A stretch of 56,326 nucleotides of DNA, taken from the IMG/VR virus record IMGVR_UViG_3300018083_000033, positions 1 through 56,326 of that record, one strand, 5' to 3'. This document shows positions 1 through 56,326 of this stretch, piece by piece. This stretch comes from a virus. Its lineage: Duplodnaviria; Caudoviricetes. Below the pieces are notes generated by a model, which was given only the letters and a program-made list of their open reading frames with translations, searched no databases and was not told the DNA's origin. The position numbers were made by a program, and so were the translations under genes. How positions within the stretch are numbered: position 1 is the first letter of the stretch; each line of letters begins with the position of its first letter.

Positions 1-42
1 CCTTCGGACGCATGCAGGCAGTTTCAGTGATCTGGAGGCGGC

Positions 43-570
43 ATGGCTAAGGGCGGCAGAAGGAACCATGCAGGCGCCAAGTGTAAGCCTAATGAGATGA
101 AGGTGTTACAAGGCACATTCAGAGAGGACCGACACGGCACCAAAGTGGCGGTTGCGGCGAAGTGGCCGGAGCCTCCGGCGCATCTGAGCGAGCGGGAGCG
201 CGTGCTGTGGGATGGGCTGAAGGAAAGCTGCTCGCCGTGGGTGACGACCTCGGATTGGGTGTCGCTGAATGGCGTGGTGTCGCTGATGGATCGGTTGCTG
301 AAGATTCAGGAGGCGCAGCGGGATCCCGAGGCGCCCACGGCCGGGAGCCCGATCGCGTTCAAGTACACGACGGACGGTGATGGCAACCTGAACGCGGAGC
401 CGAAGGATAACCCGCTGTTTTCGATGGAGCTCAAGTTCTGGACCGGGTTGCGCGGCTACATCGCGATTCTCGGGTTGTCGCCGGCTGACCGCTCACGAGT
501 GGAGAAGCCGGGGCTGGAAGAGAAGCCGGCGAATCCGCTGGATCGGTTCATCAAGAAGGGCCGTGGCTAA
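43..570 (+). CDS. terS: Terminase small subunit (P27-like)
   Basis: Directly upstream of terL; KVLQGT..PPAHLS N-terminus and LGLSPADRSR C-terminal motif typical of P27-type small terminases. Confidence 0.85.
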   Translation: MAKGGRRNHAGAKCKPNEMKVLQGTFREDRHGTKVAVAAKWPEPPAHLSERERVLWDGLKESCSPWVTTSDWVSLNGVVSLMDRLLKIQEAQRDPEAPTAGSPIAFKYTTDGDGNLNAEPKDNPLFSMELKFWTGLRGYIAILGLSPADRSRVEKPGLEEKPANPLDRFIKKGRG

Positions 571-2377
571 GAAACTCGATCCCGTGACGCAGTACGCGAC
601 GGATGTCCGCAACGGCAAAGTTGTGGCGGCGAAACTCGTCCGCCTCGCGTGCTTGCGGCATCTGCGGGATCTCGAGCAGGCCGCGGCGAAGGGGCTGGAA
701 TGGCGTCCATCGGCCGCACAGGACGTGATCGACTTCTTCGCCACCGTGCTGTGCCTGCCGGAAGAAACGCCATCAGAAGAGGCCGTAGACGAGGACGCTG
801 AGCCATCCGAGGGCGGAACGCCGTTCGTGCTGTCGCCGTGGCAGCAGTTCATCGTGGGAAGTCTGTTCGGGTGGTACACCGCGAATGGGTTTAGACGGTT
901 CCGCGTGGCCTACGTGGAGGTGTCGAAGGGCGCCGGCAAGACGCCCATGTTCGCCGGGTGCTTACTGTACATGCTGGTGGCAGAGGGCGAGCGCGGCGCG
1001 CAGTTGTTCTGCTCGGCGGTGACGAAGGATCAGGCGAAGCTGGCCTATACCGACTGCGAGCGGATGGTGCAGTCGTCGCCGCACTTGAAGGCGATTATCG
1101 ACCAGAAAGTCAACAACCTGGCGCTGCTCGAGTCTGGATCGTTCATCCGGCCGATTTCAGCAGAGAAGCGGGGGCTGGACGGGAAGCGCGTGCAGGGCGC
1201 CATCATCGACGAGGAGCACGAGCATCCGACTGACATCGTGTATTTGAAGATGCGTGCTGGCACTAAGGGGCGGCGGAACGCGCTGATCTTCATCCCGACG
1301 AACTCCGGGTTTGACCAGGAGTCGGTCTGCTGGCGGCATCACGACTTCTCCCGTCAGGTGCTCATGGGCGAAGTCGAGAATGATTCATGGTTCGCCTTCG
1401 TGTGCCATCTGGACGCTTGCCCGAAGTGTCAGGAAGCCGGCAAGTATCAGCCATCGGACGACTGCCCGGATTGCGATGACTGGAAGACGGAAGGGCCGCA
1501 CTGGCTGAAAGCCGCGCCGAATCTTGGCGTGTCGATCCCGTGGCAGTACCAGCGGGAGCAGGTGGCCGAGGCCATCAATATCCCGTCACAGCGGAACATG
1601 GTGCGCCGGCTGAACTTCTGCCAGTGGACGCAGCAGGCTGATGTCTGGATCCCGGTGGAGCGGTGGGCGAGCTGCAAGGGGACGATCTTGAGCGCGTCAC
1701 TGGCTGGCCGAGAGTGCTATGTGGGCATCGACTTGTCCGACAAGATCGACCTGTCGTCAGTGGTGCTTATTTTCCCGCGTCCGATTGAGCGCGAGATGGC
1801 CGTGGATGGCATGCCGACACTGGACCGCGCGATCGACGTGCTGCCCTATTTCTGGATGCCGAGGAAGACCCTGCAACGGCGGGCGCAGGAAGACAAGCAG
1901 CCCTATCCTGAGTGGGAGAAGCAGGGGCACATCTTCGCGACGTCAGGTGACTTAGTGGACCACGACGCGATCGTGGACTTCATCATCGAAGTCGTCGCCA
2001 AGAAATACCGGATTCGGCATATCGGATTCGACCAGGCCGGAGCCACGGCGGTGTTCTCTCGGTTGCAGCGCCACTTCGGCGACGAGCTCGTAACGGAAGT
2101 GCCGCAGGGCCATCGTCATCTGTCGGAGCCGTGCAAGGTGTTTGAGGCGCTGATCGTGAGCGGAAACCTGAAGCACGACGGCAATCCTGTGATGCAGATG
2201 TGTGTTGGCAACATGGGCAAGGACGAGAACTCATGGCTGGAGATCCGGCCGGTGAAGTTGAACCAGCGGCAGCGGATTGATGGCGGCGTGGCGTGCATCG
2301 ATTCGATCAAGGTCATGCTGCTGACGCCCTACGAAGGCGAATCCGCCTATGCCACCGAGCGGCAGGTGTGGTTCTGA
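563..2377 (+). CDS. terL: Terminase large subunit
   Basis: Walker A-like SKGAGKT, Walker B IIDEEHEH, nuclease motifs GIDLS...D and RIDG; GTG start overlapping terS. Confidence 0.95.
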   Translation: MAKKLDPVTQYATDVRNGKVVAAKLVRLACLRHLRDLEQAAAKGLEWRPSAAQDVIDFFATVLCLPEETPSEEAVDEDAEPSEGGTPFVLSPWQQFIVGSLFGWYTANGFRRFRVAYVEVSKGAGKTPMFAGCLLYMLVAEGERGAQLFCSAVTKDQAKLAYTDCERMVQSSPHLKAIIDQKVNNLALLESGSFIRPISAEKRGLDGKRVQGAIIDEEHEHPTDIVYLKMRAGTKGRRNALIFIPTNSGFDQESVCWRHHDFSRQVLMGEVENDSWFAFVCHLDACPKCQEAGKYQPSDDCPDCDDWKTEGPHWLKAAPNLGVSIPWQYQREQVAEAINIPSQRNMVRRLNFCQWTQQADVWIPVERWASCKGTILSASLAGRECYVGIDLSDKIDLSSVVLIFPRPIEREMAVDGMPTLDRAIDVLPYFWMPRKTLQRRAQEDKQPYPEWEKQGHIFATSGDLVDHDAIVDFIIEVVAKKYRIRHIGFDQAGATAVFSRLQRHFGDELVTEVPQGHRHLSEPCKVFEALIVSGNLKHDGNPVMQMCVGNMGKDENSWLEIRPVKLNQRQRIDGGVACIDSIKVMLLTPYEGESAYATERQVWF

Positions 2378-2923
2378 ATGGTGTCGTTCATCACCTTTGT
2401 GACGCCCACCTATCGCCGGCCCAAGGGTCTGGCGCGGTGCATGGCGAGCGTGGCCGAGCAGTCCGCCGTGGGGCGCGTGCAACACCTCGTCCTGCCAGAT
2501 TACGCGGGCGTGGGGATCGCGGGCATGTATGCCTCGCTGCCAACGTATCGGGACGCCGTGCGCGGACAGTATGTGTATCTGCTCTGCGATGACGACGAAC
2601 TGGCCGAGATCGATGTCATCGAGAAGGTGGAGCGGTACGCCAAGGATTACCAATACCCGCCCGTCATTCTCGTGGACGTGATTAAGGGCGGGTTGCAGTG
2701 GCCGTCTGGTGAGGCGTGGCCTCCAGTGATGGGGCGCATCGACTTGGGATGCTTGATTGTGCGGGCCGACGTCTGGAAGGCGCACGTCACGGACTACGGC
2801 GCGCGGTACGAAGGCGACTTCGATTTCGCAGCGGCCATTCATGCGGCGGGACACTCGGCGGCGTATCTGCCGCTGCTGTTCGCGGTGGGGGCTGTGAGTC
2901 GCGGTGCAGCGGAGGCCGCGTGA
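2378..2923 (+). CDS. Glycosyltransferase, GT2/GT-A fold
   Basis: N-terminal ITFVTPTYRRP, YVYLLCDDD (DxD), EGDFDF motif. Confidence 0.8.
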   Translation: MVSFITFVTPTYRRPKGLARCMASVAEQSAVGRVQHLVLPDYAGVGIAGMYASLPTYRDAVRGQYVYLLCDDDELAEIDVIEKVERYAKDYQYPPVILVDVIKGGLQWPSGEAWPPVMGRIDLGCLIVRADVWKAHVTDYGARYEGDFDFAAAIHAAGHSAAYLPLLFAVGAVSRGAAEAA

Positions 2924-3987
2924 AGTTCATTCAACCTGCCAAAGCGCTCGCCCATGTCGATCGCCTCGTGGACTGGCGGCGCGGTCAGAAGCCTGCCCCG
3001 GTGACGGTGGAATGGGATCTGTCCAACCGCTGCGTACTCGGCTGTCAAGACTGCCATTTCGCCCACACGCACACGCGCGGGCCGTGGGTGACGGGCAAGC
3101 GCGTCCTGCCGATGGCGTTCGATGGTGTTGGGGATCTGGCGGATCCGGTGCTGGTCAAGCGCGGCCTGCGCGAGATGCACGCCGCAGGCGTCAAGGCGAT
3201 TGTCTGGAGCGGCGGTGGCGAGCCGACCACACATCCGCAGTGGCTCGAGATCGTGCGCTACGCGGCCAGCCTGGGGCTCGAGCAGGGCATGTATACCCTC
3301 GGCGGGTTGCTGACCCAGAAGGACGCGGCCGAACTGCGAGAACTGGCAACGTGGGTGGTCGTCTCGCTGGACTGTGCGGATGCCGGGAGTTACTCGCTGG
3401 AAAAGCATGTGCCGCCGGAGCGGTTCGCGCATGCCTGCAACGGCCTGCGGTGGCTGTCGGGTGGGAAAGCCGCGATCGGGGCCTCGTTTCTGCTGCATGC
3501 GGGGAACTGGCGCAAGGCGTCCGACATGCTGGAACTGGCGCGGTCGCTCGGGGCCACGTATGCCACCTTCCGGCCCGTGATCGACACCTCGCCAGCGAAT
3601 CCCAGCGAGCCGCGAGGGAATCGGGCGTGGATTACGGATGCGCGGTTGAAGCTGGCGATCCTCAGTCGGCAGTCTGACGTGGAGCTCGACGTGGATCGGT
3701 TCCTCGCCTATCGGGATTGGCATGGGCGGGACTACCAGACGTGCAAAGCCATTCAGTTGCACGCCACCGTGACGCCAGACGGGCGGGTGTGGGTGTGTCC
3801 GCAGCGCCGCGGGGTGGCTGGGTCGATGGTGGGGGATCTGCGCGCGCAGTCCTTCGCGCAACTGTGGGCGCAGCATCCGGGGCAGTGGACAGCGTTTGCC
3901 GACTGTAGAGCCATGTGCCGCTTACATTTAGCGAACGAGCAGATCGCCGCACTAGAAGCGCCGCGGGCGCATGAGGCGTTCGTATGA
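2920..3987 (+). CDS. Radical SAM protein with SPASM/twitch-like C-terminus
   Basis: CVLGCQDC (CxxxCxxC), SGGGEPT, C-terminal C...TPDGRVWVC...GDL...C..C; start reassigned to GTG 2920 (GTGA overlap). Confidence 0.9.
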   Translation: MKFIQPAKALAHVDRLVDWRRGQKPAPVTVEWDLSNRCVLGCQDCHFAHTHTRGPWVTGKRVLPMAFDGVGDLADPVLVKRGLREMHAAGVKAIVWSGGGEPTTHPQWLEIVRYAASLGLEQGMYTLGGLLTQKDAAELRELATWVVVSLDCADAGSYSLEKHVPPERFAHACNGLRWLSGGKAAIGASFLLHAGNWRKASDMLELARSLGATYATFRPVIDTSPANPSEPRGNRAWITDARLKLAILSRQSDVELDVDRFLAYRDWHGRDYQTCKAIQLHATVTPDGRVWVCPQRRGVAGSMVGDLRAQSFAQLWAQHPGQWTAFADCRAMCRLHLANEQIAALEAPRAHEAFV

Positions 3988-4940
3988 ACATCTGCGTGAT
4001 TCACAACGAGCAAGTCTCGTGGTCGATTGCGGATGTGCGCGATGGCCTTGTCTACGGCCTGCGTGCGAACGGCCACACGGTCACCGATGATCGCGCCGCG
4101 GCCGACTGGTTCATCCTCGTGAATCCGATGTTCCAGACACCGGAGACGATTGCCGAACTGCGGATGGTGGCACCCGTGGCCGGCCTGATGACCGAGACGC
4201 CCTACGACATCGACCGCGAGTTGGTCTGCGCTGGCCTGATTGACGGCGGCTGGACGCATGAGCGGGTGAGCGTGGCGGAATTCCAGAAGGTCAACCCGCG
4301 CTTTGGCTATCTGCCGCATGCCTGGCACCCGGAACGGCATGGGCTAGTAACAGCGGATCCGAACGTGCCCGCGCATGACGTGGTGCTGGTCGGCTCAGGG
4401 TTTGGCGAGCGGATCGCGTGGATTAACGCGATGGACTGGACCGACATTGACCTGGGGCTGTACGGCATCTGGCATGGCCTTGGGGTGAGCACGCACTGGC
4501 AGCGCTGCATCAAGGGCGGGATTACTGACAACGCCAAAGCCGTGGCGCTGTATCGACGGGCGACGATTGGGCTCAACCTGTATCGGACCAAGGAGGGCCG
4601 CAAGTGGCCTCCCGCGCCACCGCAGAACATCCACGCGGAGTCACTGAGCCCGCGGTCGTATGAGCTGGCGGCGTGCGGCGTGTTTCAGATCAGCAATTAC
4701 CGCAAGGAAGTGGCCGAGAAGTTCGGCGATGCGGTGCCCATCATCCATCAGGACCACACGAGCGCGGAGTTACTGGCAGAGGATCGGGCGATGTTGCTGC
4801 ACTTCCTGCGGCCGGAGTTGGTGTTGGATCGCGCGGCACGCGCAGAGCGCACGTGGCTGAACGTGCAGCAGGATTCATGGACAGAGCGCGCGGCCACGGT
4901 GGTCGCCAATCTGAAGGAATGGAGCACGGTGACGGTATGA
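3984..4940 (+). CDS. Glycosyltransferase (CgeB-like, GT-B fold)
   Basis: DVVLVGSGFGER, ATIGLNLYR and SPRSYELAACGVFQIS motifs. Confidence 0.8.
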   Translation: MNICVIHNEQVSWSIADVRDGLVYGLRANGHTVTDDRAAADWFILVNPMFQTPETIAELRMVAPVAGLMTETPYDIDRELVCAGLIDGGWTHERVSVAEFQKVNPRFGYLPHAWHPERHGLVTADPNVPAHDVVLVGSGFGERIAWINAMDWTDIDLGLYGIWHGLGVSTHWQRCIKGGITDNAKAVALYRRATIGLNLYRTKEGRKWPPAPPQNIHAESLSPRSYELAACGVFQISNYRKEVAEKFGDAVPIIHQDHTSAELLAEDRAMLLHFLRPELVLDRAARAERTWLNVQQDSWTERAATVVANLKEWSTVTV

Positions 4941-5245
4941 CGGAAGCTCTCTTAGACGCACTGCGGCCGATCGCATCGACGATTCACGACGAAGGCTCAC
5001 GGCTGGCGCGGTCGCTGCGCGGATCTAGCGCCAACGAGGATCAGGTGCGCGAGCATCTGCGGAACTGCTTGAAGGCGTGCGAGGCGGCGGTGGCGGCGTT
5101 GGATCCGAAGCCCGTGGTGGCTGTCAAGTATGAGCCAGTAACCGAAACGCGGGTCGATTCCGGCGTCAAGGTTGAATTGCCAACCGTGCCGCCCAATCGC
5201 GAGATACGCGATGGCGACGTGGCGCCGCGCAAGCCCAGAAAGTAA
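4937..5245 (+). CDS. Hypothetical protein
   Basis: ATGA-coupled to the upstream gene (MTEALLDALR...). Confidence 0.6.
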   Translation: MTEALLDALRPIASTIHDEGSRLARSLRGSSANEDQVREHLRNCLKACEAAVAALDPKPVVAVKYEPVTETRVDSGVKVELPTVPPNREIRDGDVAPRKPRK

Positions 5246-5275
5246 GCACGTTCCGCGCCTTCTCAGGAGACGCCG

Positions 5276-7828
5276 TTGTCTAGACTCGAAATCGATCGGC
5301 CGCGCACCAAGCCCTCGTTGTGGGATCGGTTCCGTAGCTACACCCTCGGGCCGCTGACCTCGAACGATCCCGCGCTGCGGAAGTACTTTTCCAGCGGGGA
5401 AGGCACGGCGACCGGCGTACAGGTGAGCGAATACACGGCGCTTAACTATTCAGCGGTCTGGTCTGCGGTGAACCTGATTGCTGGCGACGTCGCGAGCCTG
5501 CCGCTGGAACTGTATAAGCGCGAAGGCAAGAACAAGGAGCGCTATAGCGCCCATCCGCTGTATCGGCTGCTGCATGATTCACCGAACCCGGAGATGTCCT
5601 CGCTGACGTTCCGGCAGGTGCTTCAGGCACACGTCCTGACCTGGGGCAACGGGTACGCGGAAATCGAGCGCGACACGGTTGGCAGGCCCAAGCATCTGTG
5701 GCCATTGACGCCGGAGCGGGTGACGCCGCTGCACGAGAACGGACGCCTGACGTATCGCGTGACCCAGCAGAACGGGAAGGACATCCCTTTCGATCCCGCC
5801 AACATGCTGCATATCCCAGGACTGGGATGGGACGGTGTGCAGGGATATTCGCCCATCGCCAAGGCGCGCGAGTCGGTGGCTCTCGGGTTGGCCGCAGAGA
5901 AGTTCGGGGCCACGTTCTACGGCAATGGCTCGACGTTCGGCGGCGTCATCACGCACCCGACGAAGTTTGCCACACCGCAGGCGCGTGAGAACTTTGAGAA
6001 GGCGCTGAAGGGCCGATCGCAGGGCGTCTCGCGGGCACACGGTCTGCTGTTAATGGAAGAGGGCATGACGTATGCCCAGATGGGCATCCCGCCGAACGAG
6101 GCGCAGTTCCTCGAGTCGCGGATGTTCCAGATTACCGAAGTGGCGCGGTGGTTCAACGTCCCGCCGCACAAGATCGGCGACCTGTCCCGCTCGACGAATA
6201 ACAACATCGAGCAGCAGACACAAGACTATCTCCAGACGACCCTGCTTCGCTGGCTGGAGGCGTGGGAGCAGGAGTTGATGCGGAAGCTGATCTCGCCGCT
6301 AGAGCGGAATCAGCAGTTCATCGAGCACAACTTAGACGGATTCCTGCGGGCGGATTCACAGGGGCGCGCGGCGCTGGAGGCCACCGAGTTCAACATCGGG
6401 GCGCTGACGCCGAACGATGCGCGGGCGCTCGCCAACCGCAATCCTGTGGAGGGCGGGGATCGGGCGTTCGTGCAGATGAACATGATGCCGCTCGATCGCG
6501 TGGACGAGTGGATCAACGCACAGATCGAAAGTCTGAAGCCGAAGCCCACGGCGCCGCCGACTCGGAGCGCGGAGGACGAGGCGCTGATTGCGGCCCTTCG
6601 CAGTGATGTGACCGAGGCGTACGAAGAGCGCACGGTCGCGGCAGAGACGCAGGCGAAGGCGCTGTCAGGGCTGATTGACGATCTGACCGCGGCGAAGGTG
6701 GGACAGACAGAATTGCGCGCGGAGGTGGCTGCTGAGAAGGGACTCCGCATCGCCGTCGAAGAGCGCATCGAGGCATTGACTGAACAACTGGCGGTCAATG
6801 CCTCACTTTTGAAGGACGTTGAGGAGCGGCTGGCGATTGCTGCCGATACGGCCAAGGTGCTCAACGCCGAGAACGCGGCGGTATCTGCCGAGCGCGACGA
6901 GATCGCCGGCACGGTTGCCGCTGCGGTGGCTGAGGCCAAGCAGTGCCGCATCCTCCACGACAGCGCCAAGGATCACGAGCGCGTGATGGTGGCCGAGCGT
7001 AACGAGGCGCTGGCGGCGCTGGCGCATATAGCTGAACTGCTGGACGGCGCACAGACGGCGCTGGCTGCTGAACAGGCCGAACGGGCACGCGAGCAGGCAG
7101 AATCAGCCGCCAAGGTGGAAGCGCTCGAGCGCGAAGCCTTCGGGCAGAGTGATGTGATTGCCACGCTGACGACCGAGAAGGCGAAACTGACCGCGGAGCG
7201 CGACGAATACGGCGAGACGGCTGGCATGGCGAACGAGGCCGGGGCGAATGCCGTGATTGCCGCGAAGGAAGCGCAAGAGCGGGCACTACAGGCCCAATCG
7301 GCGCAGGCGCAGGCCGAACAGCGAGCCGAGCTCGCCGAACGCGACAAGGGCATTGCAGAGGCCGCGCAGGCGGCATCCAGCGCCACATTGGAGCAGATGC
7401 GTCAGGCCTACGCGGATAAGGTGACGGCGGTCACGACCGCGCATCGGGCGTTGATGGCTGACGCCATGCGGCGCGTGCTGGCGAAGGAAACAGACCGGGC
7501 GAGACGCCACCAGGCTACGCCGCAAAAGCTGCGGGCGTGGATGGGCACGTTCTACCAGGAACACGTTGAGACGATCGCGGATGTGCTCCGGCCGGTGATT
7601 GCGGCACAGCTCGCATGGCGGCAGTCTGACGCGGATCCGGTGGCGCTGGCGACGGCGATCGCCACGGCGCACTGTGAGACGTCGCAGGAGCAGTTGCGGA
7701 TGGTGGCAGCGGTGGAGGACTTCTCGGCCAGCTTTGAGAAGCTGCTACAGCGGTGGGAGGCGAACCGGCCTGAAGCGGTTGCCGATCAGTTCATGCAGGA
7801 GGGCGTGTCCCATGTCCGCAACATCTGA
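5276..7828 (+). CDS. HK97-family portal protein with long C-terminal coiled-coil extension
   Basis: SAVWSAVNLIAGDVASLP, WGNGYAEI, EAQFLESR...VARWFNVPPHKIG in the first ~420 aa; Ala/Glu-rich helical remainder. Confidence 0.93.
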   Translation: MSRLEIDRPRTKPSLWDRFRSYTLGPLTSNDPALRKYFSSGEGTATGVQVSEYTALNYSAVWSAVNLIAGDVASLPLELYKREGKNKERYSAHPLYRLLHDSPNPEMSSLTFRQVLQAHVLTWGNGYAEIERDTVGRPKHLWPLTPERVTPLHENGRLTYRVTQQNGKDIPFDPANMLHIPGLGWDGVQGYSPIAKARESVALGLAAEKFGATFYGNGSTFGGVITHPTKFATPQARENFEKALKGRSQGVSRAHGLLLMEEGMTYAQMGIPPNEAQFLESRMFQITEVARWFNVPPHKIGDLSRSTNNNIEQQTQDYLQTTLLRWLEAWEQELMRKLISPLERNQQFIEHNLDGFLRADSQGRAALEATEFNIGALTPNDARALANRNPVEGGDRAFVQMNMMPLDRVDEWINAQIESLKPKPTAPPTRSAEDEALIAALRSDVTEAYEERTVAAETQAKALSGLIDDLTAAKVGQTELRAEVAAEKGLRIAVEERIEALTEQLAVNASLLKDVEERLAIAADTAKVLNAENAAVSAERDEIAGTVAAAVAEAKQCRILHDSAKDHERVMVAERNEALAALAHIAELLDGAQTALAAEQAERAREQAESAAKVEALEREAFGQSDVIATLTTEKAKLTAERDEYGETAGMANEAGANAVIAAKEAQERALQAQSAQAQAEQRAELAERDKGIAEAAQAASSATLEQMRQAYADKVTAVTTAHRALMADAMRRVLAKETDRARRHQATPQKLRAWMGTFYQEHVETIADVLRPVIAAQLAWRQSDADPVALATAIATAHCETSQEQLRMVAAVEDFSASFEKLLQRWEANRPEAVADQFMQEGVSHVRNI

Positions 7829-8375
7829 GTACGAACGCCGTTACATCGGCGAGTGCCGGATCGATCCAAACGACGACCGGAAGATCCGAGGGATGGCGAT
7901 TGTGTTCAACAGCCGCTCCGTGAATCTGGGCGGGTTCACCGAGATTATCAAGCCAGCCGCCGTGGATCGGGCCATCAAAGAGAACTCCGACGTGCGCGCG
8001 CTGGTGGATCACGACAGTTCCAAGATCATGGGCCGCACGCGGGCTGGCACGCTGCAACTGCGTAAGACGGCGAAGGGGCTGGGCGTGGAGATTGAGCCAC
8101 CGAACACCAGTTACGCGCGGGACGTGCTCGAATCTGTGGCCCGCGGGGATATTTCTGGCATGTCGTTCGGGTTCCGCGTGATCGAGGACGACTGGCATGT
8201 CGAAGATGGCGAACCCGTGCGGGAAGTGCTGGACATGGAGTTGCGCGAGGTGTCGATCGTCAGCTTCCCGGCCTATGAGGCCACCAGCGTGGACGTGGCG
8301 AAGCGGTCACTGCAAGCGTTCCTCAAAACCAAAGGCCACGACGCGAAGTATTACCGCATGCGGATGGCGAGATGA
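7812..8375 (+). CDS. HK97-family prohead protease
   Basis: ALVDHD, GMSFGF, EVSIVSFPAY motifs; start reassigned to ATG 7812. Confidence 0.93.
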   Translation: MSATSEYERRYIGECRIDPNDDRKIRGMAIVFNSRSVNLGGFTEIIKPAAVDRAIKENSDVRALVDHDSSKIMGRTRAGTLQLRKTAKGLGVEIEPPNTSYARDVLESVARGDISGMSFGFRVIEDDWHVEDGEPVREVLDMELREVSIVSFPAYEATSVDVAKRSLQAFLKTKGHDAKYYRMRMAR

Positions 8376-8563
8376 AGAAGCGCGGTGCGCCGCTAAAGGC
8401 TAACGCGCTGCGGTCGTCTATCTCGCTGCGCGTGCCCGAACGCGTCCACGACGATTTGATACAGCGAGCCGCGGCGGCGGATGTGACTCCGGCCGAGTGG
8501 GCGCGGCGGGCTGTCTTTTCCGTACTCTACAAATCTCAAAGCACGAAAGGCGTGCCACACTAG
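8372..8563 (+). CDS. Small ribbon-helix-helix-like DNA-binding protein
   Basis: ISLRVPERVHDDL...AEWARRAV pattern; ATGA coupling. Confidence 0.55.
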   Translation: MKKRGAPLKANALRSSISLRVPERVHDDLIQRAAAADVTPAEWARRAVFSVLYKSQSTKGVPH

Positions 8564-8771
8564 ACAGTAATAGCATCGACACGAGTCCTACCACCGCGCG
8601 GACGGAGATCCACGCGCTGGTTGCGACGACATCAGTGGCCGAGTCCTGCGGCGTTGGGGCGCGGTTCACATGGCGGACACCAAAACAACTTTTGGTCTTC
8701 GCCTGTGGGCTGCGCCCTTTGTCGTTTAGGCAACAGGCACCGGCTGTCCCCCAGGCGGAAGGGGAACAGTA

Positions 8772-10133
8772 ATGGATCAGACCGAGCTCCTGGCAAAGAA
8801 AAAGGAAGTCCTCGACGAAGCGCGGGCCATCCACGCCCGCGTGCAGAACGAGCAGAACGGCGAGTGGCGCGGCGACGAGGAGGCCAAGTGGGAAGGCCTC
8901 ATGAAGCAGTCCGATAAGTATCAGGCCGAAGTCGAGCGCATGGCGCGCATGGACTCGGCCGAGAAGCTGCTGGCTGGCGCTGACGCCTCTGTGGGGCGCC
9001 GTAGCGATGCGCCCGCGCAGCAGTCGCGCGAAGCGCAGCACTACGGCAAGGCCACGCAGCAGGATGCTGACATGGCCCTCCGTGGCTGGCTGCTCGGCAA
9101 CGGCAAGAAGAACGGAGCCACCGAGGCGCACCGCGCCGCCGCACAGAAGTGCGCGATCGACATCGGCGAAGGCGCAATCGAACTGAAGCTGCCGCCGCCG
9201 CTGCGTTCACTGCATGCGCACGACATCGAAGCATGGGAGAAGCGCGCGGCAATGGGCGTGGGCTCTGGCGCGATTGGTCTCTACAGCTCGCCGGATTCGC
9301 CGATGGGCGCGCTTGAGCGTGCCCTTCTCGCATTTGGTGGGATGCGCCAGGTTGCTAAGGTGTTCCGCACGGCCTCGGGCACGGATATGCCGTTCCCGAC
9401 GACCAACGATACCGGCAATGCCGGGGCGCTGCTCGCGGAGAACACGCAGGTCGCCGAGGTGGATGCGACGTTCGGCCAGCTCGTGCTCAACAGCTTCAAG
9501 TACTCGTCGAAGCTGGTGCTGGTTGCGCGTGAACTGCTGAACGATTCGGCGGTCAATATACCCGAGATGCTCGGATCGATGCTCGGCGAGCGCATCGGCC
9601 GCATCCAGAACACGCACTTCACCACGGGCGACGCGTCGTCCAAGCCGAACGGTATCGTGACGGCGGCGACCTCGGCGTCCATCACCACCGCAGCCGCGGC
9701 CACGGTGACCTACGACAACCTCGTGGATCTGGTCCACAAGGTTGATCCGGCCTACCGTCCGCAGTCGAAGTTCATGTTCCACGACGGCGCACTCAAGATC
9801 GTGCGCAAGCTCAAGATCATGAACTACAGCGGCGACGTCAACGGCCAGCCGCTCTGGCAACCCTCGCTGTCGGCGGGCGTCTCGGACACCATCCTGGGTT
9901 ACGAGTACGTCATCAATCAGGACGTCGTGACACCGGGCGCCGGTACCAAGTCGTTCATCTTCGGGCTCCTCTCTAAGTACCTCATTCGCGACGTCGAGGA
10001 TCTGCGCCTCGTGCGGATGGACGAGCGCTACGCCGACTACGACCAGGTTGGGTTCACCGCGTTCATGCGGTCGGACGGTGACTTGCTCGACGCCGGCACG
10101 CACCCCGTCTACTACATGACGCAGGGCTCGTAA
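8772..10133 (+). CDS. HK97-fold major capsid protein with N-terminal delta domain
   Basis: Coiled-coil N-terminus, VARELLNDSAVNI, TGDASSKPNGI, GQPLWQPSL, ERYADYDQVGF. Confidence 0.95.
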   Translation: MDQTELLAKKKEVLDEARAIHARVQNEQNGEWRGDEEAKWEGLMKQSDKYQAEVERMARMDSAEKLLAGADASVGRRSDAPAQQSREAQHYGKATQQDADMALRGWLLGNGKKNGATEAHRAAAQKCAIDIGEGAIELKLPPPLRSLHAHDIEAWEKRAAMGVGSGAIGLYSSPDSPMGALERALLAFGGMRQVAKVFRTASGTDMPFPTTNDTGNAGALLAENTQVAEVDATFGQLVLNSFKYSSKLVLVARELLNDSAVNIPEMLGSMLGERIGRIQNTHFTTGDASSKPNGIVTAATSASITTAAAATVTYDNLVDLVHKVDPAYRPQSKFMFHDGALKIVRKLKIMNYSGDVNGQPLWQPSLSAGVSDTILGYEYVINQDVVTPGAGTKSFIFGLLSKYLIRDVEDLRLVRMDERYADYDQVGFTAFMRSDGDLLDAGTHPVYYMTQGS

Positions 10134-10143
10134 CAGAGACGTG

Positions 10144-10180
10144 GGCGGCGCATCCGTTTGGGTGCGCCGCCTGTCCATTT
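10144..10180 (+). terminator. Hairpin after the capsid gene (weak intrinsic terminator or processing site)
   Basis: GGCGGCGCATCC-GTTT-GGGTGCGCCGCC stem followed by an imperfect T tract. Confidence 0.55.
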
Positions 10181-10200
10181 GACAGCAGAAGGAGCAGGGA

Positions 10201-10641
10201 ATGGGACGTCTCTTTGAGGATGTAAAGACGCAACTGTGCGTCACGCCGACTGCCGGCGCGGCTGGGCAGACCACGATCACGAGTTCGGCGGTGAACACCA
10301 CTGGGTTCGATGGCGTGCGGTTTCTGGTGCTCATCGGCGCGATTACCACGGCCGGCGTGCAGTCAATCAAGGTGCAGTACTCGGACGACGACGCGGCGAC
10401 GGATGCCTATTCGGATGTCGTCGGATCGAGCGTCACGATTGCGGATGACGCCGACGATACGCACATCTACATTGACGTCTATCGACCACAGAAGCAGTAC
10501 CTCAAGGTCGTGATCTCGAGAGCCACGCAGAACTCCACCTTCGGTGGGGTGATCGCTGAGCTCTATAACGCCAGCAAGGTGCCGGTGACGCAGACCGCCA
10601 CTGGCGAGACGCACATCGCGCCTGCCGAGGGCACTGCGTAG
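10201..10641 (+). CDS. Putative capsid cement/decoration protein, paralog 1
   Basis: Directly after the capsid gene, beta-rich, homologous to the next ORF. Confidence 0.6.
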   Translation: MGRLFEDVKTQLCVTPTAGAAGQTTITSSAVNTTGFDGVRFLVLIGAITTAGVQSIKVQYSDDDAATDAYSDVVGSSVTIADDADDTHIYIDVYRPQKQYLKVVISRATQNSTFGGVIAELYNASKVPVTQTATGETHIAPAEGTA

Positions 10642-11111
10642 TGCCGTTTCCGGGCTTTCTGACTGATTTTTCGAAGCCGTGCCAGATCGTGACGACCACG
10701 GCTGGCGCGGCGGCGGCGACGGACATCACATCGTCTGCCGTGGACATGGCCGACTACGACGGGTGCCTGTTTCTGGTGGCGTTCGGGGCCATTGTGACCA
10801 ACGCGGTCACCACGATCAAGCTGCAACAGTCGGACGACTCGGGCGGATCGCCGGACGACTTCTCCGACATCGTGGGCACCAGCCAGACGGTGGCCGACGA
10901 CAAGGACAACACGTCGTTCGTGATCGACTTCCGCCGGCCTCAGAAGCGGTACTTGAAGTTGATTGTGACTCGCGCGACGCAGAACGCCACGGTGGGCGCC
11001 GTGTACGCGATTCCGTACAACAAGGGTTCGCGATCGGCCGATATTTCGGCTGCCGGCACGGCGATCTCAGGGTCGGAACGGTTCCTCAACGTGGCAGAAG
11101 GCACCGCGTAG
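10641..11111 (+). CDS. Putative capsid cement/decoration protein, paralog 2
   Basis: Shares ITSSAV, SDD, RPQK.YLK, RATQN and terminal AEGTA with paralog 1. Confidence 0.6.
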   Translation: MPFPGFLTDFSKPCQIVTTTAGAAAATDITSSAVDMADYDGCLFLVAFGAIVTNAVTTIKLQQSDDSGGSPDDFSDIVGTSQTVADDKDNTSFVIDFRRPQKRYLKLIVTRATQNATVGAVYAIPYNKGSRSADISAAGTAISGSERFLNVAEGTA

Positions 11112-11112
11112 C

Positions 11113-11724
11113 GTGACGAACATGGACTTCGTGCGAACCGTTGATCCGGTGCAAGAGCCGGTCACGGTGAATGACGCGAAGTTGCACTGTCGGGCGTTGA
11201 TCGACGTGAACGATGAGGACTCAATCATCAACACGTATATCCGTGCGGCTCGAGAACTCGGTGAGGGGCGCACGGGCCGCGGTTGGTACACGCAAACGTG
11301 GAAGGCCACGGCGAGCGGGTTCGCCGACGAAATGCCTTTGCAGATGGCGGGGCCACTGCAAAGCGTGACATCGGTCAAGTACTACGACAGCGACGGGGCG
11401 TTACAAACGCTGTCCTCGAGCAATTACACAGTGGACACGGTGAGCACGCCGGGGCGGGTATGTTTGGCGCCTGGCTATACATGGCCGTCGCTGCAAGCGG
11501 ATCGGCGTAGCTGGCGAGTCGAGATTATCTACGTCGTTGGGCAGACATCAGTGGCGGCGATTCCGAGCGCGTTCAAGGTGGGCACGCTACTGATGGTGGA
11601 TCACCTCTACGAAAACCGCTCAGTGGTGCAGGTCGGGGTTGGGATCGGTGCGGTGGAGTTGCCGCTGACGGTTTCGGCCTTCTGGGGCGATCAGGTGTAT
11701 TGGGCGCCTCCGGTGTGCGCGTAA
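11113..11724 (+). CDS. Head-tail connector (adaptor)
   Basis: EPVTVNDAKLHCR...DEDSIINTYIRAAR; LLMVDHLYENR. Confidence 0.88.
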   Translation: MTNMDFVRTVDPVQEPVTVNDAKLHCRALIDVNDEDSIINTYIRAARELGEGRTGRGWYTQTWKATASGFADEMPLQMAGPLQSVTSVKYYDSDGALQTLSSSNYTVDTVSTPGRVCLAPGYTWPSLQADRRSWRVEIIYVVGQTSVAAIPSAFKVGTLLMVDHLYENRSVVQVGVGIGAVELPLTVSAFWGDQVYWAPPVCA

Positions 11725-12090
11725 ATGCCGCAGCCGCGGAGCACGGGCGCGTGGCCGAGCGCGGGCGAGCGCCGAACGAGATGCACGCTGCAGTACGCCA
11801 CGCCCGCCGCAGATGCGATGGGTGGCCGCGGAGAGCCGGTCTGGACGGATTTCGGGACATGGCAAGTGAAGGTGTCCACGGTGCCGGTGATCGCGAGTGA
11901 CACCGAGGCGGTGATTCTCTACCAGGCCGAGGGGCAGTACCGGCAGGACTTGGTGGATCGGTTTAAGGACGGGGTGGGGATTCGCATTGTGACGAACGGG
12001 CTCACGTTGAAGGTGTTTCAGATTGAGAACCCGTTACTGGTGAATCGCACCTTGATTGCCCACTGTGCGGACGCGGTGAATACGCAGTAA
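11725..12090 (+). CDS. Head closure (head-tail joining) protein
   Basis: AGERRTRCTLQ...DAMGG...W pattern and synteny. Confidence 0.7.
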   Translation: MPQPRSTGAWPSAGERRTRCTLQYATPAADAMGGRGEPVWTDFGTWQVKVSTVPVIASDTEAVILYQAEGQYRQDLVDRFKDGVGIRIVTNGLTLKVFQIENPLLVNRTLIAHCADAVNTQ

Positions 12091-12515
12091 TGGCGAGCCG
12101 CACAGAGATTGAGCTCGTAGACGTCAACGGCAGCTTCGCCAAGTTTCTGCGGGAGGCGCCGAAGGTGATGCGCCAGTGCCTCTATGACGCGCTGGACAAG
12201 ACGGCGTTCGCGGTGGGGCAGCGGATGCGGACGAAGGCGCCGGTTGGGCCTGACGCGCCGCACATTCGGGATTACGTGACGCAGAAGCGGCGCGGACTGA
12301 CTGCGCAGGTTGGGTACATCGACGCCACGCAGCCGGCGGGACCAGGGAACACGGCGACGATTGCGGAAGTGGCGCTGTTTAACGAATACATGCCCAACAA
12401 GCAGCCGTTTATGAAGCCAGCCGCACGCGAGGAGGAGGGCAACTTCCTCAAGCGGATGAAGTCGGCGATCGGGCAGGTGGAGCGGGATCTGAGTGGTGGC
12501 GGCGGGCTGCTGTGA
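12090..12515 (+). CDS. HK97 gp10-like neck/tail completion protein
   Basis: KAPVG and KQPFMKPA motifs; synteny. Confidence 0.75.
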   Translation: MASRTEIELVDVNGSFAKFLREAPKVMRQCLYDALDKTAFAVGQRMRTKAPVGPDAPHIRDYVTQKRRGLTAQVGYIDATQPAGPGNTATIAEVALFNEYMPNKQPFMKPAAREEEGNFLKRMKSAIGQVERDLSGGGGLL

Positions 12516-12961
12516 GCGCCACGCGGGTCATTCAGGAGGCGATCTACAGCGTCCTGAGTGCCGACAGCACGTTAGCGGGGTTGTCGCTGACCATCGACGC
12601 GACGACGGGCACATACACGACGGTGGGTGTGTATGACGACGTGCCGGATGGAGCGAGCTTTCCGCATGTGCTCTTTGGCAATACGGACGAACGCCGGTTC
12701 AACGTGTTCGGCGGGCTCACGGTGGGACTTGGGTACGAGGATCGGATTCGCATCCACGCGCGGAGTCGGTATCAGGGCAAGCGCGAGTGCCTCCGCATGA
12801 TGGAACGCATCCGGGTGCTGATTGCGGAATCGCCGCTGGCGGTAAGCGGGTTCAGTTCGGTGATGGTCGAGTTTGAGGACATGAAGACGTTGCGCTTTGA
12901 CCTCGACAAGATTGAAACGCGGGACGCCATCGGGGAGTTCTGCATCACGGTGCAGCCGTGA
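12512..12961 (+). CDS. Tail terminator (DUF3168-like)
   Basis: IQEAIYSVLSAD...VYDDVPDGASFPHV; synteny. Confidence 0.75.
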   Translation: MSATRVIQEAIYSVLSADSTLAGLSLTIDATTGTYTTVGVYDDVPDGASFPHVLFGNTDERRFNVFGGLTVGLGYEDRIRIHARSRYQGKRECLRMMERIRVLIAESPLAVSGFSSVMVEFEDMKTLRFDLDKIETRDAIGEFCITVQP

Positions 12962-13161
12962 CCGAACTGACGTGGATGCAGAGCGCGCACGGTGACGAGG
13001 CCAAGGCGCATCGCTACTGGATTCGCAAGCGTGAGGTGCCGCAGTGGTTGTTCTTTCTTGCTGTTGCGCTGTGGCCCTCGCTGCGTCGGTCCTTTATCGA
13101 GGTTGAGAAGCTGACCATGCGCCACAACGAACGACTGATCGCAGGGGCGCGCGGCCAGTGA
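12958..13161 (+). CDS. Hypothetical protein
   Basis: GTGA-coupled on both sides. Confidence 0.5.
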   Translation: MTELTWMQSAHGDEAKAHRYWIRKREVPQWLFFLAVALWPSLRRSFIEVEKLTMRHNERLIAGARGQ

Positions 13162-13424
13162 GGGATCTCACCATGAGCCACCTCGACATCTTGGAGGCTC
13201 AGTTGCGGTCGGCGCTCTTGGCGATCGACACCATGCGTGAGCACCTGAAGACGTTGCACGCGCACGAGGCGCCGGCAGCGATGCTCGAGGATCCGCGGCC
13301 GGAGCGGTGCCGTGGCTACAGCGAAGAACGCTGCGGGCTAGCGAGCGCGGAAGGTGTCATCCGATCGTTTGGGAGCGCCACGGCGCAGTGCAAAGGGTGC
13401 CGCGAATCGGTGCCGGTTTCGTGA
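13158..13424 (+). CDS. Hypothetical Cys-containing protein
   Basis: Coupled ORF; C-terminal CxxC. Confidence 0.5.
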   Translation: MRDLTMSHLDILEAQLRSALLAIDTMREHLKTLHAHEAPAAMLEDPRPERCRGYSEERCGLASAEGVIRSFGSATAQCKGCRESVPVS

Positions 13425-13435
13425 CGGGAGACGAC

Positions 13436-13651
13436 ATGGCGACGTTCAACTCAGACACCACGGCAGCGCTGCAATCCCTCGACGGGCCGGCGCTGGAGTT
13501 TCTGGTGTTCATTCACGAGGACATGGCCGCGGCGCTCGCGCTGCTCGAGCAGACGGTGCGGTCATCGGATCGCGACGGGTCAGAGGAATTGCGGCGGTTG
13601 AAGGCTTCGCACGCGGTGCGTGCAGGGGTGATCGCCGCGGCGCGCGAGTAA
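13436..13651 (+). CDS. Hypothetical protein
   Basis: GGAG RBS before ATG 13436. Confidence 0.5.
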   Translation: MATFNSDTTAALQSLDGPALEFLVFIHEDMAAALALLEQTVRSSDRDGSEELRRLKASHAVRAGVIAAARE

Positions 13652-13775
13652 TCGCCTGAGGTTCGGCGGGCACGGGTAGCTCCCGGTACGCACTCCCGAG
13701 CGTACACGCCCGCCGAATGTAACCAGCCATCGGGAACCGCACGCAGGGAGGCGTGCAACACGGAGTGAGTGGCCG

Positions 13776-14198
13776 ATGGCGATCCACAGTAAAGAAACCG
13801 TAGTCAAGCTCGACACCTCTGGCGGTGTGCTGACGGACATCAGCACGTATTGCAACAAAGTGGAACTGCCGCAGGAGTTGGACCTCAAGGAAGTGACCGT
13901 GTTCGGGTCGAGCTCGCGGCAGTGGCTCGCTGGCTACACGGACAGCGACGGCAAAATCTCGGGACCGTGGACGCGCGCATCCGATGCGTTCTTTGCCCCG
14001 ATCATGGCGGCGTTTGAGGCTGGGACGCTGGCGAGTGTCTCGCTCGAGTATGCCCCGGAAGGCACGACGGCGAGCGACCGCAAGATCCTCGGCGAAGTGA
14101 TTCTCAAGAACTACCAGGTGTCATCGGACATCGATTCGCCGGTGATGTGGTCGGCGGATGTCAAGGTGACCGGCGGACTGACCCGCACGACCTACTAA
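13776..14198 (+). CDS. Major tail (tube) protein
   Basis: Size, position, EVTVFGSSSRQWLAG and WSADVKVTG patterns. Confidence 0.8.
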   Translation: MAIHSKETVVKLDTSGGVLTDISTYCNKVELPQELDLKEVTVFGSSSRQWLAGYTDSDGKISGPWTRASDAFFAPIMAAFEAGTLASVSLEYAPEGTTASDRKILGEVILKNYQVSSDIDSPVMWSADVKVTGGLTRTTY

Positions 14199-14213
14199 GG
14201 GGGGATGTAGCAC

Positions 14214-14627
14214 ATGTCTGATCTCTCCATTACAGCAGCCAGCGTGGTCCTCGTCTCGGGTCCGACGTTTCAGGCCTCGGCTGGCGAGGCCATCACGGCC
14301 GGCGCGGCGGTGTATACGTCGGCCACGAACACCGTGAAGTTGGCGCAGACGGATGGCACGTTGGCAGAGGCCGCGGCCACCGGGATCGCGTTGAACGGTG
14401 GCGGCACGGGTCAGCCCATTGTGGTGGCTGGCGACGGCGCAACGGTGTCACTGGTTGGCGCCACCACGGCGGTGGGCGTTCTGTACTACGTGAGCAACGC
14501 CGCGGGCGGCATCTGTCCGATCGGCGACATCGGATCGGCAGACAAGGTGACGGCGCTGGGCTACGCCACGAGCGTAGCTGGGGCCTTCACGATCAAGATC
14601 GTGAACACACAGCAAGTGTTGGCGTAA
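14214..14627 (+). CDS. Putative virion structural/decoration protein
   Basis: Ala/Gly/Thr-rich, AGEAITAGAAVY...GIALNG motif common in phage structural proteins. Confidence 0.55.
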   Translation: MSDLSITAASVVLVSGPTFQASAGEAITAGAAVYTSATNTVKLAQTDGTLAEAAATGIALNGGGTGQPIVVAGDGATVSLVGATTAVGVLYYVSNAAGGICPIGDIGSADKVTALGYATSVAGAFTIKIVNTQQVLA

Positions 14628-14689
14628 CACATCGACGGGGCGGGCATGGGAAAGCCCGCCCTACTTCACAGACGGGAGCTGAGGCAAAC

Positions 14690-15097
14690 ATGGCAGTCGA
14701 AGGCGCAAAAGTCGTCCGGGTTGATTTCGCTGAGACCACAGGGGCATTCGCGCGCAAGCCGCGCAAACTCCAGCCCACACATCAGCATATGTCGGAGGCG
14801 CTCGCGGATTCGGGCAAGTCCTTCAGCGAGCTGATCTCGGATCCGTTCAACGGCTACCGCTATCTGCTGCGGGGCATGCTGCGGAAGCAGGAGCCGACGA
14901 TCACCATCAATCAGTGCAGCGCCCTGATCGACAGCTACAGCGAACAGAACGGCGGCATGGCTGGATTGAGCGAAGCCGTCAGTAAGGCGCTGTCCTTGTA
15001 TCTGCACATCGAGATCACCCCCACTGAGGAGGAAGAAGTTGACGGGGAGCGCCCTCCCCTGGCTGGCGAGGCCGAGAGCGAGCCCTCCAGCGTCTAG
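14690..15097 (+). CDS. Tail assembly chaperone (G-like)
   Basis: Between tail tube and tape measure genes; acidic C-terminus. Confidence 0.7.
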   Translation: MAVEGAKVVRVDFAETTGAFARKPRKLQPTHQHMSEALADSGKSFSELISDPFNGYRYLLRGMLRKQEPTITINQCSALIDSYSEQNGGMAGLSEAVSKALSLYLHIEITPTEEEEVDGERPPLAGEAESEPSSV

Positions 15098-15360
15098 CGG
15101 ACTATTTCGAGCGCTCTGAGATCCTCGCGTGGGAAATCGGCGCGGAGTGCGGGTTGCGGTTCTGGGATCTGGAGCCGCGCGATATTTACGCCGCCGCGGC
15201 AGGGTTACAGCAGCGCATCGCGAGTGAGTGGGAGCGGGCCGCGCAGATCGCCGCATGGATCGCGCAGTCCAACGGGTCGAAGGTGACCGCCGATACGCTG
15301 CTCGGCAGTGCCTTTAAGCGGAAGCGGCGGAAGCCGAGCGGGGAGCCTGACGAAGAGTAA
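15043..15360 (+). CDS. Tail assembly chaperone T-like frame (probably reached by frameshift)
   Basis: The -1 frame is open from 15043, overlaps the end of G, contains FWDLEP and abuts the tape measure start. Confidence 0.6.
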   Translation, partial: RGAPSPGWRGRERALQRLADYFERSEILAWEIGAECGLRFWDLEPRDIYAAAAGLQQRIASEWERAAQIAAWIAQSNGSKVTADTLLGSAFKRKRRKPSGEPDEE

Positions 15361-18300
15361 TGGGCACTGTAGCCAATTTAGTCGTCAAGATTTCCGCGAA
15401 CTCGACCGATTTCGAGAAGGGCATCGCCTCTCTCGAAAAGTCGTGGAAGCGCACGGGCGCGCAGCTTCAGTCTGTTGGCGCCTCGCTGACGAAGGCCATC
15501 ACCCTCCCGATGGCCGGGATCGCCCTCGCTACTACCAAAGTGGCAATGGACTTCGACTCGGCGATGACGAAGGTGCGCACCCTCGCATCGGAGTCTGAGG
15601 CCAACATCAAACAACTCAGACAGCAGGTGCTCGATCTCGCTCCGGCGGTAGGCATAGGGCCGACGCAGCTTGCCGAGGCGCTGCTCGTCATTGAATCCAC
15701 GGGCTTTCGCAGCGGGAAGGCGATGGACATCCTCCGCATGTCCGCCGAGGCGTCGGCGATTGGCATGGGCGATGCGAAAGACGTCGCACGGGCCATCACG
15801 GCCACGATCAACGCCTACGGTGCAGCCAACATCACCGCAGCCCAAGCGGCCGACATGCTCACCGCCACCGTAGACGCTGGCGGCGCTGAGGCGGATCAAC
15901 TCGCAGGTGAGCTCGGGCGCGTGGTTGGCGTGGCGGCGCAGCTGGGCGTCAGCTTCGATCAGGTGGGCGCGTTTATCGCCACCTACACCAAGTTGGGATT
16001 GGGAGCCGCCGAGGCCACCACTGGTCTCTCAGGCGTGCTGAACATGATCCTGAACCCGAGCCGCGAGGCGCGCAACGCGCTGGCTGACATTGGGATGTCT
16101 GCGGACGGACTCAGGGCATCCATTAAAGAAAAGGGACTCGGGGAGGCCCTCATCGGATTGCTCGGTAAGGTGAAGGGCAACGGCGATGCGGTGGGCGCGT
16201 TGTTCGGCAACGTGCGCGCGTTGGCTGGCGTCATGGGCACGGCTGGCACTCAGGCGAACACTTATCGACAGGTCCTCGACCAGATTCAGCACTCGACCGG
16301 CACGCTCAACGACCGCTTCGACATCTGGCGTAAGACGACCGCGGCGACGTGGGCCGAGTTCAAGGCGCAGGTGCAGGTTGCGGCGATCTCGCTCGGGACA
16401 CAGCTCGCCCCGGCCTTCTCGAAAGTGCTGATCGCGGCTGGGCCGCTGTTTGATCTGTTCGGCGCGTTCATGAGGTTTTTCGCTGGCCTGCCGGGGCCGA
16501 TTCAGACTGTTGCGATCGGCTTGCTGGCGGTGGCCGCGGCGGCTGGCCCTGTGACCTACGCATGGGGCGCGATGATGTCAGCCGGGAGCGGCGTGGCGTC
16601 TGTGCTGAGGCTGATTCCTGGCGTGTCTACGGTGGCAGGGACGGCGATCACGGCGCTCGGCGGATCGGTGATTGGCGTGCTTGGCCCGCTGGGTGCGTTT
16701 CTCGCTGCGTGGGCCGGCGTCAAGATGATTGCCGACTCAAGTTCGTTCCAGCATTGGGCGACGACATCGGCATCGTTTCCGGCGGCGATGGTGCGCTCGG
16801 TGAGCAGCATCGGTCAAGGCCAGACGTTTGAGCGACTGACCGAGGCGCAGTTCGCTGCGGCGCGTGCGGGTGGTCAAGCGCCTGCCTCTGGCGCGATGGG
16901 GCCAGCGCTGCCGGCCGAGTTTTTAGCACACGCCACGGCGAATGCCATCGCCCAGCCACCTGTCGTGTCGTCCGCAAAGCAGCAAGAGGCCGAAGCGCGA
17001 TTGAAGCGGATCGCCGATCGTCACGACGACCTGTCTGGCGCGAAGGCGCGGAGCGCGGCCCTTGAAGAAGTGGCGGCGCTGAAAGGGATCGACCTCTCGA
17101 AAAAGACGGCCGAGCAACTCAAACACGAGCACGACATTCTCGATGAGGGCATTCGGGCCTACGGCGACAAAGCGCCGAAGGCCATGCAGGACTTAGAAGC
17201 CGCCACCCGCCCCAACATCGACATGCTCGCCAACGTCGGCGACGAGATGAAGAACATCGCCTCGCTGGCTGGCAGTGGCCTGACCGATGCGATGAAGGCC
17301 GTCACAGAGCCGTTCCTCGGCGAGTCGCTGGATATGTCCTCGATGCAGAACATTGAGGAAGTCATCGCGAGCGACGCGGAGTTCGCGGACGGGATCCACA
17401 AACTTGGGCAGGCTGTCCACGAAGAGGCGCTGAAACAGGCGCGCGACATCGAGGCGCTGGGATCGGCCTTCGTCAACTTCGGGCAGACACTCGGCGGGAT
17501 CTCTGGCGGCGTCATCGGCAGCATCGGCGGGATCGTGCAGGCGTTCGGGCAGTTCCAGCAGACCGGCGGGCCGCAAGGGCTCATGCAAAAGGCCACGGCG
17601 CTCACGCAAGCGGCCGGGGCCATCTGGGCGAACACGACAGCCGGCGGCAGTGCCGGCACGAATGCCCTCAAGGGTGCTGCGGCTGGAGCTCAGGCGGGGA
17701 TGGCGTTCGGGCCGTATGGGGCCGCGGTGGGCGCTGGCGTGGGTGCGCTTGTCGGGTTTGTGAAGTCGCGCATCGTGAGCAAGGACGAGAAGGACGCGCG
17801 CAAGGAAGCGCTCGCGTTCCAAGACGAACTGCTTGCGAAGTTCCAGGCGACGGCCACGGCGTCATCGCTCGCTGAGGCTGGCGGCGAGCGGTGGCGCGCG
17901 GTCAATATCTCAGTTCGGGATGCGTATCTGGCGATCGGTAAGTCCGAACAGGACGCCATGCGGGACTTGGCGCGGTTCAATGACGCCACGCACGTCTCAG
18001 CGGAGGCCGTGCAGTCTGCTGCGGCAGTGCTCGCCGCGGCGTTTGACGAGCAGGCCGCAGACGCCGAACGGCTGACGAACGCGATCAAGGCATACGGCTT
18101 TGAGTTCTCAGAGCTCGGCAAGCAGTTCCAGCAGAAGGATCTGAACAACCAGGCGAAGGAACTGGTGGAGGACTGGCGCGTCCTCGTGGCCTCCGGGATC
18201 AGCATGTCGGTCGTCAACGACCACATGGCCGGGGCGATGAATCAGTACCTTCAGTCAGCTCTGGCTGTAGGGGCTGAAGTGCCGGCGGCGATGGCGCCGA

Positions 18301-18851
18301 TCCTCAAGTCGTTTGCGGACCAAGGGTTACTGGTTGATGGCGCGGGCAACAAGATCACGGACCTGACCGCGGCCGGCGTGGTGTTCTCGGAAACGATGAC
18401 GGCGGGCTTTGACCGCGTGATCCTAAAGCTGGATCAGTTGATTAACTCGCTGATTGCTGCGGGAACTGCCATCGATCCGATTGCTCAGAGCGCGGTGGCG
18501 CAAGCGGCGGGCGCGAATCTGCCGACTGTCAATGCCCCGGCTGTCTCAGTGGTGCCCACGGACAACGCCACGCCCACTGGCGGGACGGCTGTTCGGCGTG
18601 TCCCAGCAATGGCGGCTGGCGGGATTGTGCGGCGTCCCACGCTGGCGATGATTGGCGAGAGTGGGCCAGAGGCGGTAGTGCCGCTGAGCGGGCACGGCGG
18701 CGGCATGGGCGGGCTCACGGTCATCTTCCAAGGCGACGTGTTCGACGCGCAGGCCACCAAGGACAAGATCGCCGCGTGGTACCACGACGCGGTTGAGACG
18801 AGCGGGAAGTCGCGTAGCAAGGCGCGGCAGCTTGGCTTGGTGGGCGCCTGA
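15360..18851 (+). CDS. Tape measure protein (TP901-like)
   Basis: 1163 aa Ala/Gly-rich; ANLVVKISA N-terminus, DFDSAM, C-terminal MAAGGIV.RPTLAMIGESGPEAVVPL. Confidence 0.95.
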   Translation: MGTVANLVVKISANSTDFEKGIASLEKSWKRTGAQLQSVGASLTKAITLPMAGIALATTKVAMDFDSAMTKVRTLASESEANIKQLRQQVLDLAPAVGIGPTQLAEALLVIESTGFRSGKAMDILRMSAEASAIGMGDAKDVARAITATINAYGAANITAAQAADMLTATVDAGGAEADQLAGELGRVVGVAAQLGVSFDQVGAFIATYTKLGLGAAEATTGLSGVLNMILNPSREARNALADIGMSADGLRASIKEKGLGEALIGLLGKVKGNGDAVGALFGNVRALAGVMGTAGTQANTYRQVLDQIQHSTGTLNDRFDIWRKTTAATWAEFKAQVQVAAISLGTQLAPAFSKVLIAAGPLFDLFGAFMRFFAGLPGPIQTVAIGLLAVAAAAGPVTYAWGAMMSAGSGVASVLRLIPGVSTVAGTAITALGGSVIGVLGPLGAFLAAWAGVKMIADSSSFQHWATTSASFPAAMVRSVSSIGQGQTFERLTEAQFAAARAGGQAPASGAMGPALPAEFLAHATANAIAQPPVVSSAKQQEAEARLKRIADRHDDLSGAKARSAALEEVAALKGIDLSKKTAEQLKHEHDILDEGIRAYGDKAPKAMQDLEAATRPNIDMLANVGDEMKNIASLAGSGLTDAMKAVTEPFLGESLDMSSMQNIEEVIASDAEFADGIHKLGQAVHEEALKQARDIEALGSAFVNFGQTLGGISGGVIGSIGGIVQAFGQFQQTGGPQGLMQKATALTQAAGAIWANTTAGGSAGTNALKGAAAGAQAGMAFGPYGAAVGAGVGALVGFVKSRIVSKDEKDARKEALAFQDELLAKFQATATASSLAEAGGERWRAVNISVRDAYLAIGKSEQDAMRDLARFNDATHVSAEAVQSAAAVLAAAFDEQAADAERLTNAIKAYGFEFSELGKQFQQKDLNNQAKELVEDWRVLVASGISMSVVNDHMAGAMNQYLQSALAVGAEVPAAMAPILKSFADQGLLVDGAGNKITDLTAAGVVFSETMTAGFDRVILKLDQLINSLIAAGTAIDPIAQSAVAQAAGANLPTVNAPAVSVVPTDNATPTGGTAVRRVPAMAAGGIVRRPTLAMIGESGPEAVVPLSGHGGGMGGLTVIFQGDVFDAQATKDKIAAWYHDAVETSGKSRSKARQLGLVGA

Positions 18852-19594
18852 TGGCGTTCCTATATTTGTCGGCCGCAAATCAAGTCAGCCTGTTCGCAGG
18901 CGTCTCGGCCACCGTGGACAGCGACTACACCGACGACTGGCTGTGCGATGGGCGTGTGCTCCGGCCCATCAGGGGCACCGGCACCTCGTTCTCAGCCACC
19001 ATCACGCCGCTGGCAGCCGGGGCGGTGAACTTCGCGGCGGTGAGCCATCACAACCTGAGCGTGGGCGTGGTGCTCGGCGCGGACCTGACCGGCACCATCC
19101 CAGCGGCTACACTCGACGGCGACGGGACGCGCTACAACAGCTTTCTCTCGTTTACCTCTGTGCTAGGCGTGGACAGCGTGACGATTGCGGTCACATCCAG
19201 TTCGGCCACGGTCATCATCGGCGAAATCTTCTTCGGCACCGCCACGACCCTCACTGGCCCGTTCTATCGGGACATGAGTTTCGAGGATCACGATCACGCG
19301 CGGCCGAGCGACAACGACATCAGCGATCTGACCGGCTATGACGACGCCACCGAAGGCGGGCGCTCTGTCTCGTTCCAGTGGCCGGTGCTTTCCACATCAG
19401 ATCGCGATGGGCTGCGAGCCTGTTTCAAGGCACAGCGCAACCGCACTCGGCCCACGCTGATTGTGCCGGATTCGTCAGTCAATGACGTGCTGGTGGGCTA
19501 CATCACGAAGGTGAGTTACAAGCCGTCTGATGTGCCGAACAAGTGGGAAGTCTCGATCAGCTTTGACGAGATCCCGCGAAGGCGCTGGCCGTAA
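18851..19594 (+). CDS. Putative distal tail protein
   Basis: First gene after the tape measure; beta-rich. Confidence 0.55.
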   Translation: MAFLYLSAANQVSLFAGVSATVDSDYTDDWLCDGRVLRPIRGTGTSFSATITPLAAGAVNFAAVSHHNLSVGVVLGADLTGTIPAATLDGDGTRYNSFLSFTSVLGVDSVTIAVTSSSATVIIGEIFFGTATTLTGPFYRDMSFEDHDHARPSDNDISDLTGYDDATEGGRSVSFQWPVLSTSDRDGLRACFKAQRNRTRPTLIVPDSSVNDVLVGYITKVSYKPSDVPNKWEVSISFDEIPRRRWP

Positions 19595-21105
19595 TGGCTG
19601 CCCCAACGAATATCTCCTTCGGCACCGCCATCGAGATCGATGCTGTCGGCGACTACACACAGCAAGTCGATGACAGCGGCACCACGTATACGGTGTTCGT
19701 GACGTTCATTGCGACGGGCACTGGCGAGATCGGCGCGTGGGCCTACGGTGGGGCGGTGGGGACTGGCTATCGGCCGTATCTGGAAGCCTACGATGCCGAT
19801 CAGGTGTTGATGGTCACCGGAGGCATCAACACGCCGATGCAGTTCTCGGTCATCGAGGGGTTGCGTTATTACCTGAAGGTCGTCAAGGACGGGAACCATT
19901 CACCGTCGAACCTTGCGCTGAATACCGTCTTCCTTGCCGCGGCGGCAGCGGCGCTGGTCGGGTCCATCCTCGTCAACCACGACGCCGCTGGGCACCCGAT
20001 GGCGATCGCGTCCTCGAGGACGGACTACGCCATTCTTGGCTATGTCAATCCGTTCCCGAACGGCGAAGGCGGGGACATCATCAAGTCAGGGCGATCGTTG
20101 TGGGAGGACTCGGCCAACGGCAACTTCGTTCTCTACAACCCAGACTTTGACCCGCTGACCACCGTCACGTTCACCTATGTGGGCGGCAATCCCACGGTGC
20201 GCGCGAACATCCTCACCAGCCTGTTCTATGTCATGAGCCCAGGCAGCGGCGGGACGCATGCGCGCGTCACGACGGTGCTGCCGGATGGCTCTCTCGGCGG
20301 TACGGTCTGGACGCTGACGGGGCACACAGGACAGACGGCCGGAGCGCCCTCCAACGACGGCACGATCTGGTACTACGGCACGGGAGGCCAGCCGATCCGC
20401 ACATGGGATCTCGTCAACGACACTTCCGGCTCTGATCTGGTCGCGCTCGATGGCACGCATGGCGTGCGTGACATCCTTGTGCTGGGCGATGACACCATCT
20501 TGGTGCTCTACATCGCGGGCGGGCCGTCCTCGTATCTGGTCAAGCGCTTCAGTCCATCGGGGACGCTGCTCAACACGTACGACCTCTCCGCGCAATACAA
20601 CGGGGACGATGGGCGCATCGCGCGGGCCTTAGACGATCCCACGTCCTTCTGGGCGTGGACATGGCTTCCCACGCCGAATGACGGGATCGCGCGGTTCATC
20701 AATGTGCGGGTAAGTGACGGGACCGAGATCGGCCACGTCGATCACTTGGACATGGAGAACGGCGCCTATCTGGCCGCGGAGAGCGCGACACCGCATGGCC
20801 GGTTCGGGATCTCTGAATCCTGTCCGTTTGTCATCTATCGGCGAGCCACCATCACGCAGGACTTCTCGATTCCCTGCTGTGCGGCGGCGTGTGACTGCCC
20901 ACCTGACCTGACGCCGGCGCCGGGTGTCCCGCCGACACAGGGCGGCAGTCCAAGTGTTGCCCCGCTGCCCTCTGCCACCGGCGAGATCCTGCCCACCGTC
21001 AGAACCACCACGCACGGATCGCTGGCGTGGGATGGCCTCTGTGCGGGTGGGGGTGATGTGCCGAGTGCGGCGGATGCGAGTGACGCGGAAAGCTGGATCT
21101 CGTGA
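19594..21105 (+). CDS. Putative tail tip/receptor-binding protein (beta-propeller-like)
   Basis: Tail module position; repeated beta/Gly-Asp motifs; Cys/Pro-rich C-terminus. Confidence 0.55.
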   Translation: MAAPTNISFGTAIEIDAVGDYTQQVDDSGTTYTVFVTFIATGTGEIGAWAYGGAVGTGYRPYLEAYDADQVLMVTGGINTPMQFSVIEGLRYYLKVVKDGNHSPSNLALNTVFLAAAAAALVGSILVNHDAAGHPMAIASSRTDYAILGYVNPFPNGEGGDIIKSGRSLWEDSANGNFVLYNPDFDPLTTVTFTYVGGNPTVRANILTSLFYVMSPGSGGTHARVTTVLPDGSLGGTVWTLTGHTGQTAGAPSNDGTIWYYGTGGQPIRTWDLVNDTSGSDLVALDGTHGVRDILVLGDDTILVLYIAGGPSSYLVKRFSPSGTLLNTYDLSAQYNGDDGRIARALDDPTSFWAWTWLPTPNDGIARFINVRVSDGTEIGHVDHLDMENGAYLAAESATPHGRFGISESCPFVIYRRATITQDFSIPCCAAACDCPPDLTPAPGVPPTQGGSPSVAPLPSATGEILPTVRTTTHGSLAWDGLCAGGGDVPSAADASDAESWIS

Positions 21106-23357
21106 CCGCGCCACTTCAGCCCAACATCCGCTTTACCCTCCGACTGGAGAAGGTGCCAGCCTCCGAAGGCACCACCGTCTATCGCTGGGCCACGAAACCC
21201 TTAGCCGATGCCGGGGCATGGGCGGAAGGGCGTTTGCTCTCTGTAGGGGCCATAGAGCGCTCCCTGAGCACGCCTGACGGGGATTACGACATCGCGACGT
21301 GCGATCTGATGTTCGAGGATCCCGATGGCCTGATCCGGGGACTCCTGGCAGGGCAAACCACCCGCTACTTCACCAGCCGTGAGGCCGCGGTGGAACTGCT
21401 GTCGGACACGGGCAGAACATCAGCCCTCGCGTGGCGCGCGCTGACCCGCGGGCGCGTGACGGATGCCCAAGCCGTGCTCGGGCGCAAGGCCAAGATCCGC
21501 ATCGCCGACGAAGTGGGCTCGCATTTCAGCGGCTTCGATCTCGACAAGACGCTTGGCGTCAGGATCACGCGAAGGGAACACCCGAACGCGAGCAGCGACA
21601 CGGTGAACCGCATTTACCCGATTGTGATCGGGGAGCACTCCGACATCGGCGCCACCGATGAGAACGGCAACGCGGCAGACAAGGGGCTCCTGCCGGTGAT
21701 CGATGTGGGCGATTACTTGCTCACCGATGACGGCGCTGATGCCCCGGCTGACGCGGAGCCGGCCTACCTGGCGGCTCCGGCCAATCTGCTCGCCACGGTC
21801 AACGGCACACCTGGTACCACGAGCTACACCTACGGTGTAACGGCGATCTCGCCCTACGGCGAAACCACCGCCACCATCGTGACGGTGACCAACGGGCCGG
21901 CCTCCTTGAACGGTACCGACAACATCACGTTGACGTGGGACGAGGATCCCGGCGCCATCGAGTTCCGGGTGTATGGCAGGACGGCTCCTGATGCCCCTGT
22001 GCGTCGATTGGCGGTGCTCAACAACGACGAGACGTGGGCGGACCCGGAAACCGAGTACGAGGACGACGGTAGCGATGCAGAGGCCGGCGGCGGGCCACCC
22101 TCGACCAATACCGCGCAAGTCGATCAGGTGCTCACCTCTGGGCAAGCGGCGTTTGGCTGGGCGCGGCTGATTACCAAGATCGGCGCCAACAGCGAAGTGC
22201 ATCACGTCTACGCCAGCGACCTCGCCACGGGCACGGCTCCTAAGCGGGTGCGGATGACCGAGGACGTGTACGGCTCGGAGTTCCTCGTCTACGGCCGCGC
22301 AGGCTGGCCGCATGACGACCCGTGGATCGAGATCAACGGGATCCGCATGGGCGTCATCTACGCACGAGGGCCACGGCTGAAGCATCACCGGGATCGGACG
22401 GTGACGATTACGTGGAACGGCTGCGGGGACGACGACATCGGCGACGGGACTGGGGACACCATCGACGAGGCGTTTCCTGCCTTGCAGCATGTCCTGAATG
22501 AATACGTGTTGAGGGATGAGGGCGCGGGCTACCTCACCGGAGACTTCGGGCCGCTCGAGGAATACAGCAACGGCGTGGCGAAGCTGAAGACGTCGGCATT
22601 CGCAGCCTGCCAAACGCTAACGGTCACATGGATCGGGGACCGCGGCTACCTCGCGGCCTTCGCGATTGTGGATGCCATCAGCCTGCGAGACTTTCTGCGG
22701 AAGTTCGCGGTCACCTTTGCGAGCTACCACGCCACCAATCATCACGGCCAGTACTACCCGGTGTTGATTGACGATACAGCCTCAGCCACCGCGGGGCGGA
22801 TCTACCGGGACAGCATCGAAGCCATCAAGGCGGTGTCCTCTGACATTGACCACGACGCGGTAGAAACCCGCGTGACGTATCACTTCGATTACAACACCGA
22901 GGCCCAGAAGTTCCGCAACACCGATCTGGTCATCGAGGACACCGTAGCATCCGACGCCCATAAGGGCGTGCGTGAGCGCGGCGTGCGGCAGTGCTTCTTC
23001 ACCCGAGACGAGGCCACCGCGATGGACAGCAACGCGCGGCACCTGGCCCGCTACAAAGTCGCGCCTCACAGGTTCGGTATTGAAACAGATCTGACTGGCC
23101 TTGAAGACGAACTCGGCGCGCAGATTCGGATCCAGCACTACGACGACCTGTTGGCGGGAGCCTCGGCGGTGCCGTATCTCGTGGTGAAACACAAGCCGAA
23201 TCTGACGGCACCTGAGACGGTGACGCTGACAGGGTTCGACCTGTCGCGCATCTTGGCGACGGGCTTTCCGCTCCTGGCTACGAAGGCTTCTGGGGCTGTG
23301 CTCTACGACAAAGACACCTTTGCGCCGCCACCAAGCGGTGCCTATGAGCTCAGATAA
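21102..23357 (+). CDS. Putative tail hub/tip protein with FN3-like insert
   Basis: YPIVIG hub-like motif; APANLLAT...YGVTAISPYGET...LTWDEDPGA.EFRVY Ig/FN3 pattern. Confidence 0.65.
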   Translation: MTAPLQPNIRFTLRLEKVPASEGTTVYRWATKPLADAGAWAEGRLLSVGAIERSLSTPDGDYDIATCDLMFEDPDGLIRGLLAGQTTRYFTSREAAVELLSDTGRTSALAWRALTRGRVTDAQAVLGRKAKIRIADEVGSHFSGFDLDKTLGVRITRREHPNASSDTVNRIYPIVIGEHSDIGATDENGNAADKGLLPVIDVGDYLLTDDGADAPADAEPAYLAAPANLLATVNGTPGTTSYTYGVTAISPYGETTATIVTVTNGPASLNGTDNITLTWDEDPGAIEFRVYGRTAPDAPVRRLAVLNNDETWADPETEYEDDGSDAEAGGGPPSTNTAQVDQVLTSGQAAFGWARLITKIGANSEVHHVYASDLATGTAPKRVRMTEDVYGSEFLVYGRAGWPHDDPWIEINGIRMGVIYARGPRLKHHRDRTVTITWNGCGDDDIGDGTGDTIDEAFPALQHVLNEYVLRDEGAGYLTGDFGPLEEYSNGVAKLKTSAFAACQTLTVTWIGDRGYLAAFAIVDAISLRDFLRKFAVTFASYHATNHHGQYYPVLIDDTASATAGRIYRDSIEAIKAVSSDIDHDAVETRVTYHFDYNTEAQKFRNTDLVIEDTVASDAHKGVRERGVRQCFFTRDEATAMDSNARHLARYKVAPHRFGIETDLTGLEDELGAQIRIQHYDDLLAGASAVPYLVVKHKPNLTAPETVTLTGFDLSRILATGFPLLATKASGAVLYDKDTFAPPPSGAYELR

Positions 23358-23851
23358 TGAGTGCATCCCGCACATTCACGCCGCTCGGCGGCACTACGGC
23401 GAGCACGGCCTACACCAACGGCACGCGCTGGGGCTATCAGGACGCCGAGGAAGTTCGGCAGTCCATCGACATCGCCATGTATCTGCCCGTGCTTCCGCTG
23501 GGCGGATCGGAAGGGTCTGGCAAGGTCACCGGGGCGGCGACGTGGGCACCAGTGGCGTCCTACCTGCCGCACACCATCAACGGCGACAGCCTCGGCGGGC
23601 TGACCGTGGAGCTCGTGGCGTGCTACCTGACGGAGAACGCCTCGCAGGCGGTGCAGGTCCGCTTGCGGAATGTCACGGACAGCACGACGGCCGGCACCGG
23701 CACGAGTAGCACATCGACCACGCCGGTTGAGGAAGTCATCAGCGTGACGCTGGCGAGCGGATCGAAACAGTACCGACTGGAGATGACCGGCGGGGCCACC
23801 TATGCCGTGGCCGCGTGGGGGTACCTCCGCATAAGGTCCACACCCGTATGA
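23357..23851 (+). CDS. Putative minor tail protein
   Basis: Coupled ORF; Thr/Ser/Gly-rich. Confidence 0.5.
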   Translation: MSASRTFTPLGGTTASTAYTNGTRWGYQDAEEVRQSIDIAMYLPVLPLGGSEGSGKVTGAATWAPVASYLPHTINGDSLGGLTVELVACYLTENASQAVQVRLRNVTDSTTAGTGTSSTSTTPVEEVISVTLASGSKQYRLEMTGGATYAVAAWGYLRIRSTPV

Positions 23852-24375
23852 GTTTGAGAGCACTCGTTACCGACATGCTCGGCGGCGGCGTCTATCTGCA
23901 AAAGTCCGTCACGACACTGACCGACGCGCAGATCAAGGCGCTGCCCACGACACCGATCACGCTGATCGCTGCGCCAGGGGCGGGCTATCGGATCAAGGTT
24001 ATTGGAGCCTCGTATCACGCCACCACGAGCGCTGGCGCCTACACCAACATCGATGCGACCTATTGCGCGATGGCGCTGTATTGGCTGGGCGACTTCACGC
24101 AGTGGGCCACCGTTGGAGTTGTGGATGATTCCGGCGCCACGCTGACGCGCTTCACCGCATTGCTCGGTGTCGCCAGCACGCTGACGGCGGATCTCACGCC
24201 CTACTTAGACGTGTTCAGCGGCGGATGGGCGGTGCCAAACGTCGTCAGTCTGAGTTCGTCTGAGAACAAGGCGCTGGCGGTGGCGATCGACAACGACGGT
24301 ACCGGAGCACTAACGGGCGGGAACGCTGCCAACACATTGAAGGTGACGGTCGAATACGTCATCGAGGCGGTCTGA
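23848..24375 (+). CDS. Putative virion protein
   Basis: ATGA-coupled; LTDAQIKALPTTPITLIAAPGAG motif. Confidence 0.55.
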   Translation: MSLRALVTDMLGGGVYLQKSVTTLTDAQIKALPTTPITLIAAPGAGYRIKVIGASYHATTSAGAYTNIDATYCAMALYWLGDFTQWATVGVVDDSGATLTRFTALLGVASTLTADLTPYLDVFSGGWAVPNVVSLSSSENKALAVAIDNDGTGALTGGNAANTLKVTVEYVIEAV

Positions 24376-24385
24376 TGGTGTGGGC

Positions 24386-24523
24386 GTGAACGTTCCTATT
24401 ACGTCGGACTTAGGGTCTTACCTCCACTTTTGGTTCCGCGTGGTGGTGGCGCTCGGGGCGGGTTTGGCGATCTGGGGACTAGCAGTGATTGCGTTGCTCG
24501 TGCTGATTCTTCGGAAGCTGTAG
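24386..24523 (+). CDS. Small single-TM membrane protein (45 aa)
   Basis: Hand translation MNVPITSDLGSYLHFWFRVVVALGAGLAIWGLAVIALLVLILRKL; below the ORF-track cutoff. Confidence 0.5.
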   Translation: MNVPITSDLGSYLHFWFRVVVALGAGLAIWGLAVIALLVLILRKL

Positions 24524-24531
24524 GGGATTCG

Positions 24532-24789
24532 ATGGCGCAGGGCGTAGCAGGACTCAACGGCAAAACCGGGGAATGGTTCCGCGCCATTGGCGGGATTGTG
24601 ATTGCGGCGATGGTGGCCTACTTCACGACGATTGCGAGCATTCAGAAGGAGAGCGCCGCGCAGCAGGAGCGCGAGGCCAATCATTTTCAGGAAGTGCTGC
24701 GGCGGCTGGACACCATGAGCCAGGACATCAGGGAACTGAGGCAGGCAACGGGGAACAAGAACTTCTATCAGTCGCAAGTCCAGCCGTGA
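24532..24789 (+). CDS. Membrane protein, TM plus coiled coil (holin/lysis-like)
   Basis: Hydrophobic IGGIVIAAMVAYF then heptad region; follows the tail genes. Confidence 0.55.
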   Translation: MAQGVAGLNGKTGEWFRAIGGIVIAAMVAYFTTIASIQKESAAQQEREANHFQEVLRRLDTMSQDIRELRQATGNKNFYQSQVQP

Positions 24790-25001
24790 CGTTTCAGGAG
24801 CTCTTCGGCGCGATCCGCATGGAGCAGCCGCGGTGTGATCGGTGCCGCTGGTGGTGGAGAGATGCGAAGGGCCAACCGGCGTATTCAGAAAACCGCAGCC
24901 AGTGTACCGAAGAGGGTGTCGGAGGCATGGCGTGCGACAGCGAGGCATCGCTCACGACAGCCGGGGATTTCGGGTGCGTGCGTTTCGAGCCGAGGGAGTG
25001 A
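24786..25001 (+). CDS. Small Cys-rich hypothetical protein
   Basis: CDRCRWW...C...DFGCVRF pattern; GTGA coupling. Confidence 0.55.
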   Translation: MTFQELFGAIRMEQPRCDRCRWWWRDAKGQPAYSENRSQCTEEGVGGMACDSEASLTTAGDFGCVRFEPRE

Positions 25002-25002
25002 C

Positions 25003-25251
25003 ATGGGCCGACAGCGCCAGCGCAAGTTGGAACTCCCGCGATGGTGCCTCGTGGTGGATGACATCCACGATCTGAATTGCCTGCCGCGGTGTGTGCCCAT
25101 CGGCTACGCGGAACACGCGCGGAGGCGGAACACCTTGGTGGCGGTGGAAGACGCAGAACTCACAGGACTGACGACCTACTTTGAACCGTACATGAAACCT
25201 CGGAGCGAACCGGATCGCGATGAGGAAGACACGGAGGACGACATAGCATGA
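25003..25251 (+). CDS. Hypothetical protein
   Basis: GGAG RBS; coupled to the next gene. Confidence 0.45.
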   Translation: MGRQRQRKLELPRWCLVVDDIHDLNCLPRCVPIGYAEHARRRNTLVAVEDAELTGLTTYFEPYMKPRSEPDRDEEDTEDDIA

Positions 25252-25436
25252 GTAACTGGCTGAAGAAACTGAGCATGATTGGCGGCGTGGCGGTGGCGAT
25301 TGCAGGACAGGCGCAGGCGTTGCCCTTGCCGCCAAAGGCGCAGCCGTGGGTGGGCGCGATTGCGGGGATTGGGGCCGTGCTCGCGGGCCTGTATCACCCG
25401 GCACCGGCCGCGGCGACCGACCAGCCGCAGCCATGA
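25248..25436 (+). CDS. Small two-TM holin-like protein
   Basis: Two hydrophobic segments; GGAGG RBS. Confidence 0.5.
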   Translation: MSNWLKKLSMIGGVAVAIAGQAQALPLPPKAQPWVGAIAGIGAVLAGLYHPAPAAATDQPQP

Positions 25437-25612
25437 CCTGGCTGCATTGGGTCTACGCCATGCGCACGCTGTTCCTCGATTACCTGCCGGGGATCTGTGT
25501 CGGTGTTGTCTGCGGCTTCCTGGCTGGCATGGCCTTCGGGGCCAAGATGGAACGGCGCAACAGACCGCGGCTGATGGGGCGGTTCACGCACAACGGCTGG
25601 TATCCCGAATAG
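25433..25612 (+). CDS. Small membrane protein
   Basis: One TM segment followed by a basic tail; ATGA coupling. Confidence 0.45.
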   Translation: MTWLHWVYAMRTLFLDYLPGICVGVVCGFLAGMAFGAKMERRNRPRLMGRFTHNGWYPE

Positions 25613-25647
25613 CGCAACGGTAACGCAAGTCAACGTAACGGGAGCGT

Positions 25648-26511
25648 ATGGCGAAGTCGAAGCCGCGGAACCTTGTCGTCTTTTCTGATACTCACTCGGG
25701 TTGTCGATTCGGCCTGCTCGCGAAGGAAGGCATCCAAGTTGACGGCGGCGGGCGCTATCTGCCCTCTGAATTTCAACTCCAGATGTGGAAGCTGTGGCGC
25801 GAGTTCTGGGATGAGTGGGTGCCTGAAGTCACCCGCGGTGAACCCTACGATCTCGTCCACAACGGCGATGCCATAGACGGCGTGCATCATCGGTCCACGA
25901 CGCAGATCAGTCACAACCTCGAGGACCAGCAGCGCATCGCCGAAGCGGTGCTCGCGCCCGTCGTGGCGCAGTGCAAGGCCACTGGCGGCACCTACTACCA
26001 CATCCGCGGAACCGAGGCGCACGTTGGGCAGTCTGGCGAGTATGAGGAACGGCTGGCCCGCACGCTAGGCGCCAAGCCAAACGACGAGGGGCAGTATGCG
26101 CGGTTCGACCTGTGGAAGCGCGTAGGCACGGCCACCAAGCGCGTGCGCGCGCCGCTCGTCCATCTGCTCCATCACATCGGCACGACATCGAGCGCAGCAC
26201 ATGAGGCCTCGGCGGTCAATGCCGAGATGACAGCCTCGTATGTCGAAGCCGCCCGCTGGGGTCGTGAGCCTCCAGACTTCATCGTCCGCAGTCATCGGCA
26301 CCGCAGCATCGCGGTCGATCTGAGCTCTGCCAAGGGTTACGCCGCCGCGATTGTGACGCCAGCCTGGCAGGGCAAGACGCCGTATGTGTGGAAGATTCCC
26401 GGTGCTCGCGTCAGTGAGCCTCAGTTTGGCGGGATCTGTATCAGGCAAGGGGATGAGGAGTTCTTCTACCGCCGCAAGGTGTGGTCTATCGACCGGAGCA
26501 AAGAAGAATGA
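25648..26511 (+). CDS. Calcineurin-like metallophosphoesterase
   Basis: SDTH, NGDAIDG, GTEAH, HH and SHRH metal-binding motifs. Confidence 0.85.
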   Translation: MAKSKPRNLVVFSDTHSGCRFGLLAKEGIQVDGGGRYLPSEFQLQMWKLWREFWDEWVPEVTRGEPYDLVHNGDAIDGVHHRSTTQISHNLEDQQRIAEAVLAPVVAQCKATGGTYYHIRGTEAHVGQSGEYEERLARTLGAKPNDEGQYARFDLWKRVGTATKRVRAPLVHLLHHIGTTSSAAHEASAVNAEMTASYVEAARWGREPPDFIVRSHRHRSIAVDLSSAKGYAAAIVTPAWQGKTPYVWKIPGARVSEPQFGGICIRQGDEEFFYRRKVWSIDRSKEE

Positions 26512-26774
26512 GCGGCATCGATCGGGACGTGTGGCTCAAGGCGCTGGCGACGGCAGGCATCGACGACGGCGAAGACGATCAGGGCGCTGTGACCGTGCTC
26601 GAGTTCGCTGAGGCGATGAGCATGAATCGCTACACGGCTGGGCGGAAGTTGGAATCGCTCGTCGAGAAGGGCTGCGCGACCCGGACAAAGAAGTGGTATC
26701 GCACCAGCTACGGCCGGCGGTTACACATGACAGCCTATCGGCTGACGGAGCCTGCGCGGAAGGCCAAGCGGTGA
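26508..26774 (+). CDS. Putative winged-helix DNA-binding protein
   Basis: TVLEFAEAMSMNRYTAGRKLESLVEKG. Confidence 0.55.
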   Translation: MSGIDRDVWLKALATAGIDDGEDDQGAVTVLEFAEAMSMNRYTAGRKLESLVEKGCATRTKKWYRTSYGRRLHMTAYRLTEPARKAKR

Positions 26775-27097
26775 GCCGCTTCGATCTTGAGGACTTGCTC
26801 GATGAGATGGCCCGCGGGCGCATCTGGGAATGCACCCTCCACGATCCGCGCTGGCAGTTGGACGGCTTGCAGGACGGCGAGAACATCTACATCGACCCGC
26901 GGCCGGCAGTGCTCGAGACGGTGGTCCACGAACTGCTCCACAGGCGATTCCCGAGACTCGGCGAGCGGCTGGTCACCAAAGAGGCGCGCAAGTTAGTCGG
27001 CGGGATGAGTGAGGCGCAAAAGGCACAATGGTGGCGCGCCTACTCGCGCATCAAACGCAAGGGCCGGCCAGTCAGGACGGCGGAAGATGTGGATTGA
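26771..27097 (+). CDS. HExxH (zincin-like) protein
   Basis: IYIDPR...LETVVHELLH. Confidence 0.6.
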   Translation: MSRFDLEDLLDEMARGRIWECTLHDPRWQLDGLQDGENIYIDPRPAVLETVVHELLHRRFPRLGERLVTKEARKLVGGMSEAQKAQWWRAYSRIKRKGRPVRTAEDVD

Positions 27098-27349
27098 GCG
27101 CGCGATCCTCGGCCTGCTTGTCGAGGTCTATTTATTCTTCGCGATGGTCTGGTATGTCTGCAAATGCTATGAGCGCGACGATCGGTAGCTACGACGATCG
27201 GCAGGTGAACGCCGTGCTGAAGGTGTGCGTGGCGTGCAACCTGCCGTACTACTTTGGCGATCCACAGCGCACGGTGTGCGTGTCGTGTCGCTTTCCTATA
27301 GGGATGCCGTGGCGTGGGTGCCTCGCCTACAACCAACCGGGAGAACCGC

Positions 27350-27673
27350 TTGACGTCAGCACTGATTGAGGCCAGAAGCAAGACCCACGGGAAGTTTGAG
27401 AACAACGCTCGCATCGCGCAATTTCTGCGGGCCTACTGGCGATCCCATCCGACGTGGGAGGACATGCCAGAGCAGCAGCGGGAAGCGCTCGACCAGATGG
27501 CCGGGAAGTTCTCGCGCATCTTCTCAGGGCAGGCGTCCTACGACGATCATTGGGCCGATTTGGCTGGCTATTCCGAGCTCGCGCGGGCGGCGTGCATGCT
27601 GCCGCCGATCGTGTCGCTGCCAGCCGGATTCATGGACGCCGCCGGAAACTGGAATAACAGATCGGATTCGTAA
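27350..27673 (+). CDS. DUF6378-like protein
   Basis: R..THG.F...EALDQMAGKFSRI..G....DHWADLAGY. Confidence 0.75.
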   Translation: MTSALIEARSKTHGKFENNARIAQFLRAYWRSHPTWEDMPEQQREALDQMAGKFSRIFSGQASYDDHWADLAGYSELARAACMLPPIVSLPAGFMDAAGNWNNRSDS

Positions 27674-29406
27674 TGCGAACACTGATAGCCGTCTTCCTGC
27701 TCTGGGCCTCGCCCGCCCTCGCCGCCACCTACACCGTAGGGCCGACTGATAACCTGCAAGCGGTCATCACCGCGGCACAGTGCGGGGACACCATCACCGT
27801 CAGCGCTGGCACCTATGCGGGCCCAATAACTCGGAGCGGCCGGTGTCCAGGGCCGGCCTACCTGACCATCCAGGCCGCGAGCTGTCCGCATAGCGGGCGC
27901 CCAGCATCAGGCAGCACGGCTGGGATGCCGGTGATTGCGTCCTCGCAGAGTGGCGATCTCTTCAAGGTGCTCATGAGCACGGATTACGTCCGTGTCGTCT
28001 GCCTTGCCTTCATCAACTCAGCGCCATTGCAGGACGCCGCGATCCGCATAGGTTCGGGCGGGCCAGACCAAGACACCGACGCGAAGATCCCGACACATAT
28101 TCAGTTCAATCGGATCGTCGTTGACAACGCTCTGGGCGCGCAGTTGGTGCATGCCATCAGCGGCAACGGGAACTTTATCGAAGTCACGGACTCGTGGATC
28201 GACAACGTGCATGCCGACCAGGACGCGCAGTGCTTCGTGTCGTTCAATGCGCGCGGGCCGATCTTGCTCGACAACAACTATTGCCGCGCTACTGGCGAAA
28301 ACTACCTCCTTGGCGGCGCGCGGGCCTATGTGCCGGGAGCCATCCCATCGAACGTCACGATCACGAACAATCTGCTCGAGAAGGACCGCGCCTGCGAATC
28401 GAACTCGTGGACCTGCAAAAACATCTTCGAGATCAAGGCGGGCCAGGATGTGGTGTTCCGCGGCAACATTCTCCGGCACTCCTACGTAGACGGGCAGATC
28501 GGGCAAGCGATCCTGCTGACGCCTCGAGGCTGGGCCGATCCGGCGGCGTGGACCCATATTACAAGGGTTGTCATCGAGCGGAACATCATCACCGATGTCT
28601 GCAATGGGCTGGCAATCACAGGCGAAACGGACGGGGAAGGCGGCGACGTCACCCTAAAGGACTCCGGCGATTGGACGTTCCAAGACAACCTGATTGTGCT
28701 CAACAATGCCGCGGTCGGGAACTGCGCCGGCAGCGGCGGGAAGTTCATCCAAGCCAGTCTCAGCCCTGACCATGTGACGATCCAGCGCAATACCATCATC
28801 AGCTTGGGATCGCCGTACTACATGACATATGGCGGGCAGGCTGGGGGTGTAAAGTCGAATGGGTTTGTCTTCGCTGACAACGTGATGGCCTATGGCAGCG
28901 CCCCGTTTGTGAGTGATGGCGGCGGCGGCACGATTGGCCTCAATTTCGAGTTCGGCACAACCTGGCAGTGGACGGGGAACTGCATCGGCGGACCCGCCCA
29001 AAACGGCGAGCCGACCGGCAACGGGAACGTGTACCTGGCTGATGCTCCGACGTTCAAGGCGCTGTTTAACGATTGGGCGGCTGGGGACTACAGACTGAAG
29101 CCTGGGGGCGCCTGCGCGGGCAAGGGGGTGGACTTCTCCAAGCTGCCCACGCTACCATCAGACGTGGGCACGTCTACCGTGCCGCCCCCAGTGGTGACGC
29201 CGCCCGCGCCGCCCTCAGTCCCGACCTTGTGTGAGGTGACGCCGCTTAAGGTGTCGGTGAGTCGCTGGCCCACCGGGCAGACCGGGAACAAGTCAGGGGA
29301 CTGGAACTCTGGCAGCTTCGCCATCGTCTCGGCCAGCTTTAAGTGGGCGCCGCTCAGGTTTGAGGGGGTGGATTCTCGGGGGTGTGCGGTGACGGTGACG
29401 CGCTAG
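27673..29406 (+). CDS. Secreted right-handed parallel beta-helix protein (pectin lyase-like)
   Basis: Signal peptide ending ALA, LQAVITAAQCGDTITVSAGTY, repeated V.I..N strands, GDYRLKPG, Pro-rich linker. Confidence 0.8.
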   Translation: MRTLIAVFLLWASPALAATYTVGPTDNLQAVITAAQCGDTITVSAGTYAGPITRSGRCPGPAYLTIQAASCPHSGRPASGSTAGMPVIASSQSGDLFKVLMSTDYVRVVCLAFINSAPLQDAAIRIGSGGPDQDTDAKIPTHIQFNRIVVDNALGAQLVHAISGNGNFIEVTDSWIDNVHADQDAQCFVSFNARGPILLDNNYCRATGENYLLGGARAYVPGAIPSNVTITNNLLEKDRACESNSWTCKNIFEIKAGQDVVFRGNILRHSYVDGQIGQAILLTPRGWADPAAWTHITRVVIERNIITDVCNGLAITGETDGEGGDVTLKDSGDWTFQDNLIVLNNAAVGNCAGSGGKFIQASLSPDHVTIQRNTIISLGSPYYMTYGGQAGGVKSNGFVFADNVMAYGSAPFVSDGGGGTIGLNFEFGTTWQWTGNCIGGPAQNGEPTGNGNVYLADAPTFKALFNDWAAGDYRLKPGGACAGKGVDFSKLPTLPSDVGTSTVPPPVVTPPAPPSVPTLCEVTPLKVSVSRWPTGQTGNKSGDWNSGSFAIVSASFKWAPLRFEGVDSRGCAVTVTR

Positions 29407-29545
29407 TGTGCATGCGATCTAGTTCGGCGCACTCGATTGCGGCCTTGATGCGCGGGATGCGGTATTCGTAAATTGCCCGCATGCGATCCGTAAACTCCTG
29501 AAGCTGCCGCCGAAACAGCGCGTCGAGTTCGGGTGTCTCACTCAT
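29354..29545 (-). CDS. Hypothetical protein
   Basis: Last gene of a coupled leftward series. Confidence 0.45.
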   Translation of the reverse strand: MSETPELDALFRRQLQEFTDRMRAIYEYRIPRIKAAIECAELDRMHTSASPSPHTPENPPPQT

Positions 29546-29708
29546 CGGTCAGGACCACTTGTGGAATGGCGTCGATGATGGCGATGAGGACTTCGGCGAG
29601 CTGTTCCGGCGTGTCAATCTGACTGAGCGCCCAGCTTCGATCACCATTCGCGATGCGCTCCAGTCGGGCGCGCAGTTCGTCCAGCGGCAATCGGGCAGGC
29701 TCACTCAT
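29538..29708 (-). CDS. Hypothetical protein (56 aa)
   Basis: Hand translation MSEPARLPLDELRARLERIANG...VLTDE; ATGAGTGA overlaps on both sides. Confidence 0.55.
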   Translation of the reverse strand: MSEPARLPLDELRARLERIANGDRSWALSQIDTPEQLAEVLIAIIDAIPQVVLTDE

Positions 29709-29886
29709 CGGTCAGGCCCTCAGCGTCTACGTCTAGTCGGAGCGATTCAAATGTGTGGCAGTCCTCATCGCACTCGCCAGAGCAGTGCCCGTCTGTGAGC
29801 TCGCAACAGCCGCAGGCTGGACACGGGATTACGCCATGCTCAGCGCAGAAGTCGCTGTAGTCTTGGCGATCCTTGAACAGCGCCAT
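29701..29886 (-). CDS. Small Cys-rich hypothetical protein
   Basis: CPACGCC...C...C; coupled series. Confidence 0.5.
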   Translation of the reverse strand: MALFKDRQDYSDFCAEHGVIPCPACGCCELTDGHCSGECDEDCHTFESLRLDVDAEGLTDE

Positions 29887-29890
29887 CGGT

Positions 29891-30025
29891 TCACCGGAGC
29901 GGCAGCGATCCCACCAACGCCACCAGACAGAGCAGCACGACAGACACCCACAACGGCGCTTTCCCTAACGCACTGGCAATCGCCGCGACAAAGGCCGACA
30001 AGGCGAGCAGGAGGGTGATGGTCAT
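29891..30025 (-). CDS. Small two-TM membrane protein (44 aa)
   Basis: Hand translation MTITLLLALSAFVAAIASALGKAPLWVSVVLLCLVALVGSLPLR. Confidence 0.55.
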   Translation of the reverse strand: MTITLLLALSAFVAAIASALGKAPLWVSVVLLCLVALVGSLPLR

Positions 30026-30042
30026 GGCTCTAGTGTAGCCGA

Positions 30043-30459
30043 TTAGAAAACCAACCTACGTCCGCATCCATCGCAAAAGTCTGGATCGCGGTCGTCGTAG
30101 TCGCCATCGTCATCAGCCGGGAGCGAGTAGGTCACGCCGCGCTGGATCGTCGGGATCCTTAGTGGTTCACGTTCAGCGGTGCGATATTCCAACTGCGATC
30201 CTGAGAGCGCGATCCAGCCCTCTAAGTCTTCGCGCCGGAACGCATCGCCAGTCATCAGCCATTCTTTGATGACGAGGCCGATGTGCGCCACGGCTGCGGC
30301 GTCTGGATAGTAGACCGTGGCGCCGATGGTCCAGCCCTTAGGGTGGATGGCGCGAAGTTGGAGTTCCGCCATTGAATCAATCGGCGCCGCGCAACTCATC
30401 TCCGTCAACAGCCAGCCGTCTTGCGGCAGTGGTGGACGGCGCATACTGAATCGGGCCAT
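30043..30459 (-). CDS. Hypothetical protein
   Basis: Protein-like composition; leftward arm. Confidence 0.5.
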   Translation of the reverse strand: MARFSMRRPPLPQDGWLLTEMSCAAPIDSMAELQLRAIHPKGWTIGATVYYPDAAAVAHIGLVIKEWLMTGDAFRREDLEGWIALSGSQLEYRTAEREPLRIPTIQRGVTYSLPADDDGDYDDRDPDFCDGCGRRLVF

Positions 30460-30474
30460 CGCGACTTATTGTAG

Positions 30475-30552
30475 CGGATCAGCGCGTTGGTCGGCGCGGT
30501 AGCGCGCGGCTTTCGAGGGCAGCACAGGCTGACCATTCGCGACAGATCTTTT
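30475..30552 (-). repeat. Dispersed repeat copy C
   Basis: Reverse complement AAAAGATCTGTCGCGAATGG-N29-GCTACCGCGCCGACC...CGCTGATCCG. Confidence 0.8.
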
Positions 30553-30964
30553 ACCGGCACCGCGAGCAGGCGATCTTGGAATCCCGCACCTTGATCGGCG
30601 ACGTGCGGAAGAAGGGCCGCGCCTCATGGTAGCTGTCCAGATTCCTTTTGCAGTCTGGGCACTTCACCATCACGAGGCGCTGCGGCTGGTTCCATGTGGG
30701 CAGGGTGGCCGCGGCCGAAAGGCGAGAGAAGGCCCGCGCGAGGATGTCACGAATAGGGGACGCTTTGAGATGCACGCGGCCCAGATGGGCGGGAAGTGTG
30801 CCAGCTCGCCGTGACCGGCCCTGTCACTCGTTCTGGGGATGATGCTGGAGTCCGCTAGCTGCACGCCAAGGCTGAGCTAGTTGTTAAATTTTTTGACCGA
30901 ATTAAGTACCCCTTTGAACGGCTACACCTAGTCGGTATAACTTGCAGTCGCAACTTTTCCACTT

Positions 30965-31182
30965 TTACCCCTTCGGAGGCTTCCCGCGTGCCCCAGCGCC
31001 CCGGCCCGACTCTAGTAGCTTCTTCCTTCGCTCGGCCAGTAAACGCGGACCGGCGTTCGATGCGCGGGTATCGGGTGGTGTTCCGACAGGACCAACTCGA
31101 TGCGTGGTACCTGACGCGGCTGCTACTTCGCCTAAGTCCAGCTCGACGCCGCCAGTTAATGCTTCTGGGGGAATGTTTTCTT
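30965..31182 (-). pseudogene. Separated 3' part of the repressor gene
   Basis: Open frame (Q)ENIPPEALTGGVELDLG...KPPKG* in frame with the repressor if 31183-34680 is removed. Confidence 0.55.
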
Positions 31183-31429
31183 GGCACTGTCTCAGTTTGC
31201 CCTAGCGCTGCGCCTCACTGGACCGCAGACGACGCCAACGCCGAAGCGCGAAACCAATACCCGCCCACGCAAGAGACCAGATGGCGGGGTACAGAAATCC
31301 CTCCCTTGGAAGCGCCCAGACGCCGAGTGCGCTGACCAACCAAAGAGCGAACCAGTGCCAGCCCTTCATCGCTTCTGCCCTCGCCTGAGGAGTATCACCG
31401 ATTCACTGTGCGGTATGCGATACTCAGGC

Positions 31430-31669
31430 ATGCCTAAGCGGTCACGCAAGCGGGATCTGTCCGCCGATCCGAACGTCTCGGCCTTCAAGGTGCTTCAGCG
31501 CACGCTCGCTGATGCCAAGCCTGCAAAGAAGAAAAATCCAGCCGCTGTGGCCCTTGGCAGGCTTGGCGGGCTGAAGGGTGGCAAGTCTAGGGCCGAGAAA
31601 ATGACTGATGAGGAGCGGAGCGCTAGTGCGTCAGCCGCGGCGCGTGCAAGATGGGCACGCAAAGGTTAA
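31430..31669 (+). CDS. Small basic DNA-binding protein (KNPAAVALGRLGGLKGG type)
   Basis: MPKRSRK...KNPAAVALGRLGGLKGGKSRAEKMTDEERS...ARARW; start reassigned to ATG 31430. Confidence 0.8.
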   Translation: MPKRSRKRDLSADPNVSAFKVLQRTLADAKPAKKKNPAAVALGRLGGLKGGKSRAEKMTDEERSASASAAARARWARKG

Positions 31670-31685
31670 GCGTGACCGGTCACGC
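31670..31685. promoter_or_regulatory. Palindromic operator-like site
   Basis: Perfect palindrome GCGTGACCGGTCACGC, related to the 33404 site, next to TTGTCA-17-CATACT. Confidence 0.65.
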
Positions 31686-31725
31686 AAGTTGTCAATACTT
31701 GAACCGTGCTACATACTGGACGCAG

Positions 31726-32142
31726 ATGTCTAGTCTGGAAATGAGTCCACCGGTGGCTGCAATCGCTCAGTGGGGCGCGCCCTCGCAGCAGGGGGGATGG
31801 CTTGCGCTGGCCCCTGTCATCGTATTGGACTGGGAAGTCCATTCACACAACCGAGCAGGGATCGAAGCACTCTACAAGTTGGATTCAGTCATCGAAAGCT
31901 TCGACGACGATGACTTCGATCACGTGATCGAAGTCCTGACGAGCGTCCTTGGCACCATCGACGGGTACATTCAGATTCGCGGGACCGGCACGATGCTCCT
32001 ACGAAAGATCCGAAGCCAGCGCCAAATAGTCTCTCAGGCCATAGAAGCGCTAAAGCGCGGCTATGCGCCAGGAACTGTTCCGTCAGAATCTGATCGCCTG
32101 ACTATCGCAAGTTCGCGGTTGCGCGAAATCGGCATTCGCTAG
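31726..32142 (+). CDS. Hypothetical cargo protein
   Basis: ATG 31726 follows a promoter-like sequence. Confidence 0.55.
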   Translation: MSSLEMSPPVAAIAQWGAPSQQGGWLALAPVIVLDWEVHSHNRAGIEALYKLDSVIESFDDDDFDHVIEVLTSVLGTIDGYIQIRGTGTMLLRKIRSQRQIVSQAIEALKRGYAPGTVPSESDRLTIASSRLREIGIR

Positions 32143-32441
32143 GTGCGAGTGCGCCCGGTTACCCCAGCGCTTTTCAGGTACCCCCAGAAGTTATCGAAGT
32201 CGGACTTCTGCTCGCAAAGCGCCACTGCCAAGGCATCGGCATAGCGCCGTTTTGCTGTGGCGCTCATGTTGTAGAAGTAGTCCTGCATCAGCTCGCAAAA
32301 ACGGGCCTCAGCGTCCTCCTCTCCGCGAGCGTCTAGAATCCCAACTAGAGTCTTAGCCAGCATCGATATTGGCGCATCATCCGAAGCGTTCTCCGCTAGC
32401 TGACGCAGCTTGCGGCTCGAGATGGCATCGAAGAGTGTCAT
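32139..32441 (-). CDS. Hypothetical cargo protein
   Basis: Convergent 4-bp overlap with the previous gene; helical composition. Confidence 0.55.
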   Translation of the reverse strand: MTLFDAISSRKLRQLAENASDDAPISMLAKTLVGILDARGEEDAEARFCELMQDYFYNMSATAKRRYADALAVALCEQKSDFDNFWGYLKSAGVTGRTRT

Positions 32442-32446
32442 CCGGC

Positions 32447-33010
32447 CTACTTGTCGTCCGGCATCGGTGGCTCCGGCTCGTCCTCAATGTCGAGCGGTGG
32501 CTCGGCAGGAACGCTAGCAACAACTAACCCGGCGGGGTCTGGCCTGCTGGGCTTCACTGGGCGACGGCGTCCTGGGTACCATTCTGCCAGCGCCCAGTTT
32601 CGGCCAATGCGCACGACGTCTGCCTCGTCACGCTCGCGGCGATATAGAGCGGTATTCACTGTGTTGACAAAATTGCTTGACTGGTGATGGAAGTTGGCCG
32701 CTTCCAGTGCGTCGGTGATCTCCCGCGTCGTCTGCTGCTTCTTCACGATCTGCAGGTACCGGATCGCCGACTCGGCCAAATTCAGACCGAAGAAGGTATC
32801 AGGTGTCACAGATGCCGGATGAACGACAGCGCCACTGGGGACTGTGGCGGTCGCAATCACCTGCGGGCTGCCAGGCATGGCGGCGATGGCTCCCAGCACG
32901 TGCTTAATGCCGGCGATGGCTCCGTCCACTGCCGAGTTAAATGCCGCACGCTTTGCCTCTAAGTCGGCGACGACGGCTTCGTAGTCGATGGTCTGCTGCG
33001 GCATTTTCAT
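32447..33010 (-). CDS. Winged-helix protein with N-terminal coiled coil (HARE-HTH-like)
   Basis: YEAVVADLEAKR; AIRYLQIVKKQQTTREITDAL...NTVNTALYR...WALAEW. Confidence 0.7.
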   Translation of the reverse strand: MKMPQQTIDYEAVVADLEAKRAAFNSAVDGAIAGIKHVLGAIAAMPGSPQVIATATVPSGAVVHPASVTPDTFFGLNLAESAIRYLQIVKKQQTTREITDALEAANFHHQSSNFVNTVNTALYRRERDEADVVRIGRNWALAEWYPGRRRPVKPSRPDPAGLVVASVPAEPPLDIEDEPEPPMPDDK

Positions 33011-33039
33011 TGAAATCCTTCAGTAAATCGCGTATAAAT

Positions 33040-33187
33040 ACGAAAGCGGCAAGATCATGAGGGCCGGGGTTTCCCCCGGCCCACGCCCTTCATAGGGGCG
33101 GCGCTATTTCATGGTCCTCTCCCGCGATCAGGGGCGGTGCCGGGGTGAACTCTTGGAGGGGTTTCCCGGTTCCGTCCTTTCGTTTTC
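33040..33187 (+). ncRNA. Candidate structured small RNA
   Basis: TTGAAA-17-TATAAA upstream; nested hairpins; ends in a stem plus T-rich tract. Confidence 0.45.
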
Positions 33188-33397
33188 GATCCTACCACAA
33201 CAAAACGCTGATCTGCAGCCGCTCCACGATCTGGCCACATCATCAAGTCAAAGACTGATATCGAGGCCATGGATGGCATAGCCGTGAATATGCCGTATTT
33301 TTAGGCTGTTTCGGTCGATTCAACAGTGTCCAAAGAGTCATGCACTGCACTACAAGTCTTGCGTGACGTGGTTTCGTCGTGGTTGATATGGTTTCTA

Positions 33398-33426
33398 TTG
33401 ACAATGCGTGAGCGCTCACGCATAAT
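33398..33426 (+). promoter_or_regulatory. Transposase promoter with embedded 20-bp palindromic operator
   Basis: TTGACA-17-CATAAT; ATGCGTGAGCGCTCACGCAT at 33404-33423. Confidence 0.8.
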
Positions 33427-33435
33427 CACTCCATC

Positions 33436-34281
33436 ATGAACAAGCTGAACACGGCCAAGCGGACCCAGATCGTCAAGGCACTTGTTGAGGGCAATAGCCT
33501 GCGAAGCACGCAGCGCATGACCGGCGTTTCGATCAACACGATCACGAAACTGCTGGTCGATCTCGGCACGGCCTGCGAGGCATTTCATGATGCGGCCGTA
33601 CGCAACGTGCCCGCACAGCGCGTGCAGTGTGACGAGGTGTGGTGCTTCTGCTACGCGCGCAAGGAGAACCTGCCGGAAGAACTGCGCGGCGTGCACGGCT
33701 ACGGCGATCTCTGGACGTGGGTCGGCCAGTGCGCGGATTCTAAGCTCGTGATCTCGTGGCACGTCGGACGCCGCGATGCCGAGACGGCGCACCCGTTCAT
33801 GCACGATCTCGCCGCGCGTCTCTCGTCACGCGTACAGCTCACGACGGACGGTTGGGGCGTGTATCTGGAAGCGACCGATGCCGCGTTTGGCACGGACATC
33901 GACTATGCGAGATTGATAAAAGTGTACGGGAGCGACCCGAACGCGGAGCGCCGGTACGCGCCCCCCGTCTGCATCGAGACAAAGGTGCAGGTCGTCTCAG
34001 GCGACCCAGACATCGCGCACATCAGCACGTCCTACATCGAGCGGCAGAACCTTCAGATGCGGATGTCGATGCGTCGATTCACGCGCTTGACGAACGGCCA
34101 CAGCAAGAAGGTCGAGAATCACGAGCACGCCCTTGCGATTCACTACGTCCACTACAACTTCGCGCGTCCGCAGAAGGCGCTAAAGGGCACGCCTGCGATG
34201 GCGTGCGGCCTCGCTGACCGCGTGTGGTCAATGGAAGACGTCATTGGGCTGCTGGACGTGGCCGAGAAAAAAGCGGCGTAG
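33436..34281 (+). CDS. IS1-family DDE transposase (single ORF, intact)
   Basis: N-terminal HTH EGNSLRSTQRMTGVSINT, QCDEVW, WTWV, LTTDG, TSYIERQNLQMR..RRFTRLT. Confidence 0.92.
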   Translation: MNKLNTAKRTQIVKALVEGNSLRSTQRMTGVSINTITKLLVDLGTACEAFHDAAVRNVPAQRVQCDEVWCFCYARKENLPEELRGVHGYGDLWTWVGQCADSKLVISWHVGRRDAETAHPFMHDLAARLSSRVQLTTDGWGVYLEATDAAFGTDIDYARLIKVYGSDPNAERRYAPPVCIETKVQVVSGDPDIAHISTSYIERQNLQMRMSMRRFTRLTNGHSKKVENHEHALAIHYVHYNFARPQKALKGTPAMACGLADRVWSMEDVIGLLDVAEKKAA

Positions 34282-34284
34282 CCG

Positions 34285-34518
34285 ATGGTGAGGCCGCCCA
34301 CGGAAGCGCGTGCGATTGTTGCGGCATTGAGCCGCAACGTCCGCGCGCGCCGTCGCGCAGCCGGTCTGACTCAGGGCGCTTTGGCAAAGCGCGCCAGGTG
34401 CGCGCTCGCGTTCATCAGCTTGATCGAGCGAGGCAAGGCGAACCCTTCTCTCGTTACAATGGTGCTGATTGCGGGCGCGCTAGAATGCGCGGTGCCGGAT
34501 CTGCTCAGCGAGGCTTGA
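34285..34518 (+). CDS. XRE-family HTH regulator
   Basis: GLTQGALAKRA...FISLIERGKANPSL. Confidence 0.88.
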   Translation: MVRPPTEARAIVAALSRNVRARRRAAGLTQGALAKRARCALAFISLIERGKANPSLVTMVLIAGALECAVPDLLSEA

Positions 34519-34576
34519 TATGGGGATCGACATTCACGTCCACGACCAATACTTTGTCGTGACGCACTTCCATTAC

Positions 34577-35101
34577 CTACCCATCATCTTGGGTGTCGCG
34601 CTGCTCGCGTTCGGGGCGTGGAAACTCGCCAAGTTCCTCTGGTTGGCTCTGGGCAGCTAGGGTCAAACTGAGACAGTGCCGACGAAACATCCACGCTAGC
34701 ACAGGACGACGAACGCTCCGCGGCATCTTCCGAACCCGTGCGATGAGTTCTTCGGAGTCGCGATCCGGCATGGAGCCCACGAAATACTCGAGGATGTCCA
34801 GCCAGGCATCGCGGATCGTTGACGGCCAGTTCTGAAAGTGCCGGAGTAGTCGCATCTCGGACGGCGAGAGCTCGCGAATGATCGCGTCCTCGTGGCGGAC
34901 GAGCTCGCTGGGCGACATCCGCAGCTTCTCAGCGACGGCATCGAAGTCCTTCCACGGCAGGCCTTGTGTGCCCTTCAGGATGCCGGAGATCCACGCATCG
35001 TCATGGCCCACCCCGCGGCCGAGTTCGCGGGCGGTCATGCCGAGCTCGTCTAAACGTTCCTGAATCCGCACGCGCACGCGTGTTTTCACGTCTTTCCGCA
35101 T
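34577..35101 (-). CDS. CI-like repressor; C-terminus currently supplied by the transposon end
   Basis: HTH LGMTARELGRGVGHDDAWISGILKG; divergent from the cro-like gene; reads through the right TIR. Confidence 0.8.
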   Translation of the reverse strand: MRKDVKTRVRVRIQERLDELGMTARELGRGVGHDDAWISGILKGTQGLPWKDFDAVAEKLRMSPSELVRHEDAIIRELSPSEMRLLRHFQNWPSTIRDAWLDILEYFVGSMPDRDSEELIARVRKMPRSVRRPVLAWMFRRHCLSLTLAAQSQPEELGEFPRPEREQRDTQDDG

Positions 35102-35221
35102 CTGGAAGCTCTTAGATACCACCACTCCAGCCGCGCTGTCTACCGTAAGGCCCGCGCCCGCTTGCACTTACAGGAATCCTGTAGCGCTGCGAGAAAAATG
35201 TAGTTCCTGCGCGAATAGTTC

Positions 35222-35249
35222 TTGACTTCCATTTCCGCGTAGGTAAGAT
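35222..35249 (+). promoter_or_regulatory. PR-like promoter
   Basis: TTGACT-16-TAAGAT just upstream of the cro-like ATG. Confidence 0.55.
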
Positions 35250-35259
35250 ACCTCTGGCT

Positions 35260-35574
35260 ATGGAAATCACGCAGTCAGAGACGGCACCTCCGGCACCGAA
35301 GCTCTTTTCAGAGTTGCGCGCATGGATGGACCGCACGAACACGACGCAGGCGACATTGGCGCAATTCCTCGGCATTCGTGAGCCGCAGATGTCCCGCATG
35401 CTCAACGGCACGCGAGCGCTGGGCAGCGACTACGCCACGCGGCTGTCAGACCTCACCGGCATCCCTGTGGAAAAGCTGTTGACTGACAGATCGGCTATTC
35501 GACTCCTTAAGTTCTTAGGCAAACGCTCTAGAGTGTCCACCAAAAAGACTAAGGGGAAGCGCAGTGTCGCATAA
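35260..35574 (+). CDS. Cro-like HTH regulator
   Basis: TTQATLAQFLGIREPQMSRMLNGTR. Confidence 0.85.
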   Translation: MEITQSETAPPAPKLFSELRAWMDRTNTTQATLAQFLGIREPQMSRMLNGTRALGSDYATRLSDLTGIPVEKLLTDRSAIRLLKFLGKRSRVSTKKTKGKRSVA

Positions 35575-36139
35575 TACACGTGGTGTAAGCCTCGGGATTC
35601 CTGAAGTCGTATTCACTCCGCAGGACGCGGAGCGCTTCTGGTCGAAGGTGGAGCGGCAGGGTCCAATCCCTGCCCATCGGTTCGACCTCGGCCGGTGCTG
35701 GCAGTGGACCGCGAGCCTGATTGCGAGCCGCTACGGACAGTTTCGCATGCAGGCCAACGGCGCCTGTGGCAAACAGGTGACAGTTTACGCGCACCGACTG
35801 TCCTACATATTGTCGCACGGTCCCATCCCTGACGACCTGCAAGTTCTGCACGAGTGCGACAACACGCGCTGCGTCAATCCCGCCCACCTGAAGCTCGGCA
35901 CGCACAAATCAAACATGGAAGACGCCGCCGACCGGGGCCGGCTCCACGTGCCACGGCCGGGGCGCCAGCGGGTCACCGATGGTCAACTGGCCGAGATGCT
36001 GGCGCTCGTCTCTGCCGGCATGCCGCAATCCCACGTTGCCAAGCAGTTCGGCGTCAGCAAGGCGTACGTCACGCGCCTGCGGCAAGGTTCCCTCCGTCAA
36101 TACAGCCTGCCGCCTGTCGCGGCCGAGAAAGCGAGCTAG
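35564..36139 (+). CDS. HNH homing-type endonuclease
   Basis: RFWSKV, CWQW, AHRLSY, VLHECDNTRCVNPAHL..GTHKSNMED; C-terminal HTH. Confidence 0.92.
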   Translation: MSHNTRGVSLGIPEVVFTPQDAERFWSKVERQGPIPAHRFDLGRCWQWTASLIASRYGQFRMQANGACGKQVTVYAHRLSYILSHGPIPDDLQVLHECDNTRCVNPAHLKLGTHKSNMEDAADRGRLHVPRPGRQRVTDGQLAEMLALVSAGMPQSHVAKQFGVSKAYVTRLRQGSLRQYSLPPVAAEKAS

Positions 36140-36142
36140 CCC

Positions 36143-36274
36143 ATGTGGGACAGAGCGTACTTGTTCGCGGTCGAGGTTAACGAGCAGTTGACGCGCGAGT
36201 TCCTGATCGACTTGGCCGCGTTGGGGCTGACCTTTCTGGTCATCCTCGCGGCCCTCTGCTTGGTGTCGATCTAG
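36143..36274 (+). CDS. Small membrane protein (43 aa)
   Basis: Hand translation ending LAALGLTFLVILAALCLVSI. Confidence 0.45.
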   Translation: MWDRAYLFAVEVNEQLTREFLIDLAALGLTFLVILAALCLVSI

Positions 36275-36685
36275 ATGACAGCCATACACGTCCCCGTCGC
36301 GAATGGACAGACAGTGCCAGTTCGGGAGCCGCGGGCTACCGCGTCGGCGGCTGTCGCTGATTCGATCGTTGCTACGCACTCGCCGCTGCCGTGGCGCACA
36401 GAAACGCTGCTTGGCGACCAATACACCGCGGTGTGGGATGCGTGGAAGGACGGCCGCTGTTATCAGATCGCGAGGGTGTTCAATGATTGGCCGCGCAGTG
36501 GCGACATGAATGCCGAGTTCATCGTGCGCGCCTGCAACAACCATTACAGCCTGTGGTGGGCGATGCTCGCCGGTCGCGTTGCCTTGCAATCCCTCACTGA
36601 GGGCAGGATCGAAGAAGCGCGCGAGCGTGCCCATGACGCGCTGCGGCGCATAGATAAAGCCATCGTGAGAGCCGAGGCCCGCTAG
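36275..36685 (+). CDS. Hypothetical protein (N-terminus encoded by repeat A)
   Basis: HSPLPW...NAEFIVRACN motif common in phage early proteins. Confidence 0.7.
   Translation: MTAIHVPVANGQTVPVREPRATASAAVADSIVATHSPLPWRTETLLGDQYTAVWDAWKDGRCYQIARVFNDWPRSGDMNAEFIVRACNNHYSLWWAMLAGRVALQSLTEGRIEEARERAHDALRRIDKAIVRAEAR
36296..36367 (+). repeat. Dispersed repeat copy A
   Basis: GTCGCGAATGGACAG...GCTACCGCGTCGGCGGCTGTCGCTGATTCGATC. Confidence 0.85.
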
Positions 36686-36874
36686 ATGCCCGTCACCTAC
36701 ATCGACACCAGACTGGCCGGGGCGAGTGCGTGGTGCCCGTGGTGTGTCGGCTACTGCGGCGTGCGGATCGACAGCCAGCGCATGTTGTCCTGTGTCGAGT
36801 GCGGCTGTCCCCTGAGAGAACCCACCGCGCTGGAGCAGATGCAGCAGCGCAAGGCGTGGAAGGACGTGGCCTAA

Positions 36875-37276
36875 ATGACGAAAGAGGATTCGCGAATGGA
36901 CACGACGGGCGACTCCATCGACAGCCGTACCGCGTCGAAGGATCTGCCCATCGCCACCGCCCTGATTAAGGCCGCTGACTTGCTCGCCCGTCCAAATGCT
37001 TGGACGAGAAGCGTCTTTGCTCGCGATGCTGAGGGTAAGCCGCTCTCGTTCGGACATTCCAGTTTGGCCTGCCAGTGGTGCGTCTTGGGGGCGCTCGAAT
37101 CGGTCACGTTCAACTATCCGCTGATTCGCAACGGCGCGTGCAAGGTTCTCGGCGGCGTGCTGGGGATTGAGCCGTTCCAAGACGACATCGCGGACTGGAA
37201 CGACAACAGCACGCAAACCGAAGTCGTCGCCAAGTTGCGCGAAGCCGCTGCCCTCGCAGCCGCAGAGGGCCGATGA
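36875..37276 (+). CDS. DUF6197-like protein
   Basis: LIKAADLL...WT...WCVLGAL...WND...EVVAKLREAA. Confidence 0.7.
   Translation: MTKEDSRMDTTGDSIDSRTASKDLPIATALIKAADLLARPNAWTRSVFARDAEGKPLSFGHSSLACQWCVLGALESVTFNYPLIRNGACKVLGGVLGIEPFQDDIADWNDNSTQTEVVAKLREAAALAAAEGR
36880..36940 (+). repeat. Dispersed repeat copy F
   Basis: GAAAGAGGATTCGCGAATGGACAC...TACCGCGTCG. Confidence 0.7.
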
Positions 37277-37534
37277 CGCACGAGATGCGCTTAGCCCCGT
37301 CATGCGCGCGGCCGTCTGAGGAGCTCGCGGAGATCTGCGAGCAGTTGGGCGCGGTGGAGCCGGTTCCGCTCTTCCATCCGAGCCCGGTTGCAGTCCACAC
37401 AGTTACACAGTCGTTCGGCGTGGCATCGGTCGATCTCGCGCGGTTGGGAGTCGCGCTCGGTTCGGGGGTCATCCTCGCTGCACAGGGTCACGTAGCGAGG
37501 GCGGATAGGGTCAGCGAATTGAGCAGGTAACACC

Positions 37535-37888
37535 ATGAGCAAGGTTACGGCGGCGCTCGCAACTAGTCATCCCGTTTCTCTGGACATCGGGAAGGCGCGG
37601 ATGGCGAAAGCGGATGTCCAGCTTCCGGACATTGACTGGAACGGCGTGATTTCTTCAGCAATTCGACGCGCCGTGAAGGATGTCTGGGAAGACCACAAAG
37701 TCGCGGCAGGCGAAATCGGCGTGGACGCGAGCGAGTTTGGGAAGTGGTTGAACGGCACGCGGCGTCCCCAACTGGACAAGCTCTGGTCGATTGCGCGGTT
37801 GCGTCAGCCGCTCTGTGTGCGGTTCGCGCAGTTGGCCGGGGCAGAGATTCACACGCGGGTGGAATGGCCCGTTGAGAGGATCGCGTAG
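37535..37888 (+). CDS. CII-like HTH regulator
   Basis: KVAAGEIGVDASEFGKWLNGTRRP; early rightward arm. Confidence 0.65.
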   Translation: MSKVTAALATSHPVSLDIGKARMAKADVQLPDIDWNGVISSAIRRAVKDVWEDHKVAAGEIGVDASEFGKWLNGTRRPQLDKLWSIARLRQPLCVRFAQLAGAEIHTRVEWPVERIA

Positions 37889-38170
37889 ATGGCTCGCTGT
37901 TCCCGGTGCAAGACGTCGTTTCGCACAATGGAGGACGAGGCCGACATGCACGCCTGTCCATCGTGCGGGTTTGGCGAGCCGGAACCGCCACCGCCGGATC
38001 CGAACTGGTGTGTGTGCGGCTGTCACCGCGAGGACCACGAGGCCGGCGTGTGCATCATCGCGGAGGACTGCGGGTGTAGCGGGTATCGGCAGCAGGATGC
38101 GGACGACCTGATTGCGATCGACATTGTGGCCGCGCTAACGGCCAGCTTACAGGCGAGGGGTGGGCGATGA
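37889..38170 (+). CDS. Cys-rich hypothetical protein
   Basis: Multiple CxxC and CxC motifs. Confidence 0.5.
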
Positions 38171-39093
38171 GTGGAGCACTGGCGATAGTCGAGCCGTCGC
38201 ACGTCGCGACGTTCGACCGTGAACAGGTCGATCTGATTAAGCGGACGATCGCGAAGGGCGCGTCAGACGACGAGTTGGCGCTGTTCCTTCAGAACTGCAA
38301 GCGCACAGGGTTGGACCCGTTCCAGCGGCAGATCTACGCCGTCAAGCGGTGGTCGAGCACGGACAACCGCGAAGTGATGTCCACGCAAGTGAGCATTGAC
38401 GGCTTCCGGCTGGTGGCTGAGCGCACCGGGGCCTACGAAGGGCAGACCGCCCCGCAGTGGTGCGACAAAGACGGGGCGTGGGTGGATGTCTGGCTGAAGC
38501 CTGAGCCGCCCGCGGCGTCCCGTATTGGCGTCTGGAGGCAGGGATTCCGCGAGCCGGCCTACGGGGTGGCCCGCTTCGCCGCCTACGCCCAAACGAAGCG
38601 TGACGGCTCCCTGACGGCTATGTGGCAGCGGATGCCAGACGTGATGATCGCCAAGTGCGCCGAGGCGCTGGCGCTTCGCAAGGCGTTCCCACAGGAACTC
38701 TCCGGCCTCTACACGGGCGACGAGATGGGCCAGGCCGAGAACGGCAAGGCTCAGGCCCTCGTGCCGCCAGCACAGACGCGCATCGCCCTGCCAGCCGGCA
38801 CGGTGCAGATCCTTAAAGTGGACCCGCAGACGGCCCGCGGCGTGTCGTGGTGCGTGGTGACCTACGTCGATGCCGCTGGGGTCGAGAACACGTTGCCGAC
38901 GCCGGCAGACGGCAAGGAAGCAGCCCTCGCGCATTTCGAGGCGCTGCTGCAGGACGGCGAGCCGGTGGTGCTGGAAACGAGCGTGACGCCACGGTCGAAG
39001 AAGACCGTCATCACGAAGGCGACGAAGCACAGCACGATCGAGAACGCCGCGATTGACGCGGAAGTGGTCTCGAAGGATGCCGGCGCGTTCTAA
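38167..39093 (+). CDS. bet: Phage recombination protein Bet (RecT/Bet single-strand annealing family)
   Basis: [48 protein letters not shown]. Confidence 0.93.
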
Positions 39094-39588
39094 GGAATAC
39101 GCCCGCGAACATTACCGGCGGTGTCGTGAGGAGGGCAGATGCACGGTCTGTTTGAAGCCAGCGGCGCCGTTCGTGAGGTGCTTCCGGTGTCGAGTGAAGC
39201 ACAGCCAGCGGCAGGCGCGGTACGAGCAGCGGTTGAAGCATTGCCCGCCTCCACCTGTGAGCACGGATGGACCGTGACGTTACGCAAGGGCGTGATTTGT
39301 CTCGCCTGCGGTCACTTGGAGGCCAAGGGGCCGGCGAAGATTCTGAAATTTGTGAGGCCGTCATGAACTGGTGGAACGCGGAGCCGGGGGCGTTGATGAG
39401 CGACGACGAGCAGTACGACGAACCGCAGCCCGCGCCGTTGCGGATTCCCTGCCGGCGTCCTGACTGCCGACGGATGGCGGTGACGTTCGATCAGCCGTCC
39501 CAGACAGCCGTCTGCCGCGCGTGTCAGGACGTGCTGCAACGGTTGCGCGAGTTGAAACATTCAGCGGTGGCGTAGGGAGGCTACGACG

Positions 39589-39873
39589 ATGGACTTCTGT
39601 GCAAACGCGGGCGAGCCCTTCGTGGGCATGTCCTGTGACATCTGCGATCGAGAGATTGAGGCGGGGCAGGCGGTTCGGCACGACATCGACGGGGACGCGA
39701 CCGGCGTCAAGGTGCGTGCCCGGTGCGCCTGCTGCCACGACAAGGCGATTGAGATTGCCCGTGCGGCCCTGATGGTGGCCGAGGGGATCGCGCGGTGCTC
39801 GTCCAGTGCGGCGGTGGCGGCGGATTCGATCCTGTTGCATGCGCGGCTGCATGGGCATGAGGTGGCGGCGTGA
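39589..39873 (+). CDS. Cys-containing hypothetical protein
   Basis: GGAGG RBS; CDIC...CACC. Confidence 0.5.
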   Translation: MDFCANAGEPFVGMSCDICDREIEAGQAVRHDIDGDATGVKVRARCACCHDKAIEIARAALMVAEGIARCSSSAAVAADSILLHARLHGHEVAA

Positions 39874-40042
39874 CCCCACACCAGATGGCGTTCATTCGTT
39901 CCTGCCCTGACCACTGGATCGACATGGTGGAGAACATCCTGGCGATGTTTGAAGACTCAGGGGCGGCGTTGGCGGCGTTTCACGACGAACGGACACGGCG
40001 GCAGACGGCGAAGAAGGACGAACCGCGAGCGGGTGAGGCGGC

Positions 40043-40378
40043 GTGACCGTTCGCGACATGGTAGCGGCCATCTCCACAGAGCTGCGGGATACCGACGTCG
40101 CCCCGGAGCGTGCCGCACAGTTGCTCGCCAAGCTCACGGCGCTCCTCGGGAACTGCAATACCGAAATCCGGTTCGCCGATGCCTGTTACGCGGAAGTGCT
40201 GCTCACCTGTTTGACGACAGACGAAGCGGCCTCACGGGCCAAGATTCGCGCGGAGACCACGCCGCAGTATCAGCGCAAGCGGGAAGCGCGGGACACGAAG
40301 GAGCTCGTGATTGAGATGGTTCGGTCGCTGAAATATATCCTGCGGGCGGCTGAGGAAGAAATGAGGCTCAGCCGCTGA
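40043..40378 (+). CDS. Hypothetical coiled-coil protein
   Basis: Helical; coupled to the next gene. Confidence 0.6.
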   Translation: MTVRDMVAAISTELRDTDVAPERAAQLLAKLTALLGNCNTEIRFADACYAEVLLTCLTTDEAASRAKIRAETTPQYQRKREARDTKELVIEMVRSLKYILRAAEEEMRLSR

Positions 40379-40806
40379 TGGCAATCGATTACAGCGGCTT
40401 CGCCTTCCCGAAGGGCACGCCAGCCGGCGTCGCACGTCACCAGCGGAAGGCCGCGAAGGCGGACCAGCTCGCCGAGGCGTATGCGGTGGTCGATACCCGC
40501 GATCAGTCCTATTGCCGCGTGACGGGCCGGCACACGGTCCCTGCGGCGGTGGATCCGCGCGTGCGGCGTGAGCATCATCACCTGAAGGGCCGGCGCGTGA
40601 TGCCCGAGTGGCGGCACGACCCCAAGCGCATCGTGACGGTGTGCAAGCAGGCGCACGATCTGATTACGGCGGGCTGGATTGTGGTGGAAGGGCTTGACGC
40701 CGACAAGCCGCACGGGCTGCGCTTTCACTGGAAGGAAGGGCTCGACCCAAAGATGAAGATTCTGGTCATCAAAAGCCGCCGACGTTCGCAGCAGGAGGCC
40801 GAATGA
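40378..40806 (+). CDS. HNH-like protein
   Basis: RDQSYCRVTG...EHHHL...IVTVCKQAHDLI. Confidence 0.65.
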   Translation: MAIDYSGFAFPKGTPAGVARHQRKAAKADQLAEAYAVVDTRDQSYCRVTGRHTVPAAVDPRVRREHHHLKGRRVMPEWRHDPKRIVTVCKQAHDLITAGWIVVEGLDADKPHGLRFHWKEGLDPKMKILVIKSRRRSQQEAE

Positions 40807-41000
40807 GCCCAGACATTTCGATGTGTCCCGACATGCAGTGCCCCCAGGCGCGGGACTGTTACCGCAGCCCAACGAGTGGGACGGTGCCCGATCCGCTGCG
40901 GCAGTCCTGGCTGGAGCGCTCGCCTCGGCCGAGTGGGGCGGATCGCTGTTATCTCTACTGGTCGATCACGGCGGCGACGACGCCGAAGGATGCCGCGTGA
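40803..41000 (+). CDS. Small Cys-rich hypothetical protein
   Basis: DISMC...CPQARDCYR motif. Confidence 0.6.
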   Translation: MSPDISMCPDMQCPQARDCYRSPTSGTVPDPLRQSWLERSPRPSGADRCYLYWSITAATTPKDAA

Positions 41001-41473
41001 GCATAGTCGCGATCGATCCGGGCTGCGACCGGAGCGCGTGGATCCGCTACGACGGCCGTCGCGTGGTCGGTCACGGCAAGGAGGACAACGCCGAGATGCT
41101 GGATAGCGTGCTCGCACAGGCCGTCTTGGAGGGCGAGCGCGTCATCATCGAGCAGATCGCGAGCTACGGTATGCCGGTGGGCGCGGAGGTGTTCGCCACG
41201 GTGTTCTGGGCGGGCCGGTTCGCCCAGCGCGTCGGCTTCTACGACCTGATGCCTCGCAAGGCGGTCAAGTTGCACCTCTGCGGGCAGACGAAGGCGAAGG
41301 ACAGCAACATCCGCCAAGCCCTGATCGACAGGTTCGGCGGGAAGGACCAGGCCATCGGCAAGAAGGCCACGCCGGGGCCGCTCTACGGCATCAAGGCGGA
41401 CGAGTGGCAAGCCTTGGCCCTGGCGGTGACTTGGCACGACTTGAAGGTGGCGAATGCACGCAATCCCTTCTGA
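40997..41473 (+). CDS. RuvC-like Holliday junction resolvase
   Basis: IVAIDPG, VIIEQ, K..LCG..KAKD, DEWQALALA; GTG start 40997. Confidence 0.8.
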   Translation: MSIVAIDPGCDRSAWIRYDGRRVVGHGKEDNAEMLDSVLAQAVLEGERVIIEQIASYGMPVGAEVFATVFWAGRFAQRVGFYDLMPRKAVKLHLCGQTKAKDSNIRQALIDRFGGKDQAIGKKATPGPLYGIKADEWQALALAVTWHDLKVANARNPF

Positions 41474-41512
41474 GGCGGATGTGCAGGAGTTGATACACAA
41501 GGGGAAGGTGAC

Positions 41513-41767
41513 GTGGTAGAGCACGACAAAGATCAGTCGCGAATGGACAGTTCGTGCCAACTCGCGGGGCAGCGGGCTACCGCGCCGACCGCCGTCGCTG
41601 ATTCGATCAAGTTCCTGCGCCTGCTGTTGTCCGATTGTGGGGAAGGGGCGAACGAGCACGGCTGGCGTGAGTGTCCGCGCTGCCTCGCGTTCGACTTGTT
41701 GCAGAACCGTGACCGCACGGCATTGCGGCTGATTAAGTCGGCCGTCAAGGCGCTGGAGTGCCGTTGA
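41513..41767 (+). CDS. Hypothetical protein (N-terminus encoded by repeat B)
   Basis: ORF overlapping the methyltransferase start. Confidence 0.5.
   Translation: MVEHDKDQSRMDSSCQLAGQRATAPTAVADSIKFLRLLLSDCGEGANEHGWRECPRCLAFDLLQNRDRTALRLIKSAVKALECR
41528..41608 (+). repeat. Dispersed repeat copy B
   Basis: AAAGATCAGTCGCGAATGGACAG...GCTACCGCGCCGACCGCCGTCGCTGATTCGATC. Confidence 0.85.
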
Positions 41768-42573
41768 CGCCCTACTATCAAGATGCGGCCGTGACGTTGG
41801 TTCTCGGTGACTGCTTGGATGTCATGTCTGATCTGCCGCCGGTCGATCACGTCATCACAGATCCGCCGTATGCGTTGGTGGTTGTTAACAGCTCGAAGGG
41901 TGCGCCTCGCGGCAGTATCGGCGCGCAAGAGCGCAGGGATCTCGGTTACGCAGGCGTCACCGATGACCAGCGGATAGCGGCCGGGGCGCATATTGGACGG
42001 CTGGCCCAACGATGGGCGCTGGTGTTCTGTGACGCGGAGAGCCTGACGTCGTGGCGTATGGCGCTCGAGGCTGGCGGCATGAAACACGCGCGCATGGGTG
42101 CGTGGGTGTCACCGGCTTGCACGCCGCAATTCACAGGGGACAGGCCTGGAACGGGCTGGGAAGCCTGCGAGATCGCGCACGCATCCAACGGGCGGTGGCG
42201 GTGGAACGGTGGCGGGCAACCGGCTGTGTGGGTGTTCAATCGGCCGATTAACGGCACGCTGGAGCGCCTACAGGCGTCACACCCGACACCGAAGCCGCTG
42301 GCCCTGCTCGACACCATCGTGCAGCAATTCACCGACCCTGGAGACGTAATCCTCGACCCGTTCGCCGGGAGCGGCACGACGCTGATCGCTGCCAAGCGGC
42401 TCGGGCGCAGGGCCATCGGCATTGAGGCGAACGAGCAATACGCCGAAACCATCGCCCGCCGTCTTTCTCAAGGGGCGCTGGAACTATTCGGAGCCTCCGA
42501 TGCGGTAGATCCCCATGCCGGTAGCACGGGAAAGCCGCCCACGCGCGACGGCGATCTTTTGGAATCGGCCTGA
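41758..42573 (+). CDS. Orphan DNA N6-adenine/N4-cytosine methyltransferase (beta class)
   Basis: GDCL, TDPPY, HPTPKP, LDPFAGSGTT. Confidence 0.93.
   Translation: MPLTPYYQDAAVTLVLGDCLDVMSDLPPVDHVITDPPYALVVVNSSKGAPRGSIGAQERRDLGYAGVTDDQRIAAGAHIGRLAQRWALVFCDAESLTSWRMALEAGGMKHARMGAWVSPACTPQFTGDRPGTGWEACEIAHASNGRWRWNGGGQPAVWVFNRPINGTLERLQASHPTPKPLALLDTIVQQFTDPGDVILDPFAGSGTTLIAAKRLGRRAIGIEANEQYAETIARRLSQGALELFGASDAVDPHAGSTGKPPTRDGDLLESA
42493..42560 (-). repeat. Dispersed repeat copy G (degenerate)
   Basis: Reverse complement AAAAGATCGCCGTCGCGCGTGG-N29-TCTACCGCATCGGAGGC. Confidence 0.6.
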
Positions 42574-42605
42574 AGTTGTCGGAGTTCGATCACTAGGTAA
42601 CAGAG

Positions 42606-42666
42606 AAGAGAAGACCTCTGCGCGGCGAGCCACGAGACGCTGATTCGATGCAACACGCCACCGCGG
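42606..42666 (+). repeat. Dispersed repeat copy H (degenerate)
   Basis: AAGACCTCTGCGCG...GCCACCGCG with family spacing; also contains CGCTGATTCGAT. Confidence 0.45.
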
Positions 42667-42690
42667 GGAAGAACGAGCCGGAGCGAACAA

Positions 42691-42924
42691 ATGACCGTGT
42701 ACGTGTTGAGAGATCTCGGCAACGGCGAAGGCCGGAAATATATCTGGTGGCACACGTCAAGCGTGAAGGCCGACCAGCAACACCGCAGGCATGCCGCAAC
42801 GCCATCTCGGTTCTCTCCGCTGTCGGCGCGGGAAGATGTGGCGTTCGCTGAGTTGTCCTCGGACTATGAGCCCATCGCTGGTTGTCTGTCGCCGAACTAC
42901 TGGAAGAGGAAGGACGGGCGGTGA
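42691..42924 (+). CDS. Hypothetical protein
   Basis: GGAG RBS; protein-like composition. Confidence 0.5.
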   Translation: MTVYVLRDLGNGEGRKYIWWHTSSVKADQQHRRHAATPSRFSPLSAREDVAFAELSSDYEPIAGCLSPNYWKRKDGR

Positions 42925-43517
42925 CTGGTGACAGACCAGCGAGGGAGCGGGAAGCGCGGCAAGGCGCCGCGTGCTCGTTCACGGGGAACACTCGGCGGAG
43001 CAGACCCTGACAATGCCGGTGAGGTTGTTTACCAAGACCGGCGCCCGTCATAACCGCAGGCTTATGATCTCGGCAAGATCATAAACGGAATGAATTGGAC
43101 AAGGTGGGCTGAGGTGGGAAATACTGGGGCGAACCGAGTCAGGGGTTGTGACCCTGCCCGGTTCATGCTGACAGGCGGTGTGGGACCGCTGCCAGTGCCC
43201 TACGCGATTCTCCCACACAACACATCACAGCGCATCCCGAGCAGCACGGCGGCGGGCGGGAATGCGTGCAAGCCCCTTACCCGGCGACTGCACAGGGGGC
43301 AGCGTGGAGCGCAATCCTAGAGCGCGCAGGGTGCCCCGATCAGCGGGGCCGAGAGTCTGGGAAGCGGAGCGGGCTGTATCCGAGACTCCGCCCGAAGGTG
43401 ACGGCCGAACGCCGAAAGGCATGGCACTGATCTCGAGGTGGCGCTACCCCAGTGCGGCGGTAGCTTTGCCTCGGCTCAAACCAAACAACCGAAGGCATCG
43501 CATACAGAACTAGAGGA
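42925..43517 (+). other. Hairpin-dense, apparently non-coding region (candidate origin or structured RNA)
   Basis: Many stems; no convincing ORF; precedes the replication gene. Confidence 0.5.
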
Positions 43518-43859
43518 TTGATGCTGCCAGAGTTTGAGGAACGCCGAGCAGTGGAACGGAGACGTGAGGCCGACGCGAACTTCCTGCGGTTCTGGGAGGC
43601 CTACCCCAGACGGCAAGCCAGGATCGACGCGGTGAAGGCGTGGAACCAGATTCGGCCGGATGCTGGAACCGTGGAGGCCATCTTAGCGGCCTTGGAATGG
43701 CAGCGGGAGACATGGGACAGCCCACAGTTCATTCCGTTACCAGCCTCGTATCTGCGCGGGCATCGCTGGGAGGACGAGCGGCCGGAGCAGCCCGCCAGCA
43801 AGTCCATGAGTGCGGGAGCCGCGGCGGTGTTTCGGGTGTTAGGAGGGAAGGCGTCGTGA
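43518..43859 (+). CDS. Replication initiator C-terminal-domain protein
   Basis: FLRFWEAYPRR...AVKAW...FIPLPASYLRGHRWEDE. Confidence 0.8.
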   Translation: MMLPEFEERRAVERRREADANFLRFWEAYPRRQARIDAVKAWNQIRPDAGTVEAILAALEWQRETWDSPQFIPLPASYLRGHRWEDERPEQPASKSMSAGAAAVFRVLGGKAS

Positions 43860-44107
43860 TGCTGTGCGGAGAGTGCCGGCACTACCAGCCAGCAGAACTC
43901 GATATCTGCTTGACCACGCCGGAGGAATGCACGCACCCGGCCACCGCTGCCGTCGATGTGGTGACCGGCAAGCGGTCGCGTGTGTGCCCTCGGGCTGCTC
44001 GGCGCGGCGCATGTGGGCCGGAGGCCGCGCTGTTTGAGGCGCGTCCGCCCGAGCCGCCATCGCGCGGCCTGTTTGAGTGGCTCCGCGATCGATGGGTGCG
44101 GATGTGA
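43859..44107 (+). CDS. Cys-rich hypothetical protein
   Basis: CGECRHY...CTHP...CGPEAALF. Confidence 0.55.
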   Translation: MLCGECRHYQPAELDICLTTPEECTHPATAAVDVVTGKRSRVCPRAARRGACGPEAALFEARPPEPPSRGLFEWLRDRWVRM

Positions 44108-44385
44108 CGCTCGTCGCGCATATGGCCCGCAAGTGGGACTCGAAGGGCGAAGCGAGCCTGCGGGCAGCACAGGCGGCGTTTCGGCAGTATCGCGGCGAGG
44201 ATGGCTACGCGGAGCGCGAGGCGGCGATTGCGGCGCTGCCGGTGGCAGAGTGGAAGGGCCGTCAGCTTCGTGCGTTCCGCTGCCACGGCGAGACAGGTAA
44301 GGGGCCGCATGACGTGAACGTGCCGGAGTCGCTACTGTGGGTGCTTATTGGATTGGACCGCTGGAAATGTCCGTATCACGCATAG
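44104..44385 (+). CDS. Hypothetical protein
   Basis: GTGA-coupled. Confidence 0.5.
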   Translation: MTLVAHMARKWDSKGEASLRAAQAAFRQYRGEDGYAEREAAIAALPVAEWKGRQLRAFRCHGETGKGPHDVNVPESLLWVLIGLDRWKCPYHA

Positions 44386-44454
44386 CCGCCGACGCGGTAG
44401 CAAGTGCGGTCGAGTAACCACAGGCTGTCCATTCGCGCAGAAGTCTTGTCTTTC
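44372..44454 (-). repeat. Dispersed repeat copy D
   Basis: Reverse complement GAAAGACAAGACTTCTGCGCGAATGGACAG...GCTACCGCGTCGGCGGC...GTGATACG. Confidence 0.85.
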
Positions 44455-44490
44455 GTGTTGGGTATGGGTGTGAGGGAAGCGGGAGGCGTC

Positions 44491-44766
44491 GTGAGCGAGT
44501 GGCAACCGATTGAGACAGCGCCGAAGATGCGGAAGGTGATTGTGTTCTACCGCAACGCGCTGGGCAATGGGCGTTGCGTGATGGCGTGCGATTACGCGGC
44601 CCATTCACTCGAAATGCACGACGACTATGCCGACGTGGCCGAGTTCGAAGGGGAGACGTCCTATGCGCCGGCCGGTTGGTATGAGGAGCATGAGGCGGAC
44701 GAGCCGTTGATGCCCCTCAGTGAACGGCCAACCCACTGGATGCCCTTACCGGAGCCTCCCAAGTGA
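44491..44766 (+). CDS. DUF551-like protein
   Basis: SEWQPIETAPK...PTHWMPLPEPP. Confidence 0.85.
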   Translation: MSEWQPIETAPKMRKVIVFYRNALGNGRCVMACDYAAHSLEMHDDYADVAEFEGETSYAPAGWYEEHEADEPLMPLSERPTHWMPLPEPPK

Positions 44767-45209
44767 ACGAGACGCGCGAGATTGGGATGGCGCTGGCGAC
44801 ACTGGCGGAAGCGTACGGGCTTCGAGACCTGACCCCAGCCCGGATCAAAATCTACGAGCGGGCGCTGAAGAAGATCCCGGTGGCCTTACTGAGTCCGATG
44901 GTCGAGCACTGCATCGACACCCGGAAGCCGTATGGGCGGGACTGGTTGCCGAGCGTGGAAGAACTCAGGGCGGATGCGGAGTGGGCACGGCAGGACATCT
45001 TAAAGCGCACGCCCTATGAAATGTGCGCGCAATGCGAGGACAGCCAGGGCTGGCTCGAGATCGAGCAGGACGGGGTGAAGCGGCTACGTCGCTGCTCGTG
45101 CAGGGCCGCATATTTGGCAAAGCTAGACGGCCTCGGGGCGATCGGAGAGACGTTGAGCCTGCCGCCTGTGCAGGAGTTTCGGCAACTGACGGCCGGGGAG
45201 ATGGACTGA
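44763..45209 (+). CDS. Putative helicase loader/inhibitor-like replication protein
   Basis: LAEAYG...IYERAL...WLPSVEELR then a CxxC...CxC zinc site. Confidence 0.55.
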   Translation: MNETREIGMALATLAEAYGLRDLTPARIKIYERALKKIPVALLSPMVEHCIDTRKPYGRDWLPSVEELRADAEWARQDILKRTPYEMCAQCEDSQGWLEIEQDGVKRLRRCSCRAAYLAKLDGLGAIGETLSLPPVQEFRQLTAGEMD

Positions 45210-45384
45210 TGCCACAGGTCGATCATTCTGTGTGGGTTCTGATGTGGAAATACTTTGACGGTTCAGCCTTTGAGGTGGTGCGAGCCTACACCAGCCAAGA
45301 GCGCGCCGCAGAGGACTTCGAACTCGTGGCAAAGAACGAGGACGCCAAGAAGTGGGAGCTCAAACAGGTGCCGTGGTATCAGCG

Positions 45385-45828
45385 ATGAGCCTCGACGCCG
45401 ACGACATCAGCCAGCAGATCGACGCCCATCTGAAGCGCATCAGGGCAGAAGGGCAATTCAGGGTAGACGGCTGGGCGGGCTATGCCTGCGAGTTGATGCC
45501 CGATATGGACGACCGCTGCCGGATCTGCCACGAGCGGGAAGCGGGACGAGGGCGGCGGGTGTGCCATCGCTGCGAGCGGGCCTCGAGGGGCACGCCAAGG
45601 GTGCCCGTCCTGAAGCCCTACGTGCCCGAACTGGAGCGCGGGAGGGGACGGCCCAAGGGTGAGCCCAAGCCCGTCCTGATGTGCCGTGTGTGCCACATCT
45701 ACCGGCCCGCCAAGCATCGGACGCGGTGTAGCAAATGTCTGCATAAGGCGAGACTGGCGAATGGCTACAACGAGAAGCGCAGCGAAGCACGCAAAGCGGC
45801 CGGCGCGGTAGCACGGGAGGCGGAATGA
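45385..45828 (+). CDS. Cys-rich hypothetical protein
   Basis: Four CxxC motifs; AT-hook-like GRGRPK. Confidence 0.55.
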   Translation: MSLDADDISQQIDAHLKRIRAEGQFRVDGWAGYACELMPDMDDRCRICHEREAGRGRRVCHRCERASRGTPRVPVLKPYVPELERGRGRPKGEPKPVLMCRVCHIYRPAKHRTRCSKCLHKARLANGYNEKRSEARKAAGAVAREAE

Positions 45829-45870
45829 CTCTCAGGGTACGCCATCGCGCAGAAGGCTCTAAGTCTTTCT
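45783..45870 (-). repeat. Dispersed repeat copy E
   Basis: Reverse complement AAAGACTTAGAGCCTTCTGCGCGATGG-N29-GCTACCGCGCCGGCCGC. Confidence 0.7.
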
Positions 45871-45885
45871 CTTTCTAGGAGTTGC

Positions 45886-46461
45886 ATGGAGACACCGGGA
45901 GCGCAGGAGCAGGCACAAGGGAAGGCACAGGAGACGCGGACCTTCCCGATTATGGGGCGGCGCGTGACTGAGCGCGGCGTTAGCATTCCGTGGGCGCTGA
46001 TTGCTCCACACGAGGCACAGGCGCTCGTCAATCACGGCGGTCAGACGTTGGAGCGGCTTGCCGAGCGTGGCGGGCTGGCACCCTGTGAGGCGCTGGCCGT
46101 GCTGGAAGACCGAACGTGGCGAGCAATACCGCCCGGTTACGCCGAAGACGACCTCGCGCAGTTCGTAGCCAAAGCGTTCGCCACACTTTCAGCCGATCTC
46201 ACCGCCACCCGTCAGGCCCGAGAGGAGGCCGAACGGGAACGAGACGCGATGCAACGACGCGCCGAAGCGGCCGAGGACGACTGGCAAGTCGCTGAGAAGC
46301 GCGCAGAAGCCGCCGAAGCCCTGCGTGCTGCCCTCCTCCAGCAGATAGCGAAGCTGCGAGACGAGATGTATGCCTGGCAGGGATTGAGCGACGTGCGGAT
46401 GCGGCAGATCCGCGACTGGCGCGAACGACTCGCTGCCGCCCTCTCTGAAGGGAAGGAGTAG
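45886..46461 (+). CDS. Hypothetical protein
   Basis: IPWALIAPHEAQALVNHGGQTLERLAERGGL motif plus coiled coil; AGGAG RBS. Confidence 0.7.
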   Translation: METPGAQEQAQGKAQETRTFPIMGRRVTERGVSIPWALIAPHEAQALVNHGGQTLERLAERGGLAPCEALAVLEDRTWRAIPPGYAEDDLAQFVAKAFATLSADLTATRQAREEAERERDAMQRRAEAAEDDWQVAEKRAEAAEALRAALLQQIAKLRDEMYAWQGLSDVRMRQIRDWRERLAAALSEGKE

Positions 46462-46650
46462 ACCGTTGACCGCACGGAACGAGATTCTGGCAAGGACCGC
46501 CGACATCATCTTGCATTGTCGCGACGACTTCGGCGGCGATTACGCGCCGGCCCACGCCAAGCGAGACATCGCGGCACTCGCTGCGATGCTTGCGCTGATC
46601 GTGCAAAGCACTAAAGACGAAGCGTGGCACCCGCCAGTACGGAAAGCCGA

Positions 46651-46929
46651 GTGACCGAAGAACGCCGCCACCAACCAGACCGGAAAGTCCTCAACGGCGA
46701 GCGGGCCGGGGATCAGTCTCTCCGTAAGGCCGTGGCTGACCGTATCGCCGCGGCTCGAGAGGCGCGTGGCCTGACCATCCAACAACTCGCCGATCTCGCC
46801 GGCATGCACTACCAGACGGTGCGGGAGGCGCTTTACCATCAGGTCGATCCGAAGCTCTCCACGCTGATTGCTCTTTCAGCCGCCCTCGACATTCCGCTTA
46901 CAGAATTAGTCAAGCCACGCGCGGCATAG
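46651..46929 (+). CDS. XRE-family HTH regulator
   Basis: RGLTIQQLADLAGMHYQTV...DPKLSTLIALSAALD. Confidence 0.85.
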   Translation: MTEERRHQPDRKVLNGERAGDQSLRKAVADRIAAAREARGLTIQQLADLAGMHYQTVREALYHQVDPKLSTLIALSAALDIPLTELVKPRAA

Positions 46930-47061
46930 GCCCGTTAGGTTACTTTCTCGCCTTTGCGCTCTCTTACCCTGTGAGCAGGCCGTAGTGCGTCGGTCGTCAG
47001 GGGTTCCATGTCACTGATCGACATTCACGTCCATTCCTCACCCTCAGATTTAGGAGACATC

Positions 47062-47298
47062 ATGGCAAAACTCGATGCCTTGCTGGCCGAAGTGGCCGAG
47101 CTCAAGACGGTGGCGGCGAGTGCGGAAGCGCTGCTCGCGGGCCTCTCGGATGCGCTGAAGGCGGCTGGCAGTGACCAGGCGGCGATTGATGCCGTTGTGG
47201 CCGATCTCGACGCGCAGACTGCTGAACTGGCGGCAGCGGTGGCCGCGAACACGCCTGCGGCACCTCCGGCAGATCCACCGCCCGCCGATCAGGTCTAA
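47062..47298 (+). CDS. Ala-rich helical hypothetical protein
   Basis: AGGAG RBS; LAAAVAANTP ending. Confidence 0.65.
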   Translation: MAKLDALLAEVAELKTVAASAEALLAGLSDALKAAGSDQAAIDAVVADLDAQTAELAAAVAANTPAAPPADPPPADQV

Positions 47299-47302
47299 CA
47301 CC

Positions 47303-48112
47303 ATGCGGGCCGTCCTCCTCACGGCCTGTGTGTGGCTCTGGGTCAGCCCTGCGCTGGCCCAGACGCCTATCGTATTAGGCGCAACCTATTCGGTATCAGC
47401 CGATCACGATGCAGCCGATACCACCGAGTACGTGCTGCGGGACGCGGGCGCGCAGCTCGCCACGCAGCCATCGACGGCCCTAGTTGGCGGGTCGATTACC
47501 TTTCCCGGTGCCTTTGTCGCCACGGCAGGCTCGCATAGCCTGACGGTGTCGGCGCTGAATGCGGCGGGCGAGGCTCCGTCCGCGCCGTTGCTGGTGATGG
47601 TGGCGCCTCCGCCTCCACCACCCCCGCCGCCTCCTCCGCCTCCGGTGGATCCCGTGCCGACGCTTGGCCCGTGCAATTACACCTCCCCGGCTGGCGTCAC
47701 GAGCACAAAGCCGATCGGCGATACCACGGTGCAGGGCTGGAACACCTACGACTTCACCAAGCTGGCGGATATTCAGAAGTTCGGCGCTAAGGTCCAGCAG
47801 CTTGTGCAGTGGGGCTTTACGGTTGCGGTGACGCAGTTCAATAAGCCGAAGAATCAGGTGTATTTCGTGGCTACCTGCGTCGGCGTTGCCGCCGCGGTGG
47901 TGCCAGGCGGCACGATTCCACCGGCAGCGTCCTTGACGGATTCGGCCGGAGCCGTGTGGACATTGGTGGGTTCGTCTATTTTGAGGAACGGCCAGATCGT
48001 TGGGGCTGGATCAGATATTCGTCTTGTGTCTGGCGTGGTCGTTGTGTTGGGAACAGACGCCCATTGGTATCGCTGGAACAACGGCGCGTGGGACGTGGCC
48101 TCTGCGCCATGA
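47303..48112 (+). CDS. Secreted protein with FN3-like domain and polyproline linker
   Basis: Signal peptide ending ALA; HSLTVSALNAAGEAPS; long Pro run. Confidence 0.7.
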   Translation: MRAVLLTACVWLWVSPALAQTPIVLGATYSVSADHDAADTTEYVLRDAGAQLATQPSTALVGGSITFPGAFVATAGSHSLTVSALNAAGEAPSAPLLVMVAPPPPPPPPPPPPPVDPVPTLGPCNYTSPAGVTSTKPIGDTTVQGWNTYDFTKLADIQKFGAKVQQLVQWGFTVAVTQFNKPKNQVYFVATCVGVAAAVVPGGTIPPAASLTDSAGAVWTLVGSSILRNGQIVGAGSDIRLVSGVVVVLGTDAHWYRWNNGAWDVASAP

Positions 48113-48375
48113 CAGCCACCATGACTGTGCGTGAGCACTACCTTTTAAACCTGCTCTATCAGGCGATCGGCGTAATCGACGCGTTGTCGGAGAACGCGAT
48201 CGTAATGCCCACGTCGCTCGCCACGCTTGAGCGCTCGGCTATTATACAGGCACTAGACGCGGCCGGGGACCAAGTGGCGGCCGCGCGTCTGCTGGGCATC
48301 TCTCCGAGGGTGATCGATTACAAGATGAAGGCGCACGGCATCGCGCGTCGGCGAGATTTGCGCGTCACGGCATAG
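48109..48375 (+). CDS. Fis-family HTH protein
   Basis: LATLERSAIIQALDAAGDQVAAARLLGISPRVIDYKMKAHGI. Confidence 0.85.
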   Translation: MTATMTVREHYLLNLLYQAIGVIDALSENAIVMPTSLATLERSAIIQALDAAGDQVAAARLLGISPRVIDYKMKAHGIARRRDLRVTA

Positions 48376-48418
48376 AATGGGAGGCTCGCCGATCAACTTG
48401 CAAAGGAGCTACCCACAC

Positions 48419-49069
48419 ATGACACGACGACTTGCGATCGCTGCTCTCTTGTTCTTGGCTTTGGCAACTAGCGCGGAGGCGCAGGATCCTGTGGCGTTGA
48501 GGTTCTACATCGTCCCCAAAGCTGGCACCGGAGCGATCACCGATCCGATACGGCCGAAATATATCCTTGAGGTGGGCGCGATCAATTCGCTGAGCGCGAT
48601 GAATTATGGCCTTGAAGACACATTCCTTCTCGGCGTCGTGGTGACGAATGCTCAGCACACCACGCTCGCGTCAAACCTGGACGTGATCGCCATTCCGCAG
48701 GACATTGATAGCGCCATAGGCCTCACGGCCCTGCAAACCGTGAAGGACAAGTTGGAGGGGCTGAACATCCCATCTGATTGGGTGACGGTGAATCACACAT
48801 ACAGGCAGGCGATTGGCATCGTGGGCCGCGCGTTTCTTTACATGCAGCGGTTCAACGGCCGACAACTGCGAAAGTTTTTCGAGACAGGCATTGCGCTGGA
48901 TACCCGCGTCAACCAGTTGACGCAGGCGCAGCGGGACGCGATGAACGATGCCGCGGTGTCGCTCGGGTTGAGCACGGCAACGATTACCGGGCCGATGACG
49001 TTGCGCCAAGCGCTGCGGATCATTCTGGAACAACTGCCATCGTTCTCGTTAGCAGGGCAGACGTTCTAA
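48419..49069 (+). CDS. Hypothetical protein with signal-peptide-like N-terminus
   Basis: AAGGAG RBS; MTRRLAIAALLFLALATSAEA. Confidence 0.65.
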   Translation: MTRRLAIAALLFLALATSAEAQDPVALRFYIVPKAGTGAITDPIRPKYILEVGAINSLSAMNYGLEDTFLLGVVVTNAQHTTLASNLDVIAIPQDIDSAIGLTALQTVKDKLEGLNIPSDWVTVNHTYRQAIGIVGRAFLYMQRFNGRQLRKFFETGIALDTRVNQLTQAQRDAMNDAAVSLGLSTATITGPMTLRQALRIILEQLPSFSLAGQTF

Positions 49070-49075
49070 TTAGAC

Positions 49076-49714
49076 ATGGCGACACTCGGCACCGATACGT
49101 TCAATCGCGCAGACGAGAATCCGGTTGCCGGGTGGACGCTGCACCGCGGGCAGACCGCTGTGGTTAGTAACATGGCGCAGCGCGGGTCTGGTGGATCCTC
49201 CAACAATGAATGCGTGAGCGTGTTTATCGCGACGTGGCCGGCCGACCAGTGGTCGGAGGCAGAGATCGGGGCCACGCCTGCGTTCGGCGAGTGGCCTGGT
49301 CCAGCGGTGAGGATGACAACGATCGCGCCGCAGTTCTCGAAAGGCTACATCGCGATTCCTAATAACTCAAACGATACCGTCACATTATACGACTTCGACA
49401 CTGGCAGCTTTACGCTCCTTGGCGCACAGGGCGCGGCCTTGTCCGCGGCAGACTTGCTCTACCTGAAGTCAGTTGGCACGGATATTACGATCCAGATCAA
49501 CGGCGCGACATTGTTGAGTCTGTCGAATGGCACGTACGCGAGCGGCGATGCCGGCATGTTTATCTATGCGTTGAGCGATGTCGCATCTGGAAAAGTGAAC
49601 GCTTGGCGCGGCGGCGACCACAGCGCGGATTGGGCGCCATCGGCCGGCGCGTTGTCCGTGAGCGGTATTGCTGCTGCCCTGCGGTACGCCATCAACATGC
49701 CTGACGAACTATGA
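49076..49714 (+). CDS. Putative lectin-like beta-sandwich virion protein
   Basis: DTFNRADEN...W, DQWSEA, GTYASGDAG; C-terminal fibre repeat unit. Confidence 0.55.
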   Translation: MATLGTDTFNRADENPVAGWTLHRGQTAVVSNMAQRGSGGSSNNECVSVFIATWPADQWSEAEIGATPAFGEWPGPAVRMTTIAPQFSKGYIAIPNNSNDTVTLYDFDTGSFTLLGAQGAALSAADLLYLKSVGTDITIQINGATLLSLSNGTYASGDAGMFIYALSDVASGKVNAWRGGDHSADWAPSAGALSVSGIAAALRYAINMPDEL

Positions 49715-50307
49715 GCCTGATCGCATCAGAGCGCGAGACGTACGAGGCTGTCTGGGGGTTGGAGAACTACGCCAACTATGCCCCAGGCGAGAAGTACGCC
49801 GATGTGTTCGTGGAAATGGCTGGCATCAAGGATCCGTACAAGTTCAGCGTGCTCGATGCAGGCTGTGGGTCAGGCAAGGGCGCACTGGCCCTGAAGGCGC
49901 GCGGGTTCCATGAAGTGCGGATGTGCGACCTCACCGACGCGGGATTGGTGCAGGACGCCAAGCCGATTCTGTTCGATGCCGCCTGTCTCTGGCATCCACT
50001 CAAGCCGCAACTGCGGTACATGTCGGGCGGTACAGTGTCGTACGTCTACTGCTGCGACGTGCTCGAGCACATCCCGCCCCCGTTCGCCATGCTGGTGATT
50101 GCGCGGCTACTGGAAGTGTGCGCGCGTGGCGCGTTCTTCTCGATTGCCCTGCACCCTGACGATTACGGCGCATTTGTCGGCAAGCCACTCCACCAGACGA
50201 TCGAAGGTTTCAAGTGGTGGAAAGACAACCTGGCGGCGCTAGGCACCGTCAAGGAGTGCCGAGACTTGGGCAAGAACGGCCTGTATTACGTGGAGCCGAG
50301 CCGATGA
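49711..50307 (+). CDS. Class I SAM-dependent methyltransferase
   Basis: VLDAGCGSG, CCDVLEHIP. Confidence 0.9.
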   Translation: MSLIASERETYEAVWGLENYANYAPGEKYADVFVEMAGIKDPYKFSVLDAGCGSGKGALALKARGFHEVRMCDLTDAGLVQDAKPILFDAACLWHPLKPQLRYMSGGTVSYVYCCDVLEHIPPPFAMLVIARLLEVCARGAFFSIALHPDDYGAFVGKPLHQTIEGFKWWKDNLAALGTVKECRDLGKNGLYYVEPSR

Positions 50308-51161
50308 GTGAAACATCGGTGATTGAGGGCGTGACGTTCGACGGCCGCGTGAACACCGACGACGCGCAACTCCTCGCGAATATCACATCCTCGATCCGCC
50401 GCGGGCATCCGCAGATTAAGCCGCAGGCCTTGCAGCAGGACGCCGTGGCGCTTGTGTGCGGTGGGCCATCACTGGAATCCACCAAGTATGAACTGCTCGG
50501 GCTGATAGCCGCTGGCTCCAAGGTGGTCACCGTCAACGGGGCCTATCAGTGGTGCGTGGAGCGCAACATCTTCCCGGCGATGCAGATTGTGATGGACGCA
50601 CGGCCGACCAACGCGCGCTTTCTCGATCCCGCCCTGCCGCGGTGCCATTACGCGCTCGCCAGCCAGTGCCACCCAACGCTCTGGGATGCGGTTGAGGGCC
50701 GACCGAACGTCTGGATCTACCACGTTGGGGCCAGCGATGAGGAATCAGCCGCCAAGGCGCTGCTCGATGCGTTCTATCTGAAGCAGTGGCACGGCATCGG
50801 CGGCGGGACCACGGTGGGCACCAGAGCGATCGCCATGCTCAGAACCTTGGGCTATGTGCGCTTCGACGTGTTCGGGATGGATTGCTGCTGGATGGGCGAT
50901 GCCCATCACGCCTACCAACAGCCCGAGAACGACATCGACAAGCGGGTGGCGATCACGATTGAGCCCACGGGGCACCCTGAGCTCGCGCGCACGTTTCAGT
51001 GTGCGCCGTGGCATGGCAAGCAGTTGAGCGATCTGATTGAGATGGTGCGGTATCACGGGCACCAGTTTTTGTTGAACCTGCACGGGGACGGGATGGCGGC
51101 GTATGCGCTTCGGGCGAGCGCGGATGTAGTAGCTAACGAAGCGGCGCAGGCCGCGTCATAG
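50304..51161 (+). CDS. Maf/DUF115 (MptE-like) family protein, putative glycosyltransferase
   Basis: VCGGPSL, VTVNGA, MDAR, ASQCHP, GGTTVG...LGY..FDVFGMDC. Confidence 0.75.
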   Translation: MSETSVIEGVTFDGRVNTDDAQLLANITSSIRRGHPQIKPQALQQDAVALVCGGPSLESTKYELLGLIAAGSKVVTVNGAYQWCVERNIFPAMQIVMDARPTNARFLDPALPRCHYALASQCHPTLWDAVEGRPNVWIYHVGASDEESAAKALLDAFYLKQWHGIGGGTTVGTRAIAMLRTLGYVRFDVFGMDCCWMGDAHHAYQQPENDIDKRVAITIEPTGHPELARTFQCAPWHGKQLSDLIEMVRYHGHQFLLNLHGDGMAAYALRASADVVANEAAQAAS

Positions 51162-51170
51162 GAGACAGGC

Positions 51171-51858
51171 ATGGCAGCAGGCGCTTGGAACGTGTATAGC
51201 CTCAACTAACGCGGGGGCACCACGTTGAGAGACGTGGATGCGAACTGGCTCTGATTGACTTGAACCCTGTGATGGGAACAAGGGCGAAGGCGGGAGATGC
51301 AACCGCCACGCTGAGAGACTAAGCGAGCCGGCACCCTTCGGGGTGATGCGATAGTCCGAGCTCACGGGAAACCAACCGTGAGAGGCAGTAGAAATAGCTG
51401 CCCGCCATCAGACGACCGATGGTCCACAAGTAACAGCAGGCGCGAAGAAGAAGATCGGCAACGCTACGCTCTCGCTCGCATCGACCGTGTATCGGATGAC
51501 GCTCCACACGAGCGCGTCGAACGCGGCCACGGTGTCGCTGGGCGTGTATGCCTCGGTGACTGGCGAAGTGTCCGAGGCCAACGGTTACTCGTCCAGCGGT
51601 AAGGCGCTGACGGGTGAGGTGTGGACGGTGGGTGCCTCGGCCACACAATACAAATTTGACACGGACGATGCGTTCTGGTCGGCCAACGCGGGCACCATCG
51701 CGAATATCAAATACGCGGTGATCTGGATCTCTGGTGCATCGGCGAATGGTCGGCATCTGCTGTGCCGGTCGACGTTGAGCACATCGCAGTTCTCAATCTC
51801 AAGTGGAAATCGCCTGACCATAACCATGAATGCGTCGGGAGTTTTGACTTTAGTTTGA
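51171..51858 (+). CDS. Putative virion protein, spliced join(51171..51202,51441..51858), 149 aa
   Basis: AGGAG RBS, MAAGAWNVYS then in-frame stop; intron removal gives ...YSLAKKKIGNATLSLASTVYRMTLHTS. Confidence 0.8.
51203..51440 (+). ncRNA. Group I self-splicing intron (238 nt, no ORF)
   Basis: Core CTGAGAGACTAA...ATAGTCC (P7), GGCTC/GAGCC (P3), CACC-CTTCGG-GGTG (P8), exon ending in U pairing with GGGC, terminal G. Confidence 0.88.
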
Positions 51859-51872
51859 CGCTTGCCTATAAT
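51844..51872 (+). promoter_or_regulatory. Sigma70-type promoter of the HNH gene
   Basis: TTGACT-17-TATAAT; ATG 51880 lies at the expected start site. Confidence 0.7.
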
Positions 51873-51879
51873 GTTCCCT

Positions 51880-52728
51880 ATGGATTCAGGGAACAGGTAC
51901 TTTCAGACCGAGCGGGGCGAGTGGAGATGGCGGCTATCGAATGGCGGGACGGTGCATGCGTATCAAATGGCCTGCGCTGTTTGTGGCCGCGACTTCCAGT
52001 CCATCAGGGATGGACAGCGAACGTGCTCTAGAGAGTGTGGCGGTGGGCTAAGGAAGAAGCCGCCACAGCAGCGCAAGTGCCGCGGGTGTAAGGAGTTGTT
52101 CGGGGTCAACGAAAGGGGCCAGCGGTTCTGTGGTCATTCGTGCGCGGCTGTTTATCACGCTGCGAAGAAGCCGAGGACGACGAAGCGGTCAGACGTTGAA
52201 CTCGTTAACTCGGACAATCCGAGGTGGTCACAGGACGAGCGCGGGCAGTGGTGGTACACGATGGGCGGCAAGGGGTTGCGTTCTCGTGGGGAGATACGCA
52301 ACTGCAATGAATGCAAGCGCAGGTATCTCGTCAGCGTGTATCACAAGTCAAAGCGAACCGGCTTTTGTTCTCGCGGGTGCGCAACGGATGTGTGGCGACG
52401 GAACAACCCAGACAGGTTCAAGGGTGCCAACAGTGGGCGGTGGAAGGGCGGGCGGCGCGTTGAGGGACGCACCGGGTATGTCATGGTGCATCGTCCAGAG
52501 CACCACTCGCTTGGCGGTGGTCGGAAATACGTGCTCGAGCATCGGTTGGTGATGGAGCAGGTTCTCGGGAGGCCGCTGTTGACGACTGAGCATGTCCATC
52601 ACAAGAACGGCGTGCGCGATGACAACAGGCCAGAAAACTTGGAGCTGTGGATGAACGGCCATCCTCCCGGCCAGCGCGTGACGGAGCAGAAGCATTGCCC
52701 AACGTGTACGTGTAATCAGCATGGCTAG
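51880..52728 (+). CDS. Free-standing HNH homing endonuclease with zinc-finger repeats
   Basis: Several CxxC...CS..C units, WKGG, EHRLVMEQVLGRPL...HVHHKNGVRDDNRPENL. Confidence 0.92.
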   Translation: MDSGNRYFQTERGEWRWRLSNGGTVHAYQMACAVCGRDFQSIRDGQRTCSRECGGGLRKKPPQQRKCRGCKELFGVNERGQRFCGHSCAAVYHAAKKPRTTKRSDVELVNSDNPRWSQDERGQWWYTMGGKGLRSRGEIRNCNECKRRYLVSVYHKSKRTGFCSRGCATDVWRRNNPDRFKGANSGRWKGGRRVEGRTGYVMVHRPEHHSLGGGRKYVLEHRLVMEQVLGRPLLTTEHVHHKNGVRDDNRPENLELWMNGHPPGQRVTEQKHCPTCTCNQHG

Positions 52729-53101
52729 AGAGAAGTTCGTGGTTCGGCTGTTGGATCGGGGCGCGCAGATGCTCGCGTGGGCCGAGGTGTATGCAGAGCC
52801 TCGCCCACAAGACAGAGGCGCGTCCTGTCCCTATTGGCCGGTGACGCCGACGAACTTCGTGATTGAGCAAGACGGGCTGGCGTCAGAGCTGACGGTGCAT
52901 TGGTGCGATCTGGATGTGGCGAGACGCACGCCACTGATGGAAGCGGCGCAGGTGCAGGCTGGGCAAGTGTTCTCGTTTGCGTGGCTCGAGCCTGTTTGGT
53001 TGGTGAGTGGGCAGCATGGCGTGCCGTTGCAGGCGGTGACGATTCGCGGGCCTGTCAATGTGGCGGTGCCTGTGGGTTCGCTGATGGGGGTCGCTGGTTA
53101 A
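52721..53101 (+). CDS. Hypothetical protein
   Basis: Overlap-coupled between the HNH and fibre genes. Confidence 0.55.
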   Translation: MAREKFVVRLLDRGAQMLAWAEVYAEPRPQDRGASCPYWPVTPTNFVIEQDGLASELTVHWCDLDVARRTPLMEAAQVQAGQVFSFAWLEPVWLVSGQHGVPLQAVTIRGPVNVAVPVGSLMGVAG

Positions 53102-55372
53102 ATGGCGATCGCCCTCAGAGGCTCCGCGGCGGTACCGGCGGGAAATCCGACGACATCGGCCACCATCACGATTGACGGGGCGGTGGCGACGAATGACGTT
53201 CTCTTTCTGACCGTCACGTCTCGCGATTCCACTGGTGCGGGTACGCTCGCGGTCACGGATAACGATGCAGGGGGCAATGCGTGGGCGAAGATCGGCAACT
53301 CCACCGATCACAAGGCCACACTCTGGTACAAGCGCGCGACGTCAGCCACAGCCAGCAAGACAGTCACGATCGCCAACGCGGTCGGTTCCTGTTCAGCGGT
53401 CCTCAAGGCCTTTTCAGGCGCGAGCACGGGCAGCATTCCGTACAGCCAGGTTACCGTCGAAACCAACGCCGCAGCAGACGAAACGCATGCGGGCTTCACG
53501 CCCACAATGGGCGATTCGATGGTGTGCGCGGCCGTATTCGATTACGGCAATGACGACGCAATCACCAATCTAGCCTTCGGCACACTTGGTACGCTGACCG
53601 CGACAGAAAAGCAATCTACCGGCGGATCGGATTGCACCAACCAGTTCGGGCACAAGATTTCCACGGGCAATCCCGCGGCCACGGGCAACCTGACGTGGTC
53701 ACAGACGGATAACACCGGCTATTCGATGACGTGGGCGATTGTGCCGCCTGCGGACATGGCGCCGAGTGCTGGCGCGTTGACGGCTGCGGGTGTTGCTGCT
53801 GCATTGCTGTTGTCGATGGCGATGCCGGCTGGTGCGCTCACGCTGGCAGGGCAGACTGGCTCAGCGGGTAATGGGCCTGCGGTCAAGCCTGCGGCTGGCA
53901 CGCTGGTCTTCAAGGGACCACAGCGGCCGTCTGGCGGTTCGACACTCACGCCCAGCCAAGGCGGCTTAGCCTTTACCGGCTACGCGCCAGGGCTTCAGTT
54001 CCAGATTCCCGCGGGTGCAGGTGCGCTGGCTTTCGCGGGCACATCGGCAGGCTTAAGCGCCAGCCTAACGCCAGCAGCGGCCAGTCTGGCGCTCAGCGGG
54101 ACAGCGAGCAGCCTTCAGGACAGCTTTGCGGTTCCACAAGGCACCATAGCGTTTACAGGCCGATCGCCTTCGCTGAATACGATCGTTCCGCAAGGCGATC
54201 TGGCGTTCACGGGAACCACGCCCACCCTCACGCTGGCGATTACGCAGGCGCCTGGGGCTGGAAGTCTCACGTTTGCCGGCCTCTCGCCGTCTTTGGCGCA
54301 GACGTTGCCCGTTGCGGCGGGCTCGCTGTCTCTTGTTGGGACAACGCCGGCTCTCTCTGACGCACTAACGCCGAATGTTGTTGCCCTCACATTCACGGGC
54401 ACAACGCCAACGCTGTCGGTCAACGCGCAATACTATCCAGCCGCTGGACAGATCGCATTAACAGGCCTGAATCCAGCACTTCAGGATCTCGTTCCTGTTG
54501 GCGCTGGCGCACTCGCGCTGAGTGGTCAGACGCCCTCGATTGGCGCGGCGAACTCGGTTCCCGTTGATGCTGGCTCGCTGACGCTTGACGGACAAGCACC
54601 GACACTCGTTGAGCGCATTGCGGCGGCTCCGGCGGCTGGCAGTCTCGCGCTCTCCGGCCAAGCGCCCACACTCGTTGAGCTGATTTACGTCAGCCCTGCG
54701 GCTGGCTCGCTCACATTCACGGGTCAAGCGCCTGCCGCGTTGGGTGCAGGACAGCGCGCGCCTGATACTGGCGCACTCGTTCTCGCGGGCCAGGCGCCGG
54801 CCCTGCTCGAGCAGTTCCCTGTTGCCGCTGGAAGCCTTGCGTTCACAGGGTTAGCGCCATCGGCTGCTCAAGTCATCGATCGGCCAGTTGCGGCTGGTGC
54901 GCTTGCGTTCACCGGAACGACGCCGACCTTAGTTGAGCGCATTGTCGCGGCGCCTGCGGCTGGCGATCTGTCGCTCACGGGCACAACGCCGAGTATTTCT
55001 GCGCCGATTTCGCTGACGCCGAATGCTGGCGGTTTGGCGCTGAGCGGGCAAGCGCCCTCGCTGAATGACGGCATCGCGCCGAATGCTGGCACGCTGGCGT
55101 TCACAGGCACGAGCTGCACATTCGATGAGGCGATTCGTGTTTCGGCTGGTGCGCTCACGCTCACTGGAACCACGCCAGAGCTCGCACAAAGCCAATCGAA
55201 CCCTGATTCTGCGGCGTTGGTACTCGCTGGACAGGCGCCAACGATTACGGTGGCGATTGCGGCGATTGCCGATTATCGCGTCCTCATTCCGGCCGATGAC
55301 TATCGCGTCCTGATTCCAGCGGATGACGTGCGCGTGGTGATTCCGGCTGACGATCCCGAGGTGAATCTGTGA
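53102..55372 (+). CDS. Putative head/tail fibre-like repeat protein
   Basis: N-terminal beta domain followed by many PxAGxLxxxGxxPxL repeats; Ala/Gly/Thr/Ser-rich. Confidence 0.7.
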   Translation: MAIALRGSAAVPAGNPTTSATITIDGAVATNDVLFLTVTSRDSTGAGTLAVTDNDAGGNAWAKIGNSTDHKATLWYKRATSATASKTVTIANAVGSCSAVLKAFSGASTGSIPYSQVTVETNAAADETHAGFTPTMGDSMVCAAVFDYGNDDAITNLAFGTLGTLTATEKQSTGGSDCTNQFGHKISTGNPAATGNLTWSQTDNTGYSMTWAIVPPADMAPSAGALTAAGVAAALLLSMAMPAGALTLAGQTGSAGNGPAVKPAAGTLVFKGPQRPSGGSTLTPSQGGLAFTGYAPGLQFQIPAGAGALAFAGTSAGLSASLTPAAASLALSGTASSLQDSFAVPQGTIAFTGRSPSLNTIVPQGDLAFTGTTPTLTLAITQAPGAGSLTFAGLSPSLAQTLPVAAGSLSLVGTTPALSDALTPNVVALTFTGTTPTLSVNAQYYPAAGQIALTGLNPALQDLVPVGAGALALSGQTPSIGAANSVPVDAGSLTLDGQAPTLVERIAAAPAAGSLALSGQAPTLVELIYVSPAAGSLTFTGQAPAALGAGQRAPDTGALVLAGQAPALLEQFPVAAGSLAFTGLAPSAAQVIDRPVAAGALAFTGTTPTLVERIVAAPAAGDLSLTGTTPSISAPISLTPNAGGLALSGQAPSLNDGIAPNAGTLAFTGTSCTFDEAIRVSAGALTLTGTTPELAQSQSNPDSAALVLAGQAPTITVAIAAIADYRVLIPADDYRVLIPADDVRVVIPADDPEVNL
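55268..55354 (+). repeat. About three 27-bp tandem repeats (DYRVLIPAD)
   Basis: DYRVLIPAD-DYRVLIPAD-DVRVVIPAD. Confidence 0.85.
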
Positions 55373-55704
55373 GCACAGTGGACATACGCCCGCTGAACGT
55401 CATCGAAAAGGACGCCAACGAAAGCCGCGTCATTGTGTTCGACTGGAACGAGTCGAATCTGGCCGCAACCGTCACGATTTCCACCTCAACGTGGATCATC
55501 ACGGCGCTGCGGCCGTCAAACGAGTCGCCCGTCGCCTTGCTGAACGATAACGCCAGCATTCTGAGCGGCAGCCGCAAGACGCAAACACGATTAACGGCTG
55601 GCACATTGGGCAGCGAATACCGGGTCACTAATCGCGTGGTCACCAGCGAAAGCCCAAGCCAGACCAAAGAGCGCTCGATTGTGGTCAGCGTGGTGGATCT
55701 GTGA
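55369..55704 (+). CDS. Putative fibre adaptor (small beta-sandwich)
   Basis: KDANE....FDW...TISTSTW...GTLGSEYRVTNRVVT pattern. Confidence 0.65.
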   Translation: MSTVDIRPLNVIEKDANESRVIVFDWNESNLAATVTISTSTWIITALRPSNESPVALLNDNASILSGSRKTQTRLTAGTLGSEYRVTNRVVTSESPSQTKERSIVVSVVDL

Positions 55705-56069
55705 CAACGCTCGCCAAAAGGCCGTGCGCGTTTACGCAGGGCTGCACTGAGCGCGTTGAGTCAGGGTTTTGCGAAAAGCACGGCGGAAAGTGGAAAAACC
55801 GGCGTTCAGCATCCGCTGGTTGGTACGACACGGCAAAATGGAAGAACGAGCGAAAGCGGTTCATTTCTGAGTTTCCGTTGTGCGGGATGCGAACGCGCGG
55901 CCAGAAGCCTGTCATGAGCGAGTGCCACGCGAAGCAGCTTTTGGTGCCGGCGAAACAGGTTGATCACGTCGTTCCGCATCGCGGTGACGAAGCGCGGTTC
56001 TGGGATCGCGATGGCTGGCAGTCGTTGTGCGCGTCCTGTGGCGCCAAGAAATCTAGGTCGGGCCTGTAA
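55701..56069 (+). CDS. Packaging-associated HNH endonuclease (HK97 gp74-like)
   Basis: PLC...VDHVVPHRGD..RFWD...WQSLCASC; precedes terS on the circle. Confidence 0.9.
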   Translation: MTTLAKRPCAFTQGCTERVESGFCEKHGGKWKNRRSASAGWYDTAKWKNERKRFISEFPLCGMRTRGQKPVMSECHAKQLLVPAKQVDHVVPHRGDEARFWDRDGWQSLCASCGAKKSRSGL

Positions 56070-56267
56070 ATGGGCGGAATTGGATCCGGCGGACACAAGA
56101 ATTGCGGTCGGAAACGCATTGAAGGCGTTGCGCGCGACTCTCGTGGTCGAATCGTTTACTACGTGCCAGTGGTAAAAGCCCCGCCAAAAGGTCGGGCCGT
56201 TTCGCTGTGCGATTGCGGGTCCCAAAAGACGAAATCTAGCAGCCGGTCCGCGTGCTGGGCCAACTGA
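56070..56267 (+). CDS. Small hypothetical protein
   Basis: MGGIGSGG start, C-terminal Cys cluster. Confidence 0.4.
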   Translation: MGGIGSGGHKNCGRKRIEGVARDSRGRIVYYVPVVKAPPKGRAVSLCDCGSQKTKSSSRSACWAN

Positions 56268-56326
56268 GGCTCGCATGATGAGACGGGAGGGCCGTATCAC
56301 TCCTTGGGGTTATACGAACGCTACAC

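Follow-up and report, generated by a model that had tools for sequence, protein, structure and literature searches.

A family of ~80-base repeats, apparently undescribed so far, at accessory gene junctions of high-GC tailed phages: possible ends of transposase-less gene cassettes

The window, the whole stretch of DNA analysed here (a complete 56-kb phage record of 56,326 nucleotides), carries related copies of a repeat at the starts and ends of accessory genes, which raises the question of what such a dispersed element does there. The original prediction, made from the letters of this record, offered cassette-boundary or recombination sites folding like integron attC sites, a miniature mobile element, or protein or RNA regulatory sites.

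All six main copies (A to F) could be confirmed where they had been placed, with scores of 39.5-62.7 bits in sequence model R2 against 9.2 bits for the best non-family match in the window, and model R1 recovered the same six with the next best match at 11.8 bits; both models were built from the copies themselves, so that these scores are partly by construction. Exact motif counts give support that is independent of the models. Box 1 (CGCGAATGG) occurs 7 times in the window with 1.33 expected, and box 2 (CTACCGCGYCG) 6 times with 0.16 expected; 0 of 100 shuffles reached 7 and 6, respectively. The pairs B/D, E/F, A/D, B/E and D/F were also picked up by a general repeat finder. Two further copies had been reported as degenerate. 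The one at 42493-42560 on the minus strand is real and, as copy G, belongs to a subfamily (G-type) common to copies found independently elsewhere. The other, candidate copy H, did not hold up statistically (R1 2.3 bits, E 8.8; absent from the R2 and nhmmer lists); by eye, a 5' purine tract and GCGCG are followed by a 3' GCTGATTCG-ATG end, with the middle missing. The seven scoring copies, 65-95 nt in length, lie at 30-46 kb at gene boundaries and in both orientations, and the structural half is free of them, all as had been claimed (Table 1).

Table 1. Repeat copies and neighbouring genes in the window.
Feature	Position	Strand	Type and orientation	Score or match	Context
Copy A	30472..30554	-	A-type, sense	R2 58.8 bits, R1 58.8 bits	between minus-strand ORFs 30551-30775 and 30043-30459
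HNH endonuclease gene	35564-36139			HNH match	directly upstream of copy B
Copy B	36292..36367	+	A-type, sense	R2 58.2 bits	within 5' end of ORF 36275-36685; translated as ..RATASAAVADSI..
Copy C	36877..36948	+	A-type, sense, more diverged	R2 39.5 bits	gives DUF6197 gene 36875-37276 a purine-rich RBS-like tract and ATG at 36896
RuvC-like gene	40823-41473				upstream of copy D
Copy D	41523..41608	+	A-type, sense	R2 62.7 bits	left end of D-G unit
Small gene	41513-41767				D-G unit, after copy D
DNA methyltransferase	41758..42573	+		phrog_67 over residues 4-248 of 271	D-G unit cargo, before copy G
Copy G	42480..42561	-	G-type, antisense to genes	R2 36 bits, nhmmer 35 bits	right end of D-G unit
Candidate copy H	42606..42666	+	sense, possibly internally deleted	by eye only	
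Copy E	44372..44453	-	A-type, antisense	R2 61.9 bits	between ORF 44077-44385 (stop inside repeat) and DUF551 gene 44404/44491-44766
Copy F	45780..45860	-	A-type, antisense	R2 51.9 bits	encodes tail ..AAGAVAREAE and stop of ORF 45352-45828; gene 45886-46461 comes next

The repeat consists of a purine-rich tract, box 1 (CGCG[A/C][A/G]TGG), a variable core of ~30 nt and box 2 ([G/T]CTACCGCG), and the 3' stretch after box 2, which in many copies closes with an extended Shine-Dalgarno sequence (..GAGGTGATTCG) ahead of a start codon. Six of the window's seven copies are A-type; the G-type form, TCGCGCGTGG...GGGGATCTACCGC, is common to copy G, L161b/c and many IMG/VR copies. Across 22 aligned copies the two short internal boxes are nearly invariant and the remainder drifts (the box-to-box listing takes in 63 copies). 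Conservation is lowest in the outermost purine tract, unlike at the ends of transposons. That conservation peaks in the two internal boxes and not at the ends suggests sequence-specific recognition or a function in place.

Further copies were searched for by pattern scans and HMM. With nhmmer, 83 copies were found in 37 loci, or 81 non-redundant copies in 36 viral or metagenome records once a duplicate locus was removed, while one scan of bacterial genomes found none. Copies non-orthologous to those of the window do exist elsewhere, and a search of Rfam for a known family gave no match. The repeat is carried by a group of uncultivated tailed phages of high GC content, each of which has 2-7 copies. 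Within them the family is confined to one genome region, accessory or early: of the 6 matches in the complete record G004, 5 fall within 2.9-10.1 kb, and the complete record G007 has its 3 matches at 32.3-34.5 kb. G001 and G002 have two and three matches at E<=0.01, all adjoining the methyltransferase genes, as well as ten weaker partial matches (E 0.024-0.83, <=10.8 bits) in other parts of these records. Between phages with only 29-52% identity in their shared proteins, the repeat has ~75-80% nucleotide identity. L025 and L130 each have a copy upstream of orthologous methyltransferases, and both copies show the same form of degeneration (CTTACCGCA), which indicates that they were inherited vertically with the methyltransferase gene. 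A copy in L017/G002 occupies a position equivalent to that of copy E, ahead of a DUF551-like gene.

Placement relative to genes was determined at the other loci with a simple codon-usage caller trained on the window, so that gene calls there are crude. At sense copies the median distance is 42 nt from the end of the upstream gene to the repeat and 18 nt from the repeat to the start of the next gene, the repeat ending just ahead of that gene's ribosome-binding site. Antisense copies overlap the end of the upstream gene in 24 of 37 cases (median 46 nt), with the next start a median of 64 nt downstream. Neighbouring copies alternate in orientation in 33 of 42 pairs (binomial p 1.4e-4). Sense-then-antisense pairs (21, median gap 385 nt) are the commonest unit and enclose one or two small genes; their gaps are shorter than those of the 12 antisense-then-sense pairs (median 932 nt; one-sided Mann-Whitney p 0.016). 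Variable cores are slightly more alike between partners than between other pairs (0.613 vs 0.562, p 0.006; usable cores in 17 of the 21 sense-antisense pairs). Often arranged as inverted pairs around one or two accessory genes, the copies look like ends of exchangeable cassettes; alternating orientation alone could also result from mutual deletion of direct repeats. In the window, five of the seven copies (A, B, C, E and F) lack a scoring partner.

The cargo of the repeat-bounded units is diverse. Among ten cargo proteins scanned, one N6/N4 methylase, one SLOG/YspA domain and one DUF7694 were identified, and seven had no match. No gene family is commoner in the fetched stretches than the methyltransferases, which are present in 10 of 36 records. 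One gene family with its repeat occurs in different contexts: in L241 the methyltransferase with an antisense copy precedes a RuvC-like gene, whereas in the window the order is RuvC-like gene, copy D, small gene and methyltransferase with copy G. In L025 the methyltransferase and a replication gene are present and the copy at the G position is absent. The last ~25 residues of the window's methyltransferase (..GASDAVDPHAGSTGKPPTRDGDLLESA) are encoded by the inverted copy G, and the DUF6197 domain begins at residue 23 of 133, immediately after copy C.

We tentatively read the units as transposase-less gene cassettes with long imperfect inverted-repeat ends, similar to mobile insertion cassettes (MICs) or to gene-carrying BIME- or MITE-like elements, and put the probability of this at about 0.45. 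A typical unit has a sense copy directly ahead of one or two small accessory genes and an inverted copy lying across the last gene's 3' end. The earlier idea of cassette boundaries or a miniature mobile element is thus the best fit to the junctions, the alternation and the inverted pairs around accessory genes, from which we infer that the units may move. MICs are IS-derived inverted-repeat units with passenger genes and without transposase, such as Bacillus cereus IS231/MIC231. As in MICs, inverted repeats surround one or few passenger genes with no transposase inside, and several units per genome carry diverse cargo. Unlike in MICs, no parent IS or transposase with matching ends and no target-site duplication were found here, the long repeats (65-95 nt) are conserved in internal boxes and not at their tips, and the units lie in phage operons, the left repeat ending at the cargo ribosome-binding site. 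Y1/HUH transposases were found in 0 of 6 records; tyrosine recombinases were lacking in the window, G004 and G001 and present in G007 and G005; and the window's IS1-like transposase was found in 0 of 3 other records. Among the records examined for these three enzymes, no cognate enzyme co-occurs with the family. An empty site at high identity, a target-site duplication or defined termini could not be found among the copies, and as partner cores are only ~61% alike, the units are not recent transpositions.

Protein or RNA regulatory sites are a live, less probable rival to the cassette reading. The copies would be cis-acting elements working in place, as REP/BIME or ERIC elements do in bacterial operons. 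Box 1 and box 2 could be binding sites of a host or phage protein, and we know of no protein that binds them. Alternatively, the copies could be RNA elements of a long early transcript, in which a sense copy would pair with the inverted copy across the gene and the long-range duplex would insulate, stabilise or mark the cistron for processing. The near-invariant boxes amid drifting sequence, the strict position between cistrons, the BIME-like alternation, the slightly greater likeness of partner cores and the orthologous copies kept upstream of orthologous methyltransferases are all consistent with this, and predicted folds of the G-type sense strand are better than those of shuffles (mean z about -1, t = -6.0, n = 51, the 51 copies not being independent). 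However, the fold signal tracks the element's own strand and not the transcribed strand (z -1.21 for sense vs -0.85 for antisense copies), which argues against a local mRNA hairpin as the function, and the six A-type copies in the window fold no better than shuffles. RNAalifold on the aligned copies gave no covariation and no consensus fold beyond CGCG/CGCG; the predicted pairing of the boxes comes down to an invariant CGCG/CGCG stem that lacks compensatory change. Sigma-70-like promoters and intrinsic terminators did not coincide with the copies beyond chance.

REPs are GTAG-tagged repetitive extragenic palindromes (PMC3733652), and in BIMEs neighbouring elements alternate in orientation (PMC2817692). 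The phage repeat resembles both in its extragenic or intercistronic position, mostly downstream of coding regions and often with opposite neighbours, in an invariant GTAG on one strand beside a palindromic segment, in some copies being translated within genes, and in being a suspected non-autonomous mobile element. REPs are 20-40 bp long and occur in many copies in bacterial chromosomes that have a RAYT gene, whereas the phage repeat is 65-95 nt long, has 2-7 copies per phage and was not seen in the one bacterial-genome scan. In addition, no Y1 transposase was found in the 6 phage records, and in the predicted fold GTAG is paired and not an unpaired tag. Comparison with the defining features did not establish the repeat as a REP.

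It is improbable that the inverted copy is chiefly a coding module, by which accessory proteins of diverse kinds would gain a conserved C-terminal peptide (..E.PQS[VA][DA]AVDP.., in many cases with ..PSTR[DE] and a run of serines after it), possibly as a degradation, targeting or packaging tag, with sense copies as by-products of inverted duplication. Of the 41 antisense copies inspected, 36 are entered at box 2 by an open frame of at least 50 codons, and for 28 of these 36 the frame is identical (binomial p 6e-8 vs 1/3), giving a "..DAVDP.." tail; 2 are read in the second frame, and in 6 the frame ends at the box 2 TAG. The tails also lie outside the recognised domains of the methyltransferases and DUF7694. 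Against this, in GCG GTA GAT the third codon positions vary no more than the first and second, which indicates that the constraint acts on nucleotides. Moreover, tail length and stop position differ widely, the untranslated orientation is equally well conserved (37 sense vs 41 antisense copies), and high-GC DNA yields long spurious open frames.

About as improbable is an ops-like signal, in which the invariant core, standing on the non-template strand in antisense copies, would recruit a host RfaH-type NusG paralogue after each inserted gene, and the paralogue would suppress polarity on downstream genes. Box 2 has the antisense-strand sequence CGCGGTAG, whose GCGGTAG core matches E. coli ops positions 2-8, and A-type copies have GCGGTAGC, ops positions 2-9. 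The sequences of ops12 and ops9 and the roles of C3:G8, G5 and T6 are given in PMC5995543. The matching heptamer is the most invariant part of the repeat. A hand-made tally, with no test, suggests at most that antisense copies are better preserved than sense copies: eight of the additional weak R2 copies (14.9-28.4 bits) are sense-oriented by hand reading of ORF and gene tables, and the weakest R2 training copies are C (39.5 bits, sense), L025 (32.9 bits, sense) and G (36 bits, antisense). However, of 78 oriented copies only 41 carry the motif on the coding strand, the listed copies show by eye no conservation of ops positions 10-12 with the pause-inducing TG, no NusG-like gene was found in the window or G001-G003, and the match of 7-8 nt was noticed after the fact, at a real look-elsewhere cost.

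Least probable and disfavoured are attC-like sites of an integron-like system, which would fold as single strands and be substrates of a tyrosine recombinase: the cassette-boundary position, the conserved ends around a variable centre and the strand-specific G-type fold would agree with it, but there is no tyrosine recombinase (integrase) in the window or in complete record G004, orientation is mixed where attC sites share a common one, no hairpin is supported by covariation, A-type copies show no excess folding, and the R''/R' core motifs of attC are missing from the repeat consensus. For the window, which has no HUH/Y1 enzyme either, this part of the original prediction is not supported; given the G-type fold, a folded single-strand substrate may apply across the wider family.

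PeSL (promoter-early stem-loop) cassettes of T4-type phages and the 'boundary sequences' of lambdoid phages are likewise short conserved sequences that border accessory genes in a plastic region of the phage genome and are proposed to serve modular gene shuffling by recombination. PeSLs bear an early promoter and have one common orientation, whereas the repeat studied here has no promoter signal, alternates in orientation and is unrelated in sequence. Start-associated sequences and stoperators of mycobacteriophages and MIRUs of mycobacteria are also dispersed short repeats in intercistronic gaps of operons near translation starts; they are shorter (13-17 nt) or tandem and keep one orientation relative to transcription, unlike the phage repeat with its 65-95 nt and both orientations.

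If the units are indeed cassettes bounded by inverted repeats, an enzyme would act on them in trans, with phage RecT/RuvC-type recombination, an HNH nuclease or a host enzyme as candidates, and the repeats would serve as substrates for the gain, loss or swapping of cassettes between co-infecting phages.

Six A-type copies of the repeat (A to F) and one copy of a second subfamily (G) were identified in the window. With R1, a sequence-only covariance model of the six window copies and two outside copies, the six main copies scored 43.8-69.1 bits and the rest of the window at most 11.8 bits. R2, which was built from 22 copies, gave 36-62.7 bits for the seven window copies, the next best score in the window being 9.2 bits. 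Because the models contain the scored copies themselves, exact motif counts were added. Box 1 (CGCGAATGG) was found 7 times where 1.33 were expected and box 2 (CTACCGCGYCG) 6 times where 0.16 were expected; 0 of 100 shuffles reached 7 and 6, respectively. Five copy pairings were also recovered independently by a general repeat finder. Model scores, motif counts against shuffles and repeat-finder pairings thus bear out the dispersed repeat family that the original prediction had described. Of two copies regarded there as degenerate, the first (G) is a true member of the G-type subfamily, in which box 1 reads CGCGCGTGG and box 2 GGGGATCTACCGC. The second (H) did not hold up, as it was significant in no search (R1, R2 or nhmmer); by eye, the purine tract and the GCTGATTCG-ATG end are kept and the middle is missing.

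The record (56,326 bases, 62.7% G+C, a whole IMG/VR virus record rated 100% complete) is that of a tailed phage, with genes for the small and large terminase subunits, a putative tape-measure ORF and several HNH endonucleases. The 1163-codon ORF is taken to be the tape-measure gene, judged by length and position alone. Small early and accessory genes fill ~29.5 to 52 kb of the window and encode, among others, CI- and Cro-like HTH proteins, an HNH endonuclease, RecT, a RuvC-like resolvase, an N6/N4 DNA methyltransferase, DUF6197 and DUF551. No close or near-identical relative was found in the INPHARED phage set, the best terminase matches were <44% identical, and a tRNA scan of the window found none.

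Several other features of the record were observed. A 30-nt inverted repeat (87% complementary, ~36 nt by inspection) encloses 3.5 kb including an IS1-family DDE transposase gene that is preceded by a near-consensus sigma-70 promoter; this stretch may be a transposon with passenger genes, or the arms may be paired operators. Contigs of the source run break within the same stretch and many variant short contigs pile up there, which fits a sequence repeated elsewhere in the community. The ORF that follows the ~940 nt downstream of the methyltransferase aligns with phage replication-initiation proteins over their C-terminal part only (phrog_270, profile positions 164-264 of 383), and a homologue in phage record G002 is a protein of 291 residues. 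The combined region may represent a replication gene that was broken or remodelled, an origin region or an RNA that escaped recognition. Near the end of the record, a long ORF contains diverged repeats (families D1-D3 and D6 of the repeat finder) spaced by multiples of 6 nt, often 66 nt, which suggests, from the sequence, a repetitive fibre-like or surface protein.

Positions of the features in the window and, in the last two lines, in other records
Feature	Position	Strand	Remark
Copy G	42480-42561	-	G-type
Copy H	42606-42666	+	doubtful
End of copy B	36361-36372		GATTCG-ATC
End of copy D	41602-41613		GATTCG-ATC
Unit of D, small gene, methyltransferase and G	41523-42561
Near-consensus sigma-70 promoter	33398-33426
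IS1-family DDE transposase gene	33436-34281		Pfam 30.6 bits, cut-off 24.1
30-nt inverted repeat, first arm	31173-31202
30-nt inverted repeat, second arm	34661-34690
Stretch enclosed by the arms	31173-34690		3.5 kb
Contig breaks of the source run	~33.7-34.1 kb
Stretch without convincing ORF	42574-43517		~940 nt
ORF with partial replication-initiation match	43518-43859
Combined region of the two preceding lines	42574-43859
ORF with diverged repeats	53102-55372		756 codons, no family match
Diverged repeats within this ORF	53880-55180
HNH endonuclease gene	35564-36139		clear match
HNH endonuclease gene	51862-52728		clear match
HNH endonuclease gene	55701-56069		clear match
HNH endonuclease gene	40378-40806		weak match
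TnpB/OrfB_IS605 gene, locus L130 (phage G001)	6696-7784		Cas12f-like TNB domain
In-frame indel, locus L237 against L257	9370-9438		87 nt

Beyond the window, copies were accepted as family members at ≥28 bits, most having ≥37. A scan of IMG/VR for the exact two-box pattern gave 18 stretches, all of which were inspected and 13 scored, with two family members (62.8 and 52.7 bits). Among 79 stretches from metagenome contigs, 13 scored 28-63 bits; two of these duplicate the record of locus L016 and one duplicates L162. The A-type two-box pattern was present in 28 stretches of 185,579 bacterial and archaeal genomes, none scoring above 26 bits with R1. The G-type pattern gave 45 IMG/VR stretches, many of them multi-copy, while box 2 with TGATTCG gave 12, and ATGG with box 2 gave 65 without a new member above 20.4 bits. 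One nhmmer round on the window and 71 fetched loci resulted in 83 copies in 37 loci, and in 81 copies in 36 records after one duplicate locus was removed. By these pattern scans and nhmmer, the window family was found in other viral and metagenome records, as non-orthologous copies of the kind the original prediction had called for. The 13 loci of RecT-based relatives held a single weak copy, in L025. Phage genomes carry 2-7 copies, concentrated in one part of each genome. The window phage, G001 and G002 have few proteins in common (29-52% identity), and their repeats are ~75-80% identical in nucleotides.

In its own sense direction, each copy runs from a purine-rich tract through box 1, a variable core of ~30 nt and box 2 to a terminal stretch. 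The distance from the start of box 1 to the end of box 2 is 43-48 nt in 63 distinct copies, the core length being nearly constant. In many sense-oriented copies the terminal stretch ends in ..GAGGTGATTCG, directly followed by ATG or GTG; from the 16S rRNA 3' end, this is presumably an extended Shine-Dalgarno sequence. With a simple gene caller on window codon usage, a crude tool, 37 of the 81 copies were placed in sense to the neighbouring genes, 41 in antisense and 3 could not be oriented. Sense copies are preceded by a stop at a median of 42 nt and followed by a start at a median of 18 nt. Of 37 antisense copies, 24 extend into the end of the upstream gene; the next start lies a median of 64 nt later. 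The sequence after box 2 (S-type or T-type) is weakly associated with orientation (13:3 versus 10:10).

At the ends of copies B and D the usual GATTCG-ATG is changed to ATC and the Shine-Dalgarno part is lost. The genes downstream begin upstream instead and read through the repeat as ..RATA[SP].AVADSI.., which looks like capture of the repeat into the gene N-terminus. In copy C, the box 1 ATG is the start codon of the DUF6197 gene, whose domain runs from residue 23 onwards. Some genes have thus co-opted the repeat. A conserved small gene starting at the box 1 ATG or GTG was considered and rejected: ORF lengths range from 4 to 159 codons, and box 1 and box 2 are not in a constant frame relative to each other, so that no small ORF is conserved. 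Only L140 and L154 use an antisense 'MTIR..' start.

Orientation alternates in 33 of 42 neighbouring pairs (p 1.4e-4). Sense-then-antisense pairs (n = 21) have a median gap of 385 nt (range 154-1794) and antisense-then-sense pairs (n = 12) one of 932 nt (one-sided p 0.016 for the difference); 6 further pairs are both antisense and 3 both sense. From this breakdown, the recurrent unit is a sense copy, one or two small genes and an inverted copy. The 21 units span 298-1938 nt, with the box 2 sides facing inward and the purine-rich sides outward, and near-empty units of weak copies were found in L140 (gap 17 nt) and L162 (gap 162 nt). The window holds one such unit, from D to G; H and E may form another, and no scoring partner was found for A, B, C or F. 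Partner copies resemble each other slightly more in their variable cores than other pairs do (0.613 versus 0.562, p 0.006; 17 of 21 pairs). The cargo is diverse: in a Pfam scan of 10 proteins, 7 had no match and the other three matched an N6/N4 methylase, a SLOG/YspA domain and DUF7694. The most frequent gene family in the fetched stretches is that of the DNA methyltransferases, of which several kinds occur (10 of 36 records).

At 36 of the 41 antisense copies, box 2 is reached by an open frame of ≥50 codons; of the other five, four have no frame of this kind and one lacks a recognisable box 2. Box 2 is entered in one common frame in 28 of the 36, giving tails like ..ADAVDPHVTDSGKPSTRDGRS (p 6e-8 against one third), while 6 stop at its TAG and 2 enter in another frame. 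The window methyltransferase ends in such a repeat-encoded tail, outside its recognised domain. Since third codon positions are invariant in nucleotides, the constraint is not only on the peptide.

Our best reading is that the copies bound transposase-less gene cassettes as inverted repeats, to which we give a probability of roughly 0.45. In mobile insertion cassettes, inverted repeats likewise surround passenger genes without a transposase inside, and the 21 transposase-less sense-cargo-antisense pairs resemble them; the architecture appears closest, by analogy, to these cassettes. Their ends match those of a known IS that supplies the transposase in trans; the only transposase of the window is the IS1-like one, which is absent from G001-G003, and the repeat model does not match its arms. 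On these two grounds a link to the IS1-family element through 11 identical nt (TGGCACTGTCT) in copy B and the arms was rejected.

The evidence that bears on movement of the units is indirect. Gene order around the copies differs between records. In L241, a RuvC-like gene comes after a methyltransferase that ends in an antisense copy, while the window order is RuvC-like gene, D, small gene and methyltransferase with G. In L025 and L130 a sense copy directly precedes the orthologous methyltransferase, where the window has an extra gene between; these two copies descended with the gene, since they have the same degenerate box 2 (CTTACCGCA). L025 has no copy at the position of G. Homologues of both flanks of an element were present in another locus for only four combinations, all of low identity, and neither an empty site of high identity nor a target duplication or a defined terminus was seen. 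Inspection of 23 pairs revealed no flanking direct repeats, and the contigs of four DNA sequencing runs no informative joint. The one X5 contig joining 36324 to 41569 was discarded, as it has 23 letters on one side and probably represents another repeat copy. A difference between L237 and L257 was likewise discarded as an empty site, being an indel inside a gene and not a repeat. This indel, between 18-nt direct repeats in otherwise identical IMG/VR records, sits in the gene that follows a repeat copy.

No Y1/HUH transposase (PF01797) was found in six phage records. Tyrosine recombinases (PF00589) are missing from the window, G004 and G001 and present in G007 and G005, and the window's IS1-like transposase is absent from G001-G003. 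AP2-type HNH endonucleases are present in the window, G001, G002 and L154, but enzymes of this type are common in phages. Among the records compared, there is no candidate enzyme that co-occurs with the family. One window HNH gene, with homologues in G001, G002 and L154, lies 150 nt upstream of copy B. The TnpB gene of G001 lies 270 nt from that phage's strongest copy, and no gene of this type was found among the window's scanned ORFs.

The main rival, somewhat unlikely in our judgement, is that the copies act in place like REP units or BIMEs. Parts of PMC3733652 describe REP units as 20-40 bp palindromes that end on one side in a GTAG (or CGTC) tag left unpaired, and there and in parts of PMC2817692 REP/BIME elements are GTAG-tagged, extragenic, alternating and sometimes translated. 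GTAG is invariant on the antisense strand of the family copies, and neighbours alternate as in BIMEs (33/42 pairs). The unit is 65-95 nt long, GTAG pairs with GTGG in predicted folds and only G-type copies fold. REP units occur in high copy in bacterial chromosomes with an associated RAYT (Y1/HUH), whereas the best of the 28 A-type genome stretches reached 26 bits and the six phage records lack PF01797. Compared with both mobile insertion cassettes and REP/BIME elements, the family differs in unit length, in its phage-only low copy number and in having no known enzyme, and both of its ends mesh with the translation signals of the cargo.

The folding results differ between the subfamilies. The six window copies folded singly gave z-scores of -1.79 to +0.15, and the segment from box 1 to box 2 of 17 A-type copies showed no fold excess (t = 0.16). 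On their own sense strand, 51 G-type copies folded better than shuffles (mean z ~-1, t = -6.0), although this t-test overstates the evidence because the copies are related and have a common fixed closing stem (CGCG-C-GTGGA with TCTAC-CGCG, in all G-type copies). This was independent of facing (z -1.21 and -0.85), and the antisense strand folded no better than shuffles. RNAalifold on 9, 22 and 63 copies identified only the invariant CGCG/CGCG stem, without compensatory change. A known Rfam family, as raised in the original prediction, was searched for on both strands of the whole window and gave 0 matches at the gathering score.

A low-probability lead is that the repeat might recruit RfaH like the ops element, which is defined by GGCGGTAGnnTG on the non-template strand together with a cognate NusG paralogue. 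The invariant core of the antisense strand is CGCGGTAG, of which GCGGTAG equals positions 2-8 of E. coli ops, and the A-type GCGGTAGC equals positions 2-9, including the RfaH-contact bases and the C3:G8 pair as given in part of PMC5995543. By eye, positions 10-12 (TG at 11-12) show no conservation, only 41 of 78 copies, about half, carry the motif on the coding strand, and four phage records contain no NusG-like gene.

The idea of a cassette boundary or miniature mobile element is the best supported part of the original prediction, and its attC-like hairpin is not supported for the window. attC sites have an IntI-type tyrosine recombinase and all face the same way, each at the 3' end of its cassette, whereas the window, G004 and G001 lack PF00589 and the copies are 37 sense and 41 antisense. 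attC sites also form a strand-specific imperfect hairpin of conserved structure; the family shows no covariation, with z ~0 for A-type and a mean sense-strand z ~-1 for non-independent G-type copies. A MITE is a short unit with terminal inverted repeats and a target-site duplication on its flanks, and a single family copy has no consistent terminal inverted repeat. PeSL cassettes of T4-type phages, with a comparable proposed role, carry an early promoter and stem-loop in one orientation, whereas the family alternates and has no promoter in its copies. No sigma-54 or ECF promoter match was seen at copies by eye, and a sigma-70 and terminator scan remained at chance level, with four promoter-like sites between 29.4 and 48.0 kb, where 3.4 were expected, and none inside a copy. 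Transposable elements in phages are reportedly rare, and viral MITEs were found in 0.01% of viral sequences according to part of PMC11602168. A limited literature search on motif strings and phage intergenic repeats gave nothing relevant, only unrelated primer matches for the former and an unrelated paper for the latter.

An integrase-less system of phage gene cassettes, with the strand-asymmetric ~90-nt repeat as inverted ends, is a more speculative and rather improbable proposal. The left copy would deliver a ribosome-binding site and start context, and the right copy a fixed reading frame, tail and stop; because the ends would supply these, any ORF between them would be expressed in the early operon. 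An enzyme, possibly a HUH/RAYT-like one of the host or one of an HNH/RecT pathway of the phage, would recognise the ends either in the form of folded single strands or through the two invariant boxes, and would carry cassettes, above all those with DNA methyltransferases, from one phage to another that is unrelated.

Gain and swapping of phage accessory genes are usually attributed to illegitimate recombination. A repeat bracketing single accessory genes in numerous unrelated environmental phages would be a concrete, testable substrate for modular exchange, with cargo that includes anti-restriction-type methyltransferases. In annotation, it would help to show where cassettes end, which start codons are true and which C-terminal tails are artificial. 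Copies that instead act in place would make the family a phage equivalent of REP/BIME elements.
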